Source: a virus. From it: a DNA stretch of 64,000 nt. Positions 1-64,000 of the stretch are shown one piece after another. Under the pieces are notes generated by a model. It was not told the DNA's origin. It ran no database searches and worked only from the letters and a program-made list of their open reading frames with translations. Location: positions 32,001 through 96,000 of the IMG/VR virus record IMGVR_UViG_3300025133_000027; one strand, 5' to 3'. Positions within the stretch are counted from its first letter, which is position 1, and every line of letters starts with the position of its first letter. A program made the position numbers and the translations under genes.

Positions 1-1141
1 ATGGGATACTAAATTTAAAGAATTTGCATTGAACCCAATCATGTTGCGCGTTATGTCTGGCAACAATATTGACTCGGAAAAAGTGCGTTACCTCGTATCA
101 AGTATTTTTGATATAGATACTTTAAATGCTCAAATGTTTGCTTCAAAAATGAAGAGTAATAAAACTGAATTCACAAAAAAGGAACAAAAAGTTATTAGAT
201 ACCTTGGTGGGGAGAATAGCTATTTAGCATTCAACTTAAGAAAGACAGAACTATCTTGGGTGCTTGCATGTGGAAGAAAGAATTCTGGTTCTGGTAAGTG
301 CAAAGCACTCAAAGAGAGAAACATAAATAACCTATCTGAAATGATTCACCCAAGCGACTTGGTTTTGAAGAAATGGAGAGCTACATCTGGCCACCTAGAT
401 GTTTATAAAAACATAAAAGGAAAAATTAATAAAGATATAGAAAAATTGATAAATCAAAGGGAGCTTTATAAATTAAAAAACCAATCTAACTGGACTCAAA
501 TCAATAGAATACTCCAAGTTTTCAAAGAGATTGGAAAAGGACAAAATAAAGATATACGACAGGCTAGAGACATGGGGCCTTTGCCTATTGGTGTCTATAG
601 AGTCTCTGATTATCAAGAGAAAAGTCATAAGAGCTTCGAGGGGCATTTCAGCAGAAACATGTCAACAAAAGTTAGTGAACAGTGGAAAATAATTAAAAGT
701 CAAAAAGAAAGAAACTTATTGATAAAACTAATGAAAAAATTTAACTTTGTGCCATCTAGGGCACGAGACTCCAAGTCAACTGTCGGAGCTGATGGTAAGA
801 GATACAGAGGTAGACGACCCACTACTTGGAATGTAAGCTCTTTAACTTCAGCAGCTTATGCGTGGGGTCGTCAGAGGATGTGGTTGACCAAACTAAACGT
901 TCCCGATCCGAAAGCTAGAAAAAGAAGCGGATTTTCAATTCACGGCGGCGCTGCTTTCGGCTCTTCTGGGTGTATCGACTTAGGCCCAGCTATGGGTAAT
1001 TTTTCTAGCTTTTATAAAAAAGCGGTAGGTAAGTCTGACATATTACTAATTTCAACCGCTGGAAACCTTCCTAACAGGGTTTCTAAGAAGTATTACTTAG
1101 GCAAAGAAGTTGGTAGCAACGTAGAAGGGGCATCTGTTTAG
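1..1141 (+). CDS. 5'-partial protein with Tlde1/DUF2778-like L,D-transpeptidase-fold domain
   Basis: Frame is open from the window start. Motifs WRATSG, GPLPIGVYRV, AWGRQRMWL and RSGFSIHGGAAFGSSGCIDL (His...SxGC) match the Tlde1/DUF2778 pattern. Confidence 0.7.
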   Translation, partial: WDTKFKEFALNPIMLRVMSGNNIDSEKVRYLVSSIFDIDTLNAQMFASKMKSNKTEFTKKEQKVIRYLGGENSYLAFNLRKTELSWVLACGRKNSGSGKCKALKERNINNLSEMIHPSDLVLKKWRATSGHLDVYKNIKGKINKDIEKLINQRELYKLKNQSNWTQINRILQVFKEIGKGQNKDIRQARDMGPLPIGVYRVSDYQEKSHKSFEGHFSRNMSTKVSEQWKIIKSQKERNLLIKLMKKFNFVPSRARDSKSTVGADGKRYRGRRPTTWNVSSLTSAAYAWGRQRMWLTKLNVPDPKARKRSGFSIHGGAAFGSSGCIDLGPAMGNFSSFYKKAVGKSDILLISTAGNLPNRVSKKYYLGKEVGSNVEGASV

Positions 1142-1815
1142 GATTTATGCACATAAACTAGAATCCCGTTCTTGATTCTATCGAACATTTCTTCTGCAAG
1201 ACTATCGGGTAACATAAAACAACCTGCGCTATGAGTCATACCGTTTGCAGGATGAAAAACGATTCCCCTTTTCAGCGCATTATTATTAATACCACTTTCC
1301 AAACCTTTTAATCTTAAGCTGTAACCATACTTTCCATCATAAGTATTCAAGGTTACAAAACTACCTTTCGAGGACAAATAACTATTTGGAGTATTTGAAA
1401 ACCTACTAGCATATCTCCCTCCAGTCCTAGAAGCATGAGAGACTTTAGATCTAAAAACTGTTTTGTTTTCTTTAGTGTCATAAAGCCAGAATCTTTTAGA
1501 TGTGTATGGTAGATCAAAATTGATTATTGCGATGTATCTTTTATTCTTAACGTATCGCCTAAACTTTCTCTGTTCTTTCTTTGCGATATTAAATATGTTT
1601 TTATCAGTATTGTGTTTTACGTTTGTGCTGTTGTTCGAATTGCTATTTATTTTTATTGTTGCTGAATTCTTTCTAGCCAGTGGCTCATAATAACTGTTTG
1701 CAGTGTTTTTATTGCAATCAGATTCAAGTAACCAATTACATACATGAGAATCATCGTTACCACAAGCAACGAACATTAATAAGGACATTAGTACTAGTTT
1801 TTTCATTTCTATCAC
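1138..1815 (-). CDS. Murein L,D-transpeptidase (YkuD_2-like) lipoprotein
   Basis: N-terminal KKLVLMSLLMFVAC lipobox; FSNTPNSYLSSKG, GYSLRLKGLE, GIVFH...SAGC catalytic motifs. Confidence 0.85.
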   Translation of the reverse strand: MIEMKKLVLMSLLMFVACGNDDSHVCNWLLESDCNKNTANSYYEPLARKNSATIKINSNSNNSTNVKHNTDKNIFNIAKKEQRKFRRYVKNKRYIAIINFDLPYTSKRFWLYDTKENKTVFRSKVSHASRTGGRYASRFSNTPNSYLSSKGSFVTLNTYDGKYGYSLRLKGLESGINNNALKRGIVFHPANGMTHSAGCFMLPDSLAEEMFDRIKNGILVYVHKS

Positions 1816-1883
1816 CTCTTAAATGACTATTTTATTTTAACCACTAGAAACTCTCTAGTGCCTCGCCTTTCTTTCTTGTTTCT

Positions 1884-1912
1884 ATTATACTAAATATTTC
1901 GTGGCGAATCAA
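1884..1912 (-). promoter_or_regulatory. sigma70-type promoter TTGATT-17-TATAAT for the L,D-transpeptidase gene
   Basis: Plus strand attata (1884-1889) and aatcaa (1907-1912), 17 bp spacer. Confidence 0.6.
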
Positions 1913-1997
1913 CTAGAAAAAACTTGGGCTTGGTAAAAGCAAAAGTCACTAAATTCAGCGGAAATAAATCTGCTGAACTAATCACAAGAAAAACAGA

Positions 1998-2010
1998 ACT
2001 ATTTACTATA
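1998..2010 (+). promoter_or_regulatory. Candidate phage late-promoter motif (A)CTATTTACTATA
   Basis: Directly abuts the ATG at 2010 with no SD. The same 12-mer CTATTTACTATA occurs at 50452-50463 upstream of gp25. Confidence 0.4.
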
Positions 2011-2759
2011 TGAAGAAACTTAAACGAATTTTAAAACTAGCAGAAATCAATTATGTCAATGCCAGAAACCCACATAGACATATTCCAAATAGAAATATTA
2101 TCCGTGCCAATACTATGTTTATGCTGTCCATTCTAAAAGCTAATATCCAAATAAGAGACATATTCGGTTTACATATAGGAAGAGATGAGTGGCTTAAGTC
2201 AACATTTGATATTGTAAAACAAGTTTCATTATTATCAAAATCTAAAATAAAAAAATTCTTAGGGAATGGTGCTTTCGGTGCAGCTTTTGAACTTGACAAC
2301 GGCAGGGTTTTGAAAATCGGGCGTATCCTGGATCAGGAAACCTCAAGAAAAAGTTATACTGGTATCCTATATGGTAAGTATGATGAACCAGAATTTAAAG
2401 ATATTTCAGTCAAAAATACGCTCCCGGTATTTGATAGTGGCGTCATTAAGAGACCTAGCAATTGGATTAACCGTAATCTTCAATGGTCTGAAATACCTCT
2501 CCTGAAGATGCTAGATTGGGAACAAAAGGAAGCCTGGGACGAGTTATCTGATCTACTTCATTTTATTGATGACCCTCAAGAAATTGCGAGTGTAATCGAT
2601 ATCATGGACACCAATATATTAGATAAAATCGGTGATAAAGAATCTATCATCAAAGCATTAGAAGCAACCTGCACTCTTGAGGGCGATCTTGGTGATGTTC
2701 ATGCAGATAATGTAGGACAGTTTATTCAGTCGGGAGAATTTGTCGTATTCGACAACTAA
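2010..2759 (+). CDS. Minimal protein-kinase-like domain protein (paralog 1)
   Basis: LGNGAFGAAFEL.NGRVLKI Gly-loop/Lys, DVHADNVG catalytic loop, ends VVFDN. Confidence 0.75.
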   Translation: MKKLKRILKLAEINYVNARNPHRHIPNRNIIRANTMFMLSILKANIQIRDIFGLHIGRDEWLKSTFDIVKQVSLLSKSKIKKFLGNGAFGAAFELDNGRVLKIGRILDQETSRKSYTGILYGKYDEPEFKDISVKNTLPVFDSGVIKRPSNWINRNLQWSEIPLLKMLDWEQKEAWDELSDLLHFIDDPQEIASVIDIMDTNILDKIGDKESIIKALEATCTLEGDLGDVHADNVGQFIQSGEFVVFDN

Positions 2760-2770
2760 ACTATTATACT

Positions 2771-3637
2771 ATGAATGATCTAAAAAGAATATTATTGTTA
2801 GCAGAAATTAACTATATTGATGACAGAAATCCTCAAAGACAGGTTCTAAACAGGAACAACATTCGCTCAAACACATTGTATCTCTATAAAAAGCTTTTAC
2901 ATAATTTTCATCTTAGAAAAGTTTTTAGAATCAATAGTCCAAGAAATGTAAATCTAGATGTTGACGAGTACAAGAAAGAAATTCTTAAAGTTATATTTAA
3001 TATTGTAATTCAAGTCCCTCTACTTTCTCAATATAGAATCGTAAGCGTCCTTGGATCTGGTGAACTTGGGTTGGTTCTTGAAATAAAGAATGGACGAGCA
3101 TTAAAGATTGGATACGAGACAGCCTGGGAAACTCCCAAAGAGAAAAGTGTTGCTATCACATATAATATGAATGGCGAAGATCCTGATATCCTTACTTTAA
3201 ATAAAAACCTGTTACCTATTTTTGGAAATGGAACAATCAAAGTAGATAAGAAGTCTACTCTATACTTCAAAGATCGCTATGCTTTTGGGAAGGAAGGCTC
3301 TAATATGTATTGGACAGAGATTCCTCTCTTGCAAATGCTTTCTATTGATGAAAAGCACATCTGGGATAGCGTTCATTATAATACAAAGACATATCTAATG
3401 AATCTTGGAAAGGAACATTTGTTTAAAAATCCTCAAGAATTAGAATCTGAAATTATTGAAGATCTTATTAAATGGTCTACAACTAGGACACTTAGCACAG
3501 ACGATCGACAGGTTCTCTCAAGAATGATGAAAGCTGTTCTTGCTCAGGTTAAAGTTGATGGCCATTTTAAAGATGCCCACGGTGACAACGTAGGTAAGTT
3601 TATTCAGTCCGGTGATTATGTAGTCTTTGACAATTAG
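2771..3637 (+). CDS. Minimal protein-kinase-like domain protein (paralog 2)
   Basis: LGSGELGLVLEIKNGRALKI, DAHGDNVG, ends VVFDN; N-terminus similar to paralog 1. Confidence 0.75.
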   Translation: MNDLKRILLLAEINYIDDRNPQRQVLNRNNIRSNTLYLYKKLLHNFHLRKVFRINSPRNVNLDVDEYKKEILKVIFNIVIQVPLLSQYRIVSVLGSGELGLVLEIKNGRALKIGYETAWETPKEKSVAITYNMNGEDPDILTLNKNLLPIFGNGTIKVDKKSTLYFKDRYAFGKEGSNMYWTEIPLLQMLSIDEKHIWDSVHYNTKTYLMNLGKEHLFKNPQELESEIIEDLIKWSTTRTLSTDDRQVLSRMMKAVLAQVKVDGHFKDAHGDNVGKFIQSGDYVVFDN

Positions 3638-3644
3638 GAGAAGT

Positions 3645-4508
3645 ATGGATAACTTAGAAAGAATATTGCGTTTAGCCGAGATCAACTATGTTTCTGGAAG
3701 AAACCCTCAGAGGTATGTTCCGAATAGGAATATCCTTAGGTATAACTTCAACAGAATTATTGAAATATCAAAAGACCATCAGGCAAATACTTTTGCAAAG
3801 AATCTAGGAATAGCTGCAATAGAAAAAAGGGATCCATATGGCTGGATGGGTCTTTCTTATGAAGCAACTCCCAAGAAGGTGTTCACATTACTAACAAAAA
3901 TTCCATTGCTATCACAATACAAGATCGAAAAGATGCTCGGAATGGGATATTTTGGAGTTGTTTTTAAACTATCTAATGGTAGAGCACTTAAAATTTCTAG
4001 AGAAATCACGCAAGATTATTCAGAGAATGGTAAGTATGTTGGGATAACTTATGGAGATGATAAAGTCCATCAGATGTCAGTCTCAACTTTTGCTGTTTTT
4101 GATCATGGAGAATTTGATGAGGAAGGACTAAAAGGATCATGGTCCGAAATTCCGCTTATAGAACCTCTTAAGAGAAATGATAAGGAGCTCTGGAGACAAA
4201 CTGGTTTTGGTTTCGGCTATCTAGCACGGAAACAAAAAATTGCATTTCATAACGCCATGGATAGTGATGACGAAGATAAGATGATGCATGAAATATTCAA
4301 CCTAGGAATTCCGAAGTATCAAACTGTTTGGGTTGGTGGTCCAGAATATAAAGACTATGCAGAAACATATGGTATAAGAAAAACTCGAAATATGATCAGA
4401 GCTTATATGACAAGATATAAAATTGATGGACACGTAAATGATGCTCATGATGGCAATGTTGGAACACTAATCCAAGATCCAGACGTTTACGTTATTTTTG
4501 ATAACTAG
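3645..4508 (+). CDS. Minimal protein-kinase-like domain protein (paralog 3)
   Basis: LGMGYFGVVFKLSNGRALKI, DAHDGNVG, ends VIFDN. Start moved to ATG 3645 (AGGAG SD; matches paralog leaders). Confidence 0.75.
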   Translation: MDNLERILRLAEINYVSGRNPQRYVPNRNILRYNFNRIIEISKDHQANTFAKNLGIAAIEKRDPYGWMGLSYEATPKKVFTLLTKIPLLSQYKIEKMLGMGYFGVVFKLSNGRALKISREITQDYSENGKYVGITYGDDKVHQMSVSTFAVFDHGEFDEEGLKGSWSEIPLIEPLKRNDKELWRQTGFGFGYLARKQKIAFHNAMDSDDEDKMMHEIFNLGIPKYQTVWVGGPEYKDYAETYGIRKTRNMIRAYMTRYKIDGHVNDAHDGNVGTLIQDPDVYVIFDN

Positions 4509-4516
4509 GGATAATT

Positions 4517-6505
4517 ATGACAATCAAACTTATCATAGAAAGTAAAAAACTGCTTCTTGAAAAAACACTAGAACAAGTCGAAGAACGCTTTAAATCGAAG
4601 AGATTTCTTAGGCTCATGGATAAACTATATGGCGATGATCCAGATACTATGCAGTCATACCATATGAGCTCTATCACAGTAATCCGAAGACAAATTCCTA
4701 ATGACATACCAGAGAAGGATAAAGCTGAAGCTTTAGATTGGCTTATTAGCCAAGTTATCAAAGCTCAAAAAATACCAGATGTTTATAGTGGCTTCCTAAA
4801 TGTTAAACAAGATCTAGAGTTTTTCTATCTAATCAAAAACTCAGGGCAATCAAGATTCTTGAGCGTTAAGTCTCTTATGAAGGTTGCTCAATGGGATGAA
4901 CTTGAGGATATCGTTGACGATGCCCAGCCTAAGTACGAAGAGTGGGATAATGAAAAGCAAGAGAAGGAGCTTGCTAAAAACGGCGGTGGTGAAGGTGTTA
5001 ATCATATTGTAAAAGACAATCCTGATTGGGATGTTTATATCCCTGAAACTCAATTAGCTGCACGGTTTCTCGGAAGGGGCACAAATTGGTGTACAGCAAC
5101 CAATCCAAAGACTTCAAGAAACTATTATGATCAATATCATACAGAAGAAAGTCCTTTATATATCTTTATCAGCAAAGCTAATCCCACTGATAAATATCAG
5201 TTCTCATACGCTAAACATGATTTTGCTAATAAATCAAATAAACAAGCCAAAAGACCTAAATTTCTTGAATTAAATGAAATAATTAAAAATATTGGTGAAC
5301 CTATAATCACTTCGTTTAATCTTAATAAAGCGAATAAATATGTTTTTAAAAAATTAAAAAATGGTGGCTATTCGTATTTTGTGGGTAATGTAAAGAAGTG
5401 GTATTTAAAAGGAGACCTCCATCGTGAGGACGGACCTGCTTTTATTGATTCTGATGGTTCTCAGTTCTGGTATTTAAAGGGTAAACTTCATCGAGAAAAC
5501 GGTCCTGCTGTTGAATATCAAAATGGGGAAAAGGAATGGTATCTGAAAGGTAAGCGCCATAACAGAAATGGCCCTGCTATAGAATATGTGCATGGTGGAA
5601 AAAAGTGGTTCATAAATGGTATGCAGTATACCGAATCAGGTTTTAATTTAAAAGAATGCAAGGGAAGTAAAAATATGAAGAGGCAAGAACCAAAAGAACT
5701 TAACGAATCAAGTTCAATGATCGGAATGACTATCAGAGAAGGTTACGAACTTCTTAAATCTTTTGAAGGAAAAAATCTTATCTTCTTTGATACCGAAACT
5801 ACTGGCTTGCATCCGAAAAACTCACAGATTACAGAAGTTGCTGTATTTGTTGGTCATCTTCCAAGCTGGTCTGAGGGTATAAATGAGTCATCATTTATTA
5901 AATTTCATGAAAAAGCAAAGCTTACTCAGCAAAGTCTTGGTAAACTTAAAGAAAAAATGTATGGTGATAAGACTTATCGTGAACTACTTCGTATGACGAA
6001 TTATGGTCAACACGGAAAGAAGTATCTTCTTGAAGGAGTAATGCTAAAAGATCTAAAAGACTTCATTGAACAGTTTGAAGATCCAGTTTATGTAGCTCAG
6101 AACGCACAGTTTGATATGAAAATGATAAACACAAGATTAGCATCATATGGATTGGAACCTTTAAACAGGGCTCCTGTTCTTGATACTAAATCAATTTTGT
6201 CTTTCTTCTTGAAACCAATATTTATGACATCAAAAAAGAATACAAGAACCTATGATGTTAGCACAAGGGTTCCCGAGAAACGTGGTTCTATGTCAACAAG
6301 TCTCGGTGATATAGCAGCCGCTTTCGAAATCTCAAATGATAACTGGCACTCCGCTGACGCTGATGTTCTTATGATGATTAATGTGTTGCAACAAGCTGTA
6401 AAAATATTCGAACTTGAAGAGTATGATATAGAACAAGCTAATCAACTCGCAAGCGGAGAGCAGAAGAGTTATGTAGATAAGGGGAATAGGCACTATGTCA
6501 ATTAA
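4517..6505 (+). CDS. Modular protein: GTNWCT domain + LHREDGPA repeats + DEDDh 3'-5' exonuclease
   Basis: LGRGTNWCTA; three W-x-x-x-G-x-x-H-x-x-x-GPA repeats; FFDTETTG, AQNAQFD, HSADAD exonuclease motifs. Confidence 0.8.
   Translation: MTIKLIIESKKLLLEKTLEQVEERFKSKRFLRLMDKLYGDDPDTMQSYHMSSITVIRRQIPNDIPEKDKAEALDWLISQVIKAQKIPDVYSGFLNVKQDLEFFYLIKNSGQSRFLSVKSLMKVAQWDELEDIVDDAQPKYEEWDNEKQEKELAKNGGGEGVNHIVKDNPDWDVYIPETQLAARFLGRGTNWCTATNPKTSRNYYDQYHTEESPLYIFISKANPTDKYQFSYAKHDFANKSNKQAKRPKFLELNEIIKNIGEPIITSFNLNKANKYVFKKLKNGGYSYFVGNVKKWYLKGDLHREDGPAFIDSDGSQFWYLKGKLHRENGPAVEYQNGEKEWYLKGKRHNRNGPAIEYVHGGKKWFINGMQYTESGFNLKECKGSKNMKRQEPKELNESSSMIGMTIREGYELLKSFEGKNLIFFDTETTGLHPKNSQITEVAVFVGHLPSWSEGINESSFIKFHEKAKLTQQSLGKLKEKMYGDKTYRELLRMTNYGQHGKKYLLEGVMLKDLKDFIEQFEDPVYVAQNAQFDMKMINTRLASYGLEPLNRAPVLDTKSILSFFLKPIFMTSKKNTRTYDVSTRVPEKRGSMSTSLGDIAAAFEISNDNWHSADADVLMMINVLQQAVKIFELEEYDIEQANQLASGEQKSYVDKGNRHYVN
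5395..5640 (+). repeat. LHREDGPA-type protein repeats (3 units + cap)
   Basis: WYLKGDLHREDGPA / WYLKGKLHRENGPA / WYLKGKRHNRNGPA / WFINGMQYTE. Bounds approximate. Confidence 0.85.
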
Positions 6506-8915
6506 GATTATATTAAGAGAAAGTAAAAAACTTCTTCTTGAAGTAAAATTAGAAGACGTTAAGAAGAGATTTAGATCTAAGAAATTCCTTCGAGTTTTTA
6601 ATGAAGAATATATGAGAAATGACGAAGAGAATTACCCAGGGGATGAACCATACGCATCCCATGAGGACTTTATAACTGATATTTCCACTGTGATGTTGGA
6701 AGTAATCCCCCATGATATACATGAATCTGCGCAAGCAGAGGCTCTTCAATGGCTTATTTCTCAAGCTATATTAGTCAAAGAATATGATTTCAGAGGAACT
6801 TTTTTTAAGAAAGATATTGAAAACTTTTATAAGATAAAAAACGGAAGATCTCAGTTTCTAGAAGAAAAGAGTTTAAATAATATTGTTGCATTTGCTCACT
6901 TAAGAGACATAATTGAAGAGGCTCTTCCTAAATATCTTAACTGGATCCGAGAAAAAGCTGATCTGTCAACAAAGGGGAATGGTGTCAACCTGATTCATCG
7001 AGGTGCTGTTTGGGAAGTATTCATTCCAGAAACTCGGGGAGCTGCTATCCGACTTGGTGCCGGCACTAACTGGTGTACTGCTGCTAGGCCAGGAGCACGA
7101 AACGAAAATCTGTATGATCATTATCATAGTGAAGAAGCTCCACTATATATCTTTATCAACAGAAAAGATCCTGCTGAGAAATATCAATTTGCTTATACCC
7201 ACGATGAGTTCATGGACAGGACCAATGAAGATTGCAGAAATACTTCTAAATTCTGTGATATGAATGAAATCATCAAAGGCCTTGGTCCAAGGATGATTAC
7301 CTCACTTAACCTCGCAGAAGCAAAAAAACAAAAATATAAAAAAATTGGGAAAGGTTACTATCTTATTGAAAAAGAAAAAGGTAATATTGCTTATGTCAAC
7401 AAACATGGCTATCATAACGAAGACGGTCCTGCCGTGGTTTCCAATTATGGTGCAGAAAAAGAATGGCATCAAAACGGGAAACTTCATCGTAAAGACGGGC
7501 CGGCTTTCATACGAAGAAAGCCGAAACTTGAAATGTGGTTCCAAAATGATATGAGACACCGAGAAGATGGTCCTGCTTTAATCAGCAGTTCAGGCCAGGA
7601 AGAGTGGTATCTGAAAGACAAGAGACACCGAAAAGATGGTCCCGCTTATTCTACAGATACAAAAGAAATATGGTTTCTGCATGGAGAAAGGCATAGAGTC
7701 GGAGGCCCCGCTCTTACTGTACACAAAGAGCTTGTCAGCATGAGTAGAATCCTCCACGCTTTCTATCAAAACGGGAAACTCCATAATGATGATGGGCCTG
7801 CCGAAGTTTATTACACTGGTGAAAAGAGGTGGTATAAAAACGGAAACCTCCATAATGAAAACGGCCCTGCAAGAATTGCTTCAAACGGGGTTTCGACTTA
7901 TTATCTTGATGGCGAACGAGTGCCAGCCCCAAACGAAGATCCAGCTAGGTTTAAAATCTTAAAAAAATATCTTGGGTTTGGGAAACCACCCGAGCGTGAT
8001 GACCCAAAAAGGAGACTTAGGTGGCTCGATGAAGCTCAACTTCCAGCAAAAGAACCAATTGACCAAGATGACCACCCATTATTCCCAGAAGAGGCAAACC
8101 GCAATATTTTAAGACATAACGTTAAATTTATCTTTCACGAACTTAAAAACTCAAAACATGCAGTGAGGACTGGTTTGCCATTGATAAACGATATGTTTTT
8201 CTTTGGCATGGCAGATGGCCTTTACGACCAATTGCGGGATATCCACTATGAAATTGCGGATATCGAAACTTCAGATCCATATTTTCATGAAAAAAGGGAG
8301 TCTTTAAGAAAAGAATATTCTAAAAAATGTTTTAAGACTGTTTTTAACACTGTTGTTCAAACCCCTCCCCTTAATAGCTCTAAGATTGTAAAACATCTTG
8401 GATCTGGTGCAAATGGAGTAGCTTATGAGTTAGCTTCTGGTCGTGTCTTAAAGATTGGCAGAAGTGAATATGGAAAAGACTCTGGCCTCGCTCGTATGAC
8501 TTTTGGTGATGAAGAAGACGAGTATTTTAAGAACGTTTCAATTAGCAAAAACTTTATGCCGGTGTTTGCCGCAGGTAAATATAAAGAACCTGTTGGTGGA
8601 AATATCTCTTGGAGAGAAATACCTTTCTTCAATATGCTTACAAACACAGACAAGAAACATTGGAGTATTCTTAAAAAACTAATGGATATTCTTATTAATA
8701 GACAATTTGATGTTCTCAACTACAAACCAATTCAAATCATAAACTTAGCAAAACATTTTAAAATCCCAATCAACAGCTCTCTTGAGACAAGTGAAGGAAT
8801 GATCCGAGCAATGCTTAAAGCTCTGGAGGTTTATGGAGACCTCCATGACGCCCACATAGATAATGTTGGGACCCTAGTTCAAGATCCTTCTACTTATGTG
8901 ATCTTTGATAACTAG
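6495..8915 (+). CDS. Modular protein: GTNWCT domain + LHREDGPA repeats + minimal kinase domain (paralog 4)
   Basis: LGAGTNWCTA; seven H-x-x-x-GPA repeats; LGSGANGVAYELASGRVLKI, DAHIDNVG, ends VIFDN. Confidence 0.8.
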   Translation: MSIKIILRESKKLLLEVKLEDVKKRFRSKKFLRVFNEEYMRNDEENYPGDEPYASHEDFITDISTVMLEVIPHDIHESAQAEALQWLISQAILVKEYDFRGTFFKKDIENFYKIKNGRSQFLEEKSLNNIVAFAHLRDIIEEALPKYLNWIREKADLSTKGNGVNLIHRGAVWEVFIPETRGAAIRLGAGTNWCTAARPGARNENLYDHYHSEEAPLYIFINRKDPAEKYQFAYTHDEFMDRTNEDCRNTSKFCDMNEIIKGLGPRMITSLNLAEAKKQKYKKIGKGYYLIEKEKGNIAYVNKHGYHNEDGPAVVSNYGAEKEWHQNGKLHRKDGPAFIRRKPKLEMWFQNDMRHREDGPALISSSGQEEWYLKDKRHRKDGPAYSTDTKEIWFLHGERHRVGGPALTVHKELVSMSRILHAFYQNGKLHNDDGPAEVYYTGEKRWYKNGNLHNENGPARIASNGVSTYYLDGERVPAPNEDPARFKILKKYLGFGKPPERDDPKRRLRWLDEAQLPAKEPIDQDDHPLFPEEANRNILRHNVKFIFHELKNSKHAVRTGLPLINDMFFFGMADGLYDQLRDIHYEIADIETSDPYFHEKRESLRKEYSKKCFKTVFNTVVQTPPLNSSKIVKHLGSGANGVAYELASGRVLKIGRSEYGKDSGLARMTFGDEEDEYFKNVSISKNFMPVFAAGKYKEPVGGNISWREIPFFNMLTNTDKKHWSILKKLMDILINRQFDVLNYKPIQIINLAKHFKIPINSSLETSEGMIRAMLKALEVYGDLHDAHIDNVGTLVQDPSTYVIFDN
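7392..7920 (+). repeat. LHREDGPA-type protein repeats (7 units + cap)
   Basis: HNEDGPA, HRKDGPA, HREDGPA, HRKDGPA, HRVGGPA, HNDDGPA, HNENGPA. Bounds approximate. Confidence 0.85.
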
Positions 8916-8935
8916 AGACTACTAAACAGAGTTCA

Positions 8936-8950
8936 AATCCTCGCAGGATT
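8936..8950. terminator. Small hairpin between convergent genes
   Basis: aatcct-cgc-aggatt in the 42-bp gap between the 8915 and 8958 stops; short stem. Confidence 0.3.
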
Positions 8951-8957
8951 ATAATCT

Positions 8958-9248
8958 TTAAAAAAGGGGATACCTTTCTATCTTATTTAGATAGAGATTA
9001 TCTAAAAGTTTTAATATACTTGAATTTTTAAATATAACATTCTGGCTCTCAAATCCGGCAGTAATATAATGACAATAGCACATGCCCATATCAATCACAA
9101 AAATTACTCTCTGACGTTCATTAATAGTGAATACAAGCCCATTGATTCTTTGACTATAATCTAAATAGGTCCTTTTATTATGACTCTCACTCGGGCAAAC
9201 AAGTAAATCATTTCGATAAAGATAACTAAGCACTGATTCTTTTTTCAT
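8958..9248 (-). CDS. Hypothetical protein
   Basis: 96-aa ORF overlapping the upstream minus-strand ORF by 4 nt (coupled). Confidence 0.5.
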   Translation of the reverse strand: MKKESVLSYLYRNDLLVCPSESHNKRTYLDYSQRINGLVFTINERQRVIFVIDMGMCYCHYITAGFESQNVIFKNSSILKLLDNLYLNKIERYPLF

Positions 9249-9448
9249 GATTCTCGAAAGACGGGGTATTTCTTACCCGGCTTGGTAATTCTCGAAAGCT
9301 TTGCACCAGACCAAACCTCAGTAGGACCTGTCGAAGGTATTCCATACACGGAATAATAATCGAAAACAGGGTTCCACTGGACTACTAATAAGGGCTTGTC
9401 ATGCTGATTGTTTCGAAAGCTAAATTTTGGATTAGAGCTACTATACAT
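9245..9448 (-). CDS. Hypothetical protein
   Basis: 67-aa ORF whose start overlaps the ligase stop codon. Confidence 0.5.
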   Translation of the reverse strand: MYSSSNPKFSFRNNQHDKPLLVVQWNPVFDYYSVYGIPSTGPTEVWSGAKLSRITKPGKKYPVFRES

Positions 9449-10617
9449 TAGGTGTCCTTTGGTTCTCTAAACCTCAGACCGACAGGGAACCTTGGGATCT
9501 TATCCTTGGACTTACCAAAGAATTTTACAGTAAGTTGCTTCCCAATAAACTTGTGACCATTTCGGAACCACTGCCCTCTTTGTTCATAGGTTCCCTGTGG
9601 CACGACATAAAACTCCCCACCCTCGGGCGTTTCACACAACCATCGCACACAGCCTTTAAATTTACCTTTACCTTCATCAAAAGCAATCACCTTGAACTCT
9701 TCATCATCAAAAGATTTAACTTTCAAAAGGTAAGGAGATCTATAGCCAAATCTGTATGGACCTCTGGCATCTCTAACAATTGCTCCTTCATAAGAATTCT
9801 TAACATAAAACTCATGTGCAATAATGACATCTTCCTGTTTTTCAACAGGAGTAGAATTGACCATTATAGTATTTTTGAGCTTCTTGTTATCTGCAAAAAA
9901 CGCTCGCAATTCGGCCTCACGCTCTGTCCAGAGCAATCCCATTCTGTCTCGGTCAACTATATCATAGACATGGAATTGAACCCGCTCAGAGCCCTCCTGT
10001 GGCCTTTTAACCAAAGAGGAGAATACTTGAAATTCTTCTCCGTGAATGTATAGTTCACCATCTAGAACTTGGTTGCCAGTAACTGTGAGTTGCAATTCAT
10101 CAGAAATGTGTTTTACACTATATTCATCACCAGAGCGAGACATCATAACGAATTCACCGTTATCGTCCCAAAAAGCAAAGCATCTTACCCCATCTAACTT
10201 TGGCTGAACAGTCGCTGGGTATCGAACATACTTTGTCTTCTTCGCAAAGTCATGCGCAAGCATAGGCCGAATTTTAGTTTCAGTGTCTGCGACCTCTTCG
10301 GACAAAGAGTATTTTCTTTTTAGTTTGTTTTGGAACAAAGCTTCGGCTTCCTTTTCAGCTTGTTCGATTGGTGTTGTAGCATTTACTTTGCCAACATTCT
10401 TAGCCTTAGCCTTCTTTCCGGCAGAGGTTTGTAGTTTACCACCTTTAACCCCGTGTTCGGTAAAGATAATATCTTCCTCAGTGTAAACTCTCCACTGGCG
10501 AATCTCGCCTTTGGAACCTTTGTGGTATAATACGGGTGATTTCATCATTATGTTTCCTATAATAAAAATTGCTAAAATGAAGCAGAAAATGCTTTTAAAA
10601 ACCTTATCAGTCATCAC
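9448..10617 (-). CDS. lig: ATP-dependent DNA ligase with N-terminal WGR-like domain
   Basis: PMLA, QPKLDGVRC (motif I KxDG), LDGELY, FHVYD, EGAIVR, LLKVK, and C-terminal OB domain ending PRFPVG. Confidence 0.9.
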   Translation of the reverse strand: MMTDKVFKSIFCFILAIFIIGNIMMKSPVLYHKGSKGEIRQWRVYTEEDIIFTEHGVKGGKLQTSAGKKAKAKNVGKVNATTPIEQAEKEAEALFQNKLKRKYSLSEEVADTETKIRPMLAHDFAKKTKYVRYPATVQPKLDGVRCFAFWDDNGEFVMMSRSGDEYSVKHISDELQLTVTGNQVLDGELYIHGEEFQVFSSLVKRPQEGSERVQFHVYDIVDRDRMGLLWTEREAELRAFFADNKKLKNTIMVNSTPVEKQEDVIIAHEFYVKNSYEGAIVRDARGPYRFGYRSPYLLKVKSFDDEEFKVIAFDEGKGKFKGCVRWLCETPEGGEFYVVPQGTYEQRGQWFRNGHKFIGKQLTVKFFGKSKDKIPRFPVGLRFREPKDT

Positions 10618-10633
10618 TGCCTCCTACTCTATT

Positions 10634-10662
10634 AGTATACTAAGATCTAATATAAGAGGCAA
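10634..10662 (-). promoter_or_regulatory. sigma70-type promoter TTGCCT-17-TATACT for the ligase operon
   Basis: Plus strand agtata (10634-10639) and aggcaa (10657-10662); AGGAGG SD follows. Confidence 0.6.
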
Positions 10663-10683
10663 TAGAGTCCCAACTTTTTATTT

Positions 10684-11016
10684 TTATTTTCTAATAATAG
10701 GAAACTTTCCTACTATCTCCAACCTATTATCATTCAGAGTGTTTTTAAATCTTTCGAAAGAGATGTATTCTTGGTAACAATATCTTTCTTCTATATCAGC
10801 TTCTTCATCCCAAGCAGAGAAGTGAAGCATGATTGCATTTCGCTTTCTTCTATTAACGACTACCTTATCTAATAATAATATTTTTTTATAACTAAACCAG
10901 AACATAGCCTCATTCGGTTTATCTCGGTATATAGTACCTACCAAAGCCTTAACTTCCTTCTCTCTTAAAAGCTTTTCTGTTTTAGACAAGTTTTTGTAGC
11001 TTTCTACATATTTCAT
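10684..11016 (-). CDS. Hypothetical protein
   Basis: 110 aa, AAAGGAGAA SD upstream, TATAAT at 11045-11050 on the minus strand. Confidence 0.6.
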   Translation of the reverse strand: MKYVESYKNLSKTEKLLREKEVKALVGTIYRDKPNEAMFWFSYKKILLLDKVVVNRRKRNAIMLHFSAWDEEADIEERYCYQEYISFERFKNTLNDNRLEIVGKFPIIRK

Positions 11017-11106
11017 ATCATTCTCCTTTATTTCATCTTCCTTTATTATAGCCTAATAAAAACTTTTTTGCGATGGCCATGCAACCTTTTGACTACTTAT
11101 AGTGTG

Positions 11107-11328
11107 ATGAAGATGTGCATTAAGGTTGGGGCAGTTTACGTTCTTGAATCATGGCAATCAACTATTGTTATCACTGATCTATGTAGTGAAAATATGGTTT
11201 CTTTTCAGGTAGTAAACGGTAGTGATAAGAATAAATATAGTCACACCGTTTCCTGGTTTATTGATGGGATTCACAAAGGTAAATTATTTTTCAAATTTAA
11301 AATGCCAGTTTTTTATTCAACGAAGTAA
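11107..11328 (+). CDS. Hypothetical small beta-rich protein
   Basis: Likely start ATG 11107 just after an ACTACTTATA motif; MKMCIKVGAVYVL N-terminus. Confidence 0.45.
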   Translation: MKMCIKVGAVYVLESWQSTIVITDLCSENMVSFQVVNGSDKNKYSHTVSWFIDGIHKGKLFFKFKMPVFYSTK

Positions 11329-11870
11329 TTTGGTAAATTCCGTACAAGTGTGTCTTCCTTTGGATATAAAAAGCGTTTTTGCAGGATTAGGTTAAAATTT
11401 GATTTCGGATCTACATAATTTAAATTGCTCTTCGCAGCCATGAAGCCTGTCTCACTATACACTAAAAAATAAAATTCATCTATTTTTTCACCTCTATATT
11501 TGGATTCATCAGGGCGGATAAAAGTAAGTAACCTCCCACCGTTATCGAGTCTTAAAATCGTGGCATTGTGTCTATAACTTTTAAATGGAATTAGGAGTTG
11601 TCCTAATAAGCAGTCAATACTTTTTCTAAGATATCTAGCGTATCTGCCAGAAACGAATACGGTCTTTCCATCGAGCAAGCTGGAAGCAATTTTGATTATA
11701 TGAGCAACTTCGAATTCTCTAATGCTTGAATCTCCTAAGATAAGCACCTTACCTTCTTTTTTATTGAGGTAAGTAATATACTCAATCAGCTTCAAGATCG
11801 GTATAGCCTTCTGGAATCTTTCCACTTTAGTCCAGATAGTTAAAGCTTTGAGCATATCATCTCTTTTCAT
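11313..11870 (-). CDS. Hypothetical protein, possibly a degenerate terminase-ATPase-like fragment
   Basis: LRLDNGGRLL...YRGEKIDEFYF resembles the terminase 'LxNGS...RG...D' region; no intact Walker A. Confidence 0.45.
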   Translation of the reverse strand: MKRDDMLKALTIWTKVERFQKAIPILKLIEYITYLNKKEGKVLILGDSSIREFEVAHIIKIASSLLDGKTVFVSGRYARYLRKSIDCLLGQLLIPFKSYRHNATILRLDNGGRLLTFIRPDESKYRGEKIDEFYFLVYSETGFMAAKSNLNYVDPKSNFNLILQKRFLYPKEDTLVRNLPNYFVE

Positions 11871-12130
11871 GGTTTAAATCCTGGCATTATTAGCATTGAT
11901 TCATGAAAAGAAAAAGAACGATCTGCAAAGCTTGATTCTTTTCGGTTTGGTATTCCCGGTAGGTTCCTATATAGTTTTATTACGTCTCGTCTTTCGGTTG
12001 GAAGCATAAGCAAACACTGGAATGTCTTTTGTTTCATTTTGCTTACTCTAACTTCTGTGATAATAAATAAGCCATTTAAGTAGCTTATCGGGTCTCCTTT
12101 TTTAAGTGTCCTTACTTGATTTAAAGTCAT
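11867..12130 (-). CDS. Hypothetical protein
   Basis: 87 aa, AGGAGG SD upstream, coupled to the downstream ORF. Confidence 0.6.
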   Translation of the reverse strand: MTLNQVRTLKKGDPISYLNGLFIITEVRVSKMKQKTFQCLLMLPTERRDVIKLYRNLPGIPNRKESSFADRSFSFHESMLIMPGFKP

Positions 12131-12166
12131 TTTTCCTCCTATTTATTATGACTAAAACTTTTACAT

Positions 12167-12195
12167 ATTATACAATACTATATATTATAGTGCAA
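12167..12195 (-). promoter_or_regulatory. sigma70-type promoter TTGCAC-17-TATAAT
   Basis: Plus strand attata (12167-12172) and gtgcaa (12190-12195). Confidence 0.6.
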
Positions 12196-12225
12196 TGCTG
12201 ACTAAGTCAGGGAATTTATATACGA

Positions 12226-13251
12226 ATGAATTTTAAAATATTAATAGAGTCTGCTGCAACGGTTCCCCTAAAGGGACGACCAGCTCGCGACAATCAAAGA
12301 AGAAGCTTGGCTAACTCACCCGAACCCGAACGTCAAGAAGCCTTGTCTGATGTACAGGCTTTTAATTTTTACTTCTTATCAAACAATTTTGATAGCTTAA
12401 GTGTTTTATTAAATTATGATACAAGGGCTGGCAACGGTAAGACTAGACTAATTCGAGCGCTAGTAACAAAGATCCCACCATTATCCTCAAATAAGATTAT
12501 TAAAAAACTAGGAGCAGGGTCGTTTGGAACGACTTTCTTGTTAGCGAACGATCATGTTCTTAAGTTATTTATGGGGGGCCTTGATGACCATTCGAACTGG
12601 GATGTCGAAGGTGTTCGTGACTTAAATCGATATGAAGAATTAGCGAAGAGTCAGTTTGACAAGAAAGCTTTAAAATCAGATCTGATGATTTATGATTCAG
12701 GTTCTATAAAATTTAAAGGGTCGAGCTCTGGTCCAATAAGATTAATTAACTATGCAGAAATGCAAAAATTAGTGACACTTGTAGAATTTTACAAACTTTG
12801 TATAAAAGATAAAATTACATCTTCAAGACAGAAGATATTTAAAGTAATGCCAAGAAGTTATAATCCTTATGCACCAGAACTGAATAGCGATATTGCTACA
12901 TTGAAAGACTTAGCAAGAATACTTTATTACAAGAAAAAAACAAGAAATACTGAGGAATTTAATGAGGAAATAAGAAGACATAGCCAGTGGGGATTCTATG
13001 CTGACCAAGCACTTTATTCCATAGTTAGAAAAAAGGGCACACTAGAGGTCGTTAGAACACATTACTTAGAACGCAATTTAACTGAAATTCTTGGTAGTAT
13101 GAAGATTCTTTCTGTTGAGTTTGGAAAGATTCTTCTAGTTCAAATGGTAAAGGTTTCCAAAACTAACCTCATGAACCTCAGAGATGTTCGTCCATTAAAC
13201 ATTGGTATCCTTCCTCAAGATAGCTTCACCCCCGTATTATATGATTACTAG
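12226..13251 (+). CDS. Divergent minimal kinase-like protein (paralog 5)
   Basis: KIPPLSSNKIIKKLGAGSFGTTFLLANDHVLKL, DVRPLNIG, ends VLYDY. Confidence 0.7.
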   Translation: MNFKILIESAATVPLKGRPARDNQRRSLANSPEPERQEALSDVQAFNFYFLSNNFDSLSVLLNYDTRAGNGKTRLIRALVTKIPPLSSNKIIKKLGAGSFGTTFLLANDHVLKLFMGGLDDHSNWDVEGVRDLNRYEELAKSQFDKKALKSDLMIYDSGSIKFKGSSSGPIRLINYAEMQKLVTLVEFYKLCIKDKITSSRQKIFKVMPRSYNPYAPELNSDIATLKDLARILYYKKKTRNTEEFNEEIRRHSQWGFYADQALYSIVRKKGTLEVVRTHYLERNLTEILGSMKILSVEFGKILLVQMVKVSKTNLMNLRDVRPLNIGILPQDSFTPVLYDY

Positions 13252-13260
13252 GAGATAATA

Positions 13261-13458
13261 ATGGATTTAATTGATGACCCCTATTTTACAATAACAGAGT
13301 TAGAAGCACAAGTTTCTTTACTACGCGAAGAAAACGAATCACTCTGGTTTATGATTGAAGAACTTAAAAAATCAGAAGTAAAAGAACACAAAGAATTGAT
13401 AGAAAAAGAAACTAACAGAGTTTTAAAATCTGTAACTCTGAAGAAAGCTGAGGCTTGA
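13261..13458 (+). CDS. Small coiled-coil hypothetical protein
   Basis: 65 aa, GGAG SD, heptad-like LEAQVSLLREENESL. Confidence 0.6.
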   Translation: MDLIDDPYFTITELEAQVSLLREENESLWFMIEELKKSEVKEHKELIEKETNRVLKSVTLKKAEA

Positions 13459-14471
13459 TGGACTACTTTAAAATAAAAATAAAAACCTCGGATGAAAAGA
13501 TTCAAGTTGTAAAGCGCAATGGGGAATATCTTATATTATTCAACGGTAAAATATTGTCAAAATCTACAACAATTTCAAGTGCTTTGGTCAAAAAAGCAGC
13601 ATACGAAGTAATGTCAGATGCAGAACTTAACTCTAGTAAATTATTCGAAGTACATGATTATTTTAGAAGAAGCTCCAAAAGTAGTGGAAGAAAAGATAGT
13701 TTCGGCCACAATTCAATGAACTACGTTACAAAAGAAAACCCAGAGTCTTCAAGAGAATTAATTAAATTTATGATCAAATCTTACGATCGAGAGTTTGGGA
13801 CAACATATATAAGATTTATTGACGATCTAGATTCTTTTATCGAATTCTTAGGAAAAAAAGGCAGGCATAAAATTCCTGGTAAAGAGCATAGCGCGACGAA
13901 TATTGAATCTTATCTTGAAGGTGGATTTACAGGAACTTCAGAAGTGTTTCATGCTCTTGCTCATGAAAGTTTAAAACAAGGAATTTACAAGAAATTTAAT
14001 ATGTCAGAAGATCCTTCACATTATACAATTACTGATATTATCAATGAAATTATTGTTGTTTATATTCAATCAGGAATAACAGATTCAAAGAACTTTTTTG
14101 AATTTGAAGAATATCTTGTTAATGGGTTTGAAGAACTTGGACTAGATGTCAGGGAGAAAGTTCCATCAAGAGAGACAGTACAAGAACTTGCTACGATCTT
14201 TAAAAGTGATACTGATTTATCAGAACCATATAAAAAAGTCATTAATGCTTCTCTTTATAAACTATTTATTGATGTTAAAAGAATGAAATTGATAAGAAAA
14301 GCAGTTATAGATAAATTTTTATCAATCTTTACGAAAACATTTACAAGAGACGGGAACCCAATGGATCTTGTTGATGAGGAATATGCTACAAAATTATCTC
14401 GCTGGATTAGAAATACTGAAAGAAAAGCTAAGATATTAAAAAATAAAAGTAATTATATTAGGACGGATTAA
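13455..14471 (+). CDS. Hypothetical protein
   Basis: 338-aa ORF coupled to both neighbours; no family recognised. Confidence 0.6.
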   Translation: MMDYFKIKIKTSDEKIQVVKRNGEYLILFNGKILSKSTTISSALVKKAAYEVMSDAELNSSKLFEVHDYFRRSSKSSGRKDSFGHNSMNYVTKENPESSRELIKFMIKSYDREFGTTYIRFIDDLDSFIEFLGKKGRHKIPGKEHSATNIESYLEGGFTGTSEVFHALAHESLKQGIYKKFNMSEDPSHYTITDIINEIIVVYIQSGITDSKNFFEFEEYLVNGFEELGLDVREKVPSRETVQELATIFKSDTDLSEPYKKVINASLYKLFIDVKRMKLIRKAVIDKFLSIFTKTFTRDGNPMDLVDEEYATKLSRWIRNTERKAKILKNKSNYIRTD

Positions 14472-14473
14472 AT

Positions 14474-15457
14474 ATGAAAAACACAGAAACTATCGATCAA
14501 TTTTTAAAACCATTTAGGCTACTATCAGAAGCCTTTGGTTCTGGCATAATTCAGACAATGAGAGTTTTTGACTTTGATGACACACTTGCTGAAACCGAAG
14601 CCAACGTTATTATTATGCGCCCTCCAAACTATGAAGAAGAAGAGATGAGCCCTGCTGATTTTGCAGTATATGAGCCACGTTCTGAACCTCATCCCGAAAA
14701 AGAGCGTATGGGCATTAATTCACTTGGTGAAGAATTTGATTTCCGAGAATTTGATCAAATTCTAAATCCAGTCAAAATTAAACACGTCACAGCCATCTTT
14801 AAAAGGCTGATTGCTGCTGGTGAGGAAGGTCGGTATGTCTCAATTCTTACAGCAAGAGGACCAGCCGTACAAGAGCATATCCGAGGGTATCTGATGGCTA
14901 TCTGTGAGGATGTTGGGCTCGATCCCTCTCCAATTGAGAAAATGGATATTGTCTGTCTTGGAAGCTCAGATCCGATGAAGAAGGCTGTTTGGATTGTGAA
15001 ACAAGCCAGGAATCATCCCGAGGTTAAACTTATAGAATTCTTTGATGACTCTCCTAAGAACCGTGACAAAGCTATGGAAGTAATTCCAAAAGCTCTTCCC
15101 GGTGTTGAAGTAAAAGTGTTTGACCCTGTTGATCTTGAAGGAAAGGTCCCTTCTTTTGTTCACAATGACATATATAGCGAAGCTAAGGAGCGACTTGATA
15201 AGGAAAAAATGAAGTGTAACACACCTAAAAGAACCCCAAGTCATCCAACTAAATCACATGTTGTAAAAGCTTGCGAAAATGGTAAGGAAAAAATAATTCG
15301 ATTTGGAGAGCAAGGTGCTTCTACCGCTGGCAAACCTAAAAAAGGTGAATCTGCTAAAATGAAGGCAAAGCGTGCGAGCTTTAAGTCTAGACATGGTAAG
15401 AATATAGCAAAAGGTAAAATGAGCGCTGCTTACTGGGCAGATAAGGTCAAGTGGTAA
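14474..15457 (+). CDS. HAD-superfamily phosphatase fused to a basic C-terminal phage domain
   Basis: VFDFDDTL (DxDxT), ILTAR, K, FFDDS motifs; C-terminal KIIRFG...FKSRH...SAAYWA domain. Confidence 0.75.
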   Translation: MKNTETIDQFLKPFRLLSEAFGSGIIQTMRVFDFDDTLAETEANVIIMRPPNYEEEEMSPADFAVYEPRSEPHPEKERMGINSLGEEFDFREFDQILNPVKIKHVTAIFKRLIAAGEEGRYVSILTARGPAVQEHIRGYLMAICEDVGLDPSPIEKMDIVCLGSSDPMKKAVWIVKQARNHPEVKLIEFFDDSPKNRDKAMEVIPKALPGVEVKVFDPVDLEGKVPSFVHNDIYSEAKERLDKEKMKCNTPKRTPSHPTKSHVVKACENGKEKIIRFGEQGASTAGKPKKGESAKMKAKRASFKSRHGKNIAKGKMSAAYWADKVKW

Positions 15458-15458
15458 T

Positions 15459-15911
15459 ATGTTAATGTTTATAAATGTTATTATCAGCATCGTTGCACTA
15501 CCAATCCTTCTAATCTTTGGGAAACCAAAAAAGGTAAGATTCGCAAAGCATTACTTATCTCCAAGATTAAATAAGAGATTTAGAATCTGCAAGTGGACTC
15601 CAGTATTAGAACTGGAATCAAGAGACTGGTTCGCAAGAATCCAAGGAAACTCTCACATTGCAGCAAACGCTGTCTTATGCTTTATGATTTACCGTAAAGA
15701 GTTCAAAGATAATTCAAAGACACTTATGCACGAGACAATTCACATTATTCAACAGTCATACTTCACACCAATCTTAGTTGGTCTAGTTTATGCGATTGAT
15801 GTGTTTATCTTCCTTCCTTTCCAACAGTGGTATCCTGAAAATTATATCATGAAAATCTCAGTTATTGAGAGACTAGCTTACGATCTAGCTGAGGAAAAAG
15901 ACAATGGATAA
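15459..15911 (+). CDS. Membrane-anchored HExxH (zincin-like) protein
   Basis: Hydrophobic N-terminus, LMHETIHIIQQ, distal ERLAY. Confidence 0.55.
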   Translation: MLMFINVIISIVALPILLIFGKPKKVRFAKHYLSPRLNKRFRICKWTPVLELESRDWFARIQGNSHIAANAVLCFMIYRKEFKDNSKTLMHETIHIIQQSYFTPILVGLVYAIDVFIFLPFQQWYPENYIMKISVIERLAYDLAEEKDNG

Positions 15912-17529
15912 GAAAGATTTCACAAGATTTATTGACAAACCAGAAGCTGCAAAGGTTGATGGTGTTCGCTTAACAGAGAACTTTTTTAAGATCCTTAGAG
16001 AAGGAAAAAGCAATCGTATGATGATTGCTGGCGATAGTCAAGTATATCATACAGGCGGAAGTTTAAAGAGAAAACTAGATGCAAAGGGTTATAACGCTTT
16101 TTTGAATTTTAAAAGTGGAGAATCTACTGGAATGACTATCGTTCGACTTTCAAAGGGAAAGAGTATTAGCCTATCGTTAGTGGTTATTTTAACTGGTGGC
16201 AATAATCCAAGTGCAGCTTATACAGCTAAGAGATTACCAAGGTTAGTTAAAGTAATAAATGATAAATTTGATAACCCAGAGATTATCTTTGGTTTAACAC
16301 CTCCTCTTACTGGAAGGATGGTTCCATATCATGAAGATATGCAGAACAAGAGACAGGAGATTGCTTCAACGATAGCAAACTTTTGTAAAGAAAATAGTAT
16401 TAACTTCTTTGACCCACGTTCATTTATGAAGGATCCCGCATCTATTACTGGCGGTGACGGCCTCCATGTTCAAGGTGCCAATGCAGATAGGTTCGCAAGT
16501 GGAATTCTCAGCGCTGCATCTTTTGGTGATGCTACGAGAGGAGAAAGTGTTGAAGATGATACTTCGAAAAGTACAGAAGACCGAGGACTTGAGCGGTTAA
16601 GGTTAAATGATAGACAACTTATGGGTCTTAATTTTGGTGATAAATTGAGATACGCAAAAGCTAGAGCTAGGAAGTGTGATGCCGCAGGTTATCTTGGTTT
16701 TGGTTCTAATGGGCCAGAGATTCTAAGATTAAAAAAATCGCTCTCAAAATTAGGCTATAATCTCGACACCAGTAACGATTCTTTCGACACTGATTTCCTT
16801 GCGAACGTAGTTGCCTTCCAGAAACACAATGGTTTAAGGCAGGACGGCTGTGTTGGACCAAGCACGGCTGATTGGATCTTGGAGAAAGCTAAAAAAGCTT
16901 CTGAAAAGAAAGATCCAAATGCTTCACCAGATTCAAAACCAAAACATAGTAGCTTACGTAAGAATGAAATTACTGATATGATTTATAGAAAATATGCTAA
17001 AGCTGGCCTAAACAAAAATATTGCAGCGGCTGCAATCATAAACAGTCTCGCAGAATCAGGTTTAAAATATTATTTAGTTGGTGATGGTGGCAATAGTGTT
17101 GGGTTATTTCAACTCCACAGGGGGAGTAAGAGTAGACCCTTTTGGAAAAGTGCAGGTTTAGATCCAGACATTGCATACGATACCCGTAAACAGTTTAGAG
17201 AATTATGTAAAAGTCAAAATCTACCACCGGGAGGGTATAAATGCTCGGTTAGGGCTTCGGGAATGAAAGAGTTCGCCCGCAAAAGAGAACGTGCTGGTGA
17301 TTGGAGATTCAACCCGGAAAGAAACACAGAAGCAATTATTAATATTGAAGTCAAAAGAGGGGCTGGTAGAAAACTGAGATCTGCTGACAGAGCTGGTGCA
17401 TCAATTCCTGAGCTTGCTGCTATATTTTGTAGGGATATTGAACGACCTGCAAATAAGAGTAAGGGAATGCGGAAGCGACGAAAAATAGCAACAAAAAAAT
17501 TTGGAAACAGAAGATTACCTGACAGTTAA
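15904..17529 (+). CDS. SGNH/GDSL hydrolase + peptidoglycan-binding domain + phage tail lysozyme-like domain
   Basis: IAGDS, GGNN, DGLH (SGNH); LGFGSNG...FQKHNGLRQDGCVGPST (PGBD); AAAIINSLAESGL...GDGGNSVGLFQLH...DIERPA (lysozyme-like). Confidence 0.75.
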   Translation: MDKKDFTRFIDKPEAAKVDGVRLTENFFKILREGKSNRMMIAGDSQVYHTGGSLKRKLDAKGYNAFLNFKSGESTGMTIVRLSKGKSISLSLVVILTGGNNPSAAYTAKRLPRLVKVINDKFDNPEIIFGLTPPLTGRMVPYHEDMQNKRQEIASTIANFCKENSINFFDPRSFMKDPASITGGDGLHVQGANADRFASGILSAASFGDATRGESVEDDTSKSTEDRGLERLRLNDRQLMGLNFGDKLRYAKARARKCDAAGYLGFGSNGPEILRLKKSLSKLGYNLDTSNDSFDTDFLANVVAFQKHNGLRQDGCVGPSTADWILEKAKKASEKKDPNASPDSKPKHSSLRKNEITDMIYRKYAKAGLNKNIAAAAIINSLAESGLKYYLVGDGGNSVGLFQLHRGSKSRPFWKSAGLDPDIAYDTRKQFRELCKSQNLPPGGYKCSVRASGMKEFARKRERAGDWRFNPERNTEAIINIEVKRGAGRKLRSADRAGASIPELAAIFCRDIERPANKSKGMRKRRKIATKKFGNRRLPDS

Positions 17530-17561
17530 TTAAAAAGTTTTAATATAAGGATTTAAATAAA

Positions 17562-18212
17562 ATGAATGCAAATGAATATAACAGAAAAAGGCTTAGAAGC
17601 GGAGATATTCCAGATAGTGTAATAACTAAGATGGTAGAGCTTTGGCAAGAAGAGCACGGTCTTGATGTCGATGGTAAGCTTGGCCCGATAACTTTAAAAT
17701 CAATTGGAGCCGAGACAACTTTCGAACCTGATTGGACTACTGATTCTAAGAGAAAGTGGGCAGAAGAACTTTACGGAGCATTCCGCTTTAAGAGCCAACC
17801 TAACGGTAGAATCGTAATTTCATCAACATGGGTCAGAGAAAACATTGTAAGAGTAGAATTACATAACGGAAAGAAGGTTCGCATCAATAAGAAGATTGCA
17901 GAACACTTCAAGACTACTTTTAAAGAAGCATGTGAGAAATCTGGCTATACACCAAATTCTGTTCAAACATTTGTCCCGAGACACACCCTCTGGAATACTA
18001 GCAAATCAGTAAGTGCTCATAGTTGGGGTTGTGCTGTGGACTTTGATCCTCCAAAAAACCCAATGGGCGGAAAAATCAAGAAAACAGGCAGGCCTTCTCT
18101 TCTCAGAACACATCCAGAATTTGTCAAGGTTTTCAAGGATGCTGGCTGGACTTGGGGCGGTGATTGGCGCATGAAAGACGATATGCATTTCGAACTCAGG
18201 AAGGAGCTTTAA
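17562..18212 (+). CDS. Endolysin-like: PG-binding domain + M15 family peptidase
   Basis: WQEEHGLDVDGKLGPIT; SAHSWGCAVD; WGGDW...DDMHFE. Confidence 0.85.
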   Translation: MNANEYNRKRLRSGDIPDSVITKMVELWQEEHGLDVDGKLGPITLKSIGAETTFEPDWTTDSKRKWAEELYGAFRFKSQPNGRIVISSTWVRENIVRVELHNGKKVRINKKIAEHFKTTFKEACEKSGYTPNSVQTFVPRHTLWNTSKSVSAHSWGCAVDFDPPKNPMGGKIKKTGRPSLLRTHPEFVKVFKDAGWTWGGDWRMKDDMHFELRKEL

Positions 18213-18217
18213 GATCC

Positions 18218-20074
18218 ATGCTGACGACCATCAACGATAACAGTCAAGAGAAATATGCTGAAATTCACAAGGAGGAACTTGATAGCTTCTTACCTTATTG
18301 TCAAGAAGAATTAGGTTTTAAGAAACCTGTCAGTATTAACTTTGAATCAGACGAAAACAACTCTAAAGAATTATTTGGCAAAACTGCTTTTTATAATCCA
18401 AAAGAGATGTCAATTACTATTTATACTAGTAAAAGGCATCCTAAAGATGTTTTTAGATCAATGGCTCATGAGTTAGTTCACCACTGCCAGAATTGTGATG
18501 GACGGTTCGACAACATGACAATGGAAGATGGATACGCACAAGATAATAAACACTTGCGCGACATGGAGAAGGACGCCTATCTAAGAGGCAATCTATTACT
18601 AAGGGATTTCGAGGACCAACAAAAAATGAAAAATAACAAAGACTTAAAAATTGAACAAAAGATCAACAGCTCTCTCGCTGTATTACTTGCCGAAGCTGTT
18701 ACTCAGAGTATGGGTAATGACGATATGTATAAAGATCAAGCACCTGCTCCAGAGCTTGGAAGTGTTGCACCTAAATGGCGCAAGTGCTCTGGAACTTTAA
18801 GAACTGGTTGCAGAGGTCGTAATGTTGAAGATCTTCAGATAAGATTACAAAAACTTGATTATCTAACAAAAGAAGATATCGATGGTCACTTTGGCCGTGA
18901 TACAACAATCGGAGTTAAAGGTCTACAGATTGATAACGATGTTCCTCAAGATCAAGTTGATGGAGTTTTTGGAAAAAATACCCTAGCACTTCTAAAGAAA
19001 CTAGAAGGAATTCGTGGGGTAGATGCTAACGACAGAATTGCTCGTGCTGATATCGGTGGAGCCGAAGCCTCTGCAATGAATTCTATGTCTAAGCTTGGCA
19101 GGAATGCAAAAGCTCCCAGCAGTGTTCCAGCTAGTCCAAATCCTAGTTCCAGAGTTGACCTTAGCAGGACCGCCAGTGGCGGTAGACCAATGGATGTTCA
19201 ACTAGATGACAATCCAAATCTTCGTGAGTCAAAAGAAAGAGTTCGTGGCTTGATTCAAAAGAAGCCAATGGATGCATTAAGGATTTTAAATTCATTTGCT
19301 AAAAAAGGTGGTATCGAGAGGGATGAGTTAAATTATGCTCAAAAATTAATAGAAAAGCACGGGAAGCAGGTCTTGAGGCAATTCCCGAACCTACGAACTG
19401 CTTTAAAGAATAAAATTGGTAAGCCAGAAAACTATACGAAATTTAAACCATCAGATAAGATTCCAAAAGATGGCACTAGAGGACCAACCTCTGGCAAGTC
19501 TAGCATTGATACAGATGGCACTAGAGGACCAACCTCTGGCAAGTCTAGTGAGCTACCAGCCAGCCGTCCTCCTAAGGCTTCTCCTGATAGAAAGAAATCT
19601 AAGTGGCGCAAGTGTTCTAAAAATTATAAAAGAGGATGCAGCGGAGATATGGTTAAAACCATTCAGAGCCACCTTGGTTTTAAAGAAGAAGACATTGACG
19701 GTAAATTTGGCGGGGTTACTAAGAGAGCTGTTGTTAAGTTTCAAGAAAAACATGGTCTTAAAACTGATGGTATTGTAGGTGAAAAGACCTATAAAAAATT
19801 GAGTCAAATAGCTTTAGCAGGTAAACCAAAGGCGAGTCCAAAGGATAAACCAAAATCCTTACCGAAAAAGCCTGCTCCAAAGAAGAGACCAAATTCCTCA
19901 CCAGAAGCCCCTCCAAGATCTGGGCCGGGAGGGGGTATTCGCCGTAATGGAGTGCCACTACCACCGGCGAATGAGGAAAAACACCCAGTTGGAAACGGAC
20001 CTAGACCAGTAAATGAAAACCAGAATTTCTTAAAGAGTAGGTTTACTCGCCTATTGAAAACAGAAAGATCATAA
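18218..20074 (+). CDS. Zincin-like metallopeptidase + two PG-binding domains + Pro/Lys-rich linkers
   Basis: RSMAHELVHH...MEKDAY; DIDGHFGRDT/VDGVFGKNT; DIDGKFGGVT/TDGIVGEKT. Start moved to ATG 18218. Confidence 0.7.
   Translation: MLTTINDNSQEKYAEIHKEELDSFLPYCQEELGFKKPVSINFESDENNSKELFGKTAFYNPKEMSITIYTSKRHPKDVFRSMAHELVHHCQNCDGRFDNMTMEDGYAQDNKHLRDMEKDAYLRGNLLLRDFEDQQKMKNNKDLKIEQKINSSLAVLLAEAVTQSMGNDDMYKDQAPAPELGSVAPKWRKCSGTLRTGCRGRNVEDLQIRLQKLDYLTKEDIDGHFGRDTTIGVKGLQIDNDVPQDQVDGVFGKNTLALLKKLEGIRGVDANDRIARADIGGAEASAMNSMSKLGRNAKAPSSVPASPNPSSRVDLSRTASGGRPMDVQLDDNPNLRESKERVRGLIQKKPMDALRILNSFAKKGGIERDELNYAQKLIEKHGKQVLRQFPNLRTALKNKIGKPENYTKFKPSDKIPKDGTRGPTSGKSSIDTDGTRGPTSGKSSELPASRPPKASPDRKKSKWRKCSKNYKRGCSGDMVKTIQSHLGFKEEDIDGKFGGVTKRAVVKFQEKHGLKTDGIVGEKTYKKLSQIALAGKPKASPKDKPKSLPKKPAPKKRPNSSPEAPPRSGPGGGIRRNGVPLPPANEEKHPVGNGPRPVNENQNFLKSRFTRLLKTERS
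19468..19548 (+). repeat. Two exact 36-bp direct repeats with 45-bp period (in frame)
   Basis: agatggcactagaggaccaacctctggcaagtctag at 19468-19503 and 19513-19548; encodes DGTRGPTSGKSS twice. Confidence 0.95.
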
Positions 20075-20084
20075 GGGACTATTA

Positions 20085-22235
20085 ATGAAAGTTATTATAC
20101 ACGAAAGAAAAGTGAAACCTGATGACGAGCTTCTTTTAGAGTGGGAGTGGTCTGACGTTTATGATTTTGCATCAACAGCAGGTCATTTTGCTCTTGATAT
20201 TGGAGGCTTGGCTCCTGGGGCTGGGATGTTTATTGATGGAGCAAACGCAGCTTGGTATGCCGCAGAAGGAGATTGGCTAATGGCGGGCATGTCTATCGCT
20301 GCTGCCCTCCCAGTTTTTGGCTGGGGAGCTGCTGCGATTAAACTTACCGGCAAGGGTGTTGCTGTACCTTTTAAGATTGTGCGTCAATTTGCAAAAGATG
20401 CTAAGATTTTTAATAAAGCTGTTGATAAATTTGCCAAAACAGCCGGTCTTGGTAAGGATGTCGCTAAAAAAATAAAAGACGCAGTTGCTGCTAAAATGTC
20501 AGGGAAAGCTATCAAGCCCGCTGGTAAGCTTGTCCCTTCTTCTGTTGGAAAGGAAGCAGCAAGTGTTGCAAAGAAAGAAATCAAAGAGATTAAGAAACTT
20601 TTTGATGGTGTTGTCGAGAAAATCCCTCTCCCTGACAGCTTAAAAAAAGAGTATATAAAAAGAGTTCTTGAACTAAAAAAACTAAACCTTAAATTAGATG
20701 GTCTTAAAGGCACGAAAAATTCTGCCGCAATTAGTAAGTTAACAAAAAAGATTAAAGACAAAGAAAAGGTTTTAGTTGGTTCAATGAAAAAAAATCAACT
20801 AAAAGCTGCGGATATAAAGAAAATCCTAAATTATTCTAAGGCCGGTATCAAGGCCGGCGCAAAGACGGCTGGTGACGCATCTATAAAGACTGCTGCGAAG
20901 ACTGCTGCAAAATCTGCTAAAGATGCTGCAAAGGCCGGTGCAAAGACTGCTGCTAAGGCGGCTGAAGATGCTGCGATAAAAATCAAGGATGGGCTTATTA
21001 AGTATAAAGGCAAATTACCAACAATAGATGCTGCGATAAAGAAACGTATTTTTACTTTCGTAAGAAAAACAGCTGTAAAGTCTATAAGTTTTCAAATTGA
21101 TTACCAAAGGCTCAAAGATGAGCTTGATAAAACAGGTATTACAAAATTACTAGAAGAATTAGAGATTATCGGAGGGTTGGAAGAGATCTATAATGATATC
21201 AAGGAATGGGCTTGCTCTAATTATTCGGGTTTCTTCTTTTGCGATGATTCACAAAAGGATGTTCCACCGTCTGTTGATGATGACCCCGAGAAAAAAGACC
21301 CTACTCCAGGCCCGAAAAAGTCCCCTAGGTGCGATAATAACTATTTAGAAAAAGGTTGCCGAGGTAATAGAGTTAAAACCCTCCAGCGTGTTCTTATCCA
21401 TCTTGAAGGGCCACTAACTGTCGGTCGTCGTCGCGCAGATGGAATATTTGGTGTACAAACCAAGAACGGAGTTGAAAACTTTCAAAGAAAACACGATCTA
21501 AAGGTCGATGGTATTGCAGGTCCGCGCACTTTTAAAAAGATAATTGAGTTAATTGAAACAAAACGTAATAATGATGGTAAAACCACAAAGATTAAAAATC
21601 CCGAAGCAGAGTTCGAAAAAGGAGTTGCTGGATTATCTGATAAAGAAGTAGCATCTGCTGTAGGTTCCGATGGCGATATTGAACAAGAAACTAGTAAGGG
21701 CTCAAAAAGTCCCTATTGGATGTCAAATGAATGGACTAGATTGAAGCGTTTTGACCAAAAAGGTCCCCAAGGACAGCGATTAAAGAAGAAATTGATTGCA
21801 CAAGGCTGGGCATCTACGGTAAACGAAAATGTATCTAACGACCTTAATATGGCAATCAAAAGCATTAAAAGCGCTTCGGAAAAGCTTCGTAAGAAAGACC
21901 AATCGGCCCAATCTTCTGTTGATGAGAAAATAAGTAGTTTAAAACTTGGTTCCCGTGATCCGAAAGTGAAAGAATTTCAAAAGCTTCTTGGTATTACCCC
22001 ATCTGGTGTTTTTGACTCAAAGACAAAGGCTGCTGTTGAGAAATTTCAGCAAAAACACGGCCTTGAAGTTGATGGGGAAGTCGGAAGTCTAACATTTGAT
22101 AAAATTCAAAAGGCAAGTGACCTAAGATCCTCGATTCAAGAGAATAAGGTTCATAAGAACTTTCACTATAATATTATTCAAGAAAAAATGCTAAGATTGA
22201 ACAGAGAATTAATGAAAGAATACAAAAAGGGATAA
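20085..22235 (+). CDS. Pre-toxin-TG-like domain + Ala/Lys-rich region + two PG-binding domains
   Basis: LDIGGLAPGAGMFIDGANAAWYAAEGDWLMAGMSIAAALP; KTAAK repeats; ADGIFGVQT/VDGIAGPRT; FQQKHGLEVDGEVGSLT. Confidence 0.7.
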   Translation: MKVIIHERKVKPDDELLLEWEWSDVYDFASTAGHFALDIGGLAPGAGMFIDGANAAWYAAEGDWLMAGMSIAAALPVFGWGAAAIKLTGKGVAVPFKIVRQFAKDAKIFNKAVDKFAKTAGLGKDVAKKIKDAVAAKMSGKAIKPAGKLVPSSVGKEAASVAKKEIKEIKKLFDGVVEKIPLPDSLKKEYIKRVLELKKLNLKLDGLKGTKNSAAISKLTKKIKDKEKVLVGSMKKNQLKAADIKKILNYSKAGIKAGAKTAGDASIKTAAKTAAKSAKDAAKAGAKTAAKAAEDAAIKIKDGLIKYKGKLPTIDAAIKKRIFTFVRKTAVKSISFQIDYQRLKDELDKTGITKLLEELEIIGGLEEIYNDIKEWACSNYSGFFFCDDSQKDVPPSVDDDPEKKDPTPGPKKSPRCDNNYLEKGCRGNRVKTLQRVLIHLEGPLTVGRRRADGIFGVQTKNGVENFQRKHDLKVDGIAGPRTFKKIIELIETKRNNDGKTTKIKNPEAEFEKGVAGLSDKEVASAVGSDGDIEQETSKGSKSPYWMSNEWTRLKRFDQKGPQGQRLKKKLIAQGWASTVNENVSNDLNMAIKSIKSASEKLRKKDQSAQSSVDEKISSLKLGSRDPKVKEFQKLLGITPSGVFDSKTKAAVEKFQQKHGLEVDGEVGSLTFDKIQKASDLRSSIQENKVHKNFHYNIIQEKMLRLNRELMKEYKKG

Positions 22236-22236
22236 T

Positions 22237-22590
22237 ATGAGATCTAAATTAAGAAAATTTGTTAAAATACTTGCAGAACAAGCTAATGATAAACTTACAG
22301 ACGATAACGTCGAGTATTACATTGAGCAGTATAATAAATCCGGTAAGATCAAAACTACTCATGGTAGTAAATCACCAAAAAAAGCTAAAACTGTGCAAAA
22401 AAAGATTATTAAGCCCAAACCACCAGTAGAAGTGGTAAAAGAAGTCGAAACAAGGCCATTAATTGATGAAATGACCTATGTTGAACTTAGAAAACTAGCC
22501 AAGGAGCTAGGTATGAAGAGAATTGGTCGAACTGGCAAAATGAAACTGATTGGTCTTATCAAAAAGGAGTATGACAGTAGATCTGTCTAA
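22237..22590 (+). CDS. Small protein with Rho-N/HeH-like nucleic-acid-binding domain
   Basis: C-terminal IDEMTYVELRKLAKELGM...KMKLIGLI. Confidence 0.6.
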   Translation: MRSKLRKFVKILAEQANDKLTDDNVEYYIEQYNKSGKIKTTHGSKSPKKAKTVQKKIIKPKPPVEVVKEVETRPLIDEMTYVELRKLAKELGMKRIGRTGKMKLIGLIKKEYDSRSV

Positions 22591-22592
22591 TC

Positions 22593-24650
22593 ATGGATAA
22601 ACATATACTACATATATACGAAAACCCCTTCTTAACCATGTTCGAGTTAAAGAAGATGCTTTCAGATTTATGTTATGGAAGGATCCTTTTTACTGAGAAG
22701 TTCGATGGACAGAACTTATTGCTATCTTATTCCACGAGAGACTCCTCAGTCCGTATTGCACGCAGTAATACCCACTTAAAAGCTTCAGGAATCGATCCAG
22801 AAGCTTTTAAAGCCCTATATGTGTCAAAACCACACGATTATCAGCGTATTGTTGACTCATTTGTCGATTCTGCACTAGAATTCGAGAAATTCGCTAAAAG
22901 CCTACCTATTAGAGAGCAAATTGAGCTATTTGGACAAGATAACGTCGGAAACCCTACTATCTTCTGGAATTTTGAGGTAATTAACCCTTCTGTCATCAAT
23001 CTGTTGCCATATGATGGTAGTAAGTATCTAATTCTGCATAAAACAGGCCATAAACAGACCACAGACGGCAATAAACTCGTTAAATTCTTTGTAAATGACC
23101 GTTATTACCAAAAAATGCTTAAAAAAGTGGGTATTTTCATCAAAAATAGCGAAAATACACCTTTAAAAGTTAATGAAATGCTTGATTTTAGTGAAAATAA
23201 CACTAAAAGTGCCCTAGATATGTTCCTAAATAGGCTAAAAGTGCTCCAAAATAAGCTCAAATTGGCCGAAAAAAGCACTATTTTGGAGTATTTAATAGCT
23301 ATTTTAACCCCTAAAATACAAGATGAATTCCAAATAACGCCCGAAAAGCACAAACTTATTATCAAAAGAATCATCGCAGACGCCAATCATGGCCAATATA
23401 TAACGAAACCAAAGCTTTCAGAGATCGTTTTAAACGTATCTTTGGAAGATAAGAACGATATTAAGAAGTTTTTGAGGAGTGAGAAGCCTAGAGAGTACTT
23501 TAATGACGCAATTAGGCCTCTTGAGCTCTTAATTCATGAATTTAGTGTATCTTTGCTTCAAACACTAGAAAGTCAAGTAGCAACTAATAGTCCTGAATTT
23601 AACTCTGATTTACAGCAGAAAATGAAGGAATTTGTTAAAAAACCACCTGTTGACCTTCCAAATTCATATAATAGACATATTGAGAAGATTGGTAACTTAA
23701 AAGACATCAATATCAAGCTTGAGGGCGTAGTATTCGAGTTTGATGGTCATGTATACAAATTAACAGGTAATTTTGCTCCTATTAACCAATTATTGGGTTA
23801 TCAGAAGTATAGAAAGACCTTTCAAGCTCCTACTAAAGAAGAGCTTGACTTTGAAGTTAAGAATCTTCAAGGAAAACTAGCTATTATCCCTGGTGGCTTT
23901 AAACCACCTCATAAGGGACATGTAGCCATGATTAAGCACTATCTCTCCAAAGGAGGAGCTGAGAAGGTCTTAATGTTCATGGGTAAGAAACCTAGGCCAG
24001 TAAAACACCCTGATACCCACGAAGTAGTCGATCAGATTGATTTTATGAAGGCTAAAAAGATATGGGACATATATTTAAGCAATGAAAACCTATCTCATAG
24101 GGTTAAAATCGTAGAATCAAGCGATAAAGGGCCTTTATATGATGCTTATAAATATATTGAGACAGAATCACAGTCTGGTGACTATATAATACTAGGACTC
24201 TCTGAGAAAGATCCTGAGAGATTTAAAGGTGTCAATAAGATCAAACCAAAGGGTGTTACCATACAAACAGATAATTTTAGCCCATTTAAGACATTTGCAG
24301 GCTCGAAAGTAGGAATCTCAGCTATTGATTTCAGAGATGCTATTGCGGTACAAGATAAGAAAGAAATTTTAAACTTTATACCAATTAGCTCTCATAAAGA
24401 CATGAATAAGATCTTTAAGGTTTTATTTACTAAATCTAAGGTTGAAGTTAAAAAAAAACCCAAACAAGAAAGTCTTTTGGAGTCTATTTTGGTTAGAATC
24501 ATGAAAGATATAGCCCTAGACGAGATGTCAAGCATGAGTGGGGGAGCTGTCGAAGGTTCTCCTGCTGGTGCTTGGGATAAACCTAAAGAGCCCATTAAGT
24601 TAGATGGGTATACAAAAATAATTGAGAGTATGATAAAAGATCTATTATAG
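22593..24650 (+). CDS. RNA-ligase-like domain fused to HIGH-class (cytidylyltransferase-like) nucleotidyltransferase
   Basis: TEKFDGQN (KxDG), EGVVF, YKLTG; then PGGFKPPHKGH (HxGH) and ISAIDFRDAI. Confidence 0.7.
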   Translation: MDKHILHIYENPFLTMFELKKMLSDLCYGRILFTEKFDGQNLLLSYSTRDSSVRIARSNTHLKASGIDPEAFKALYVSKPHDYQRIVDSFVDSALEFEKFAKSLPIREQIELFGQDNVGNPTIFWNFEVINPSVINLLPYDGSKYLILHKTGHKQTTDGNKLVKFFVNDRYYQKMLKKVGIFIKNSENTPLKVNEMLDFSENNTKSALDMFLNRLKVLQNKLKLAEKSTILEYLIAILTPKIQDEFQITPEKHKLIIKRIIADANHGQYITKPKLSEIVLNVSLEDKNDIKKFLRSEKPREYFNDAIRPLELLIHEFSVSLLQTLESQVATNSPEFNSDLQQKMKEFVKKPPVDLPNSYNRHIEKIGNLKDINIKLEGVVFEFDGHVYKLTGNFAPINQLLGYQKYRKTFQAPTKEELDFEVKNLQGKLAIIPGGFKPPHKGHVAMIKHYLSKGGAEKVLMFMGKKPRPVKHPDTHEVVDQIDFMKAKKIWDIYLSNENLSHRVKIVESSDKGPLYDAYKYIETESQSGDYIILGLSEKDPERFKGVNKIKPKGVTIQTDNFSPFKTFAGSKVGISAIDFRDAIAVQDKKEILNFIPISSHKDMNKIFKVLFTKSKVEVKKKPKQESLLESILVRIMKDIALDEMSSMSGGAVEGSPAGAWDKPKEPIKLDGYTKIIESMIKDLL

Positions 24651-24692
24651 ATTCTATATAGAAGAGTATATAGTATATAGGAAAGAATAAAT

Positions 24693-25628
24693 ATGAATAA
24701 TATAGAAGAAAGAGTACTTAGAACATATCTTAGAAAGAAGATTCTAAAAGAACTAAATAATAAGACATTTAGTGAAATAGAAGCTAGAAATAAAGAGAAT
24801 TTCATAAGAGATCATATAAAGGTCTTATTAGAAGAAGTAGGAACGGTACAAGGTAGATCTACTGGTATCAATGTGCTTGCTAACGTTCTAAAACAAATTA
24901 TTCCTATTGTAAAACAAGCTTATGAGCTTCTTACTACTTCTGATGAACAAAGAAAAAGTTTTAGAGCTCACATTATTCAGAACTCTATTAATACTCTAAT
25001 GAAAGTTGATGTATTATCGCCAAATACTGATGGTGGAGACCTTACCGAGCCTGTTAACCCTGAATTAGATCAGGAACCAGAGCTTCCTGAAGAAATGCCT
25101 CAAGAGACAACCCCTGAGCAAGATTTTGAAGTAGATAGTGATGAAGTAGATATTGTGGGAGGTATTGAAGATGAAGAACAGTCACTTCAGGAAGCTGCTA
25201 GCGTAGTTGTAGACCCTGATAACAATGTTCCCAATGTTGATGAGTCTGATGAAAGATTCATTGATATTGATAACTCTCAGAAAAAAATCGATGATAAGGG
25301 AAAACCAAAGGCTGATAAAATTGAGTTTGTTGATATTCAAGGAATGGATCAAACTGGTAAAGAACTTTCTCAGAAGACTATGGCTAAAATTCAAAAACAA
25401 ATTGCTGAAGCTTATGGTATGCTTTCACATATTGAAGATAGAAACCAATTTGCTGAGTATCTTGTTGCTAACCTAAAGCTTTATTTTGACCAATTTGACC
25501 AAGAAAACAATCCTGCTATTCCAGAACCACAATCTGATCAATATGACCAGATTAAATCAAGAACACAAGAACTCTCAGGCATGAATGAAAACATCGTGTT
25601 TGCAAAACTTATGAAGGCAATTGTTTGA
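24693..25628 (+). CDS. Acidic putative head/scaffold-like protein
   Basis: 311 aa with a Glu/Asp/Pro-rich middle and several LxE-type motifs. Confidence 0.5.
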   Translation: MNNIEERVLRTYLRKKILKELNNKTFSEIEARNKENFIRDHIKVLLEEVGTVQGRSTGINVLANVLKQIIPIVKQAYELLTTSDEQRKSFRAHIIQNSINTLMKVDVLSPNTDGGDLTEPVNPELDQEPELPEEMPQETTPEQDFEVDSDEVDIVGGIEDEEQSLQEAASVVVDPDNNVPNVDESDERFIDIDNSQKKIDDKGKPKADKIEFVDIQGMDQTGKELSQKTMAKIQKQIAEAYGMLSHIEDRNQFAEYLVANLKLYFDQFDQENNPAIPEPQSDQYDQIKSRTQELSGMNENIVFAKLMKAIV

Positions 25629-26014
25629 ATAGTTTAATCGAAGAATTAAAGAATAAGGGACGTGTTGACAGTAATACTGTAGATATGATTTCATCTCTTA
25701 GCTTCGAGGAATTAATTGGAATAAAGATAGAGACAGTAGCTGCATTAGCTTGTGGAAAAGTATATGGGTTTAGATTAGCTCAGATACTTCCAAAAGTAAC
25801 TAAAGATGCAGTAATGAATTATATTGTTAGACAAAACATTACAAACAGAGCAGGCGGAATGCTCAGTGGATATAATGAGAATTATATCTCAAAGTATAAG
25901 AGCTTAATAAGAAAGCTTGAAAAGAACCCACATGAATCTCTATATGATTTAAACTGGGATCTAAATCCCTCAGTTGTAAAAGATGATCACCCGGTAGAGT
26001 CTGATGAAGCTTAA
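25625..26014 (+). CDS. Hypothetical protein
   Basis: 129-aa ORF coupled to neighbours. Confidence 0.55.
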   Translation: MNSLIEELKNKGRVDSNTVDMISSLSFEELIGIKIETVAALACGKVYGFRLAQILPKVTKDAVMNYIVRQNITNRAGGMLSGYNENYISKYKSLIRKLEKNPHESLYDLNWDLNPSVVKDDHPVESDEA

Positions 26015-26264
26015 GATTGGTAAATTCTATTTAATAAATGGGTTTAGAGTGTTTGAAACGAGGTGTAATTCATTTACAGATTCAATTTATTTAATACCAG
26101 AAAATCAGAATATATCAGAAAAAGCAATCTTTTATCTAGGAAAGACAGTAAGAGGCGACTCTAAGGAATATCATGAGTTTTACTATAAAAGTAAAATTAT
26201 GTTATTATCTGCTAGTTATGAAGGCAGGATAAGGAGCTTTGATGATTCCAATAGGACTAAATAG
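26004..26264 (+). CDS. Hypothetical protein
   Basis: 86-aa ORF overlapping neighbours in an operon-like array. Confidence 0.5.
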   Translation: MKLKIGKFYLINGFRVFETRCNSFTDSIYLIPENQNISEKAIFYLGKTVRGDSKEYHEFYYKSKIMLLSASYEGRIRSFDDSNRTK

Positions 26265-26559
26265 ATTCATAGTTGAAGTTAATGAAATCTTGACACCCAA
26301 TAAGATTGAACTTCGCGGTCGAGAGTTTTACTTGAATAATAAGCCTACTAAGATATTTAATTATCCTGTTCATATACAAACTTTAGAATCTTCTTATAAA
26401 ATAGACCTATCAAAAAACGTTGTTTTGAACTTTCATGGTTTAAGTTACATTTTGTTTATGCAACTTTGCAGAAAGGTATATTTATTAGAGAACGAAGATG
26501 ATTACAAACTTCTTAGATTTAATAAATGGTTAAGAAGAATTTTATCTATGGAGAAATAA
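26239..26559 (+). CDS. Hypothetical protein
   Basis: 106 aa, AAGGAG SD. Confidence 0.5.
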   Translation: MMIPIGLNRFIVEVNEILTPNKIELRGREFYLNNKPTKIFNYPVHIQTLESSYKIDLSKNVVLNFHGLSYILFMQLCRKVYLLENEDDYKLLRFNKWLRRILSMEK

Positions 26560-26560
26560 A

Positions 26561-27622
26561 ATGGCATTATGGGATATCGCAGATGCGGATACATCAAATT
26601 TACAAGTTTGGCTAGACAGTTCTGATGCTTCTACTATTACACAAGAAGTAACAACTGAAGATGATGATGATTACGGAACAAATAACATAGTTTCAGCTTG
26701 GGTTGATAAATCTAATAATGCTCATGAATTTGGATGGATTCCTCTTGGAGCCTATAAAACAACATACACAGAGATCAACGTAGGCCCTCTTGCTGGAACA
26801 TCTGCCATTAAGTTTGGTGGAGTTGACGGAGGCCAAAGAAAAGAATCATTTTTAACATCTTCGGTTACGCCTGCTTCTGGAGCCGGTGCTCGTACTGTTT
26901 TTACGGTTGTTGACAGATTAGAGACACATAGACCTGCCGATAGCCATAATTGGCGCACTATGTGGGGCTGGGGTTCTACTTCCGGCGACCAAGACGGAAA
27001 GTCATCATATGCACTGATGAGTGATAATGCGGCGGTTCCCGCAGCTTATGATAGCTATTTTATCGGCTATCATTATAATGAGTTTTACCCAAATGCAGGG
27101 CATAGAGAAATCAATACAGAACCACAAATGACTATATGTGAGTACGATGGTACAATAGATAGATTTTATTACAGATGTGAATCTTCACCCAGCACAAATA
27201 CAAAAACTCTTGATACTGGAACTTCAAATAAGCTAATATTGGGAGGTAGCAGCTTCTTAGATGGAGGCACTGACTATTTTTTATTAGAAATGATTATCTA
27301 CGATTCGGTCTTATCTGAAGAAGATCGTGTTAAGGTTGAGGGATACTTAGCTCATAAATGGGGATTCCAAAGTGATTTACCCGGTGATCATACTTGGAAA
27401 AACTCTGCTCCTACAAGTGGAGATGATGCCTTCCCTAATGCGGAAGAAGTAGTAACAACACCCAGGTATAATGAAACCTTTGTTGATTTAAAATTGTCTC
27501 AATTACCAAAACAATATGTTCGCGGAGCTGGACAAGAACATACAGTTCCTGTTAAGATGGGCATCAACGGACCAGGAAATCTTAGGGGCCGAACAACAGC
27601 GTATAAAGTTACGTCAAGCTAA
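26561..27622 (+). CDS. LamG/concanavalin-like virion protein
   Basis: LQVWLDSSD...VSAWVDKSNN...EMIIYDSVLS...VEGYLAHKWG, typical of phage LamG-like domains. Confidence 0.65.
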   Translation: MALWDIADADTSNLQVWLDSSDASTITQEVTTEDDDDYGTNNIVSAWVDKSNNAHEFGWIPLGAYKTTYTEINVGPLAGTSAIKFGGVDGGQRKESFLTSSVTPASGAGARTVFTVVDRLETHRPADSHNWRTMWGWGSTSGDQDGKSSYALMSDNAAVPAAYDSYFIGYHYNEFYPNAGHREINTEPQMTICEYDGTIDRFYYRCESSPSTNTKTLDTGTSNKLILGGSSFLDGGTDYFLLEMIIYDSVLSEEDRVKVEGYLAHKWGFQSDLPGDHTWKNSAPTSGDDAFPNAEEVVTTPRYNETFVDLKLSQLPKQYVRGAGQEHTVPVKMGINGPGNLRGRTTAYKVTSS

Positions 27623-27653
27623 AAACCATAAGCCAAAGAAATAGGAGGATACT

Positions 27654-27836
27654 ATGGAGGCAGCAAGTAAAATAAAGAAGGGGCGGGCATGGAAGATTCA
27701 TGCACGCTTTTCTTCTTTTGAAGAAGCAGATAAGGTTCGCAAGAATCTAAAGGAGGATAAGACTTTAGAAGTTAAAGTCCACAAACAAGTAAAAGGTTTC
27801 GCAGTTAAGAAGCGTCTCCAAGAGGAGGCTGCATGA
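27654..27836 (+). CDS. Small basic hypothetical protein
   Basis: 60 aa, AGGAGG SD. Confidence 0.6.
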   Translation: MEAASKIKKGRAWKIHARFSSFEEADKVRKNLKEDKTLEVKVHKQVKGFAVKKRLQEEAA

Positions 27837-28864
27837 GATCTGATGTAATTATTGGTCTTCAATATGGAGACGAAGCTAAGGGTAAAGTAACTAGTGAAGT
27901 CTTAAATATGGTTCATTATGACTATGTTCTACGATTCAATGGCGGGTGCAACGCTGGTCACACAATTTATTATGAAGGTCAGAAATATATCACACATCAC
28001 ATACCCGCAGGTGTATTTCACGGTGTAAAATCGGTGATTGGCCCAGGGTGTGTTATAAATCTTGAGAAGCTTCTTGAAGAAATTAAGATGTTTCAAGATA
28101 ATGGCTTCGATTTGAGTAACTTGCTTTTTATTGATAAAAGAGCTCACATGATTCAAGCTGAACATTTGCGAGTAGACGGCGAAGATACGTGTATTGGTAC
28201 TACTAAATCAGGTAACGGGCCTGCCTATGCGGCTAAGGCAAATAGGACAGGGATACGCTTTGGAGATATTAAATACCTCAGTTCTGAGGTGGTGACTAGT
28301 CTTTTCGAGTTTAATCCTGAAATCGAAGTAGATGTATATGATCTACTCTATAGAGGCGACGTTCAAGTTCTTTGTGAGGGTGCTCAAGGCTTTTTCCTAG
28401 ACACTGATTGGGGTGATTATCCTTATGTGACTTCAAGCCACTGTGGGGTCGCTGGTGCCGTTCAGAACGGCATTCGTCATGATAGTATCGATACAGTTGT
28501 CGGCGTTGCTAAAGTGTATGAGACTTATGTTGGAGCAAAACAGTTTCAACCATCTGATGAAGTCTTTAACGAGCTACAACGAGTTGGAAATGAGATTGGT
28601 GCTACAACTGGTAGAACAAGACAGTGTAATTGGTTAAATCTAGACAACTTAAAGAAAGCAATCAGAATAAACGGAGTAAATAAGGTCATTCTTAACAAGA
28701 TTGACGTGTTACAAGAGCTTGACGTTTGGTCTCTGATAGAGGATGATGTAGTTGTCGATATGGGAAGCGAGAAAATCTTTAGGATGTATATCATTCACAA
28801 ACTTGTGAACTTAGGCATTAAAAAAGAAGCAATCTTCTTCTCGGGGAGTCCAGATAGAATATGA
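27833..28864 (+). CDS. purA: Adenylosuccinate synthetase (compact form)
   Basis: GLQYGDEAKGK, RFNGGCNAGHT, IGTTKSGNGPAY, EGAQG, YPYVTSS, GATTGR, NKID. Confidence 0.93.
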   Translation: MRSDVIIGLQYGDEAKGKVTSEVLNMVHYDYVLRFNGGCNAGHTIYYEGQKYITHHIPAGVFHGVKSVIGPGCVINLEKLLEEIKMFQDNGFDLSNLLFIDKRAHMIQAEHLRVDGEDTCIGTTKSGNGPAYAAKANRTGIRFGDIKYLSSEVVTSLFEFNPEIEVDVYDLLYRGDVQVLCEGAQGFFLDTDWGDYPYVTSSHCGVAGAVQNGIRHDSIDTVVGVAKVYETYVGAKQFQPSDEVFNELQRVGNEIGATTGRTRQCNWLNLDNLKKAIRINGVNKVILNKIDVLQELDVWSLIEDDVVVDMGSEKIFRMYIIHKLVNLGIKKEAIFFSGSPDRI

Positions 28865-29082
28865 GAGAATATAAAATACACGCTAGATGCAATAAGACTT
28901 CTAGTATAGTAGATAGAAATATAGAATTAAGGAACTTTGATTGTGCATACTTAGCAGGTATTAATATGATTAAGCAACTTAATACCAATGAGGATTCTGA
29001 ATATGAATTACTTGGAGTATATGAAATTTTATATAACGTTGAAAAGTACAAAAGCATTACAAAAAGGAGCAAAAATGCGTAA
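28861..29082 (+). CDS. Hypothetical protein
   Basis: 73 aa, fills the gap between purA and clpP with overlapping start/stop. Confidence 0.5.
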   Translation: MREYKIHARCNKTSSIVDRNIELRNFDCAYLAGINMIKQLNTNEDSEYELLGVYEILYNVEKYKSITKRSKNA

Positions 29083-29740
29083 AAGATATTGGGGTTCGAA
29101 GTCAGGAGCAGAAGAAAAGAGTTCAGCAGCACCAGAGGAAGCAATGGACCTTGGTGGAATGCCAATTTTAATGATGGGTGGTCCAGGTAGAGAAGAAATG
29201 CCTAAGCGACACTTAGAGGTTATCGATAATAAGATTTTTTATTATGGACCCATCACCCAAGAAGATATGCTACAGCTTAATAAAGCTATAGCTATGATGG
29301 ATAAGGATTTGCAGGTCTTTGAAATTAAGTATGATACTAAATCCCCACCAATTCAGTTGCACATAAACTCTGAGGGTGGCTCTATTCATGCTGCAATGTC
29401 AACAGTAGATGCCATTAGAGGGTGCAAGACCCCGGTTCATTCATATATTGATGGCTCTGCGGCCTCAGCCGGTACACTGATTTCTTGTGTTGCTGATAAA
29501 AGGTTTATGACAAAACACGCAATGATGCTTATCCATCAACTTTCTAGCGGTGTATGGGGAAAATATGATGATATTAAGGAAGAAGTAGAAAATCTTGATC
29601 TTACAATGAAAAACATCATGAATGTTTACAAGACCCATACATCTCTTTCAAAAAGAGAACTTAAAGCTCTGTTGTCAAAAGACATATGGTTAACGTCTGA
29701 AACTTGTCTAGAATATGGACTCGTTGACGAGATTATATAG
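29075..29740 (+). CDS. clpP: ClpP-family protease subunit
   Basis: IQLHINSEGGS, AASAG (Ser), MLIHQ (His), DIWL...YGLVDEI. Start moved to ATG 29075 after AAGGAG. Confidence 0.88.
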   Translation: MRKRYWGSKSGAEEKSSAAPEEAMDLGGMPILMMGGPGREEMPKRHLEVIDNKIFYYGPITQEDMLQLNKAIAMMDKDLQVFEIKYDTKSPPIQLHINSEGGSIHAAMSTVDAIRGCKTPVHSYIDGSAASAGTLISCVADKRFMTKHAMMLIHQLSSGVWGKYDDIKEEVENLDLTMKNIMNVYKTHTSLSKRELKALLSKDIWLTSETCLEYGLVDEII

Positions 29741-29749
29741 GAGGCACTT

Positions 29750-29896
29750 ATGGACACATACGAAATATCTCTACCTGATGGAGTATGCCTTTCAGATGAT
29801 TGGTACGAGAAGCACACTCCATCACTATTAGGCGACTATGAAGCTGAGTATTATGAGGATGAATCCGAGGAGGACAGACTATATGAAGAAGATTAA
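29750..29896 (+). CDS. 48-aa highly acidic small protein (not in the ORF track)
   Basis: AGGAGG SD then MDTYEISLPDGVCLSDDWYEKHTPSLLGDYEAEYYEDESEEDRLYEED*; fills the gap after clpP. Confidence 0.6.
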   Translation: MDTYEISLPDGVCLSDDWYEKHTPSLLGDYEAEYYEDESEEDRLYEED

Positions 29897-30038
29897 AGAA
29901 ATTATCGAAGATATACAAATCAAAGAAGATTTAACTTTATCAGAAGTATTTAGAAAGTACCCTCATTTAGAAAAACTTCAAAAAGACGAGCTCTTTGAGA
30001 AGCAGAAGCTGAATGAGAAAAAACTTTTAAAAGGATAA
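29883..30038 (+). CDS. Small hypothetical protein
   Basis: MKKIKEIIEDIQ... with GAGGAGG upstream; start moved to 29883. Confidence 0.5.
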   Translation: MKKIKEIIEDIQIKEDLTLSEVFRKYPHLEKLQKDELFEKQKLNEKKLLKG

Positions 30039-30041
30039 AAA

Positions 30042-31367
30042 ATGAGTAAAACAATTTATGTGCTAGATACGAATGTTCTTATGACTGATTCGGAGGTCTT
30101 TACTAAGTTTGGAAGGAGTTCTTTAATAATTCCGTTCAAAGTTCTGGAAGAGCTTGATAAACATAAGAATAGGCAGGATAGCACTGGTGCCATGACCAGA
30201 AGGTCAACAAGGTTTCTTGATGAGCTGAGAAAGAAAGGTTCTCTTTATGATGGAGTCAGGATAGCTAAAGGAAAGGGTATCTTAAAAGTTGTTAACTCAG
30301 ACCCTTCGCTTCTAAATTCAGATCTAGACCCAACAAATCCAGATAATAGAATTTTATCAACTGTGCTTTCTGTGATGAAAGCAGAGCCGGGAGCGAAGGT
30401 TGTCCTAGTGTCCCTAGACATCAACCTGAGAGTTAAGTGTGATTCTCTGAAAATTAAAGTTCAGGACTATGAAGCAAATAAAGCAGTTAAAAGGACAAAC
30501 GAACTTTACTCTGGATCTTCGGAACGTCTTGTGGACGATCAGTTAATTGATCAGTTTTATTCTGGTGAAGAAATCTATCTCCAAAAAGAGGAAAAAGAAC
30601 TTTATCCAAATGAGTTCGTGATGTTGAGATCTTCATCAGATCCGAAAAAGACTGCTCTCTCTAGGTTTATTAATTATAACAAGCCACTGAGAAGAATCCC
30701 GTCAAAAGCGGAAGCCTATGAGATTAGACCTCGTAATAAAGAACAAGGCTATGCAATGGATTTACTACTTGACCCTAAAATCAAGTTAGTAACCATTATG
30801 GGCTCCGCAGGTAGTGGAAAAACTTTAGTTGCATTAGCTGCCGGAATGCATCAATCAATAGATTGTATGGAAAACGCAGGAAAAAAACTCCCTTATCGTA
30901 AATTAATTGTTTCAAGGCCTGTGCAGCCAATGGGTAAAGACATCGGTTATCTCCCAGGGACACTTGAAGAAAAGATGCTTCCTTGGTTAGCTCCGATTCA
31001 TGACAATCTTGAGTTTATTGTGGGGGATGCCCAGTATCTTGATACTTGGATCTCTAATGGATCAATTCAGATTGAAGCTTTGACTTATATTCGTGGACGT
31101 TCGATTGGTGAATCTTATATTATTATTGATGAGGCTCAAAACTTGTCAAAGCATGAAGTTAAAACAATTATTACTCGCATTGGCGAAGGAACAAAGATCG
31201 TTCTAACTGGAGACGTTGAGCAGATTGATGCAATGTATCTAGATGCTACAACTAACGGGCTTGCACATGCGATCGAATCTCTTAAAGAGTATGAAATCAC
31301 TGGACATATTACTCTACAAAAGGGTGAGCGTTCTGAAATTGCAACGATTGCGGCTAAGGTTCTATAA
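30042..31367 (+). CDS. phoH: PIN-domain + PhoH ATPase (PhoH2-like)
   Basis: YVLDTNVL, EELD, DNRIL, SLDINLR (PIN); GSAGSGKT, IGYLPG, YIRGRS, IIDEAQN, GDVEQID. Confidence 0.92.
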   Translation: MSKTIYVLDTNVLMTDSEVFTKFGRSSLIIPFKVLEELDKHKNRQDSTGAMTRRSTRFLDELRKKGSLYDGVRIAKGKGILKVVNSDPSLLNSDLDPTNPDNRILSTVLSVMKAEPGAKVVLVSLDINLRVKCDSLKIKVQDYEANKAVKRTNELYSGSSERLVDDQLIDQFYSGEEIYLQKEEKELYPNEFVMLRSSSDPKKTALSRFINYNKPLRRIPSKAEAYEIRPRNKEQGYAMDLLLDPKIKLVTIMGSAGSGKTLVALAAGMHQSIDCMENAGKKLPYRKLIVSRPVQPMGKDIGYLPGTLEEKMLPWLAPIHDNLEFIVGDAQYLDTWISNGSIQIEALTYIRGRSIGESYIIIDEAQNLSKHEVKTIITRIGEGTKIVLTGDVEQIDAMYLDATTNGLAHAIESLKEYEITGHITLQKGERSEIATIAAKVL

Positions 31368-32071
31368 TGAAAAAATATGTGCAGCAAACACAACTTGAGT
31401 CTTATAGAAAATTCGGATTAAGAATCCATAGTTGTGTTGCTGTGCTTATTAGCGACAATGTTATAGACGACTCAATTGCACATAGTATAGTTATGAGGAT
31501 CAAAAATAAGATCCCTAAAGAACTGCTATGTGCAATTGAGCGTATAAATTTCGGCTTATATAAGTTTGGTAGACGTGGGATAGCATCTAAATACATAGAT
31601 GGCACAATCTTCGTCCACATAGGTCCAGAAACTACAATTGAAAAGACATTGCAGGCAATAACTCATGAGTTATCACACGCTTTAGAGTTCTCGTTTCGTC
31701 AACATCTTAGTGATTTCAAGCTTAAACAGGAATTTGTATCTAAACGTAGAAGACTATTTGATTTATTAGAGAATGAATATAAAGATATAAAGAAGTTCAA
31801 TAACCGAAATTTAGATTACGATGGAGAATTAGATACATACTTGGCCAATAATATTGGCTTAGATAAGTTAGAGAGGTATACTCTTAAAATGTTTGTATCA
31901 CCCTATTCAGCGACTTGTTATAGTGAATATATCGCAGAAGGGTTCGAGAATTACTTACTGGGCGACCATAAGACACTTAGGTCTCTGTCACCAGTTTTAT
32001 ACAAAAAAATAGAAGAAATGATAGAAGGGAAGGTTAAAAGTGCCAGTCAAAGAAAAAATATCGTATTCTGA
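31367..32071 (+). CDS. Zincin-like metallopeptidase
   Basis: ITHELSHALE and SPYS...EYIAEGFE. Confidence 0.6.
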   Translation: MKKYVQQTQLESYRKFGLRIHSCVAVLISDNVIDDSIAHSIVMRIKNKIPKELLCAIERINFGLYKFGRRGIASKYIDGTIFVHIGPETTIEKTLQAITHELSHALEFSFRQHLSDFKLKQEFVSKRRRLFDLLENEYKDIKKFNNRNLDYDGELDTYLANNIGLDKLERYTLKMFVSPYSATCYSEYIAEGFENYLLGDHKTLRSLSPVLYKKIEEMIEGKVKSASQRKNIVF

Positions 32072-32870
32072 ATTATCTGATTGGAATTTATGTCCATATA
32101 AGAGAAAGCTCGTTTACGATGATAAGAATTATTCTGATGGAAGTATTCATACTTACTTTGGAACAGCAGTCCACGAGGCGGCTGAATATCTCGTTAAGGA
32201 TAATAGTGTAGATGGTTTCCAAATCTTCTCAGATAAATATGATGAACTCATCGAAGATGTTAAATTCGAGTTCACTGAGAAAGAATATACAAGGTTTAAA
32301 TCCTCCACAGTCAAAGAAGTTATAGAAGTTTTTAGAGAATATGGAAGAGCCATTATTCCAGAAATCTTACCAGCAATGACTGCTACATTCGGTGAATATG
32401 AAGTGATCGGAACTGAGTATCGGCTATTTGAGGATATCGAAGGGTTTCCTACTAAGTTCAAAGGGCTTGTAGACCTTGTAATTAAGTCCAATGGTCGGTA
32501 TTGTGTTCTTGACTGGAAAACATGTGGTTGGGGCTGGGATGCTGAAAAGAAAGCAGACAAGATGACCAATTACCAGATTGTTCTATACAAGAAATATATT
32601 GCCCAGAAATTGGGACTTGATTTAAATATGCTTGATACCTATTTTGGTTTACTAAAGAAATCAGGAAAGCCTGGAAAGTATGTTGAAATCTTTAAGTCCA
32701 CCTCGGGTAAGAAGAGAACATCAAACGCTACGGAGCTTTTGTCTAATTGTTTGAAAAATATTAACAGTGGTTTTCATGTGAAAAATAGACTTTCGTGTAA
32801 TAGGCCGCTATCAAGAAAGATCAAATTTAATATTAGATGCCAGTTCTATAAGACAGATAAATGCAAATAA
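32040..32870 (+). CDS. PD-(D/E)XK nuclease, Cas4/RecB/AddB-like with Fe-S cysteines
   Basis: ISYSEL...CP, FGTAVH, GLVDLV, LDWKT, QIVLY, three C-terminal Cys. Confidence 0.85.
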   Translation: MPVKEKISYSELSDWNLCPYKRKLVYDDKNYSDGSIHTYFGTAVHEAAEYLVKDNSVDGFQIFSDKYDELIEDVKFEFTEKEYTRFKSSTVKEVIEVFREYGRAIIPEILPAMTATFGEYEVIGTEYRLFEDIEGFPTKFKGLVDLVIKSNGRYCVLDWKTCGWGWDAEKKADKMTNYQIVLYKKYIAQKLGLDLNMLDTYFGLLKKSGKPGKYVEIFKSTSGKKRTSNATELLSNCLKNINSGFHVKNRLSCNRPLSRKIKFNIRCQFYKTDKCK

Positions 32871-32938
32871 ATGCAAAAATATGTTAACAGAACCTAAATA
32901 CATGAAGTAGTCTCTAGCTCATAACCACGAGGTGAGCT

Positions 32939-34213
32939 TTGAGTGAAAAGAAAATAAAGGTTCTGATGATTGCCGACCATCCATATACCCCATCGGGTGT
33001 CGGAACACAGACAAAATATGTAATTGATGCCCTGATAAAATCAGAACGCTTCAGCATAGTGTCTCTTGCAGGTGCGATGAAGCATAAAAGCATGCAACCA
33101 GTTAAAACAGAGGAATATGGGGATGATTTATTAATCATCCCTGTTGAAGGTTATGGAAATCCTGATATCATAAGGACTGTTCTTAGAAAAGAAAGGCCTG
33201 ATATCTTGTGGTTTATGACCGATCCTCGATATTATGAGTGGCTGTGGGCCATGTCCGACGAAATTCGTCCTTTGGTCCCTATGGTCTATTACCATGTCTG
33301 GGATAATTACCCCCTTCCACAGTTCAACAAGCCATATTATGATTCAACTGACTGTATTGCTACCATTTCAAAGGTAACTGATGATGTTGTTAGGCAGGTT
33401 ACTGATGATAGTCATGCTGTTTATATCCCACACGCAGTTAATTCTGAATTTTTTAAACCTATGACAAAAGAACAGAAAGCAGCAGCTAGGAAAGAAAACT
33501 TTAAAACATGGGAAAATGATAAAACTCTCTTCTTTTGGAATAACAGAAATGCCAGAAGGAAGCTAACAGGTACACTTGTTTGGTGGTTTAAGGAATTCTT
33601 AGAAGAAAATGGTAAGGATAGTGCTGTCCTGTTGATGCATACTGACCCAAATGATAGCCACGGTCAGAATATTGAATACATAATGAAGGAAGCAGGGCTT
33701 ACAAATGGCGAAATTCTTATTTCAAAAGATAAAATGCCAGCAGAACAACTAGCCGTGCTATACAATATGGCAGACTATACAATCAACATCTCAGATGCTG
33801 AAGGTTTTGGGTTGGCGACGCTAGAATCTCTTTCTTGTGGAACCCCAATCATCGTCAACAAGACAGGAGGCCTCACCGAGCAAGTAGAAACCCCAGAAGG
33901 GAAGATGACTGGTATCGGGATAGAACCTTGTGCTAAAGCCATTGTAGGCTCTCAGGCTGTCCCTTATATCTATGAGGATAGAATGTCTAAGGAGGACTTC
34001 TTAGCGGCTCTAAAGAAGGCTCACCTAGCTAAGATTGGAGATACTGCTGAGAGGAAAGAGTGGATTAAGACTGGCCTTGAGCACGCTGCCAAAAATTACA
34101 ATTTTGACACATTCAACAAGCAGTGGTTGGAACTAATGCTAGAAGTTCACGAGCGATACGGTTCATGGGAAACAAGAAAAGAATATAAAGCCTGGACTTG
34201 CGAGGAAGTATAA
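32939..34213 (+). CDS. GT4-like glycosyltransferase
   Basis: PSGVGTQ, NNRNARRK, AEGFGLATLESLSCGTPII. Confidence 0.88.
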   Translation: MSEKKIKVLMIADHPYTPSGVGTQTKYVIDALIKSERFSIVSLAGAMKHKSMQPVKTEEYGDDLLIIPVEGYGNPDIIRTVLRKERPDILWFMTDPRYYEWLWAMSDEIRPLVPMVYYHVWDNYPLPQFNKPYYDSTDCIATISKVTDDVVRQVTDDSHAVYIPHAVNSEFFKPMTKEQKAAARKENFKTWENDKTLFFWNNRNARRKLTGTLVWWFKEFLEENGKDSAVLLMHTDPNDSHGQNIEYIMKEAGLTNGEILISKDKMPAEQLAVLYNMADYTINISDAEGFGLATLESLSCGTPIIVNKTGGLTEQVETPEGKMTGIGIEPCAKAIVGSQAVPYIYEDRMSKEDFLAALKKAHLAKIGDTAERKEWIKTGLEHAAKNYNFDTFNKQWLELMLEVHERYGSWETRKEYKAWTCEEV

Positions 34214-34758
34214 TGAAGATAGTTATGACAAATGCGGAATACCGCAAGCAAATAATGGCAGAGAGGAAAACCTCCCTTGAAAATTCCTGGGTTCTCTTCC
34301 GAAGTGGTCAAAGAATGACATGGGGACCGTCTATTATTGAAAAATATTTAGATGGAACCCCTGTTTATACATGGGTGCCTGAGAGAATTAGCTGGAGAGA
34401 AAGAATATTGGGGCTTTATACTTCTTTGAAGTCATATCTAGTCGCATTCTTTACCCTTACCACTAAAGAAAAATATGTAAGACCTGCTGGTCAGGTGAAG
34501 TTTATCGATAAGGTTTGGAATCCAAAACATTCAGGTGGGATTGACATCGAATATCACTTTAGGGACTATTTTGACACTAAAAGTTTTAAGAGGCAGTTGG
34601 ATCATTTAAACGATCCAAAGGACTATCCAAAGGCAGGACCACACCGTGTTGGTTATATTCACGGAGTTGACGACTCTTCTTATAGAAAAGTTTATGGAAA
34701 AGCTGGAATCAATCCATTCGCACCAAAAAACTCGCCTGTTACGGCAAAGGAACAATAA
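34213..34758 (+). CDS. Hypothetical protein within the GT cluster
   Basis: TAATG-coupled on both sides; start moved to 34213. Confidence 0.55.
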   Translation: MKIVMTNAEYRKQIMAERKTSLENSWVLFRSGQRMTWGPSIIEKYLDGTPVYTWVPERISWRERILGLYTSLKSYLVAFFTLTTKEKYVRPAGQVKFIDKVWNPKHSGGIDIEYHFRDYFDTKSFKRQLDHLNDPKDYPKAGPHRVGYIHGVDDSSYRKVYGKAGINPFAPKNSPVTAKEQ

Positions 34759-36008
34759 TGAAAAAGATACTATTAGTAGGACCGATTCTTACACAAACAG
34801 GTTATGGAGAGCACGCTAGAATGATGGCAAGAGCTCTATTGTCAAGACCAGACCTTGTTGACCTGTATATACATCCGATTAATTGGGGGCAATCATCTTG
34901 GTTGTGGGAAGACGACAACGAAAGAAGGTTGATTGATCAATTGATCAACAAGACCGCTTTTGCAAGACAGCAACGAACACAGTTTGATATCTGCCTAATG
35001 GTTACTATTCCAAACGAATGGGAGCAATATCGAGCAGCTCCTATCAATATTGGTGTCTGTGCGGGCATTGAAACAGACAGGGTAAGTCCTGAGTGGATTA
35101 TCGCAGCCAATAAATTTGCAGATTCAATAATTGTCCCATCAGAGTTCGCAAAGAACATCTTTGAAGGAACAATCTATAACAATAACGGGCAGAACCTACA
35201 GCTCCAAAAGAAGATTGATGTTGTACACTATCCAACAAAGAAGTTTGCAGCGATGCCAGAACTCGACTTGGGTTTAAAGAATGATTTCAACTTCTTGGTG
35301 GTCGCACAATGGGGACCTCGCAAGAATATGGAAGGAACACTCGCTGCATTCTATGAAGAGTTCAAGAATGATGAAGTTGGTTTGGTGCTGAAAACAAGCA
35401 AGGCTAAAAACTCATTGATGGATAAAGAAGTAGTTATGAGAGCTTTGAATAGTGTCAAGGGAGCATTCCCGGATGCCAAGTGTTCTGTGAACCTACTACA
35501 CGGATATTTAACAGACCAAGAAGTAAACAGTCTTTACACTCATTCGAAGATTAAAGCCATTGTAAACCTTGGGCACGGTGAAGGGTTTGGTTTACCACTG
35601 TTTGAGGCAGCATATTCAGGTCTTCCAATCATCACACACGATTTTGGTGGCCAGAAGGACTTCCTATATGCTCCAAACAAAGCTGGCAAGACTAAACCAA
35701 TGTTTCAGAAGGTTTCATACGACGTAGGGCCTATTGCCAAGGATGTTGTTTGGGACGGTGTTCTCGTTGAAGGTTCGAACTGGGCTTATGTTAACAAGCT
35801 TGACGCCAAGAACAAAATGAGAGATACTTATGAAAACTATCACCTCGCTAAGTCAAAGTCAGGAAAGTTAAAGACCTGGGTTCTTGAGAACTTTAAGAGC
35901 GAAACTCTTAGTGAACAGGTTATAGGACTTGTTTGTGGTGAAGCTTCAATAAATGAACTATCTGATGAGGACTGGCTTGAATCTCTTGGAATTGAGGTGC
36001 ATGATTAA
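34758..36008 (+). CDS. GT4-like glycosyltransferase
   Basis: TGYGEHAR, PRKN, GEGFGLPLFEAAYSGLPII. Confidence 0.88.
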   Translation: MKKILLVGPILTQTGYGEHARMMARALLSRPDLVDLYIHPINWGQSSWLWEDDNERRLIDQLINKTAFARQQRTQFDICLMVTIPNEWEQYRAAPINIGVCAGIETDRVSPEWIIAANKFADSIIVPSEFAKNIFEGTIYNNNGQNLQLQKKIDVVHYPTKKFAAMPELDLGLKNDFNFLVVAQWGPRKNMEGTLAAFYEEFKNDEVGLVLKTSKAKNSLMDKEVVMRALNSVKGAFPDAKCSVNLLHGYLTDQEVNSLYTHSKIKAIVNLGHGEGFGLPLFEAAYSGLPIITHDFGGQKDFLYAPNKAGKTKPMFQKVSYDVGPIAKDVVWDGVLVEGSNWAYVNKLDAKNKMRDTYENYHLAKSKSGKLKTWVLENFKSETLSEQVIGLVCGEASINELSDEDWLESLGIEVHD

Positions 36009-36844
36009 TGAAAGTAGCATTTGTAGCCGATTTTTTTGCTAATGAGATTTGTGGAGGTGGAGAATTAAACAATGAAGAATTGATTCAGATGATTAGAGCG
36101 AGTGGGCACCATGTAAGCAAAATTAAAGCAAAAGATTTTGGGATCAAGCATTTTACTCATGATAAATACATAATCTCCAATTACGTTAGTCTATCAAGTG
36201 GTGCAAAAGAAATCCTCCAAGAGAAAGGAAGATATTCAATTCTTGAGCACGATCATCAGTATTTATCGAGCAGAAATCCTGCTGGTTATGAGAATTTCAT
36301 AGCAACATTTGATGATATTATAAATCTTAATTTTTATGAAAAAGCAACTAAAGTTTATTGTCAGAGCCAGTACCATGTAGATATCGTTAAAAGAAATCTT
36401 AATATAGATAATATCGTAAATCTTGGTGGGAATCTATGGAGCCTTGAAACTCTCGATTTCATCGAGAAACTTTCTTTGGAGAAGAAGAGTGATAAAACCG
36501 CCATTTTAAACTCAGTGATTCCAAATAAAAACACATCAACTTGCATTTCCTTTTGTATCCGTGCAAAAAAAGACTATGAACTCATTTCTTCTTCTGACAA
36601 CAGAGAGTTTCTAAGACAAATGAGCCTGTGTAAAGAGTTGGTTTTTTTGCCAAAATCACCCGAAACATTATCAAGGCTTGTTGTTGAAGCAAGGATGCTA
36701 GGACTTACTGTTATAACTAATAAATTAGTTGGCGCAGCAAAAGAAGAGTTTTTTAAAATGAAAGGAAGAGAATTAATTCAATTTTTTAGAGATAAAAGAG
36801 GCGAGATCTTATCGGAAATTTTAAACTTTATTGAGGAAGAATGA
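36008..36844 (+). CDS. Glycosyltransferase (GT-B-like)
   Basis: GGGELNN, PETLSRLVVEARMLG (E-x7-E pattern). Confidence 0.7.
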   Translation: MKVAFVADFFANEICGGGELNNEELIQMIRASGHHVSKIKAKDFGIKHFTHDKYIISNYVSLSSGAKEILQEKGRYSILEHDHQYLSSRNPAGYENFIATFDDIINLNFYEKATKVYCQSQYHVDIVKRNLNIDNIVNLGGNLWSLETLDFIEKLSLEKKSDKTAILNSVIPNKNTSTCISFCIRAKKDYELISSSDNREFLRQMSLCKELVFLPKSPETLSRLVVEARMLGLTVITNKLVGAAKEEFFKMKGRELIQFFRDKRGEILSEILNFIEEE

Positions 36845-37761
36845 AGATTGCTTTTATAGGAAATTTCACTCAAATATATCATGAAGAAGGAAAGGCTCGT
36901 TCTCTTGCTAGGCTTGGGCATGATGTGTATCGATTTGCGGAAAATACTTTTAATAATGAAGATGTAGAAGAAATTATTAGTCTTAATGTTGATCTATTGA
37001 TATATGCAAAATTAAATATATCAATAGATAAAAAAGATTTTCTTCAAAAAATGGGGCAGCACGGAATAAAACGAGTGTGTTGGCATCCCGACTTGATGTT
37101 CAATACTGAAAAAGAGAGATGGTTAGTTTCGAATCCTACATATACTTTATCTGATTATATATTTACATCTGATGGTGGGCACCAAAAAGACTTTAAGAAG
37201 CTTGGCCTGAATCACTACTGTATACGGCAAGCTATCTACGACAAGTGTTGTTATAGGTCAGAAAAGGAACTTATGTCTTTTAAAGACGTAGAAATTATTT
37301 TTGTTGGTGGGAGCAGTCACGTTTTGCATTCTCATCGCAAAGAGTTTCTTACGATACTATCAGATAAATTTGGAAATAAATTTCGTCATGTCGGGACTTT
37401 TGACGAAGAATGGCGGAATGATGCTTTGAATGATTTATTTAATAGCGTTAGTATCGTTATTGGAGATAGTGTATACTCTCCTTACTACTGGTCGAATAGG
37501 CTATATGAGACAATTGGGCGAGGAGCTTTTATTATTCATAATAAGATTGAAGGTATCGAAGATGAATACGCAAAAGGATTACATTTTGATACCTACGAGA
37601 ATGGAAACTATGATGACTTAATCTCTAAAATAGAGCTTCACTTACAAGACACAGAGGAACTCAAGAAACAAGGAGTTGCTGGTATGGAATATACACGTAG
37701 AAACCACACATTAATGAACAGAGCACAACAAGTTATTTCTATCATCGAGAGGAGAAAATAA
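36841..37761 (+). CDS. CgeB/Glyco_trans_1_2-like glycosyltransferase
   Basis: IIFVGG, YWSNRLYETIGRGAF, HTLMNRAQQV. Confidence 0.75.
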   Translation: MKIAFIGNFTQIYHEEGKARSLARLGHDVYRFAENTFNNEDVEEIISLNVDLLIYAKLNISIDKKDFLQKMGQHGIKRVCWHPDLMFNTEKERWLVSNPTYTLSDYIFTSDGGHQKDFKKLGLNHYCIRQAIYDKCCYRSEKELMSFKDVEIIFVGGSSHVLHSHRKEFLTILSDKFGNKFRHVGTFDEEWRNDALNDLFNSVSIVIGDSVYSPYYWSNRLYETIGRGAFIIHNKIEGIEDEYAKGLHFDTYENGNYDDLISKIELHLQDTEELKKQGVAGMEYTRRNHTLMNRAQQVISIIERRK

Positions 37762-38405
37762 TGGGAGCAGCCAACAATAATAATCGAGCAGAGTTAGAGG
37801 CTTACGAACAAATTGTTAAAAACTTAAATCTCAAACCAAAGACTTTGTTTGAGATTGGTTCTAAGGACGGAGCCGATGCTAAACGACTTGCAACTTTCTT
37901 TGAAATTAATCCTATTAATGTTTACATAATCGAGGCTCACCCTTTCTTTTTTCAGAATATTAAATATTCTTATCCTGAATATAATTGTTTCCATTTGGCA
38001 GCTTCGGACAAAAATGAAGAACTAATCTTCAACGCAGCTCTTAATTACGACGATGGAAGGTCCTCGATTCTTGAGCGAGATATTTACGATTCTAATTCTT
38101 TTAGTAAGGTAAGTGTTTCAGGAGTCCGTTTGGATTCTTTTTTGGATGTTAATAATATTGAAGAAGTAGATTTGTTAAAAATTGATGTTGAAGGAGCCGG
38201 TATGCAAGTGTTAGCTGGTTTTGGAGATGCTTTAACCAAGGTTAAGACACTGCAAATAGAAGCAGAATATAAGAATATTTGGAAGGACTCATCTACTTGG
38301 AACGAGATACGTGATTTCTTATTGAAAGACTTTAATCTTTATTGGAAGAAAGATATTTCTGGTATTCAAATAGATTCTATCTGGGTTAATAAGAGGATCG
38401 TATGA
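37761..38405 (+). CDS. FkbM-family methyltransferase
   Basis: FEIGSKDG, IEAHP, RLDSF, DLLKIDVEGA. Confidence 0.85.
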   Translation: MGAANNNNRAELEAYEQIVKNLNLKPKTLFEIGSKDGADAKRLATFFEINPINVYIIEAHPFFFQNIKYSYPEYNCFHLAASDKNEELIFNAALNYDDGRSSILERDIYDSNSFSKVSVSGVRLDSFLDVNNIEEVDLLKIDVEGAGMQVLAGFGDALTKVKTLQIEAEYKNIWKDSSTWNEIRDFLLKDFNLYWKKDISGIQIDSIWVNKRIV

Positions 38406-39427
38406 GAGTAGGAACTATAACATATGCAACGAATACTGGACTTGGTATCTTAGCGAAAGAGTTTTATGATAACAAAATCATTAATGAGGTTTTGATAAAA
38501 ACTCATAGCAGACTTAAGACAAATTATTTTTGGTATCCAAATTCCCCGTCGCTTCCTCCTTCTGAGGATATGATACTTCAAAATTTCCCTTCTAAACATG
38601 ACAATGAGGCTATTGATAATTTCCTAACGAGAATAGATATCCTACTTTTGTTCGAAATCGAATGGTCAAAAGGACTGATTGAGGCAGCAAATCGGGCCGG
38701 GGTCAAAACTGTTTTGATGCCAATGTATGAATGCACTCCCTACCCGTTGAAAGCAGACTGTTACCTAACGGTTTCCGATCTAGACGATATTTATTACAAA
38801 AAGATGTATCCTAGAGGGAACGTTAGAAGGATTAACGTCCCTTCAAACTCAAGAGTAACCTGGAAAGAACGCAAAACAGCCAGGGTATTTATCCACAATG
38901 CAGGTAATACATCTATAAAAGATAGGAACGGCACATCTGCGCTTATTAAAGCAATTCAATATGTCAAAACCAAGAATATAGAGCTTAGGATTCGGACGCA
39001 AGAGGATATATATAAAATCCCAAAGGATTCAAGGGTTAAATTAGAATATAAAGATAAAAAGTTTAGCTCGCTCTGGGAGGACGGTGATGTTTTCCTTTTC
39101 CCAGAAAGTTGGAACGGACTTTCTCTTCCTCTTCAAGAGGCTCACGCATCTGGGCTGCTTGTTATGGCTGGGAATAGGTTCCCTGTGAATAGATGGCTTC
39201 CTCGTGAACCTCTAATACCAGTTTCGGATTATAAAAAGTATAAAGTGTATCCGAGGGTAGAATTATTTGCGGCATGCTATGAACCGAAAGAAATTGCAAA
39301 AAAGATTGATGAGTTCGCTAATACGGATATTACAAGGTTCTCGGAAGCTGGTAAGATATGGGCCGAGAAAAATTCTTGGGAAGTCCTAAAACCCCAGTAT
39401 GAAAAGATTTTTACAGAATTATTATAG
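38402..39427 (+). CDS. Glycosyltransferase (GT4-like)
   Basis: TGLG N-terminal motif, DVFLFPESWNGLSLPLQEAHASG. Confidence 0.75.
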   Translation: MRVGTITYATNTGLGILAKEFYDNKIINEVLIKTHSRLKTNYFWYPNSPSLPPSEDMILQNFPSKHDNEAIDNFLTRIDILLLFEIEWSKGLIEAANRAGVKTVLMPMYECTPYPLKADCYLTVSDLDDIYYKKMYPRGNVRRINVPSNSRVTWKERKTARVFIHNAGNTSIKDRNGTSALIKAIQYVKTKNIELRIRTQEDIYKIPKDSRVKLEYKDKKFSSLWEDGDVFLFPESWNGLSLPLQEAHASGLLVMAGNRFPVNRWLPREPLIPVSDYKKYKVYPRVELFAACYEPKEIAKKIDEFANTDITRFSEAGKIWAEKNSWEVLKPQYEKIFTELL

Positions 39428-39438
39428 AAGGAGAATAA

Positions 39439-40392
39439 ATGAGAATAATTAGAGAGTCAAAAGTTTGTGTAATTGGTGGCGCTGGTTTTTTAGGCTCGCA
39501 CTTAGTAAACCACTTGGTTAACGATAGGAATTGTGAGGTTTTAGTTCTTGATAACCTGATAACAGGCCTTAAAAGCTATATTAATGATAAGGCAAAGTTT
39601 GTTTGGTTTGATATTCGAGATGAGCAAAGTGAATTAGCGAATATTTTAAAAAAACATAATATAGAATATGTTTTTAACTACGCCGCAGAACCATACATTC
39701 CAGAATGTTTTGAGAGGCCAATGCATTTTTTTGATATTAATGCAACATCTGTACTGCGAGTATTAAATGCTTGCCAACTTGCTGAAGTAAAGGGACTATT
39801 ACAAGTTTCTTCGGCAGAGATATACGGGGACATGAAGGGAAAAATTACAGAAGAAGATCCAGTTGTGCCTCATTCGACATACGGCGTGTCAAAAGCTGCC
39901 GCTGATGGATTAGTTCAGGTTCGTTGGAAAGAGGCAGGAGTCCCTGCTATTGCTATGAGGCAGTTCAATTGTGTTGGCGAGCGTGAGACTCACGAATATG
40001 TAATTCCAGAGATTATTAATCAACTAGATAAAACCAATAAAATTAAGTTAGGAAATAATTCCTTTAGAGATTTCCAATATGCAGGGGATGCTGTTGCGAT
40101 GGCGGTTCTCCTACTTGAAAAAGGCGAATTTGGTGAGGTCTATAACATGGGAAGTGAAGGTGGAATCCAAATTTATGATCTTGCAAGATTAATTGGAAGT
40201 TTGATGGGGCACGAGACAGTTGACATCATCGTGGACAAGAAACGAGTTCGTCCTTGGGAAATTTGGCATTTACAGTCAGATAATACTAAATTATATTCTG
40301 TAATTGGTAAGAGAGAACCTACCTCTCTAGAAGAATCTCTACGAAAAACTATTAAGTATTATTATGAGAATAACAAGAAGTGGGACTGGTAA
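39439..40392 (+). CDS. NAD-dependent NDP-sugar epimerase/4,6-dehydratase
   Basis: GGAGFLGSHL, SSAEIYG, YGVSK (YxxxK), RDFQY, GEVYN. Confidence 0.9.
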   Translation: MRIIRESKVCVIGGAGFLGSHLVNHLVNDRNCEVLVLDNLITGLKSYINDKAKFVWFDIRDEQSELANILKKHNIEYVFNYAAEPYIPECFERPMHFFDINATSVLRVLNACQLAEVKGLLQVSSAEIYGDMKGKITEEDPVVPHSTYGVSKAAADGLVQVRWKEAGVPAIAMRQFNCVGERETHEYVIPEIINQLDKTNKIKLGNNSFRDFQYAGDAVAMAVLLLEKGEFGEVYNMGSEGGIQIYDLARLIGSLMGHETVDIIVDKKRVRPWEIWHLQSDNTKLYSVIGKREPTSLEESLRKTIKYYYENNKKWDW

Positions 40393-41369
40393 TGTTTCCA
40401 TACCAGATATTAGAAAGAAAATTTTCAGAGTATATCGGAGTTTCTGACTCTGTTGCAGTGAGTACCGGCACGGCTGCCCTACATGTAGCACTAGAGGCGC
40501 TTGAGTTACCGAAAGACTCCGAGGTCTTAGTTCCAGAGTACACGATGATAGCAACAGCGTGGGCTGTCACCTATGCAGGACTTAAACCTGTATTCGTTGA
40601 TTGTGATGATGACTTGCTTATAGATATTTCTAAGATTGAAGCCTTGATAACAGAAAAGACTAAAGTGCTTATGCTTACTCATATATATGGAAGGGTCGTT
40701 GATATGGATGCTATTATGGAGATAGCAAGAAAATATAAACTAAGAGTAATTGAAGATGCTGCGGAAGCCCATGGGTGTGAATGGAGAGGGCGAAAAGTCG
40801 GGTCATATGATATTGGATGTTTCAGTTTTTATCGAAACAAGATAGTCTGTGGAGAAGAGGGGGGGATTGTAACTTCGGATGATAAAAATTTTATATCAAT
40901 AGTAAATGATATGAAGAGTATGTCTTTCGGTAGTGAGCATAATTATCACCATAAAAGAATAGGTTTTAATTATCGAATGACAGACAGTCAGGCCAATCTG
41001 ATTATTAAATCACTTAAAAACGTTGAGAAAAACATAAGCCTGAGAAGGAAAAAACAAGAACTTTATGACAACTTGATTGATAATACATATCATATGGGAA
41101 CAAGAGATGTTCCATGGGTTTATGATATTTGTGTTCCGAAAAACAAGAAGAATTTATTAGTTAAAAGACTTCAGGAGGCTGGTATTGCAGCAAGGCATGG
41201 ATTCAAACCTGTTTCAAGTTCCGCACCGTTTTATAAAAATGGATTGCCAAACTCACTTAAATATTCTGAGAATATATTGTATCTTCCTCTCGGGGAAAAT
41301 GAGACAGAGGAGAGAATAGCTAAGATTGCTGAAGTAGTAAATACCTGGCTAGAGGTGATGAATGTATAA
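40392..41369 (+). CDS. DegT/DnrJ/EryC1/StrS sugar aminotransferase (perosamine-synthase-like)
   Basis: STGTAALH, IEDAAEAHG, FSFYRNK (PLP Lys), GEEGG, GFNYRM. Start moved to ATG 40392. Confidence 0.9.
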   Translation: MFPYQILERKFSEYIGVSDSVAVSTGTAALHVALEALELPKDSEVLVPEYTMIATAWAVTYAGLKPVFVDCDDDLLIDISKIEALITEKTKVLMLTHIYGRVVDMDAIMEIARKYKLRVIEDAAEAHGCEWRGRKVGSYDIGCFSFYRNKIVCGEEGGIVTSDDKNFISIVNDMKSMSFGSEHNYHHKRIGFNYRMTDSQANLIIKSLKNVEKNISLRRKKQELYDNLIDNTYHMGTRDVPWVYDICVPKNKKNLLVKRLQEAGIAARHGFKPVSSSAPFYKNGLPNSLKYSENILYLPLGENETEERIAKIAEVVNTWLEVMNV

Positions 41370-41751
41370 ATTAATTAAATCAACAGAGTTAGAAACTTAT
41401 AAAAATTCAATTTATTATAAAACATTGAAAACTTACCTTACCAATCAAAAACTTTTGAGTCATAATATAATACATACTAGTAAGCCAACTACTATGATTT
41501 TTTATGGAAATAAAAATAAAGACGTAAAGTCAATACCTGTAAAGGTAACTGGTGAGTCAAGGATGAAAGATCTCCCACGAGATAAATTTTTCATTGTGAA
41601 TATACTCGATAGTGAGAGAAAAAGAATGCGGTTGATGATTCTTAATAGAATAGCTAACAAAGAAAGTGAATTCTCTGATGAAGAAATGCATAAGATATCT
41701 GAAAACTTGATTTACAGATATGTAGAAGTTAAAGAATTTATAGAAGAATAA
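41362..41751 (+). CDS. Hypothetical protein
   Basis: 129 aa, GAGGTG SD. Confidence 0.55.
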   Translation: MYKLIKSTELETYKNSIYYKTLKTYLTNQKLLSHNIIHTSKPTTMIFYGNKNKDVKSIPVKVTGESRMKDLPRDKFFIVNILDSERKRMRLMILNRIANKESEFSDEEMHKISENLIYRYVEVKEFIEE

Positions 41752-41767
41752 ACAATAAGGACAAAAA

Positions 41768-42121
41768 ATGAAAACCGAAATAAAATTTGTCTCGAAAGGT
41801 TGGGGTTTTGAAAAGTGGATTGTAAATAAAGAAGAATATTGTGGTAAGCTTTTATTCTTCGCAAAAGGAAAGAAGTGTTCGTGGCACTTTCACAAATTAA
41901 AAGACGAAGTTTTTTATATCCAATCTGGGAAAGTAACTGTTCATTTTTCTAGCGGAGATGATCTTACCAAGTCAGAAAATCTTCTCCTTCGCAAAGGAGA
42001 TAACTTTCACGTACCAATTGGAATGCGACACCGGATAGAAGCTCACGAAGATTCCGAAGTGTTTGAGTTTTCAACCCAGCATTTCGATACAGATAGCCAT
42101 AGAATAGAAAAAGGAGATTAA
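41768..42121 (+). CDS. Cupin-domain protein (sugar isomerase-like)
   Basis: KGWG.E, SWHFHKLKDEVFY, G.RHR, EFST. Confidence 0.8.
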   Translation: MKTEIKFVSKGWGFEKWIVNKEEYCGKLLFFAKGKKCSWHFHKLKDEVFYIQSGKVTVHFSSGDDLTKSENLLLRKGDNFHVPIGMRHRIEAHEDSEVFEFSTQHFDTDSHRIEKGD

Positions 42122-42122
42122 A

Positions 42123-42350
42123 ATGGATACTAAAATGGAATTTAAGGAAATGAAGCTATCGACTCAAGCACTAGGTGCCTTGATGATGGCACTACAAAAG
42201 TCCCTACTTGAGCAATCGGACATTACCCCCGTCCTACAAGGCTTTAGCTTTGTCGATACAGAAGAGGGTCTCTGGATTAAGAACCCGCCTCTAGTCAAGT
42301 TTGACTGGCTCAAGGTCGATGAGAATGGAGACGAAGTACAGGATGCCTAA
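42123..42350 (+). CDS. Hypothetical protein
   Basis: 75 aa, AGGAG SD. Confidence 0.6.
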   Translation: MDTKMEFKEMKLSTQALGALMMALQKSLLEQSDITPVLQGFSFVDTEEGLWIKNPPLVKFDWLKVDENGDEVQDA

Positions 42351-42573
42351 GTATTCTTACGAATGTGAAGAGTGCTCCCATACGTGGGAAGAGAGGTGCA
42401 GGATGGGAAAGTCTCCTAAGGGCTGCCCATCCTGCACCTCTCTTTTTTTTACAAAACTTCCACCTACGATGACATATGTAAAAAGTAAGAGAGTCGATGT
42501 TGTCAACCTGATTGATAAGTCAACCGAAGAGCTCAAAGCACAAAAAGACAATTTTAAAAGGAGAGAGTTATAA
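42343..42573 (+). CDS. FmdB-like zinc-ribbon protein
   Basis: MPKYSYECEEC...CPSC; start moved to 42343. Confidence 0.75.
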   Translation: MPKYSYECEECSHTWEERCRMGKSPKGCPSCTSLFFTKLPPTMTYVKSKRVDVVNLIDKSTEELKAQKDNFKRREL

Positions 42574-42908
42574 TGACATTTTTAATAGTAATGTTAGTTT
42601 TGACAACAGTGTTTCTCATACTTTCACTTGCAATAAACATCGCAGCATTTTGGTATCTTAAGCAGTTGCTTAAATCTTATCGAAATATGGGTAATGCTAT
42701 TCTTAAGATGAGAGACGTGATGCATGAATTCGCAGAACACATTAGTTCCATGTATAAGAAAGAATTATATCGAGGAGATCCAACTATTCGAGGAATAGTT
42801 GCCCATGCTAAAGAGGTGGTCGAAGAAATCAATCTTTTCGCTGGTTCAATAGTAATAGAGGAAAACGAGGAGAGACCCAATGGCGGCAACGACACCGAAG
42901 AAGACTAA
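42573..42908 (+). CDS. Single-pass membrane protein
   Basis: Hydrophobic N-terminal ~28 aa followed by a helical region. Confidence 0.6.
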   Translation: MTFLIVMLVLTTVFLILSLAINIAAFWYLKQLLKSYRNMGNAILKMRDVMHEFAEHISSMYKKELYRGDPTIRGIVAHAKEVVEEINLFAGSIVIEENEERPNGGNDTEED

Positions 42909-43584
42909 GACCAAAAAGAACATGTATTTTACAATGGTGCATGAACAAGCAATTCTGGACTATGTGAAGTCTGAAGATAAAGACGAAAAGGAGCGGCTCT
43001 ATATTTCACTCTTAGAGCCCGCCTTTACAGAGATGATTGATAAGATTGTCTATACTTTTAAGTTTAATTCCCTCCCGAATATTGATGTATTAAAACACGA
43101 CTGCCTCTTGCAAGTTGTAAATGTGTTGTGCAAGTATGATAAAGATAGAGGCTCCAAAGCCTTTGCATATTTCTCAGTCATCGTAAAAAATTGGTTTATC
43201 CAACAGACTAAGAAAAATAAGAAACGAATGATTATAGAGCAAGACTCTGATGATAAAATCAGAGAAGCTTATCATAGCCAACTCATAGTCCATAATCCCT
43301 ATCATAAAACAAGAGAACAGCAAGAGTTCATTGACGGCTTAGGTAAACAAATTGTTAACTGGAAAGAAATGCCAAATCTTGGAGTTAATGAATTAAAAGT
43401 TATTCATGCTATCGAACACCTCTTTGCAAATATAAATGAAATAGAATTTTTTAGTAAGAAAGCTATTTATCTATACCTGAGAGAGTTAACTGGGCTTACT
43501 ACAAAAGAGATAGTTGCCGAGTTGACAAAGTTGCGAAAAAGCTATAAAGTCTTTAAAAAAGGGTGGGAACGGTCAGCAGTATGA
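42880..43584 (+). CDS. Putative phage late sigma factor (T4 gp55-like)
   Basis: YFT...AILDY, K.D.DRGSKAFAYFSVIVKNWFIQ resembles the sigma region-2 'AFAYF' motif of gp55-like proteins; lies just before the structural genes. Confidence 0.6.
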   Translation: MAATTPKKTKTKKNMYFTMVHEQAILDYVKSEDKDEKERLYISLLEPAFTEMIDKIVYTFKFNSLPNIDVLKHDCLLQVVNVLCKYDKDRGSKAFAYFSVIVKNWFIQQTKKNKKRMIIEQDSDDKIREAYHSQLIVHNPYHKTREQQEFIDGLGKQIVNWKEMPNLGVNELKVIHAIEHLFANINEIEFFSKKAIYLYLRELTGLTTKEIVAELTKLRKSYKVFKKGWERSAV

Positions 43585-43898
43585 GTAACATGGCAAAACT
43601 AGTAGAAGAAGTAATCGATAATATCAGAGAAGATCGAAATCTCGGAAGAGAGTTGATTGAGGAAATTAGAGAGAAGGTAGATAAAAAATCAGTTCGTTCT
43701 GAAGATGTAGGCCAGACTCTCGGAAAATATCTAGATGTTATGCAGAAATCTAATGAACAACTAGTTAAGTTAACAACCTCTTTATCAAAAAAGATTGATC
43801 CCGAAGATCTTTCTTTATCAAAAGAAGATATGCGCAGTATTTATGATGAAATAAAGAAAGAGGAGAAAGATAAAGAAGAGGCTAAGAGTGAGGATTAA
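43581..43898 (+). CDS. Helical hypothetical protein
   Basis: Coupled to the sigma gene; start moved to 43581. Confidence 0.6.
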   Translation: MSNMAKLVEEVIDNIREDRNLGRELIEEIREKVDKKSVRSEDVGQTLGKYLDVMQKSNEQLVKLTTSLSKKIDPEDLSLSKEDMRSIYDEIKKEEKDKEEAKSED

Positions 43899-43901
43899 CA
43901 T

Positions 43902-44519
43902 TTGTCATTTAAGAAGAAAAATAAATTATTTGGTTTAATATCTGGGCATGACGGTGCATATGCAGATATTACAGAATTTCTTATTAAAGAAAGCTTTGTA
44001 AAAGACAAAGATCTCGGAATTACCAAGAAAGTTGGTGTAGTAGTTGACATATCTAGTCCTAATTCCGATGGCGCTGTAGATCCTTTCATATCGATCGCGG
44101 TTGAGCAAATACGAAAACAATCAAACAAGAAGAGAAAAATCTCTACTAGAACAGTGTATGTTCATGTTTTTGATCACTCAACTAAAGAAATTGGTAATTA
44201 TGAATCAGTAGAAATCGACAAACACTTCTGTTTAGCGATCGAATACTTTGGAAAGAAAGCAATTGATGTTGGAAGCCTTGTTCTTGTTGATTTACAAGGC
44301 GGAAGTTCTGTAACTATTTCTGATGTCTATCCAAATACAATGAAATATCAAGCATCTTTAGCTAAAACTAAAAAGAATCCAAAGCAACTTGCAACTTCTG
44401 GTATCTCAATCTCGGATCTCATGGCAGTAAATAAGACTGGTGAGCCTATCACATCTGTTTTTGTGGTTCTAGGAAATGTTAAAACTGAGAATGACCCGAA
44501 ACCGGAGCCTAAGAAATGA
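43902..44519 (+). CDS. Hypothetical, possibly gp5 OB-fold-like baseplate protein
   Basis: IDVGSLVLVD resembles the gp5-OB 'vGd.V.V' strand; sits upstream of the spike-like gene. Confidence 0.4.
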   Translation: MSFKKKNKLFGLISGHDGAYADITEFLIKESFVKDKDLGITKKVGVVVDISSPNSDGAVDPFISIAVEQIRKQSNKKRKISTRTVYVHVFDHSTKEIGNYESVEIDKHFCLAIEYFGKKAIDVGSLVLVDLQGGSSVTISDVYPNTMKYQASLAKTKKNPKQLATSGISISDLMAVNKTGEPITSVFVVLGNVKTENDPKPEPKK

Positions 44520-45388
44520 TTAAATTATCACCTAGAAGATTAAATCTAGGCTTTCAAGACGCTGTTGACAATATCAGAGATGAACTTGAAGCTTCTTCAA
44601 ACTATAAAGGCTCTGGTCTTGAAGGTAGTATTTCTACTTATGAAAGTCCAAAGTTAATCAGGCTAGAAAACCAAATACTATACGAACATGTAGACAACCC
44701 AGCAGGGCTTTTGTTAGGAAATGACAAGTTTTACAGAGATAAGAAAGGTAGTCCGGCTCCTGTAACGACTCTTTTTGCAGTAAGTGAGGCATCTGAAGGC
44801 GATGTAGACCTCCGAGATAAGGAATCTCTCCAATTCTCAGCTAGACTTGATGTATCGAGCATGACAGATATAAAAACACCAACTTTACTTGGAGATTTTA
44901 ATGCTAGATCAGCTATAGAAGCATCTGCCGATGTCCTTAATCTCAAGGGCACAGAGTTCGTCCAGATTAAAGCAGGCGGTCGCAGGTATAATTCCAGGGG
45001 CGCACGGGTCGATTCTAGGGCTGAAATCCATCTCTTCACCGAGGGAGCAGGAGAGGTTCAATCTCTACCTATGGGGGATAGCTTAGTGTCCGTTCTTGAA
45101 GATATTATTGAAAGAGTAAGTGAACTTACTGCTACTGTCCAAAAATTACACAGCGAAAGCTTAACATTTAAGACAACCTTGGCAGCACACACTCATATCG
45201 CTCCACTTATCGGGCCAACAACACCTAGCATAGAGCTAATGACAGCAACAATTGCTGGAGCTGTTAATGATGCAACATCAGTTGCAAACATCATTGGTAA
45301 CGTTGCAAATAATATGTTTGTTCCCCAAAAATATCTGAAGCCATACTCACCGAAGAATATCCTCAGCAAAAATGTGAAGATTAACTAA
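44516..45388 (+). CDS. Baseplate spike/hub (gp5 C-terminal/gpV-like) protein
   Basis: Beta-helix-like middle, LPMGDSL, LAAHTH (HxH metal-binding tip), ILSKNVKIN. Confidence 0.55.
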   Translation: MIKLSPRRLNLGFQDAVDNIRDELEASSNYKGSGLEGSISTYESPKLIRLENQILYEHVDNPAGLLLGNDKFYRDKKGSPAPVTTLFAVSEASEGDVDLRDKESLQFSARLDVSSMTDIKTPTLLGDFNARSAIEASADVLNLKGTEFVQIKAGGRRYNSRGARVDSRAEIHLFTEGAGEVQSLPMGDSLVSVLEDIIERVSELTATVQKLHSESLTFKTTLAAHTHIAPLIGPTTPSIELMTATIAGAVNDATSVANIIGNVANNMFVPQKYLKPYSPKNILSKNVKIN

Positions 45389-45389
45389 T

Positions 45390-48300
45390 ATGCCTAAACC
45401 AACTATACCAACAGTAACATTTGAAGAAATAAGAGAAATCACTAATAAAAGTGCCTTCTTCAAAGATGAACCATATAAAAGTGGCAAAGATGGCTTAATT
45501 CTTATAAGTGATCCTTTAAAAGAGAGAGATAAACTCGAAGCTCTTACCTTAGTTACAAACTGCCTTAATAGTATTTGGAACTTTAAGCATGTAGAGTTAT
45601 TTACAAATATTGAATACAAAAGCGGTAGTGATAAAGACGTAGTAATGACGCCAGCGTTAGAGACTACAATAAGAAAGATTCAACTTGGAGAATACGAGAC
45701 TCCTTTCTCGCAAGCATTGTCTAAATTTTATAAAATAACAGATGATAATTTAGGTATAATAGATAAAAGAACCTATAATTCAATAGTTTCACACTCTCTA
45801 TATAAGTGGTTTAGAGAGACTTACTTAACCGGGACGAACCTAGGTGACTACCTATCAGAAGGAAAGGCTTCTGACTTGTCTGCTATCAGTTGGGAAAAGA
45901 CTGAAATGGCTTTGGGTGAATCAAGAATCTTTATCGAAAAAAAAGAAGAGCAACCAAAAATTCTTGTTGTATTCAAACAAGCAAAATCTGTTGACGATAT
46001 AAAAGAGAATATAAAAATATACACAGATTGGGCTAGTGACCTTGTAAGAGGTTTTGTTTTTAGAGATACTAAAGACATTAAACCAGAAGTCTTTTACAGA
46101 ACATCACTTAGAGAAGGCACAGATATAACTAAAATCTGTGTCTCATATAACTTTGTTGATGTTTTATTATCTAAGCAAGATGATAGCAGTCAATCGATTG
46201 AGGAAGAAGAGCTTATTAAATTAATTACGAGTTCCAAGGTTTCTATGTATAAAACTTCCTTTAAAGGGGAACTAGGCGTAGACTCAATTAAGACAATTAG
46301 TGAAAAAACCCTAAGACTCTCAGAAAAACTAAAGAGTGAGGTTTCTAACGAGTTTAAGACTGTAGACTTGTTCCTAAAAGAGAAAGAAGACTTAGCAGAA
46401 GAACTAAACAACTATGGAATGGCAGATAAAGAAGAAGCCGTTGCTATAATAGAGAGCGAAGAATACCCATTAAGTATCCCAAATTGGGGAGATGCCCTGG
46501 TAAGTTTATATACAAGAATCTTTGAGATCTATGTTAAGGAAAAGAAAAGAAATCTAAAATTCCTAAACTTCAATAACAAATTGCATGAAGAAGCTATTGA
46601 ATTTTATTACGATAAGAATAGAAACTTGACAGGTATTCTAGCAGAGCCTATTTCTGGTTCAAAAATTAGCTCCAAGAAACCAGAAAAACAATCTATAACA
46701 ATACCTTTTGATGCAACAAACCCAAAATATCAGATTAAAGTTCCAGATTCTAAAAAAGAAAAAAAAGTAATACTTGTTACTGATATTGCACTCAAGAGTG
46801 AAGACTCTAAGAACGATATATTGGTTGTTAATGAGGGAGAGATCTTTCCAAAGCTTAGAGATAACCTATCTTATGTTCTTAAGAGTGAGGAACAGATTAG
46901 TTTTATAAGCAATTATAGTTATCACTTCCCGCTTGTGCCACTAAAATCTATACATAATCTGTTTATGATTAACCAGTCTTTTCTAAAAGAAGATAAACTT
47001 GGTTGGGATACTTTTCTAAGTAAATATCACTACCCATTATTAAACATCCACCCATCAGGAAAGAAAAAAGAAAAAAAAGCAGACCCTTTTGATCTAGATG
47101 GAGCACCAGATTCTAATAAAATAGGGAAGAAAGACTTCGATAAGTCATATGCATATAAGGTTGCATTGGTTCCCGCACTAGTTTCTAAGTATAATTGTTA
47201 TGATGATCTACTTGAGATTATTGACGGAGGGGATCTTCATAGTATCCTTAACTTCTTTTTCGTTAAGTTTCCATGGCAAGAACTCTTGATGAGAGCCATC
47301 ATCGAACATAGAGATCGTCTAGAGTCTCTTGGGGTATCATCTGGCGTGATGGATTGCATTGAGGGAATAGATTTAAATAAGATATTAGCAGCCTATAGAA
47401 ATCTTCTAGCTCTCTGGGACAATAAAGAGAATATTTTAGTTGGCTTGGTTCCTACTTCGCCAACGATTCCGTTCTTAGAATATGTTCAACTAATTGACTT
47501 TACTGCTGAAATGCGCCAGCGTCTTGTTGAAGTAATCGCAGAAGCTCTTCTCACTGCTCTTGAATCCCTTATTGGTTTTGGTGTAAGAGATCTATTGAAT
47601 ATGTGTGACTTAGATCTAGAAGAAATCAATGCCTTGGCTCGTTCAAGAGATAAAAGTGAATCCTTTTCAAAGAATCCGAACCCCAATGGTGGAGGCGCTG
47701 GTGATCCTGGGTATGAAAATAAGGTGAATCACTTTAGTTGTTCTCTTATGGAGATGCTAAAGGATTCTAATACTGATTTTAGTATCATTTTTGGTGAGTT
47801 GAAAACCAGAGCCTTGATTTCAGGTGAAACTGACATATGCGATTTTAAAAAGTATTTAGATTTAGTATCGAAAACCCTAGACGCTACTGAATTACGAAAA
47901 TTACTATCAGGTTCTGCAAATGCAGACACAGTAGATATAGCAATTTCTTTAACGAAAGGAATATTGGCTGGTCCAACTGCTTATAGAACTGGTTCACAGA
48001 GGTTCTTTAAGTATATTGGAAGCTTAGTTAGTACTAAGAAGTGTATTGTAGATGAAGCTAACAGTTTGAATTTTGAAGTTGGAGTCTGCCCGGAAGACAA
48101 ACTTCTTAAGAACAAAAAGCGTATCGAAGGAATGATCAAGAATAAGAATCTTGGGGACGATTACTTAGCTGATATCACAAATGATGCACTAGATGGACTC
48201 GCTCTGCTTTGTAGGCAGTTTAATAACTTAACTGGCGATGTTTTCGAGATATCAGCAAAACTTCCATCTATCATAAATGAATTCGGTAAGAACACTCTCC

Positions 48301-49016
48301 AAAAATCAGTAGACTTTCCCATTTCTAGCTTTAAAGGGCTTAATACCATTCTGAGAGAACAAACCAACCAAGGCTTTAGCTCTAATCCCGATACTCCTGG
48401 CGGCCTTTATGCTATACTCAATAAGATCTATAACCATGATATTGTTAGTGTAACGAAAGTACCCAAGACAGATGTTTTCTATCCTCTGATAGATTTAGAT
48501 AAAAAATATCAGAGTATTAGTGAAGATATATCTATATCTTCAAGCGGGACTATTGTTTTTGGGAAAACGCTCACTGTTGATAAAGATGGTGTTTTAAGGC
48601 ACAACAAAGAAGATACTGAGGTTGAATTGGCACCTGTTATAGTAAATAATGAAGAATATGGCGTTTGTGAGTTTATCATCGAATCAACCTCAAGTGCTCT
48701 TAAGTTGAATAAGGAAGGTGTTCCAAAGTATAATGATTATGTAGACCGTCAAGTAAAAACGACAAATCTTAAAATGTCATCTTTATCATTAGAAGAAGAT
48801 GTTTTAGATATTCTAGGTGATGAGGTACGATTGTCTGAATTGCTAGATAAACTATTTGATCCAAAAAAACATGAAAAAGATTCAGATTATCACAAGAAAT
48901 TTAAAAATGTGGTTCAAGACTCAGGTAAAGACCCGTCAAGAGAAATTGGAAATTTAATGCTTTATAAAAAAATATTAGAGGAAAGTAAGATTTGTGAAAA
49001 AAAGGTGGAGAAATAA
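45390..49016 (+). CDS. Large hypothetical structural-region protein (1208 aa)
   Basis: Long uninterrupted ORF between the spike and gp25. Confidence 0.6.
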   Translation: MPKPTIPTVTFEEIREITNKSAFFKDEPYKSGKDGLILISDPLKERDKLEALTLVTNCLNSIWNFKHVELFTNIEYKSGSDKDVVMTPALETTIRKIQLGEYETPFSQALSKFYKITDDNLGIIDKRTYNSIVSHSLYKWFRETYLTGTNLGDYLSEGKASDLSAISWEKTEMALGESRIFIEKKEEQPKILVVFKQAKSVDDIKENIKIYTDWASDLVRGFVFRDTKDIKPEVFYRTSLREGTDITKICVSYNFVDVLLSKQDDSSQSIEEEELIKLITSSKVSMYKTSFKGELGVDSIKTISEKTLRLSEKLKSEVSNEFKTVDLFLKEKEDLAEELNNYGMADKEEAVAIIESEEYPLSIPNWGDALVSLYTRIFEIYVKEKKRNLKFLNFNNKLHEEAIEFYYDKNRNLTGILAEPISGSKISSKKPEKQSITIPFDATNPKYQIKVPDSKKEKKVILVTDIALKSEDSKNDILVVNEGEIFPKLRDNLSYVLKSEEQISFISNYSYHFPLVPLKSIHNLFMINQSFLKEDKLGWDTFLSKYHYPLLNIHPSGKKKEKKADPFDLDGAPDSNKIGKKDFDKSYAYKVALVPALVSKYNCYDDLLEIIDGGDLHSILNFFFVKFPWQELLMRAIIEHRDRLESLGVSSGVMDCIEGIDLNKILAAYRNLLALWDNKENILVGLVPTSPTIPFLEYVQLIDFTAEMRQRLVEVIAEALLTALESLIGFGVRDLLNMCDLDLEEINALARSRDKSESFSKNPNPNGGGAGDPGYENKVNHFSCSLMEMLKDSNTDFSIIFGELKTRALISGETDICDFKKYLDLVSKTLDATELRKLLSGSANADTVDIAISLTKGILAGPTAYRTGSQRFFKYIGSLVSTKKCIVDEANSLNFEVGVCPEDKLLKNKKRIEGMIKNKNLGDDYLADITNDALDGLALLCRQFNNLTGDVFEISAKLPSIINEFGKNTLQKSVDFPISSFKGLNTILREQTNQGFSSNPDTPGGLYAILNKIYNHDIVSVTKVPKTDVFYPLIDLDKKYQSISEDISISSSGTIVFGKTLTVDKDGVLRHNKEDTEVELAPVIVNNEEYGVCEFIIESTSSALKLNKEGVPKYNDYVDRQVKTTNLKMSSLSLEEDVLDILGDEVRLSELLDKLFDPKKHEKDSDYHKKFKNVVQDSGKDPSREIGNLMLYKKILEESKICEKKVEK

Positions 49017-50588
49017 ATGTTAGGATATGACGCAGTAAACGCAGCCCTACAATCTTTAGGAGTAAGAGAACACATATCCTCTTATTTGTCTTTGTATTTC
49101 CTGTTTTCTTTTCCTTCATTCAGCATGATTGAAAAAGAATCTCAGGCAATCAACAAGATTACTGATTATTACATAAAAAAATTCAAAGAAGAATTTAAAC
49201 CAAACTTAAACCTTTTATACTTGGCTGCAATCTTTGATATAGATCCAAAGTATGATTTCGCTAAATATGGGGAAGATGAGAAAGCTTCTTGTAAAATACT
49301 AAAAGAAGGAGAAGGCTACTTAAACCAGATCTTTCAAGAAGTATTAAACGGCTTAATTTCTAAATCAATTATTGGTAAAGAAGGTTTGCCTTCCTACCAG
49401 AGTTATTTGGAAAGCCTCACCCTAATGAATATCCCAACATCTAAGTTCATCACCTATGAACAAGAGTTGACCTATACAACCTCTGCCCCTGGCAAACCGT
49501 TTGTAAATGGTCACTTTTTCAAGTGGGCAAACCCGGTGCCAGCCTTAAGTCATGTGTCAACAATTCTTGAAGGATACCCAGATACTTTCAATTCGATACA
49601 AAGACCGGGTATTAATTTTAATCTTGAAAAATTCAACTTTTTCAATAGTGCATCTTTACCTTCTACGTCTGATCTTTCTTTCTTAGAGTCAAATCAGAAG
49701 TTCTTTTTTGAGTTTTATTTCTTTGGAGATCGTAACTTAAGGAAGGAACGATATCTTTCTTTTGAAGAAGTTTTTATGATGAAAGAGTGGGACAGAAAAT
49801 TTGTGGTGACGGGCATGGGAGTGAGGCTTATGACTTTTATCTCCCCTGAAGAATTTAGTGGCACTCCATATAACACTTGGTTCAAAAACAATTTTTCAAT
49901 TTGGAATATAAATTCTTTTAATGTTTCTTACGAGAAAACAGATTTAGGATACAAGTCAAAGAAAAAGACACAAAGAGATCACATTATAGAAAAAGGAACT
50001 TTCTCTGAAATACTCAAGCAAAAACCCAAGACAGCTATAAATATCATTTCAGAAGAAGAAGGATTAATTTACGATAAGGCAATGGTTGTAAATTATGATA
50101 CATCTGGTTCTCTCGATAAAGAGGGAAAAGCAACCATACCAACAATTCATACGCGATTCCCAGCAATTTTGGTGAATAAGGAAGAGTTTGGCATAGATAG
50201 TTTATTTAATAAAGCGTTTGAGGAAATAGACAAGCTTTCACTTGACAAAATAAACAAATTCCCAGTAGGCGCACCTGGGCAAATGCTAAAAAGCAATATT
50301 GATAATGTGGTAGCCGGGAAGATTGCGGAGACACTTTACAATGATCTTCTTAAGAAAGCAGAAGGATTAACTAGTTTGATTATATCAGATGATAAGACTA
50401 AGAAGTATTTTACAAAAATAATTCCAATCGAAACATTACTTACACTCGGGCCTATTTACTATAGCAGTCTCGCTGAGGAGACTGGTATACGCGAGGAGCT
50501 TAAGAACTTAGATGGTTTTGTGTATAAGGATTACTTAAAGAGTATTAACGATTTATTAGAAAACCTATCTAAATTTGATGAATATTAA
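49017..50588 (+). CDS. Hypothetical structural-region protein
   Basis: 523-aa ORF abutting the previous stop; GGAG SD. Confidence 0.6.
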   Translation: MLGYDAVNAALQSLGVREHISSYLSLYFLFSFPSFSMIEKESQAINKITDYYIKKFKEEFKPNLNLLYLAAIFDIDPKYDFAKYGEDEKASCKILKEGEGYLNQIFQEVLNGLISKSIIGKEGLPSYQSYLESLTLMNIPTSKFITYEQELTYTTSAPGKPFVNGHFFKWANPVPALSHVSTILEGYPDTFNSIQRPGINFNLEKFNFFNSASLPSTSDLSFLESNQKFFFEFYFFGDRNLRKERYLSFEEVFMMKEWDRKFVVTGMGVRLMTFISPEEFSGTPYNTWFKNNFSIWNINSFNVSYEKTDLGYKSKKKTQRDHIIEKGTFSEILKQKPKTAINIISEEEGLIYDKAMVVNYDTSGSLDKEGKATIPTIHTRFPAILVNKEEFGIDSLFNKAFEEIDKLSLDKINKFPVGAPGQMLKSNIDNVVAGKIAETLYNDLLKKAEGLTSLIISDDKTKKYFTKIIPIETLLTLGPIYYSSLAEETGIREELKNLDGFVYKDYLKSINDLLENLSKFDEY

Positions 50589-50590
50589 TT

Positions 50591-50980
50591 ATGGCACAAG
50601 GAATATCACTAGACTTACCAATAAGGACTGACAAAATCGATGGACACTATGTGCTCACCAAATCCCTAGAAGATACAGTCCGTAATAATTTCAAAAACCT
50701 AATCTTAACCGTAAGAGGCGAACGTATAATGGATCCTGAATTTGGTGTCGGGGTTCATCAGTTGTTGTTTGAAAACTCATCTACTTCGCTATTGGATGCT
50801 CTGGAAGGTGCAATTATTTCGCAGACAGCCAGATACTTGCCATTCGTTCAGATTATAAACGTAGAAATAAATAATTTATCGGATGATAATAAGCTTGAGT
50901 TACGGATTAATTATCTAATTAAACCGTTGAGTGTTAACGATGTATTAGCTATTAATATTTCTAAAGGAACAATTAGATAA
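50591..50980 (+). CDS. Baseplate wedge gp25/GPW-like protein
   Basis: NLILTVRGERIMDPEFGVG...LLFE...YLPFVQI. Confidence 0.9.
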   Translation: MAQGISLDLPIRTDKIDGHYVLTKSLEDTVRNNFKNLILTVRGERIMDPEFGVGVHQLLFENSSTSLLDALEGAIISQTARYLPFVQIINVEINNLSDDNKLELRINYLIKPLSVNDVLAINISKGTIR

Positions 50981-52773
50981 TGCCAAAACAAAAACCACCA
51001 GTATCATATACGAACAGAGACTTCTCTTCAATTAAGAAGGATTTGATTAACTATGCCAAAGTATATTATCCAGAGACATACAAAGACTTTAACGACGCCT
51101 CTTTCGGCTCGTTGTTGTTTGATTTAGTGTCTTATGTTGGCGACTCAATGTCGTTTTATATCGATTATCAAATGAACGAATCGATGATGGATACTGTGTT
51201 AGACCCAGACACGGCCATTAAGGTCGCTAAAAGAAGAGGTTATAAATTAAGTGGCTCTCCATCCTCAACCGGAACTGCTGCTTTTTATGTAACCGTGCCC
51301 GCGACTTCCGATGGAACCCAGCCAGAAACTGACCTTATCCCAATTCTAAAGAAAGGCTCGACACTTTCCTCAACCTCTGGAGCGAGCTTCATATTAAGTG
51401 AGGATGTAGATTTTTCAAAAGCATCAACTTTAATCACAGTTGCAGAGGTAGCTAACGACGGGTCGGTATCATCTTATGCTATGAAGGCTTACGGAGAAAT
51501 CCTATCAGGTGAGTTAAAGAGTGAATTCTTTACGGTTGGTTCTTATGAAAAATTTAGGAAACTTACTCTTGATGATGATAATGTTACTGAGATTTTACTA
51601 GTGACTGATTCTGAAGGTAGGCAATATTACGAAGTTGATTACTTGGCGCAAGATACGGTAATGAAGCCAATAAGAAATCTTGGAACTGATTTTGAACAAG
51701 CACCTTTCATAATTAAAGAGATGCAGGTGCCAAGAAGGTTTACTGTTGATTATGATTTAGAAGGTGTGGCAACAATCCAGTTTGGACATGGTTCTGAACA
51801 AGAACTGATTGATAAAACATTTCCAGACCCAAGAGATGCAGTCCTTCAATTACACGGCAGGGATTATATATCAGATACTTCTTTTGACCCAAACCTAGTT
51901 AGCAAAACTGAAAAGTTTGGAATATCTCCAACAGATACTACTCTCTTGGTTGAGTATCGTAAGAACACCGAAGCTGTTTTAAATATAGCTGTTGGGGGTA
52001 TCGACTTAGTATCTAATGCTATTATTGAATTCCGACAAAGTAATACTTACTCGAAACAACAAGCACTTTCGTTAATATCAGAATTTGAGGTTGAGAATGA
52101 AGAAAGAATTGTTGGTCAAGTATCTTTATTGAATGTTGATGAAATAAGAGAACTAGCTCTTGCAGCAAACGCAGCGCAAAATAGAGCTGTGACAAAGAAT
52201 GACTATGTTTCTGTTATCTATAGAATGCCTGCTAAGTATGGCAATTTAAAAAGAGCCAATGTTTTACAAGATAAAGACTCTTTCAAGCGTAACTTAAATA
52301 TATATGTGTTGGCAGAAGATGAAAATGGAAAGTTAGTAAAAGCGAGCACGACCCTTAAAAGAAATCTTAAGGCTTGGATCTCAAACTACAAGATGATGAA
52401 TGATACAATTGATATCTTGGATGGAAATATTGTTAATATTGGACTTGAGTTTGAAGTAATTTCTAGTATCGGGGAGAACAAGACTAGGGTCTTAAATGAT
52501 TGCCTACGTGCTCTTAAGGAAAATTTAGGTAGTAAACTAAATATGGGAGAGCCTCTCATCCTTGGTAGGTTATATAAAATCCTAAATGATGTTGATGGGG
52601 TAGAAGATACCAAGTCTGTTAATATAGTAAAGAAGACAGGTTCTTCTTATAGCAACGTAGTTTATGAGGTTAAAGAGAGACTTAAGTCTTCTGGAAGAAT
52701 TTTAACAGTTGCAGAGAATGCTGTTCTAGAAATAAAATATTTCGACACAGATGTAACCGGGGTGGTAATGTAA
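50980..52773 (+). CDS. Baseplate wedge subunit (T4 gp6/baseplate J-like)
   Basis: YTNRDFSSIK.DL, DF...SFG, IQFG.G, AQNRAVTKNDY; follows gp25. Confidence 0.85.
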   Translation: MPKQKPPVSYTNRDFSSIKKDLINYAKVYYPETYKDFNDASFGSLLFDLVSYVGDSMSFYIDYQMNESMMDTVLDPDTAIKVAKRRGYKLSGSPSSTGTAAFYVTVPATSDGTQPETDLIPILKKGSTLSSTSGASFILSEDVDFSKASTLITVAEVANDGSVSSYAMKAYGEILSGELKSEFFTVGSYEKFRKLTLDDDNVTEILLVTDSEGRQYYEVDYLAQDTVMKPIRNLGTDFEQAPFIIKEMQVPRRFTVDYDLEGVATIQFGHGSEQELIDKTFPDPRDAVLQLHGRDYISDTSFDPNLVSKTEKFGISPTDTTLLVEYRKNTEAVLNIAVGGIDLVSNAIIEFRQSNTYSKQQALSLISEFEVENEERIVGQVSLLNVDEIRELALAANAAQNRAVTKNDYVSVIYRMPAKYGNLKRANVLQDKDSFKRNLNIYVLAEDENGKLVKASTTLKRNLKAWISNYKMMNDTIDILDGNIVNIGLEFEVISSIGENKTRVLNDCLRALKENLGSKLNMGEPLILGRLYKILNDVDGVEDTKSVNIVKKTGSSYSNVVYEVKERLKSSGRILTVAENAVLEIKYFDTDVTGVVM

Positions 52774-54215
52774 TGGGCGTAAAGAGATTTTATTCTACAA
52801 AAGATAATACAATTACAAATGCTTTTAAGGCAGGCTTGACTATACGAGGAACTGGCTCTAATATGGGCGAATCAGATATTCTTGAGGTATACTCAATCTA
52901 TGGACAAGCATCTTCGGCTTCCTCTGAGAAGTCAAGAATTTTAATTGATTTTCCTATTTTAACAACTATCGCTCAAAGTAGGGATTCTGGAGAACTACCT
53001 ACTAGTGGAACTGATAATCTATCTTTCTACTTGAGGCTCTATAATGCAGAACACTCTCAAACACTCCCAAAACAATTTACACTTGTGGTTGCGCAAGCAT
53101 CAAGTTCCTGGAATGAGGGAACTGGTCTTGATATGGATGAGTTTTCTGACAGTGGCTACTCCAACTGGATATACCGCAGTAGCTCGGCACCATGGGTTGA
53201 CGAAGGTGGTGATATATTATCGGGTTCGGCAGACACCACAGGTTCACAGCTCTTTGAACTAGGAACCGAAGACTTGCTTATCAATGTAACACCTATTGTT
53301 GAAGACTGGCTAAGTGGTGATAGTTCTTCAAATGGATTTGCTGTTTTCTTGACATCCTCGCAGGAAACTGCTACCGAGTCTTATTATACAAAGAAATTTT
53401 TTGCTAGGAATAGTGAATTTCATATGAAAAGACCTTGTCTAGAAGCAAGGTGGAATTCTTCAAGGGGAGATGATTCCGAGACTTTTTATAAGAGTAGCTC
53501 GTTAGCACCGGCAGCAGATAATCTAAACACTTTATATCTTTACAACAAGATTAGAGGACAATTAGTTGATATTCCATCTGTTGCTCAGGGTGAGATCCTT
53601 GTGTCAGTTCACGAAACTGTTGGGACCCCTGCTCTGCCCTTGCCTGTTGGTGGGGGTGTGGTAGCTGGTGCTGACACTAATGTGACCGGCTCATGGGCTT
53701 CTACGGGCATTTATGAGGCTACTTTTGCGATGAGCCACTCAATCTCTAGCTTCGTGCCTGTATGGAAAACTAATACGGAAGAGTTTCACACCGGCTCAAG
53801 TATAACTGTAAACTCATTTGATTCACAAGACTACTACCCTGATAGAGAATATATATTTAAAATTAAGAATCTTAAAAAATCTTACAGTGAAGACGAAAAG
53901 ATGAGATTAAGACTCTTTGTAAGACATAAAAATTGGTGCCCTACTAATTATACAGTATCTAACACAACAGCTTCTAATGAAATACTTGAAGATGTATTTT
54001 GGAAAGTTGAACGTGTTGTTGATAAGTTTGATATCATTGACTATGGAACTGGTAGTACTCAACACACTCTACTTTCATATGATAGTGAAGGGAACTACTT
54101 TGATTTTGACACAAGCATTCTTGAAAAAGGTTATCAATATGCATTTAAATTTATATATAACATTGCAGGTGAGTATCATGAAGCAAAGAATGAGTTTAGA
54201 TTTAGGGTTGAGTGA
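52773..54215 (+). CDS. Baseplate/tail-associated structural protein
   Basis: KDNTI, SRILIDF, WNEGTG...NW...W...GGD, RPCLEARW; Ser/Thr/Gly-rich beta protein in the baseplate operon. Confidence 0.6.
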   Translation: MGVKRFYSTKDNTITNAFKAGLTIRGTGSNMGESDILEVYSIYGQASSASSEKSRILIDFPILTTIAQSRDSGELPTSGTDNLSFYLRLYNAEHSQTLPKQFTLVVAQASSSWNEGTGLDMDEFSDSGYSNWIYRSSSAPWVDEGGDILSGSADTTGSQLFELGTEDLLINVTPIVEDWLSGDSSSNGFAVFLTSSQETATESYYTKKFFARNSEFHMKRPCLEARWNSSRGDDSETFYKSSSLAPAADNLNTLYLYNKIRGQLVDIPSVAQGEILVSVHETVGTPALPLPVGGGVVAGADTNVTGSWASTGIYEATFAMSHSISSFVPVWKTNTEEFHTGSSITVNSFDSQDYYPDREYIFKIKNLKKSYSEDEKMRLRLFVRHKNWCPTNYTVSNTTASNEILEDVFWKVERVVDKFDIIDYGTGSTQHTLLSYDSEGNYFDFDTSILEKGYQYAFKFIYNIAGEYHEAKNEFRFRVE

Positions 54216-54217
54216 TA

Positions 54218-57200
54218 ATGAGCATTAAAAATCTGTTTAAAAAACAAAATGAAAATAGTAGTCTAAAAAGTCTTCTAAAGAAGAACATCGATGGCTTTTC
54301 AGATGATGTTGAATCTCAAGCACTTATTGAGGAAACAGCAATTGCTTCAAAAATTTATATTCCAGATGTTGACTATTCTACTGCCTCAAATTTTTCAAAA
54401 TTCGGCTCTTCTGAGCTTTATTATGATGCTGCAATCAAAAGAATTTACACACAATATCCTTATGATGGGTCGGCTGCTGAGAAGAAGGCTTATGATAATA
54501 GCTTAACTCCACTTGAAAAACACATTGTAGATAATGAATACCCAAGATATCTAGGACATGCAGTGTTTGGAGAGACTTGGGGAGAAACCGCAGTTAGTGA
54601 TGTGGGTTTTTATTCTTCATCTAATCCTGAATATATTTCATGTTTCAGCCACGCAAGGACACAGACTCTTGATACCTCTTCAAACCAAGCTGGAAGCTTC
54701 CAGCTTGATTGGGACGTAGGCGCAACTATTGAGTTCTGGATGAAAAAGAATAGTTTCGAAGGAGTCTATAATTCAGCAGAAACAATTTTTGATATTAGAA
54801 ATACTTTAGGCACCGCAAAATTTATGATGTGGGCTAGTGTAGCTACGGATCCTGTTATTTATTTAGATTATAAACTTAGTACAGATTCATTTGCATCAAT
54901 TGCTACTTCTGAATTCCAAATGCCTTTTAACACTGGGCTTACTACTATTGCAGATGGTGAGTGGCATCATTATGCTTTTGTCCTAAATAAAAACTCAGGT
55001 GATTATCAGGTTGAGCTCTATGTGGATGGAGTCTACAATAGTACACAAACACAAACACCGACTACAACCACAATAAATTTAACAGGTTCTGCTATTGCAA
55101 CCATTGGTTCCCTAGGAGGTGCCTATGCGACAGGGGTTGTTTCTGCTGGTTATGGAAAACTATCAGGTTCCTTAGACGAATTTAGATTTTGGCAAACAGA
55201 TAGAACTGCAAAAGATATCTCTAAAAATTACTTTACGAAAGTTCATGGTGGCGGAAATACTGATTCTTCAAAAATAAACTCTAATAGGCCACTAGCCCTT
55301 ACCGCTTACTTTAGATTTAATGAACCAAGCATAGGTATTACCGCAGTTGACGATATTGTACTAGATTACTCTGGTCGCCTTGTGAATGGTACGTGGCACG
55401 GACATAATACAAGTTCCCGAGCCACAGGCTCTGCTATTTCTGATACTGGTGATTTAATCATTTACAGTGGTAGTAGCGATGTCCAGACATATATTGAAAA
55501 CAAGAGAGCTTCTGGGCGGTTCTATGATGCTTCAAACAACGCATCTTTAGCAAACTCTATTCCTGCTTGGATTCTAGATGAAGATAGAGAAAATGGAAAT
55601 GAACTAAGTAATTTATTGCAGATTATTGGTTCATATCTTGATACTGTATATTTGCAAATTGAAAATATCAATAAGACTAAGGACTTAGAATATAAGTCTT
55701 CTACGGTTAAGAGCTTTCCTCACAATAATAAGATACTAAACTCTTTAGGGTTTGAGACGCCAGAATTGTTTGTAGACAATAGTGTTCTTGAAGTGATTGC
55801 AGCTCAAGATAATAAAAGATTATTTGAAAATAGATTGGAAGAAGTTAAAGGGTTGATCTATAAAAATATCCATAACAATCTAAATTATATCTACAAATCA
55901 AAAGGAACTGAGAAAGCTTTTAGGAACCTTGTTAGGTGCTATGGTGTTGACGACTCCCTATTCAATATTGCGATCCATGCTAATAACCACGAGCAAGAAG
56001 TTGTTAGTGCATACGAGTATATCCATAATAAATTTTCAACAATAGACTTCACTAATTTTTCAAGTGGTGATAATAAAAGTGCAGTTATCTATTCATACGG
56101 GTCAGCAAGCAGTGATGTTTCTGGTTATATCTCTGGTAGTGCCTTCGAGTACATGGGGAATACTCTCGAAGTATCTGCTTTGTTTCCAAAATACCCAAAG
56201 TCTTCTGAAGAGTCGTTATATCCACCAACTTCTTTTATGTCTCAGTCACTATTTGGAATAGTTGAGGCGGCAGCAGACTCTACAGATTTAACTTATCAAA
56301 CTACCGATAACGCAAATATAAGCGTATTTGCTGTTAATCGAGACAATATAACCAAATTTGTATTAACTTCTTCACTTGGATTTTATTTAGAATCTGATCC
56401 TATTAGCAATGTTTACGAAGATACTACCTGGAATATCTCATATCGAATTAATGCTGAACAAGATGAGTTTGCAGATAATGCAACAGCATCAGCAAACTCA
56501 ACAATTAGTTTTAATGGATACAACTATAACGCTGGTATTTTACAAGATTCTTTTGAGATTACTGGCTCTACAACCAGAGCAATCCATACAGCATTCAATG
56601 CTGCACCTAAACGTATCTGGGCTGGTGCGAAGCGCACCAACGTAACTGGGGCTATCGCCAATAATTCAAACTATAGGTTGATAAATCTTAATTATTGGTC
56701 AGATGGAATTGATAATGATGAGCTGAAAGCACACGCTTTAGATCTTGAAAATATGGGTAGAAGAAGTCCGGGCGAGAATACATTCTCATTCCAAACCGGA
56801 CTATCAGCTAGTTATATTCCTAAAATTGATACTTTAAGTTTAAGTTGGAACTTTGACAGTGTGACAGGTTCTGATTCGTCAGGTGAATTTGTCCTACAAG
56901 ACGTATCTTCGGGCTCTCTTGCAAGAAATACTGCGTATGAGACTGCGTATGGTAAACTTGCCAAAACAAAACACACGGGTTACGGATATGGATTCGAAGT
57001 AAGCTCTGAAATAAAAAAGGTTGAGTTCTTAGAGACCTCAAGAAGGAACACTCCTGAAGAAATTAGTTCTGAGGAGTTGATCTCTATCTTGGAAACAGAC
57101 GATGACGTTCTTGAGAAGTCAACTAGGCCAACTAGTTTTTACTTTTCGTTTGAAGCTAATATGTTTAGGATCATCTCTAAGCGCATGCTTCAATATTTTG

Positions 57201-60200
57201 CTAGCATTGAAGATTTTAATAATCTTATTGGTGAACCAACAAATAGGTATGCAATAAGATACAAAAAACTTGAGAAATTAAAAGAAATTTTCTATGAAAG
57301 AGTTGAGAATACTCCTGATATTGAGAAGTTTGTTTCACTTTATAAATGGTTGGACTCTTCACTCGACGCGATTGTTAAAAACCTCATCCCGGCATCTGCC
57401 GATACTAACGATGAAGTAGCTACAATCATCGAGAGTCACGTATTAGAGAGGAGTTCTCATGAGGGAAGCCTTGGATTAAAAGGAGTTTATAATTACAAGA
57501 AGAAAGAAATAAATGATAATATGAACGCAGGAGCTTTTGTTGATAGCAAGATCAAAAAACAAGCTGGTAAATATCCTATCTCGACAGACTATTCTAATAC
57601 TGAAGCTTATACACCGCCTGTCTATGGGAAAGGGGATGAGGAACTCGGTGGAACGAAATTCTCTGACACACTACACCCAGAAACAAGAGCAGAAAAAGTT
57701 ACCACAATTGCTGGTGGTATTCAGAGAGTTCCTGCTCATCTAAAGAAGCGATTTAATATCCCAAGAAAAGATCAAGCATTATTGGACTCTACTCTCAACT
57801 CATATAGTGAAAATCGTTATGATTCTTCAAATTCTAATAACGTCTGGAGTAATCTTAGAGAAGAAAAAGATCCTTCGGTAAATACCAGAGTCCAGATTCA
57901 CGATGCAATAAACCGCTCTTATGCACTCCAGGCTAGAAGCGCTAACAACTTTGAAATGGAAGATCCTGAATTTGTTTCTGGAATTAATAGAAATAAAAAT
58001 ATTTTCAAAGGGTATTTTAGACCATTTATCAAAAGAACTAGTACAGCAGAGATTGCCGATAATTACTTTAGTTTAGGGTTTGACGATATTCAGAGTTACT
58101 TATCGTCATCAACATTGACATTTAAGAATATTGAAAAACTTGATATCTTTTTCAACATAAATGGTGTTCTAGATGCAACAGATGTTGAATCATACGCTGT
58201 CTTACCATTCACTGCATATAGTAGTTCTGTTGAAAAAGGCTACCAGAAAGATCTAACCGAATTATCGCACCCAATTACTATTATCGGGCACCACGATGAT
58301 ACAGAGTATTTAAACGGCTCTCCTGGGTTGCAATCTCCTTTTAACAAGGCTCATGTTGGTGGGTTTAACCATCGAAGCCAGCCTGTTAACCGAGGGAGTG
58401 ACGACGCTAGCTCTAGAGCAGAACAGTTTAAGATTCTTAGCAATGCTACTGGTTTTGGCCTATACCCACCGTGGCAGGCAGCAGAACTAGCTTTCGCTCG
58501 GCCAATATTTAATCTGAATTTTCCTACAGCTATTTTTTCGAAAGAAGAATATGTTCGAAGGGTTGTCAATACAAGAAATATTAGCTATAACTCAAGTTCT
58601 CTTATTCTTGGAAACTACAGAAAGAATTATGAGGTAGTGTCTGCTGGTTCCAGGGCAACTCACAACCTTGCCTTTATAGACCAAAATGGCTTTACACAAA
58701 CAACCAGCAGTTCTCCTGTAATCTCTGGTGATATTGAATATGCGAATCCTACAAGGACTGTGGAAAATGGTACTTCAACAAAGTCATTTTTCGTAACAAA
58801 GTTTAGTTCACCGGGTGGAGCAGAGACTGAAGGTGCATTCTTAGATATTCATTCAGGACAGTATAGTGTTTATAACAATCTTAACTATAGAAATCTTGGA
58901 GTAAGAAAGTCATTAAACAATATATTCTTAGCTAGCCCTTCTGCTTTAGGAGGACTAGTCGAGGGCTCAACAACAACAGGTTCATACCACAAGGTTAATC
59001 GTAATAACGCTACTAGGGTAAAAGAAGTAACGAGAGCAACACCTGTCTATTCGCCAACTTATGATGAATCAGATAAAATAAGTAACAATTTTCATGTTCA
59101 AAGTTCAATCCCTAGAACTGATTATGGTTACAAGTGGATTCACGACAGTCTAAATACAGCTTCCTCGACGCAAGCCTACCTAGGCCACGTCAAACCATCT
59201 GGTATTTCAGGTGGCGTGACCCTGACTAACTTTCATACAGGAAGTTCTTACTTTACAAATAATGCTATCTTAACTCGTTCTTTTGGCTACCCTTCTTGGA
59301 AACAAGTAAGAGTTGGTCAGACAAATTCTGCTAGCCTGCAAAGAAGAGCAAATATCTATGAAAACAGAGTAGTCAGTAAAGTCTTTAGGGAGAGGGATGA
59401 ATATACGATCAAAACAGTTACACATCCTCCGGTAACAAGTAAGTTTAAACCTATTTATCATAAAGCTGTTATGGACGGTGAAGAAGTAGAATTTGAATAT
59501 GCATACGCAAGTTCTTATAACTTCTTTGGTGATAATTATGACGAGTCCACTGGCAAGAATGTTAACTTTCTTGGTAAGAATAATGCAATAAACTTAAAAA
59601 AGAATACCCTTTTAGAAAAGATTGCACAGAATGAGTCTATTAGGACAAAAGCTATAACCTATAAAGAGGTCGTCTGGCCTAAAGAATCAAGAACTTATCT
59701 CAAAACGTCAAGAGAAAGGGCAGATTATCTTCATCCATGGAGAGACGACGAAACCGACAGGATTACTCAGTCTGAAACTGTTTTTGGCCTAAATGTTTAT
59801 AATCCAGACTTGTTTTCAACTTGGCCGCTAGACACGACTGCAACTGGTTTTAATGGAGAATTAATGCAGGGCGATAGTGATGATTATTATTTGTCTGCCA
59901 GTATTACTAGCATGCCTGTTGGTGGGTTAACATATTTTGTTATTGGTGCTCGCTATACTAGGCTTCAAGGAATCACCACTCCTAAATGTACAGTACATGG
60001 TTCTGGAAGTCCTTTCTATGACTCTTATGAAGATTTTAATGAGGATATAAGAAGGATTGGTAAAGATTACTCTATTATTCCTGAATATAATTTTACAAAT
60101 AAAGCTTCAGAGTATTTTGAAAGTGGCGGCTCTGATATACTTGAAGAAACAAACCAATTATTCCTATCCGGCACGCTAGGCGAAACAAGCTCACTGTTTA

Positions 60201-62116
60201 TAGAAAACTTTGTAAACAGCGATCAGCTTAGTTCACACGTAGACATTGAAAGACTAATTGGAAAGCCAACAAGGTTTAAGCTTAGTTTTAGTGGAATCAA
60301 AAAAGTTCTTCCGTATAAAGGGTTCTATCCCCAAGAAAGAACCTTACAATTAGCAAGAATTTTTGAAACGTCCCACAAAATCCTGAATGTATTTCAACCT
60401 AGCGCAACCGGAACGGAAGCTACGTTCAGAACTGCACTTGCTCCTTTTTACTCACCAGGAATTTGTTATAACTCAATTAAAGCCGGGATTGCTGTAGATT
60501 ATCCGATTTTGAACCCTGATAGCCTCACTGCCTTTAGCAGATTAACAGATCTGACAAACTCTCCATTCCGAACAGCTCAAAAAGCTCTTCCCTTTGAAGC
60601 GATCTTAGATCCTATTAAGGGCTTGCTTTCATCTACCTCTTCGTTACTCGTCAGTGACGCTGACAGTGATATACAAGTTGATTCAACAGCTTCCTTTTCG
60701 TCAGGCTCCGATGCTCTTTATAAGAAGGCAGCAAACAATTGGTATGGTTCAGTACCTGACTTGTTCTTAAGAGGTGGAGGCTTAACATCACTTGAATCTG
60801 CAAAGGAAGAAGATTGGGTTTTTGATAATGTATCAAGTTCTTCTGGAATAACCAAATATGTTGGTTATATTAAACTTAATAAAACAACAGGCTTCGCTAA
60901 CTATCGGGGAGGAAACGCATTCGGGCCATCGGCATCTACCGGCGTTAATCTTCACCATGTGCCCCCTTATTGGAGAGGTGATGAGGAGTTCGACAATACC
61001 AGTGCTAGTATTGGTTATGCAAGAATTGAGTTCGATCCTGCCCCAATTGAAATAAACGATCCTGATAGATTTTACAATGGAAAGTTCACTCTTGATGATA
61101 TTATAAAATACTCTACAATTACTTACGGAAATAAATCCCAAGACGATATTCCTGCTGACAACTATATGACACTTTCTGCGAGTGTTAACATGTTTAACAA
61201 GCAAGATTCGAGATGGAAGATTCAGACAAAGTGGGAGTGCCCAAACCTTAACTTTGCAGAAGCGACTGGATACACAACAGGGTCAGTTACCTCTGATGAG
61301 GTTATGATTGGTATGTGGCATCAGTATGGTACGATCCCAGAAGATAGAGAAGGCCTGCTTCTTGAAGCGGCTCCTTCCGAGGCTACCGATAGTTCTTACC
61401 AGATTGCTGCTGGAACCTCTTCCTTAATGGAAGCCTGTGGTTTTAAAAATGTTTCAAAGAGAATTGGAGAAATTGCGGATAGAAAAGATCTATCAGAATA
61501 CATTGCTGTGATTCCTTATTATACTAATGAGAGAGGCAAGGATGTATTCTTAACACTCGACCTAAGAGAATTTGAGGCTTCTTACACTAACTTAAAAGCT
61601 GGAACAAACAATTCTAGCCTTGACGACATGTTGTTCAAGATGAGTGATGTAATGTTGCCACCAAGATTTAATTTCTTAAAGAAGAGAAAGGAAAAAAGAG
61701 GTCCCCTTTCTAAAGAGGAGTATAACCCAATATTGGCACCATTCGCTCTTTACTTATTCGAGTTTACTCACAGTTATAGTCAACTTGACTTATCACATTG
61801 GTGGCAAGGGATCCTGCCAGAGTCTGGCAAGATTGCAACGAAGGAAGATATTTCAATCGATCATGATATAAAAGCTGGCGAAATATTAAGCCCACGCACA
61901 CTAGCCGCTAATGGACTAACTAGCCTTCCTGAGAACTTGAGGTTTAAGATAATAAAGCTTAAAAAGAAAGCAGTCTCAGATTTCAATTATTTGAAAACAG
62001 GCAAAGATAGTGAGGAATATTCCTATAACTGGCCTTATGATTTCTTCTCACTAGTGGAAATGGGTAAACTAAGCATAGAACTTGAATACGGAGACGATGA
62101 TGACGTTTCAGAATAA
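54218..62116 (+). CDS. Giant tail/baseplate protein with LamG domain (2632 aa)
   Basis: TIEFWMK, DGEWHHYAFV, LYVDG, GSLDEFRFW (LamG); IYKSKGTEKAFRNLVRCYG (wedge/tail-like motif). Start ATG 54218. Confidence 0.75.
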   Translation: MSIKNLFKKQNENSSLKSLLKKNIDGFSDDVESQALIEETAIASKIYIPDVDYSTASNFSKFGSSELYYDAAIKRIYTQYPYDGSAAEKKAYDNSLTPLEKHIVDNEYPRYLGHAVFGETWGETAVSDVGFYSSSNPEYISCFSHARTQTLDTSSNQAGSFQLDWDVGATIEFWMKKNSFEGVYNSAETIFDIRNTLGTAKFMMWASVATDPVIYLDYKLSTDSFASIATSEFQMPFNTGLTTIADGEWHHYAFVLNKNSGDYQVELYVDGVYNSTQTQTPTTTTINLTGSAIATIGSLGGAYATGVVSAGYGKLSGSLDEFRFWQTDRTAKDISKNYFTKVHGGGNTDSSKINSNRPLALTAYFRFNEPSIGITAVDDIVLDYSGRLVNGTWHGHNTSSRATGSAISDTGDLIIYSGSSDVQTYIENKRASGRFYDASNNASLANSIPAWILDEDRENGNELSNLLQIIGSYLDTVYLQIENINKTKDLEYKSSTVKSFPHNNKILNSLGFETPELFVDNSVLEVIAAQDNKRLFENRLEEVKGLIYKNIHNNLNYIYKSKGTEKAFRNLVRCYGVDDSLFNIAIHANNHEQEVVSAYEYIHNKFSTIDFTNFSSGDNKSAVIYSYGSASSDVSGYISGSAFEYMGNTLEVSALFPKYPKSSEESLYPPTSFMSQSLFGIVEAAADSTDLTYQTTDNANISVFAVNRDNITKFVLTSSLGFYLESDPISNVYEDTTWNISYRINAEQDEFADNATASANSTISFNGYNYNAGILQDSFEITGSTTRAIHTAFNAAPKRIWAGAKRTNVTGAIANNSNYRLINLNYWSDGIDNDELKAHALDLENMGRRSPGENTFSFQTGLSASYIPKIDTLSLSWNFDSVTGSDSSGEFVLQDVSSGSLARNTAYETAYGKLAKTKHTGYGYGFEVSSEIKKVEFLETSRRNTPEEISSEELISILETDDDVLEKSTRPTSFYFSFEANMFRIISKRMLQYFASIEDFNNLIGEPTNRYAIRYKKLEKLKEIFYERVENTPDIEKFVSLYKWLDSSLDAIVKNLIPASADTNDEVATIIESHVLERSSHEGSLGLKGVYNYKKKEINDNMNAGAFVDSKIKKQAGKYPISTDYSNTEAYTPPVYGKGDEELGGTKFSDTLHPETRAEKVTTIAGGIQRVPAHLKKRFNIPRKDQALLDSTLNSYSENRYDSSNSNNVWSNLREEKDPSVNTRVQIHDAINRSYALQARSANNFEMEDPEFVSGINRNKNIFKGYFRPFIKRTSTAEIADNYFSLGFDDIQSYLSSSTLTFKNIEKLDIFFNINGVLDATDVESYAVLPFTAYSSSVEKGYQKDLTELSHPITIIGHHDDTEYLNGSPGLQSPFNKAHVGGFNHRSQPVNRGSDDASSRAEQFKILSNATGFGLYPPWQAAELAFARPIFNLNFPTAIFSKEEYVRRVVNTRNISYNSSSLILGNYRKNYEVVSAGSRATHNLAFIDQNGFTQTTSSSPVISGDIEYANPTRTVENGTSTKSFFVTKFSSPGGAETEGAFLDIHSGQYSVYNNLNYRNLGVRKSLNNIFLASPSALGGLVEGSTTTGSYHKVNRNNATRVKEVTRATPVYSPTYDESDKISNNFHVQSSIPRTDYGYKWIHDSLNTASSTQAYLGHVKPSGISGGVTLTNFHTGSSYFTNNAILTRSFGYPSWKQVRVGQTNSASLQRRANIYENRVVSKVFRERDEYTIKTVTHPPVTSKFKPIYHKAVMDGEEVEFEYAYASSYNFFGDNYDESTGKNVNFLGKNNAINLKKNTLLEKIAQNESIRTKAITYKEVVWPKESRTYLKTSRERADYLHPWRDDETDRITQSETVFGLNVYNPDLFSTWPLDTTATGFNGELMQGDSDDYYLSASITSMPVGGLTYFVIGARYTRLQGITTPKCTVHGSGSPFYDSYEDFNEDIRRIGKDYSIIPEYNFTNKASEYFESGGSDILEETNQLFLSGTLGETSSLFIENFVNSDQLSSHVDIERLIGKPTRFKLSFSGIKKVLPYKGFYPQERTLQLARIFETSHKILNVFQPSATGTEATFRTALAPFYSPGICYNSIKAGIAVDYPILNPDSLTAFSRLTDLTNSPFRTAQKALPFEAILDPIKGLLSSTSSLLVSDADSDIQVDSTASFSSGSDALYKKAANNWYGSVPDLFLRGGGLTSLESAKEEDWVFDNVSSSSGITKYVGYIKLNKTTGFANYRGGNAFGPSASTGVNLHHVPPYWRGDEEFDNTSASIGYARIEFDPAPIEINDPDRFYNGKFTLDDIIKYSTITYGNKSQDDIPADNYMTLSASVNMFNKQDSRWKIQTKWECPNLNFAEATGYTTGSVTSDEVMIGMWHQYGTIPEDREGLLLEAAPSEATDSSYQIAAGTSSLMEACGFKNVSKRIGEIADRKDLSEYIAVIPYYTNERGKDVFLTLDLREFEASYTNLKAGTNNSSLDDMLFKMSDVMLPPRFNFLKKRKEKRGPLSKEEYNPILAPFALYLFEFTHSYSQLDLSHWWQGILPESGKIATKEDISIDHDIKAGEILSPRTLAANGLTSLPENLRFKIIKLKKKAVSDFNYLKTGKDSEEYSYNWPYDFFSLVEMGKLSIELEYGDDDDVSE

Positions 62117-62900
62117 GAAAGAAGATGTTATTGAACTAAGAATAACAAAGACTGGTAGGGAGAAACTTTCAAAAGGGATATTCCAGCCAGACTCCTATGC
62201 TTTTTTTGATAGTGATATTATTTATGATGATGGAAGTTCTACGGAGCAAAATAATATCGAAGAAAGAATCAAGTCAGATCTTAAACTTAGAACCCTATCT
62301 TCAAACAAAACCTCTGAGCCTGCAAAGGTGAATACTGCTGACTACAAATTTTATAGTGAGATCGGAACAGTTGACCTCGTAACGAGTAGCGTCCCTGCTT
62401 GGAAGATAAAAGCACTAGAAGGTGAATTTGACCTATCTAATTTTAATCATTACCCAAACACAATTAAAACACTTCCGACTTCTGAGACTGTTGCTAATAT
62501 TGAAAGGATTCCACAATTAAACATTGAAATGGTATATAATCTTTATAATGAAATAGTTGAAGTAGATCCTGGTGATGGAAAGACGGTCTCCCCTACTAAC
62601 AAATTAGTTTCCTATTTTGGAAAAGAGTCAGAAGATATCTTAATAGACGTGGACGAACTGAACTCGGTGTACTTGGGCGAAGATGCTGAATATGAAATTG
62701 AGGTTTATAAGATAAACTATAATAACGATACTGGTTCTTTGGTTCTTTTAGAACCTGATGGAGATATCTATGACCCAAAGAGTGCTAGTCATTATATAAA
62801 AATATCTCTTGATGATCAAATACATAAGACAGAGAAAGATAAGACAAAGAATATTTATGGGGAATCACTAATCCAAGATATTGATAAGTGTGAGGACTAA
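62097..62900 (+). CDS. Hypothetical structural protein
   Basis: KKEDVIELRITKTGREKLSKG.F...YAFFDSDIIYD; GGAG SD before ATG 62097. Confidence 0.6.
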   Translation: MMTFQNKKEDVIELRITKTGREKLSKGIFQPDSYAFFDSDIIYDDGSSTEQNNIEERIKSDLKLRTLSSNKTSEPAKVNTADYKFYSEIGTVDLVTSSVPAWKIKALEGEFDLSNFNHYPNTIKTLPTSETVANIERIPQLNIEMVYNLYNEIVEVDPGDGKTVSPTNKLVSYFGKESEDILIDVDELNSVYLGEDAEYEIEVYKINYNNDTGSLVLLEPDGDIYDPKSASHYIKISLDDQIHKTEKDKTKNIYGESLIQDIDKCED

Positions 62901-62902
62901 TA

Positions 62903-64000
62903 ATGACTATAGAAATTAGCGCAAAATCAGGAAGAGTAGGGGACTTATTCGTATTAGAGCAGGAATACTTTACAGAACTATATACTTCGATCACCCCGGC
63001 AAGAGAGTTAAATATTATATGTGGTTTCAATCTTGCAGTTTTTGCTAAGGACAAGTCTTTGTACCCAGAGGTTGTTGAGATTGACAGTTTTTGGGAAGAG
63101 AACAAAGGCTCATATATCAAGGACTTCTATGTTGAATTATACAATAAAAGAGGGTCTATAATAGCAAACATGTCACCACTGTATGAGAAAGATGGGCATG
63201 TTTTCTATTCTAGTCAAATAAGGCTTACAGATATTAAACTAAAAAAAGATATAACTTGCAAAGCTAAGATTACTTTTATAGATCCTACTGTAAATTATGT
63301 AAAGAGTCTATTGACAGCAAACCCGAGCCGACAAGAGATCGAACTTTATAGAAACTTACATAATAAACAGAAGATCTTGAATTTAAATTCCAAGTTCAGA
63401 CTTTCAGAGGTTGAACATACTTATCAAGCAATAAAGTCGATTACTCACAAAGAAGTTTTACACTCAGTTATTGGAGAGACAATTGAGATTAGTAATACAT
63501 CGATGCTAGAACGTATTAGTTATGAAGAAGAGAAGTTTGGGGATTCAATGGAGTCTGTAATCTTATCCCCAAAAGCTTTTTTATTCGGAAATCGAAGAGT
63601 TGATAACCTTTTAGACAATCATAATTTACAGAAAGAAGTGATCATCAGAGAGTTTCTTAATAGCGAAGTAATTCAATATAGCCTTGGGACCTATTCAACT
63701 GATGTTTCTGGTTTAACTCTAGGTAAAACGAAAGAGATTGTTGAGGATGGCAACTCTGGCAGATCGTCAATAACCCGCTCCGCTTTACCCTCAGCTATGA
63801 ATAGCGGTGCTCAAAGAGAGTTTGGTTCATCGGTCAAGACTACTAGCTTACCAATGCATAATATTCAGCTCTACGATGCTGTTACAAAATCTGTTACGAG
63901 TATTGAAGAATCTGTCTTGAATATGAGTAAAGAAGATACTGCCCCCATCCAGGTAAAGTTTTATAAAGAAACAGATTCTTTGCTTTCTGATATGAATACG
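62903..64000 (+). CDS. 3'-partial hypothetical protein
   Basis: GAGGA SD, ATG 62903 (MTIEISAKSGRVGDLF...); the frame appears open to the window end. Confidence 0.6.
   Translation, partial: MTIEISAKSGRVGDLFVLEQEYFTELYTSITPARELNIICGFNLAVFAKDKSLYPEVVEIDSFWEENKGSYIKDFYVELYNKRGSIIANMSPLYEKDGHVFYSSQIRLTDIKLKKDITCKAKITFIDPTVNYVKSLLTANPSRQEIELYRNLHNKQKILNLNSKFRLSEVEHTYQAIKSITHKEVLHSVIGETIEISNTSMLERISYEEEKFGDSMESVILSPKAFLFGNRRVDNLLDNHNLQKEVIIREFLNSEVIQYSLGTYSTDVSGLTLGKTKEIVEDGNSGRSSITRSALPSAMNSGAQREFGSSVKTTSLPMHNIQLYDAVTKSVTSIEESVLNMSKEDTAPIQVKFYKETDSLLSDMNT

Follow-up and report, generated by a model that had tools for sequence, protein, structure and literature searches.

Putative portable capsid tags ending in Leu/Ile-x-Glu in a gene block of a distant T4-like marine phage

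The window analysed is a stretch of 64,000 nt from the genome of an uncultured marine phage, a distant relative of T4 (176 kb, 97% complete), and the genes of interest lie in a 24-kb block with 18 plus-strand and six minus-strand ORFs, the rest of the genome holding 188 (Table 1; genes are named by their first position in the window). About half of the genes in the block start with a leader that ends in the cutting motif of the head protease. These leaders, present in ~11 plus-strand proteins, are short and amphipathic and end in [LI]-x-E. The proteins bearing them comprise five kinase-like domains, two chassis-repeat carriers, a HAD-like phosphatase, an SGNH/lysozyme wall hydrolase, a PG-binding membrane-active protein, a small SAP-like protein and an acidic protein. 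The ligase of the minus-strand island matches Pfam DNA_ligase_A_M (7.8e-17). A shared promoter-like motif, ACTATTTAT, was also found upstream of PhoH- and ThyX-like genes, and therefore does not establish late co-expression with the head genes.

Table 1. Features in the window (in peptides a slash marks a cut or putative cut)
Positions	Strand	Feature	Basis
2010–2759	+	Kinase-like paralogue 1, 249 aa, leader MKKLKRILKLAE/INY	Alignment A1
2771–3637	+	Kinase-like paralogue 2, 288 aa, leader MNDLKRILLLAE/INY	AF2 model, pLDDT 80.5
3627–4508	+	Kinase-like paralogue 3, leader MDNLERILRLAE/INY	Translation and alignment
4517–6505	+	Carrier protein: double-site leader MTIKLIIE/SKKLLLE/, chassis, repeats, joint KELNE/SS, DEDD exonuclease	Pfam, PHROG
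6495–8915	+	Carrier protein: leader MSIKIILRE/SKKLLLE/, chassis, repeats, internal KRRLRWLDE/AQ, kinase-like domain	Alignment A1
8958–12130	-	Island outside the tagged set: ATP-dependent DNA ligase (9448–10617) and small ORFs	
12226–13251	+	Kinase-like paralogue 5, 341 aa, class-2 tag MNFKILIE/SA	Alignment and tag-class match
14474–15457	+	HAD-like phosphatase (FDFDDTLA), degenerate leader ...FLKPFRLLSE/AF, C-terminal phrog_7595 module	Homologues, PHROG
15904–17529	+	SGNH/GDSL hydrolase, peptidoglycan-binding and phage lysozyme	Pfam
17562–18212	+	PG-binding and M15 peptidase, endolysin-like, without leader	Pfam Peptidase_M15_4 1.1e-17
18164–20074	+	Zincin-like (HELVHH) and two PG-binding domains, without N-terminal leader	Pfam PG_binding_1 2.2e-23
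20085–22235	+	716-aa protein, leader MKVIIHE/...ELLLE/WE	Pfam PG_binding_1 1e-28
22237–22590	+	117-aa protein, leader MRSKLRKFVKILAE/QA, weak Rho_N/SAP-like C-terminus	Rho_N E = 0.0038
22593–24650	+	Ligase-like (KFDGQN) and nucleotidyltransferase (HxGH), without N-terminal tag	phrog_395 cytidyltransferase 1.2e-6
24693–25628	+	Acidic 311-aa protein, leader-like MNNIEE/RVLRTYLRKKILKE/LNN	G3 homologue
28988–29740	+	ClpP-like serine protease outside the tagged block, candidate degron partner	Pfam CLP_protease 3.2e-32

The original prediction had placed a leader of this kind on most plus-strand proteins of the block, and all 18 motif strings that it quoted were found in the translations of the genes concerned. 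An [LI]xE within residues 2–20 is present in 12/18 plus-strand ORFs of the block against 38/188 ORFs elsewhere in the genome (Fisher p = 7.7e-5), and when the kinase and chassis paralogues were collapsed it was still seen in nine of 15 block proteins (p = 1.6e-3). The expected enrichment over the metabolic genes at 26.5–42.2 kb was confirmed, both for the leader motif in the first 20 aa (12/18 vs 2/19, p = 5e-4) and for [LIV]xE in the first 35 aa (14/18 vs 7/19, p = 0.014). The block is however not uniformly tagged; no N-terminal leader was found in genes 13455, 15459, 17562 (where the first 20 aa contain no [LI]xE), 18164 and 22593, and the M15 peptidase, the membrane protein, 13455 and 18164 are ordinary untagged neighbours. 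The minus-strand genes, said to be without leaders, have [LI]xE in the first 20 aa in only one of six cases, the exception being 10684 with KLLRE at residue 19.

One of the 12 counted sites, HIYE in 22593, is a false positive situated inside the conserved start of the ligase-like domain, where relatives have HMQHPF or HMWHPF. Its removal leaves 11 block proteins with an N-terminal propeptide ending in Leu/Ile-x-Glu.

Alignment A1 shows in kinase-like paralogue 1 a G-loop (LGxGxFG), the Lys of VLKI, DxHxxNxG and a C-terminal FDN, and across 56 sequences D268 and D287 are invariant and G97, G100, K112 and N273 kept in at least 90%. The kinase-like proteins gave no Pfam match, and a profile search against PDB matched the G-loop only. 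In the AF2 model of paralogue 2 the leader forms a detached helix (residues 2–12) followed by a low-confidence linker (11–17), with the core starting at about residue 28, and the top Foldseek matches of the model were all protein kinases or aminoglycoside phosphotransferases, though weak (E >= 1.6e-3, TM ~0.3). Paralogue 3 probably starts at the ATG at 3645; the N-terminus of its near relative P0002 is MNNLERILRLAE. The tag class of paralogue 5 also starts remote kinase relatives (MIKILIE, MIKIIVE, MIKLIIE). The family, with 277 clusters, is a habitual tag cargo: [LI]xE occurs in the first 20 aa in 115/145 remote representatives (79%, 17.6% expected), with peaks at residues 6–9 and 13–15 and regardless of where the kinase domain starts, from residue 13 to residue 877.

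In carrier 4517 a virus-specific "chassis" domain (alignment A2) is followed by W[YF]xNGxxHRxDGPA repeats and an exonuclease (Pfam RNase_T 2.9e-10; phrog_192 8.7e-20). The [L]xE site of the joint lies 26 aa upstream of FDTET, similar to the distance from tag end to domain in stand-alone exonucleases, 25 aa (genome position 164392) and 30 aa (L022). In the second carrier, 6495, the kinase profile matches residues 502–806, and A1 places the internal segment opposite the N-terminal leaders of stand-alone kinases, with R6 and L8 invariant.

The phosphatase 14474 matches phrog_7595 at residues 240–327 (2.1e-37), and its homologues carry canonical tags, MLKKWKQFLSE/SKLRIFDFDD in genome G5 and MKLLFENWRKYLNE/...FDFDD in genome G3; no tagged HAD protein was found in GenBank phages. 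The wall hydrolase 15904 (Pfam PG_binding_1 3.3e-10, Phage_lysozyme2 1.3e-8, Lipase_GDSL_2 7.6e-6) has a 33-aa N-terminal extension with FFKILRE/GK at its end, directly before the GDS block. The zincin-like gene 18164, with its likely start at 18218, contains VLLAE/AV at the end of the zincin domain; its homologues are G5_21461 and G3_71155, and the one in G5 has KIIAE/VN at the same domain end together with an N-terminal leader, SRLLKE/QN. In 20085 the leader is followed by a Gly-rich hydrophobic segment, a Lys/Ala-rich region and two PG-binding domains. The Rho_N score of 22237 falls short of the Pfam cut-off.

Judged by their sequences, the block leaders belong, in diverged form, to families of portable N-terminal tags. 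The tag classes are MKLLLENWRxFLxE, MxIKLIIE, MKLTKSxLKQIIxEE and KRILxLAE, often with two sites. Class-2 tags are found in the genome on the chassis family, one kinase and one PG-binding/YkuD-like protein, MKLLLENWR is present in the genome behind L049, and MKxTKxxLKxIIxEE in G3 and G5. Strict matches to a tag class number only six proteins in the present genome, where the leaders are otherwise degenerate; five of them are located at genome 27.9–45.3 kb and the sixth is a 70-aa gene adjoining the head protease described below. A search with the exact tag MKL[IL][LF]ENWR matched more than 120 viral stretches, as a lower bound, and among the matches listed, from marine viral contigs, there are 145 unique proteins in 79 unrelated cargo clusters, the largest being HAD proteins (22 + 7 of the 145). 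Positions 10–14, which were free in the search pattern, keep [KQ][YF][LI][NK]E and with it a further [LI]xE. Within the tag synonymous codons vary, which argues for selection on the peptide, and the dominant codons of this widespread tag point to some spread at the DNA level. Relatives with 56–59% capsid identity have at least 20 tagged genes in the syntenic block, and a single such block holds the clustered tagged genes in three genomes.

It is unlikely that the leaders are mere N-terminal helices or strands of fast-evolving proteins, spread by duplication or recombination of gene starts and without common targeting or cleavage function, the [LI]xE reflecting a composition rich in Leu, Lys and Glu. 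A 14-residue tag that varies synonymously and is found on 79 unrelated clusters among the matches listed cannot be composition, and the frequency and preferred positions of the site in the remote kinases, as well as the clustering of tagged genes in one syntenic block of three genomes, also speak against this explanation. It gains from the high background (with [LI]xE within the first 20 aa of 20% of the proteins elsewhere), from five of the ten leaders originally quoted belonging to two paralogue families, from conservation in the chassis family that runs beyond the putative cut site and from the DNA-level spread that the dominant codons suggest.

When the genome was searched for a head protease, which had been predicted to lie elsewhere, a gp21-type S77 protease was identified at genome 114859–115464 (Pfam PF03420, 6.3e-24, genome 114952–115374). 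It is 30% identical to T4 gp21, with T4 ELNHP aligned to a kept ELDHP and with an identical SSRGLGS, segments which we take to be those of the catalytic His and Ser of gp21. The protease was found in 6/6 complete tag-bearing genomes tested and in 4/9 half-genomes. The capsid protein has a predicted maturation site, KELLRE/ASSMSAGD, just upstream of the conserved N-arm and kept in five relatives. The block leaders resemble this site as well as the proven T4 gp21 sites (gp21 MNEPQLLIE/TW, gp24 MAKINELLRE/S), and in relatives the N-terminus of the protease itself is MSKKLLRE/YF.

A copy of the capsid maturation site, IALDE/MSSMSGGAVEG, is located in the C-terminal tail of the ligase-like protein 22593 (~nt 24513–24560). 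Three proteomes, together 173,283 residues, contain four instances of E.[ST][ST]M.[AGS]G where 0.06 would be expected; two are in capsid proteins and two in ligase-like proteins. In G3 the homologue of the neighbouring gene 24693 is the C-terminal part (residues 690–932) of a single 947-aa ORF, in which the ligase-like protein comes first and LEE/TSSMGGG lies ~40 aa upstream of the joint.

In a second explanation, the phage ClpP-like protease, acting with a host Clp unfoldase, would read the tags as N-terminal degrons or as processing signals, so that the tagged proteins would be host-takeover enzymes of limited lifetime, unpackaged and active in the producing cell. A ClpP-like gene is present in the window and in 5/5 complete tag-bearing relatives, and MKLLLENWRKF fits, as a lead rather than a test, the ClpX N-motif 2 that Flynn and co-workers reportedly defined in 2003 as Met-basic-hydrophobic x3-x5-hydrophobic. 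We nevertheless regard this explanation as improbable: the best-conserved features of the tags are two Glu, each with Leu/Ile two positions earlier, which is the gp21 motif and, to our knowledge, no requirement of Clp, head proteins and the head protease have N-termini that the tags resemble, the search for a Clp unfoldase gene in the phage genome found none, and the capsid-site copy in 22593 would have no role. It is very improbable that the tags serve, like RiPP leaders (e.g. radical-SAM-linked), for recognition by a modifying enzyme, as radical-SAM PF04055 is absent from the 97%-complete genome, in a search whose control matched 14/14 reference genomes, and no other conserved candidate modifier was found beside the tagged genes in three genomes.

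The explanation preferred here, with a probability of roughly 60% as a whole, is that the block serves a distant T4-like phage as its hyper-variable "cargo" region, and that the tagged proteins of the block are loaded into the capsid and clipped in the manner of the T4 internal proteins. Loading and clipping are probable because the leaders can be assigned to a family of portable N-terminal tags that is widespread. We infer docking, cleavage, packaging and ejection: the leader would play the part of the capsid targeting sequence (CTS) of T4 and attach the protein to the core of the prohead, cleavage after its Glu by the gp21-type S77 protease would follow, and the released protein would remain in the head until it left together with the DNA. 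It counts against packaging that exonucleases, HAD phosphatases and ligase-like enzymes are also typical of the phage enzymes at work in the cytoplasm.

In T4 a 10-residue CTS suffices for loading foreign proteins, and the proteins bearing it are diverse (PMC3012670, PMC9026906). The T4 CTS, removed by gp21 from IPI, IPII, IPIII and Alt, is like the leaders described here a short sequence ending in hydrophobic-x-Glu on unrelated proteins, and the two phages further share a homologous S77 protease, hyper-variable cargo loci and enzyme cargo, T4 Alt being an ADP-ribosyltransferase (PMC3012670, PMC9026906). Unlike in T4, the tags have other sequences, fall into several classes and often contain two sites, the cargo families are far more numerous and larger (kinase-like, HAD, exonuclease, wall hydrolases; up to 806 aa) and some cargo is placed on a shared chassis-repeat carrier. 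For T4 both packaging and cleavage are proven; for the present phage they are predicted from the sequence.

Many head-internal proteins of phiKZ, 201phi2-1 and SPN3US are cut after Glu by gp21-related proteases, a propeptide having several redundant sites and the cargo including large enzymes (PMC9026906, PMC5694885, PMC7411985). Predicted cut sites after Glu, several per propeptide, and large enzymes as putative cargo are features in which the present phage resembles them; with 176 kb and L/I at P3 it is a myovirus of true T4 type. The proteases of those three phages recognise motifs of the type small residue-x-Glu (S/A/G-x-E or A-x-E), and we know of no single portable N-terminal tag common to unrelated proteins in them.

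A broader proposal, possible but somewhat doubtful at present, is that in this clade of marine T4-like phages a small set of interchangeable N-terminal tags, each with the cutting motif of the head protease at its end, directs dozens of unrelated enzymes into the capsid for injection with the DNA, some cargo being freed from fusions at retained tags or capsid-site copies. If so, the cargo would consist of minimal protein-kinase-like enzymes, HAD phosphatases, exonucleases, wall hydrolases and carriers with swappable enzyme heads, and the diversity of the enzymes delivered by the phage head would exceed that of the four internal proteins of T4 by an order of magnitude.

Similar motifs had also been proposed to mark the joints between domains. 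The quoted sites are present, but internal [LIV]xE is not enriched in the block (96/6161 = 1.56% vs 1.90% elsewhere), and at ~1 site per 64 residues chance alone predicts one near any given joint; the joint between HAD and phrog_7595 in 14474 contains no [LIV]xE. Comparative support was obtained for three or four joints, those of 6495, 4517, the pair 22593 and 24693 and, weakly, 18164. The extra sites at the joints or before the C-terminal tail of 6495, 4517 and the pair are perhaps cut too. Processing of polyproteins, as originally suggested for the whole block, is plausible for the chassis fusions 4517 and 6495 and for the pair, but most cargo is tagged singly in the relatives. By sequence comparison the best-supported joint site is the capsid-site copy in the tail of 22593. 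The C-terminus of T4 Alt is also trimmed by gp21 (PMC9026906), a parallel to this putative tail site.

All motif strings quoted in the original prediction were found in the translations. When ORFs were called genome-wide and [LI]-x-E was scored in residues 2-20, the motif was present in 12 of 18 plus-strand proteins of the block (window 2010-25628) compared with 38 of 188 in the rest of the genome (p = 7.7e-5), and in one of six minus-strand block proteins. With the three stand-alone kinase-like paralogues reduced to one entry and the two chassis paralogues (carriers with a virus-specific N-terminal domain) to another, 9 of 15 remained (p = 1.6e-3), while the metabolic genes at 26.5-42.2 kb, proposed beforehand as the control, gave only 2/19 (p = 5e-4); for [LIV]xE in the first 35 residues the values were 14/18 in the block and 7/19 among the metabolic genes (p = 0.014). 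One of the 12 block positives is spurious, the 'HIYE' of 22593 (ORFs are named by their start in the window) being rejected as a leader since in relatives the ligase-like domain opens with a conserved HMQHPF / HMWHPF to which it aligns. An internal enrichment, also proposed, was not seen; past residue 35 the density of [LIV]xE is 1.56% for block proteins and 1.90% for the others, so that internal motifs alone have no statistical weight.

The source is a single contig of 176,254 bp (97% complete, 38% G+C) of which the window covers bases 32001-96000, and the phage, a distant T4-type myovirus, has a major capsid protein of the gp23 type. Among cultured phages the closest capsid matches are Flavobacterium phage immuto, Microcystis phage Mel-JY01 and Rhodothermus phage RM378, with 43-48% identity along part of the sequence; the genome also codes for a baseplate wedge protein and a late sigma factor resembling gp55. 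The gp21-like protease expected elsewhere in the genome was located as a Peptidase_S77 prohead protease (6.3e-24), 30% identical to T4 gp21 and retaining the segments aligned to T4 ELNHP and SSRGLGS. The capsid protein contains the sequence ...NQAKELLRE/ASSMSAGDVEGFASVAFPIVRR (slashes mark predicted or, in T4, proven cuts after Glu), with an L-x-E site immediately upstream of the conserved N-arm; this position equals the junction of the 65-residue propeptide in T4 but lies 14 residues nearer the VRR motif, and the site is near letter-identical in five relatives. Both the enzyme and the capsid site that the head-protease idea presupposes are therefore encoded, and we infer the cutting specificity of the S77 protease from its homology and the conserved site.

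Coordinates of the features described (window or whole-record genome positions; empty cells, strand not given)
Position	Strand	Feature
window 2-1141	+	part of a 763-aa protein; PG-binding-like repeats, C-terminal YkuD/Tlde1-like HGG...SxGC motif
window 1138-1815	-	YkuD_2 L,D-transpeptidase lipoprotein (1.9e-40), convergent with ORF 2-1141
window 2010, 2771, 3627, 6495 (C-terminus), 12226		five paralogous kinase-like domains, one alignment
window 4517, 6495; genome 27942		chassis family: common N-terminal virus-specific domain of ~290 residues and W[YF]xNGxxHRxDGPA repeats
window 9448-10617	-	ATP-dependent DNA ligase
window 14474		HAD-like (FDFDDTLA) with fused phrog_7595 module
window 15191-15457		residues 240-327 of 14474: C-terminal module KCNxPxR...KVVKACxxGKEKIIRFG...YWA...W, matching phrog_7595 at 2e-37
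window 15459-15911	+	150-aa membrane protein with HExxH motif (MHETIHIIQQ), between HAD-like and SGNH/lysozyme genes, no family match
window 15904		SGNH, PG-binding and lysozyme domains
window 17562		PG-binding domain and M15 peptidase
window 18164		zincin-like domain and two PG-binding domains
window 20085		Gly-rich hydrophobic segment and two PG-binding domains
window 22593		ligase-like (KFDGQN) domain and HxGH nucleotidyltransferase
window 28988-29740	+	ClpP-like serine protease with N-terminal extension of ~100 residues, among metabolic genes
genome 225-1538		two adjacent proteins (264 and 172 aa)
genome 27197-27934		245-aa protein, 4.8 kb before window start
genome 114859-115464		Peptidase_S77 prohead protease
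genome 123533		tagged protein; homologue in another viral contig bears the canonical tag
genome 164392		tagged stand-alone exonuclease
genome 171037		tagged protein, MKKILESFRKYVED; GNAT-like by eye
window 1999-2007, 12139-12147; genome 116634, 119878, 125035		examples of ACTATTTA[TC]

Residues 55-155 of the 245-aa protein copy the capsid propeptide and N-arm (LLENQ...FPVIRRVFGK; BLAST 5.6e-12 against the capsid protein of a relative), except that the segment with the cleavage site is replaced. As its gene lies directly upstream of a chassis-family gene, the product may act as a decoy of the capsid arm or offer a second route into the prohead.

The kinase-like domains contain a Gly-rich loop, a VLKI lysine and a DxHxxNxG loop and end directly after an FD(N) motif. 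There were no Pfam matches, and the top Foldseek matches of an AlphaFold model (56 sequences, pLDDT 80.5) were all protein kinases or aminoglycoside phosphotransferases, though weak (E >= 1.6e-3, TM about 0.3); on this model the domains are termed kinase-like and are not proven kinases. In the chassis family the C-terminal heads vary (DEDD exonuclease, kinase-like domain or none), and searches of the ESM Atlas with the chassis returned virus-specific hypothetical clusters only, PcfJ being a weak lead. Sequence searches of the PDB brought no match for the chassis and no usable result for the kinase profile. The two proteins at genome 225-1538 consist nearly entirely of the repeat W[FY]LNGKxHREDGPA (~23 residues), as in the chassis carriers, and share an identical C-terminal peptide.

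A profile search with the kinase-like domain found 277 clusters among 1.84 billion representatives. Among the non-self matches, retrieved by domain and not by leader, 115 of 145 carry [LI]xE in the first 20 residues when 17.6% was expected from the remainder of the same proteins, and the first Glu is most often found at positions 6-9, the second at 13-15. The leader stays N-terminal with the kinase-like domain starting anywhere from residue 13 to 877, which places it outside the fold; the model of 2771 shows it as a detached helix spanning residues 2-12, with a low-confidence linker after it. The most frequent form of the tag is MKL[IL][LF]ENWRx[FY][LI]xE, and its first nine residues matched at least 120 stretches in IMG/VR, frequently several per contig. 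The matches listed comprise at least 145 distinct tagged proteins in at least 79 clusters that BLAST could not link, with HAD phosphatases forming the largest cluster and exonucleases, kinase-like proteins and the phrog_7595 module among the others; one contig encodes this module by itself, as a tagged protein of 141 aa. Among these same matches tag positions 10-14, unconstrained by the search, retain [KQ][YF][LI][NK]E, while Leu and Arg codons vary synonymously and upstream DNA is unconserved, which argues that selection acts on the peptide. That the tags arise from composition or shared ancestry is unlikely, since neither can account for a 14-residue tag on at least 79 unrelated families. 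By their sequences the block leaders belong to portable tag families, and the N-terminal observation is real and has gained strong comparative support. A pattern-based search of viral contigs (kinase alignment, 4517 protein, chassis alignment) confirmed no relatives, whereas the profile search shows that relatives exist; megablast with the block and tblastn with a tagged HAD protein gave zero matches among GenBank phages, and literature searches with the tag letters gave spurious matches only.

Five complete tag-bearing genomes (180-203 kb) encode capsid proteins 56-59% identical to that of the present phage. In the two relatives examined, blocks of at least 20 tagged genes each were found at 65-94.5 kb (G3) and 2.8-19 kb (G5), and the ends of both share the gene order of window 18164-26014 (zincin-like, variable genes, ligase-like, 25625-like gene), identifying the block as a syntenic cargo region. 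Judged from sequence, the tags of the present phage have drifted to MxIKLIIE/S(KKLLLE/), KRILxLAE/INY, KILAE/, KILRE/ and RLLSE/; just 6 of its 212 proteins match the strict tag-class patterns, five of them at genome 27.9-45.3 kb and the sixth being a 70-aa gene product directly upstream of the protease.

The tags resemble proven T4 gp21 sites, gp21 itself starting MNEPQLLIE/TW and gp24 MAKINELLRE/S. The relatives' proteases start MSKKLLRE/YF and the small core protein adjoining the protease starts with a class-3-like leader. The S77 protease is present in 6/6 complete tag-bearing genomes and in 4/9 contigs of 29-68% completeness, the 40-kb tag contigs being fragments (12-26% complete). In T4 ten residues of the capsid targeting sequence (CTS) are enough for a foreign protein to be loaded, propeptides 7-65 residues long are cleaved off, Alt is processed at both termini, and the proteins bearing a CTS are highly variable across T-even phages (PMC3012670, PMC9026906). 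One or two ClpP-like genes were found in 5/5 complete relatives alongside the S77 head protease, and this co-occurrence, together with the copy in the window, is compatible with the tags being degrons or ClpP-processing signals; such a role is nevertheless improbable given that Glu and the P3 Leu/Ile are conserved, that the tags resemble the termini of head proteins, that 22593 has a copy of the capsid site and that the phage encodes no unfoldase of its own. A radical-SAM partner for the tags was rejected, as no such enzyme is encoded in the present genome. Loading into the head followed by cleavage by the S77 protease is the best available interpretation for about 11 block proteins, although unproven, and was overstated for the block as a whole.

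The proposal that the block encodes polyproteins is plausible for part of it, three joints being supported beyond chance and a fourth weakly. In 6495 the pre-kinase segment KRRLRWLDE/AQ can be aligned to the leaders at the N-termini of the stand-alone kinases, and the C-terminus of the chassis protein at genome 27942 is a truncated copy of it (LNESLERVLMLARG). The second joint is in 4517, where ELNE/SS lies 26 residues upstream of FDTET, similar to the tag-end distance in two stand-alone exonucleases (25 and 30). At the third, between 22593 and 24693, the tail IALDE/MSSMSGGAVEG of 22593 compares with capsid ELLRE/ASSMSAGDVEG; across three proteomes (173,283 residues) E.[ST][ST]M.[AGS]G has four matches where 0.06 would be expected, in two capsid and two ligase-like proteins, and in G3 the ligase-like protein and the 24693 homologue form one 947-residue ORF with this site ~40 residues before the joint. 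Such a copy of the capsid site in a cargo tail would be neat substrate mimicry and a precise, testable site. The weak case is 18164, where, as in the G5 homologue, the zincin domain ends in [IL][IL]AE/. Counting against polyproteins are the HAD-phrog_7595 joint, where no site was found, and the tagging of most cargo gene by gene in the relatives.

This kind of system is already known from T4; the scale, tag classes, cargo and joints of the putative one described here are new. If the tags act like the T4 CTS, the injected proteins of uncultured T4-like phages would be predictable without a proteome and a large, fast-turning set of first-strike enzymes would be indicated, with the minimal kinase-like family of 277 clusters as habitual cargo. 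The tags could also be natural handles to package foreign proteins, as the T4 CTS already is.

Copies of the T4 late promoter TATAAATA (10 on the plus and 15 on the minus strand) lie mostly within genes and are not meaningfully placed, and ACTATTTAT is promoter-like throughout the clade yet not confined to structural genes and was for that reason unused as timing evidence. A strong strand bias genome-wide (25 plus, 2 minus) was seen for ACTATTTA[TC]. In three related phages this motif stands 25-50 nt ahead of the scaffold, vertex and sheath genes; some tagged genes and PhoH/ThyX-like genes are preceded by it as well. The motif is probably the clade's phage promoter in place of TATAAATA.

At the start of the window, the convergent pair with YkuD-type motifs suggests a peptidoglycan cross-link editor and a possible counterpart. 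The DNA ligase ORF starts from GTG with a hydrophobic 25-residue extension, and translation probably begins instead at the internal Met-Met, residues 24-25 (MMKSPVLY).

Follow-up and report, generated by a model that had tools for sequence, protein, structure and literature searches.

The window, i.e. the whole stretch of 64,000 nucleotides analysed here (positions 32,001 to 96,000 of the IMG/VR record IMGVR_UViG_3300025133_000027), is part of the 176-kb record of a T4-like phage. Features are numbered by window position unless record positions are given, and those listed with window positions lie on the + strand. P0001 (4517..6505, 662 aa) is followed by P0002 (6495..8915, 806 aa) with an overlap of 11 nt, and P0002 by ORFs on the opposite strand. 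The two are paralogs of a large phage-specific modular family in a T4-like myovirus. In both, a short amphipathic leader ending in [LI]-x-E precedes a trunk of ~260 aa, a series of MORN-like repeats, a further [LI]-x-E at the module junction and a variable C-terminal end.

The N-terminal leader of P0001, MTIKLIIESKKLLLE (4517..4561), contains an L-I-E and an L-L-E site and is a candidate capsid-targeting propeptide; its ESKKLLLE stretch covers residues 8-15, LLLE ending at residue 15. The adjoining trunk (4562..5350, GTNWCTA at nt 5078-5098) was modelled by AF2 with a pLDDT of 89 as a helical bundle, extending to about residue 154, and an α/β domain. The mean pLDDT is 68 for residues 1-10 versus 84-97 for residues 11-80. 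Three repeats of the form W-x-x-G-x-x-H-R-x-[DN]-G-P-A (5399..5620) lead to the junction ELNES (residues 394-398, 5696..5710), whose L-N-E is a candidate prohead-protease site, and to a DEDDh 3'-5' exonuclease domain (5711..6505). The exonuclease had been named in the original prediction and is borne out by matches to Pfam RNase_T (PF00929; 41.3 bits at a cut-off of 24, 2.9e-10) and PHROG 192 (8.7e-20) as well as by the motifs FFDTETTG (nt 5783-5806), NAQFD (nt 6101-6115) and HSADAD (nt 6347-6364), which correspond to D-x-E, N-x-x-F-D and H-x4-D, i.e. Exo I-III with His.

In P0002, ESKKLLLE is found at residues 9-16 (LLLE end at residue 16), the trunk at 6543..7340 with GTNWCTA at nt 7062-7082, and seven repeats at 7412..7874. 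They are followed by an internal leader-like stretch (FKILKK ... RRLRWLDEA, 7950..8036) with the module junction WLDEA (residues 510-514, L-D-E at 511-513), and by a kinase-like domain (8037..8915; GSGANG 8400-8417, VLKIG 8445-8459, DAHIDN 8847-8864) ending in IFDN*. BLASTP aligns P0001 and P0002 over 430 columns with 41% identity (E 4e-84), the common N-terminal part amounting to ~390 aa. All shared motifs listed in the original prediction were located, among them the segments RFKSKRFLR/RFRSKKFLR, IP.DI...AEAL.WLISQ, GTNWCTA and KYQF. Its repeat counts of 3 and 7 are right for [DN]GPA units, which recur with a period of 66-72 nt, and its placement of the divergence at an LxE site holds roughly, the sites being those within ELNES and WLDEA. 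HMM matches of the repeats are below cut-off (MORN_2, E 0.14; DUF6745, E 0.024; MORN being PF02493/PF07661), and DUF6745 matches occur in four relatives. A third trunk paralog of 457 aa, lacking an enzyme, is encoded just upstream of the window (record positions 27942-29315).

The kinase-like proteins

As predicted, three ORFs further upstream encode homologs of the kinase-like end of P0002 (37% identity, E 4.6e-26); another homolog is the product of a fifth, more divergent gene (12226..13251, 341 aa) with the leader MNFKILIE and the chain end VLYDY*. The upstream ORFs encode proteins of 249 aa (2010..2759, leader MKKLKRILKLAE), 288 aa (2771..3637) and, from a TTG start, 293 aa (3627..4508, leader MDNLERILRLAE starting at residue 7). 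Each free kinase gene is complete, having a start and a leader of its own, and the proteins are 37-44% identical to one another and to the fused copy. LAE occupies residues 10-12 in them, and their leaders as well as that of P0021 align with the internal leader of P0002. The DNA similarity of the paralogs is about 70% and long identical tracts are absent; judged by their sequences, the paralogs are old. With complete reading frames, leaders of their own and identities this low in protein and DNA, the free kinases are therefore not the recombination-ready cassette pool that had been suspected.

The models predict a bilobal fold with features of the kinase superfamily, namely a Gly-rich loop, the β3 Lys, the catalytic-loop Asp/Asn and the metal-binding Asp. 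A complete C-lobe with activation segment and helices F-I is missing in the kinase model, which ends at, or one residue after, the DFG-equivalent Asp. A chain end of the type [FY]-D-x is found in about 125 of 150 family members. Unlike in Hanks-type kinases, the chain stops near this Asp, and the protein has a helical extension at its N-terminus instead. Leader helices are of lower confidence in the AF2 models, and in that of the kinase a low-confidence linker comes after the leader. A kinase-like family ending at the DFG Asp raises the question whether phosphoryl transfer is possible with half a kinase fold.

Trunk family and module exchange between phages

The trunk is encoded at no fewer than 354 IMG/VR loci, and its shape matches in the ESM Atlas belong to Uroviricota clusters only; in these collections it defines a large phage-only family. 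A PDB search with the trunk model gave no fold match, and no Pfam or PHROG family was recognised in the trunk. C-terminal regions (n=66) fall into about 30 unrelated clusters, which include LRR, ANK, HEAT, LRV, DUF4116 and WG repeats, pyrophosphatase, exonuclease and kinase; most trunk relatives bear protein-binding repeats (LRR, ANK, HEAT, LRV, WG) and fewer bear enzymes. Architectures are thus not fixed, and the proposed constant trunk with an exchangeable C-terminal part is upheld, also by the exchanges described below. Across 76 trunk sequences G186, T189, W191, C192, T193 and A194 (GTxWCTA) are invariant. This invariant Cys loop suggests that the trunk possesses an activity of its own beyond a carrier role. 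No conserved His or acidic partner of the Cys was found across the wide family, H208 being kept in the close subfamily only.

The anticipated resemblance of the GTNWCT domain to PcfJ (PF14284) of the conjugative plasmid pCF10 has weak support. PcfJ is the only Pfam family matched by several members (6 of 76 relatives, below cut-off, best E 6.6e-4), and when ESM features are compared, 26 of the 30 closest clusters that bear a name carry it. Trunk and PcfJ share a strand-helix-x-C-x-x loop, followed by a Tyr and a strand-K-turn-strand element. However, the window proteins stay below every PcfJ HMM threshold, the HMM matches neither them nor the genome, and an hhalign comparison of trunk and PcfJ, with WCTA opposite HCVG, yielded an E of 0.13 over 52 columns against a PcfJ alignment low in diversity. 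The signal is weak and recurrent, and the trunk may be remotely PcfJ-like.

Close phages differ by in-frame gains and losses of modules at leader and junction sequences. The related contig L096 lacks, exactly in frame, the segment 4531..5696 with trunk and repeats (390 codons if a 4-nt overlap is taken into account; from a blastn map and junction alignment), the flanks being 90-96% identical. It encodes a free exonuclease of 272 aa, 96% identical to P0001 residues 394-662, whose start MTIKLNES is what results when codons 1-5 of P0001 run directly into codon 396. In L099, a free exonuclease (94% identical) starts with MINES, and the position of P0002 is occupied by a trunk gene with one repeat and without the kinase. 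Since the same exonuclease is free in two relatives and one has a kinase-less trunk gene, the modular exchange is real. Independent fusions are found in distant phages, trunk to exonuclease in L024 (junction AELNES) and trunk to kinase in L030 (P0089, internal leader FVKE), and the cassette of kinase gene 1 resides at a different site in a related phage with its junctions inside AACTATTTA. Breakpoints had been expected in the repeats; they are instead located at the leader and the [LI]NE junction. Nor do the repeats behave as a variable-copy spacer, their number being the same in close orthologs (806 aa in both; 457 and 458 aa).

Modular shuffling of PeSL cassettes is described for hyperplastic regions of T4-type phages (PMC2839356, PMC4122927). 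There as here, close relatives gain, lose and relocate single accessory genes, and short regulatory motifs that are conserved harbour the junctions. PeSL, however, consists of a sigma-70 promoter and a stem-loop and is a motif other than the present one, and one event described here is an in-frame exchange within coding sequence, from the leader to the [LI]NES junction. The exonuclease forms a natural series (fused to the trunk, or free behind a prefix of 7 or of 4 residues) that offers a ready-made experiment on the contribution of the trunk.

Candidate packaging into the capsid and rival explanations

In T4, gp21 cuts after L/I-X-E, propeptides of 10-19 residues direct internal proteins into the head (PMC9026906, PMC3012670), and the 76-kDa Alt is processed at both ends (PMC9026906). 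The present record likewise encodes the capsid protein gp23 and a homolog of the gp21-type prohead protease (Peptidase_S77, PF03420; record positions 114952-115374, 81.2 bits). [LIVM]-x-E occurs within the first 25 residues of most trunk proteins (94%, n=82) and kinase-family proteins (92%, n=133), counts that are non-independent within the families because the sequences are homologs; the background is 38% of all 217 genome ORFs and 42-47% on shuffling. The leader motif is present in 12 of 18 ORFs of the gene block versus 26 of 127 elsewhere, the block having been picked after the data were seen. EST35_0205 of PA5oct, a distant homolog that contains GKGTRWCTAA and over 160 residues is about 28% identical to another trunk-family member, has been annotated from ESI-MS/MS as a structural protein. 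Of 20 large phage records with a trunk gene, 17 encode Peptidase_S77, a count without base-rate control.

Based on these data we tentatively regard P0001 and P0002 as capsid-packaged, protease-processed effector proteins, with a probability of about 45%. The leader would act as a T4-like capsid-targeting sequence, and the proteins would be synthesised late and then packed into the prohead. There the gp21-type protease might cut after [LI]-x-E, removing the leader and separating enzyme and trunk. These products would be ejected with the DNA and serve host take-over or counter-defence by acting on targets in the host as infection begins, and the free kinases with their similar leaders might be handled in the same way. 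This scenario resembles that of the T4 internal proteins and Alt in the type of phage, the gp21-type protease, the short leaders ending in L/I-x-E, the diverse, non-conserved enzymatic or inhibitory cargo and a size near that of Alt. In contrast to these, a conserved domain of ~260 aa and repeats are placed between leader and cargo, candidate cleavage sites are internal as in a polyprotein, and packaging and cleavage are predicted from sequence. Against packaging, [LI]-x-E comprises only three residues and is common by chance, and the leader may be the first helix of the fold. Moreover, the MINE prefix of the L099 exonuclease, with its 4 residues, is too short for targeting, so packaging cannot be obligatory for this enzyme.

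The latter finding, a free exonuclease gene of predicted function, also fits the possibility that the proteins are unpackaged multi-domain enzymes of the cytoplasm, which we consider doubtful. The trunk would then be the working part, either a PcfJ-like enzyme that depends on the Cys or a module binding DNA or protein, while the C-terminal parts would only direct or extend its action and the N-terminus would be its first helix. Residues as invariant as those of GTxWCTA are typical of an active or binding site, relatives end mostly in binding repeats and not in enzymes, PcfJ recurs among the Pfam matches and ESM clusters, and PcfJ of pCF10 adjoins an AcrIIA9-family gene. However, the Cys lacks a conserved His or acidic partner in the wide family and the hhalign match to PcfJ is not significant; [LI]-x-E at the junctions and in the unrelated kinase family, as well as the detection of the PA5oct homolog in the virion, would be left unexplained. 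That detection would also agree with a trunk anchored at the virion surface or tail, as in tail fibres and spikes, its exchangeable distal domain contacting the host surface. Phage receptor-binding proteins classically combine a conserved N-terminus and a variable C-terminus, and LRR, WG and other binding repeats end many relatives. Nevertheless, such an anchor is improbable, as outside the cell neither a kinase fold that depends on ATP nor a DEDDh exonuclease would have a substrate, the trunk model has no trimeric fibre or β-helix features, and the baseplate and fibre genes of the genome are distant from both genes.

Least probable, to a degree that makes it hardly credible, is the polymorphic-toxin-like system of the original prediction, in which trunk and repeats would be the delivery part for an exchangeable toxin, and recombination would bring the free kinases as cassettes into the expressed locus. 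With bacterial polymorphic toxins (Rhs, CDI) the phage proteins share a constant N-terminal part, repeats and a variable enzyme after a conserved junction motif; module presence varies among relatives, and kinase gene 1 is relocated in a related phage. Yet the setting is a lytic T4-like phage and not a bacterial competition locus, no known secretion or trafficking domain was found, neither ORF is followed by an immunity gene, and truncated orphan cassettes are lacking. The kinase genes lie upstream, complete and divergent in protein and DNA, and the repeat number is fixed among orthologs.

Returning to capsid packaging, a broader version appears unlikely at present but would be of general consequence. 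The GTxWCTA trunk might serve T4-type and jumbo phages as a widespread "loading dock", by which diverse enzymes and binding modules would be carried into the capsid as cleavable polyproteins, freed by the prohead protease at [LI]-x-E junctions and injected with the DNA. Such phages would then carry a large, evolvable arsenal of pre-made effectors, half-kinases and the exonuclease included. To our knowledge, very few injected phage proteins are known beyond T4 and some jumbo phages. As they act ahead of any phage gene expression, injected proteins are prime candidates for counter-defence, and a conserved N-terminal module that can be recognised, together with a rule for leader and junction, would make hundreds of candidate packaged effectors readable from phage genomes.

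With respect to transcription signals, the genome shows no enrichment of TATAAATA, the canonical T4 late promoter (10 seen, 17 expected), which speaks against the packaging scenario. The motif ACTATTTAT is enriched (13 seen, 2 expected) and precedes the scaffold and sheath genes. A promoter-like motif one mismatch away from it, ACTATTTAC (1998..2006), is found 12 nt before the ATG of kinase gene 1.

Architecture of the two tandem proteins

The tandem proteins P0001 (662 aa; 4517-6505) and P0002 (806 aa; 6495-8915) are encoded by reading frames overlapping by 11 nt and share 41% identity (E 4e-84) over their first ~390-430 residues, in which all motifs quoted in the original prediction are found. 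Each consists of a trunk, repeats and a C-terminal domain. The repeat units comprise 23-24 residues, end with [DNG]GPA and give only sub-threshold scores against MORN_2 and DUF6745; P0001 carries three and P0002 seven of them, which confirms the claimed constant front with a differing repeat number. P0001 terminates in the DEDDh exonuclease assigned to it originally, as documented by Pfam RNase_T (41.3 bits), PHROG 192 (E 8.7e-20) and the presence of the Exo I-III motifs. Just upstream of the window (27942-29315 of the whole record, G000), a third, enzyme-less trunk paralog of 457 aa with four repeats is encoded. Repeats of the same HREDGPA type are also found at the start of two free-standing proteins of 264 and 172 aa without a trunk, encoded before the window at G000 225-1019 and 1020-1538.

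The C-terminal kinase-like domain of P0002 (8037-8915) is, as claimed, homologous to the three free-standing upstream reading frames at 2010-2759, 2771-3637 and 3627-4508, and likewise to a fifth copy at 12226-13251. Pfam and PHROG searches provided no family for this domain and GenBank phages no match to the kinase-like proteins of the window; 297 relatives were retrieved by profile searching among 1.84 billion representatives. An AlphaFold model built on 81 relatives (pLDDT 88) matched 317 kinases of the PDB in Foldseek at E <= 0.001, the listed top matches with a probability of 1.00. Across the family, there is no or almost no variation in the Gly-rich loop, the Lys, the D-x-[HR]-x-x-N loop and the final Asp. 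The chain stops one residue past the DFG-equivalent Asp, and a C-terminal [FY]-D-x is present in ~125 of the best 150 of the 297 relatives. Judged from the predicted structure, the term kinase is correct as a description of the fold, in a form devoid of the whole region beyond the DFG motif, and does not hold for a complete kinase.

Exchange of C-terminal modules

The same region was found in two related phages, L096 (ENA ERZ1046740, 32.9 kb) and L099 (Logan SRR25203943). In L096, two kinase genes are followed by a free exonuclease of 272 aa and then by an 806-aa trunk-kinase protein. The L096 DNA aligns to 2759-4530 (90%) and 5697-8749 (96%) of the window, while the 390 codons for the trunk and repeats of P0001 are absent exactly in frame; the exonuclease gene begins with MTIKLNES and its product is 96% identical to residues 394-662 of P0001. 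A recent duplication as source of the P0001 trunk was considered and rejected, because this trunk is only 45-55% identical to other trunks compared to 90-96% identity of its flanks to the relative. The simplest reading of the alignment is that the trunk was lost in L096. In L099, the free exonuclease (94% identical) begins with MINES, and the position of P0002 is occupied by a 376-aa trunk gene that has a single repeat and lacks the kinase. These natural variants document that the C-terminal enzyme is really exchanged. The enzyme-less trunk gene of L099 (P0008, 7998-8823) has a chimeric appearance: over the first ~120 nt it corresponds to the beginning of P0002, in continuity with the exonuclease (86%), and its core matches the P0001 trunk (74% in DNA, 55% in protein versus 45% to P0002).

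The broader frame of the original prediction, a polymorphic-toxin-like system with the free kinases as a cassette pool, is not supported. Direct repeats within 1900-9000 are exclusively paralogous stretches of ~70% identity and thus give no sign of recent exchange or ongoing cassette switching within this genome.

The first kinase gene (1997-2760) precedes the gene of a 763-aa protein in L096, and both junctions of this relocated cassette lie within the motif AACTATTTA. The plus strand is enriched in this motif, counted as ACTATTTAT and also written AACTATTTAT, with 13 copies versus 2 expected and one on the minus strand; it is located 17-50 nt upstream of the scaffold, sheath and other genes; sites of this type include 1998-2006 of the window and G000 30820, 114537, 116633, 119877 and 125034, among others. 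We consider it a candidate promoter that is placed at the junctions of the relocated cassette. The T4 late promoter TATAAATA was sought in the genome and is not enriched. Promoter-mediated modular shuffling has been described for T4-type genomes (PMC2839356), and the junctions in AACTATTTA resemble it; such shuffling of hyperplastic regions is one of the two closest known kinds to the modular exchange in the window.

The C-terminal parts of the trunk homologs are diverse. Among 72 non-redundant members, Pfam detected DUF4116, DUF6745, several LRR types, LRV, ANK, HEAT and WG repeats, inorganic pyrophosphatase and exonuclease, and the post-trunk regions of 66 proteins fell into 30 unrelated clusters, so that the architectures are not fixed. 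Both enzyme fusions recur in distant phages, the trunk-exonuclease combination in L024 (E 1.7e-30 to the P0001 exonuclease) and the trunk with a kinase-like domain in L030 and P0089 (E 1.3e-44). Two otherwise different trunk-repeat proteins of other contigs, P0012 and P0015, have a common basic, Cys-rich tail of ~75 residues, reading KPSSETNLGDWFKRKG...CNTCRDGKCKPCG..., which by its sequence qualifies as another shared cargo module.

The trunk family and its probable relation to PcfJ

An IMG/VR search with the GxGTxWCTA and KYQF patterns revealed at least 354 confirmed trunk loci; 7 of 80 loci contain tandem paralogs. GenBank phages gave nothing in DNA and protein searches with the trunk of the window, and the jumbo phages PA5oct-like, CcrBL9 and SCTP-2 were reached only by a more typical family member. 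The AlphaFold model (pLDDT 89) shows residues 1-154 as a helical bundle, with an α/β domain at 160-278. Foldseek found no PDB match to it at E <= 0.001, and an ESM Atlas shape search returned only Uroviricota clusters of hypothetical proteins. In an alignment of 76 trunk regions, G186, T189, W191, C192, T193 and A194 are invariant; a Cys loop conserved to this degree points to a role of the trunk beyond carrying.

The proposed PcfJ-like similarity is borne out weakly. Of all Pfam families, PcfJ alone is matched by several trunk members, namely 6 of 76 with a best E of 6.6e-4. Among the 30 nearest named ESM clusters, 26 carry it, and the strand-helix-Cys-loop-strand pattern of the trunk resembles by eye that of pCF10 PcfJ. 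On the other side, the PcfJ HMM has no match in the genome of the window, and hhalign of the trunk against PcfJ, whose alignment is poorly diverse, was not significant (E 0.13). A relation between trunk and PcfJ appears probable on these comparisons. The literature on PcfJ describes no function. In pCF10 (L095 10874-12984), PcfJ directly adjoins a gene annotated as an AcrIIA9-family Cas9 inhibitor and lies near a DpnD/PcfM family gene; this neighbourhood offers a lead, according to which PcfJ-like domains might be found among counter-defence genes entering a new cell with the DNA.

Leaders, junction sites and proposed capsid loading

The trunk proteins start with M-x-I-K-L-I-I-E-S-K-K-L-L-L-E and the free kinases with M-x-x-L-K-R-I-L-x-L-A-E. 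Of 82 trunk proteins, 94% have a [LIVM]-x-E motif within the first 25 residues, as do 92% of 133 proteins of the kinase family, compared to 38% of all genome ORFs and 42-47% of shuffled sequences, although the motif is short and common descent inflates the counts for both families. Within the genome, it occurs in 12 of 18 ORFs of the block, which was chosen after the fact, versus 26 of 127 elsewhere. The motif recurs at the module boundaries (ELNES in P0001, WLDEA in P0002, AELNES in L024, FVKE in L030), and enzyme-less trunks carry it as ALNES and QINEG, each followed by only 11-12 residues. The stretch ahead of the P0002 kinase domain aligns with the free-kinase leaders, indicating that the fused form holds a whole leader-bearing unit.

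The phage carrying the window is a T4-like myovirus. Its IMG/VR record (176,254 bp, estimated completeness 97%, G+C ~36%; window at bases 32001-96000) contains genes for a prohead protease of the T4 gp21 type (Peptidase_S77, 81 bits) and for a major capsid protein of the gp23 type, and baseplate-wedge and PhoH homologs are present inside the window. In T4, gp21 cuts after L/I-X-E, propeptides of 10-19 residues ending in this motif direct internal proteins, unrelated in other respects, to the head, and both termini of Alt are trimmed (PMC9026906; PMC3012670). The family member EST35_0205 (GKGTRWCTAA) of the jumbo phage PA5oct is annotated as structural protein by ESI-MS/MS, and Peptidase_S77 is encoded in 17 of 20 large trunk-carrying records, a figure without base-rate control. 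Based on the T4 analogy and these two findings, we infer that the trunk proteins probably enter the capsid, where they would be cleaved at both leader and junction, and would then be ejected into the host. The prefix of only four residues in the free exonuclease of L099, however, calls for caution. The capsid-targeted internal proteins of T4 are the other closest known kind, to which the trunk proteins add a large conserved trunk and internal junction sites; both features are new, as is the breadth of the family.

Several neighbouring genes deserve mention. The end of the 763-aa protein (1-1141, plus strand) gives faint Tlde1/YkuD-like C-terminal matches, and its relatives a weak PG_binding_1 match; the opposite strand carries a gene of YkuD_2 type (1138-1815, minus), and the pair is kept in both related contigs. 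The 389-aa reading frame at 9448-10617 (minus) has a hydrophobic N-terminal stretch and is presumably, judged by eye, ATP-dependent DNA ligase-like. Three large proteins of 541, 636 and 716 aa encoded at 15904-22235 contain short matches of 60-110 residues to endolysin-annotated PHROG families, the 716-aa protein having two such stretches.
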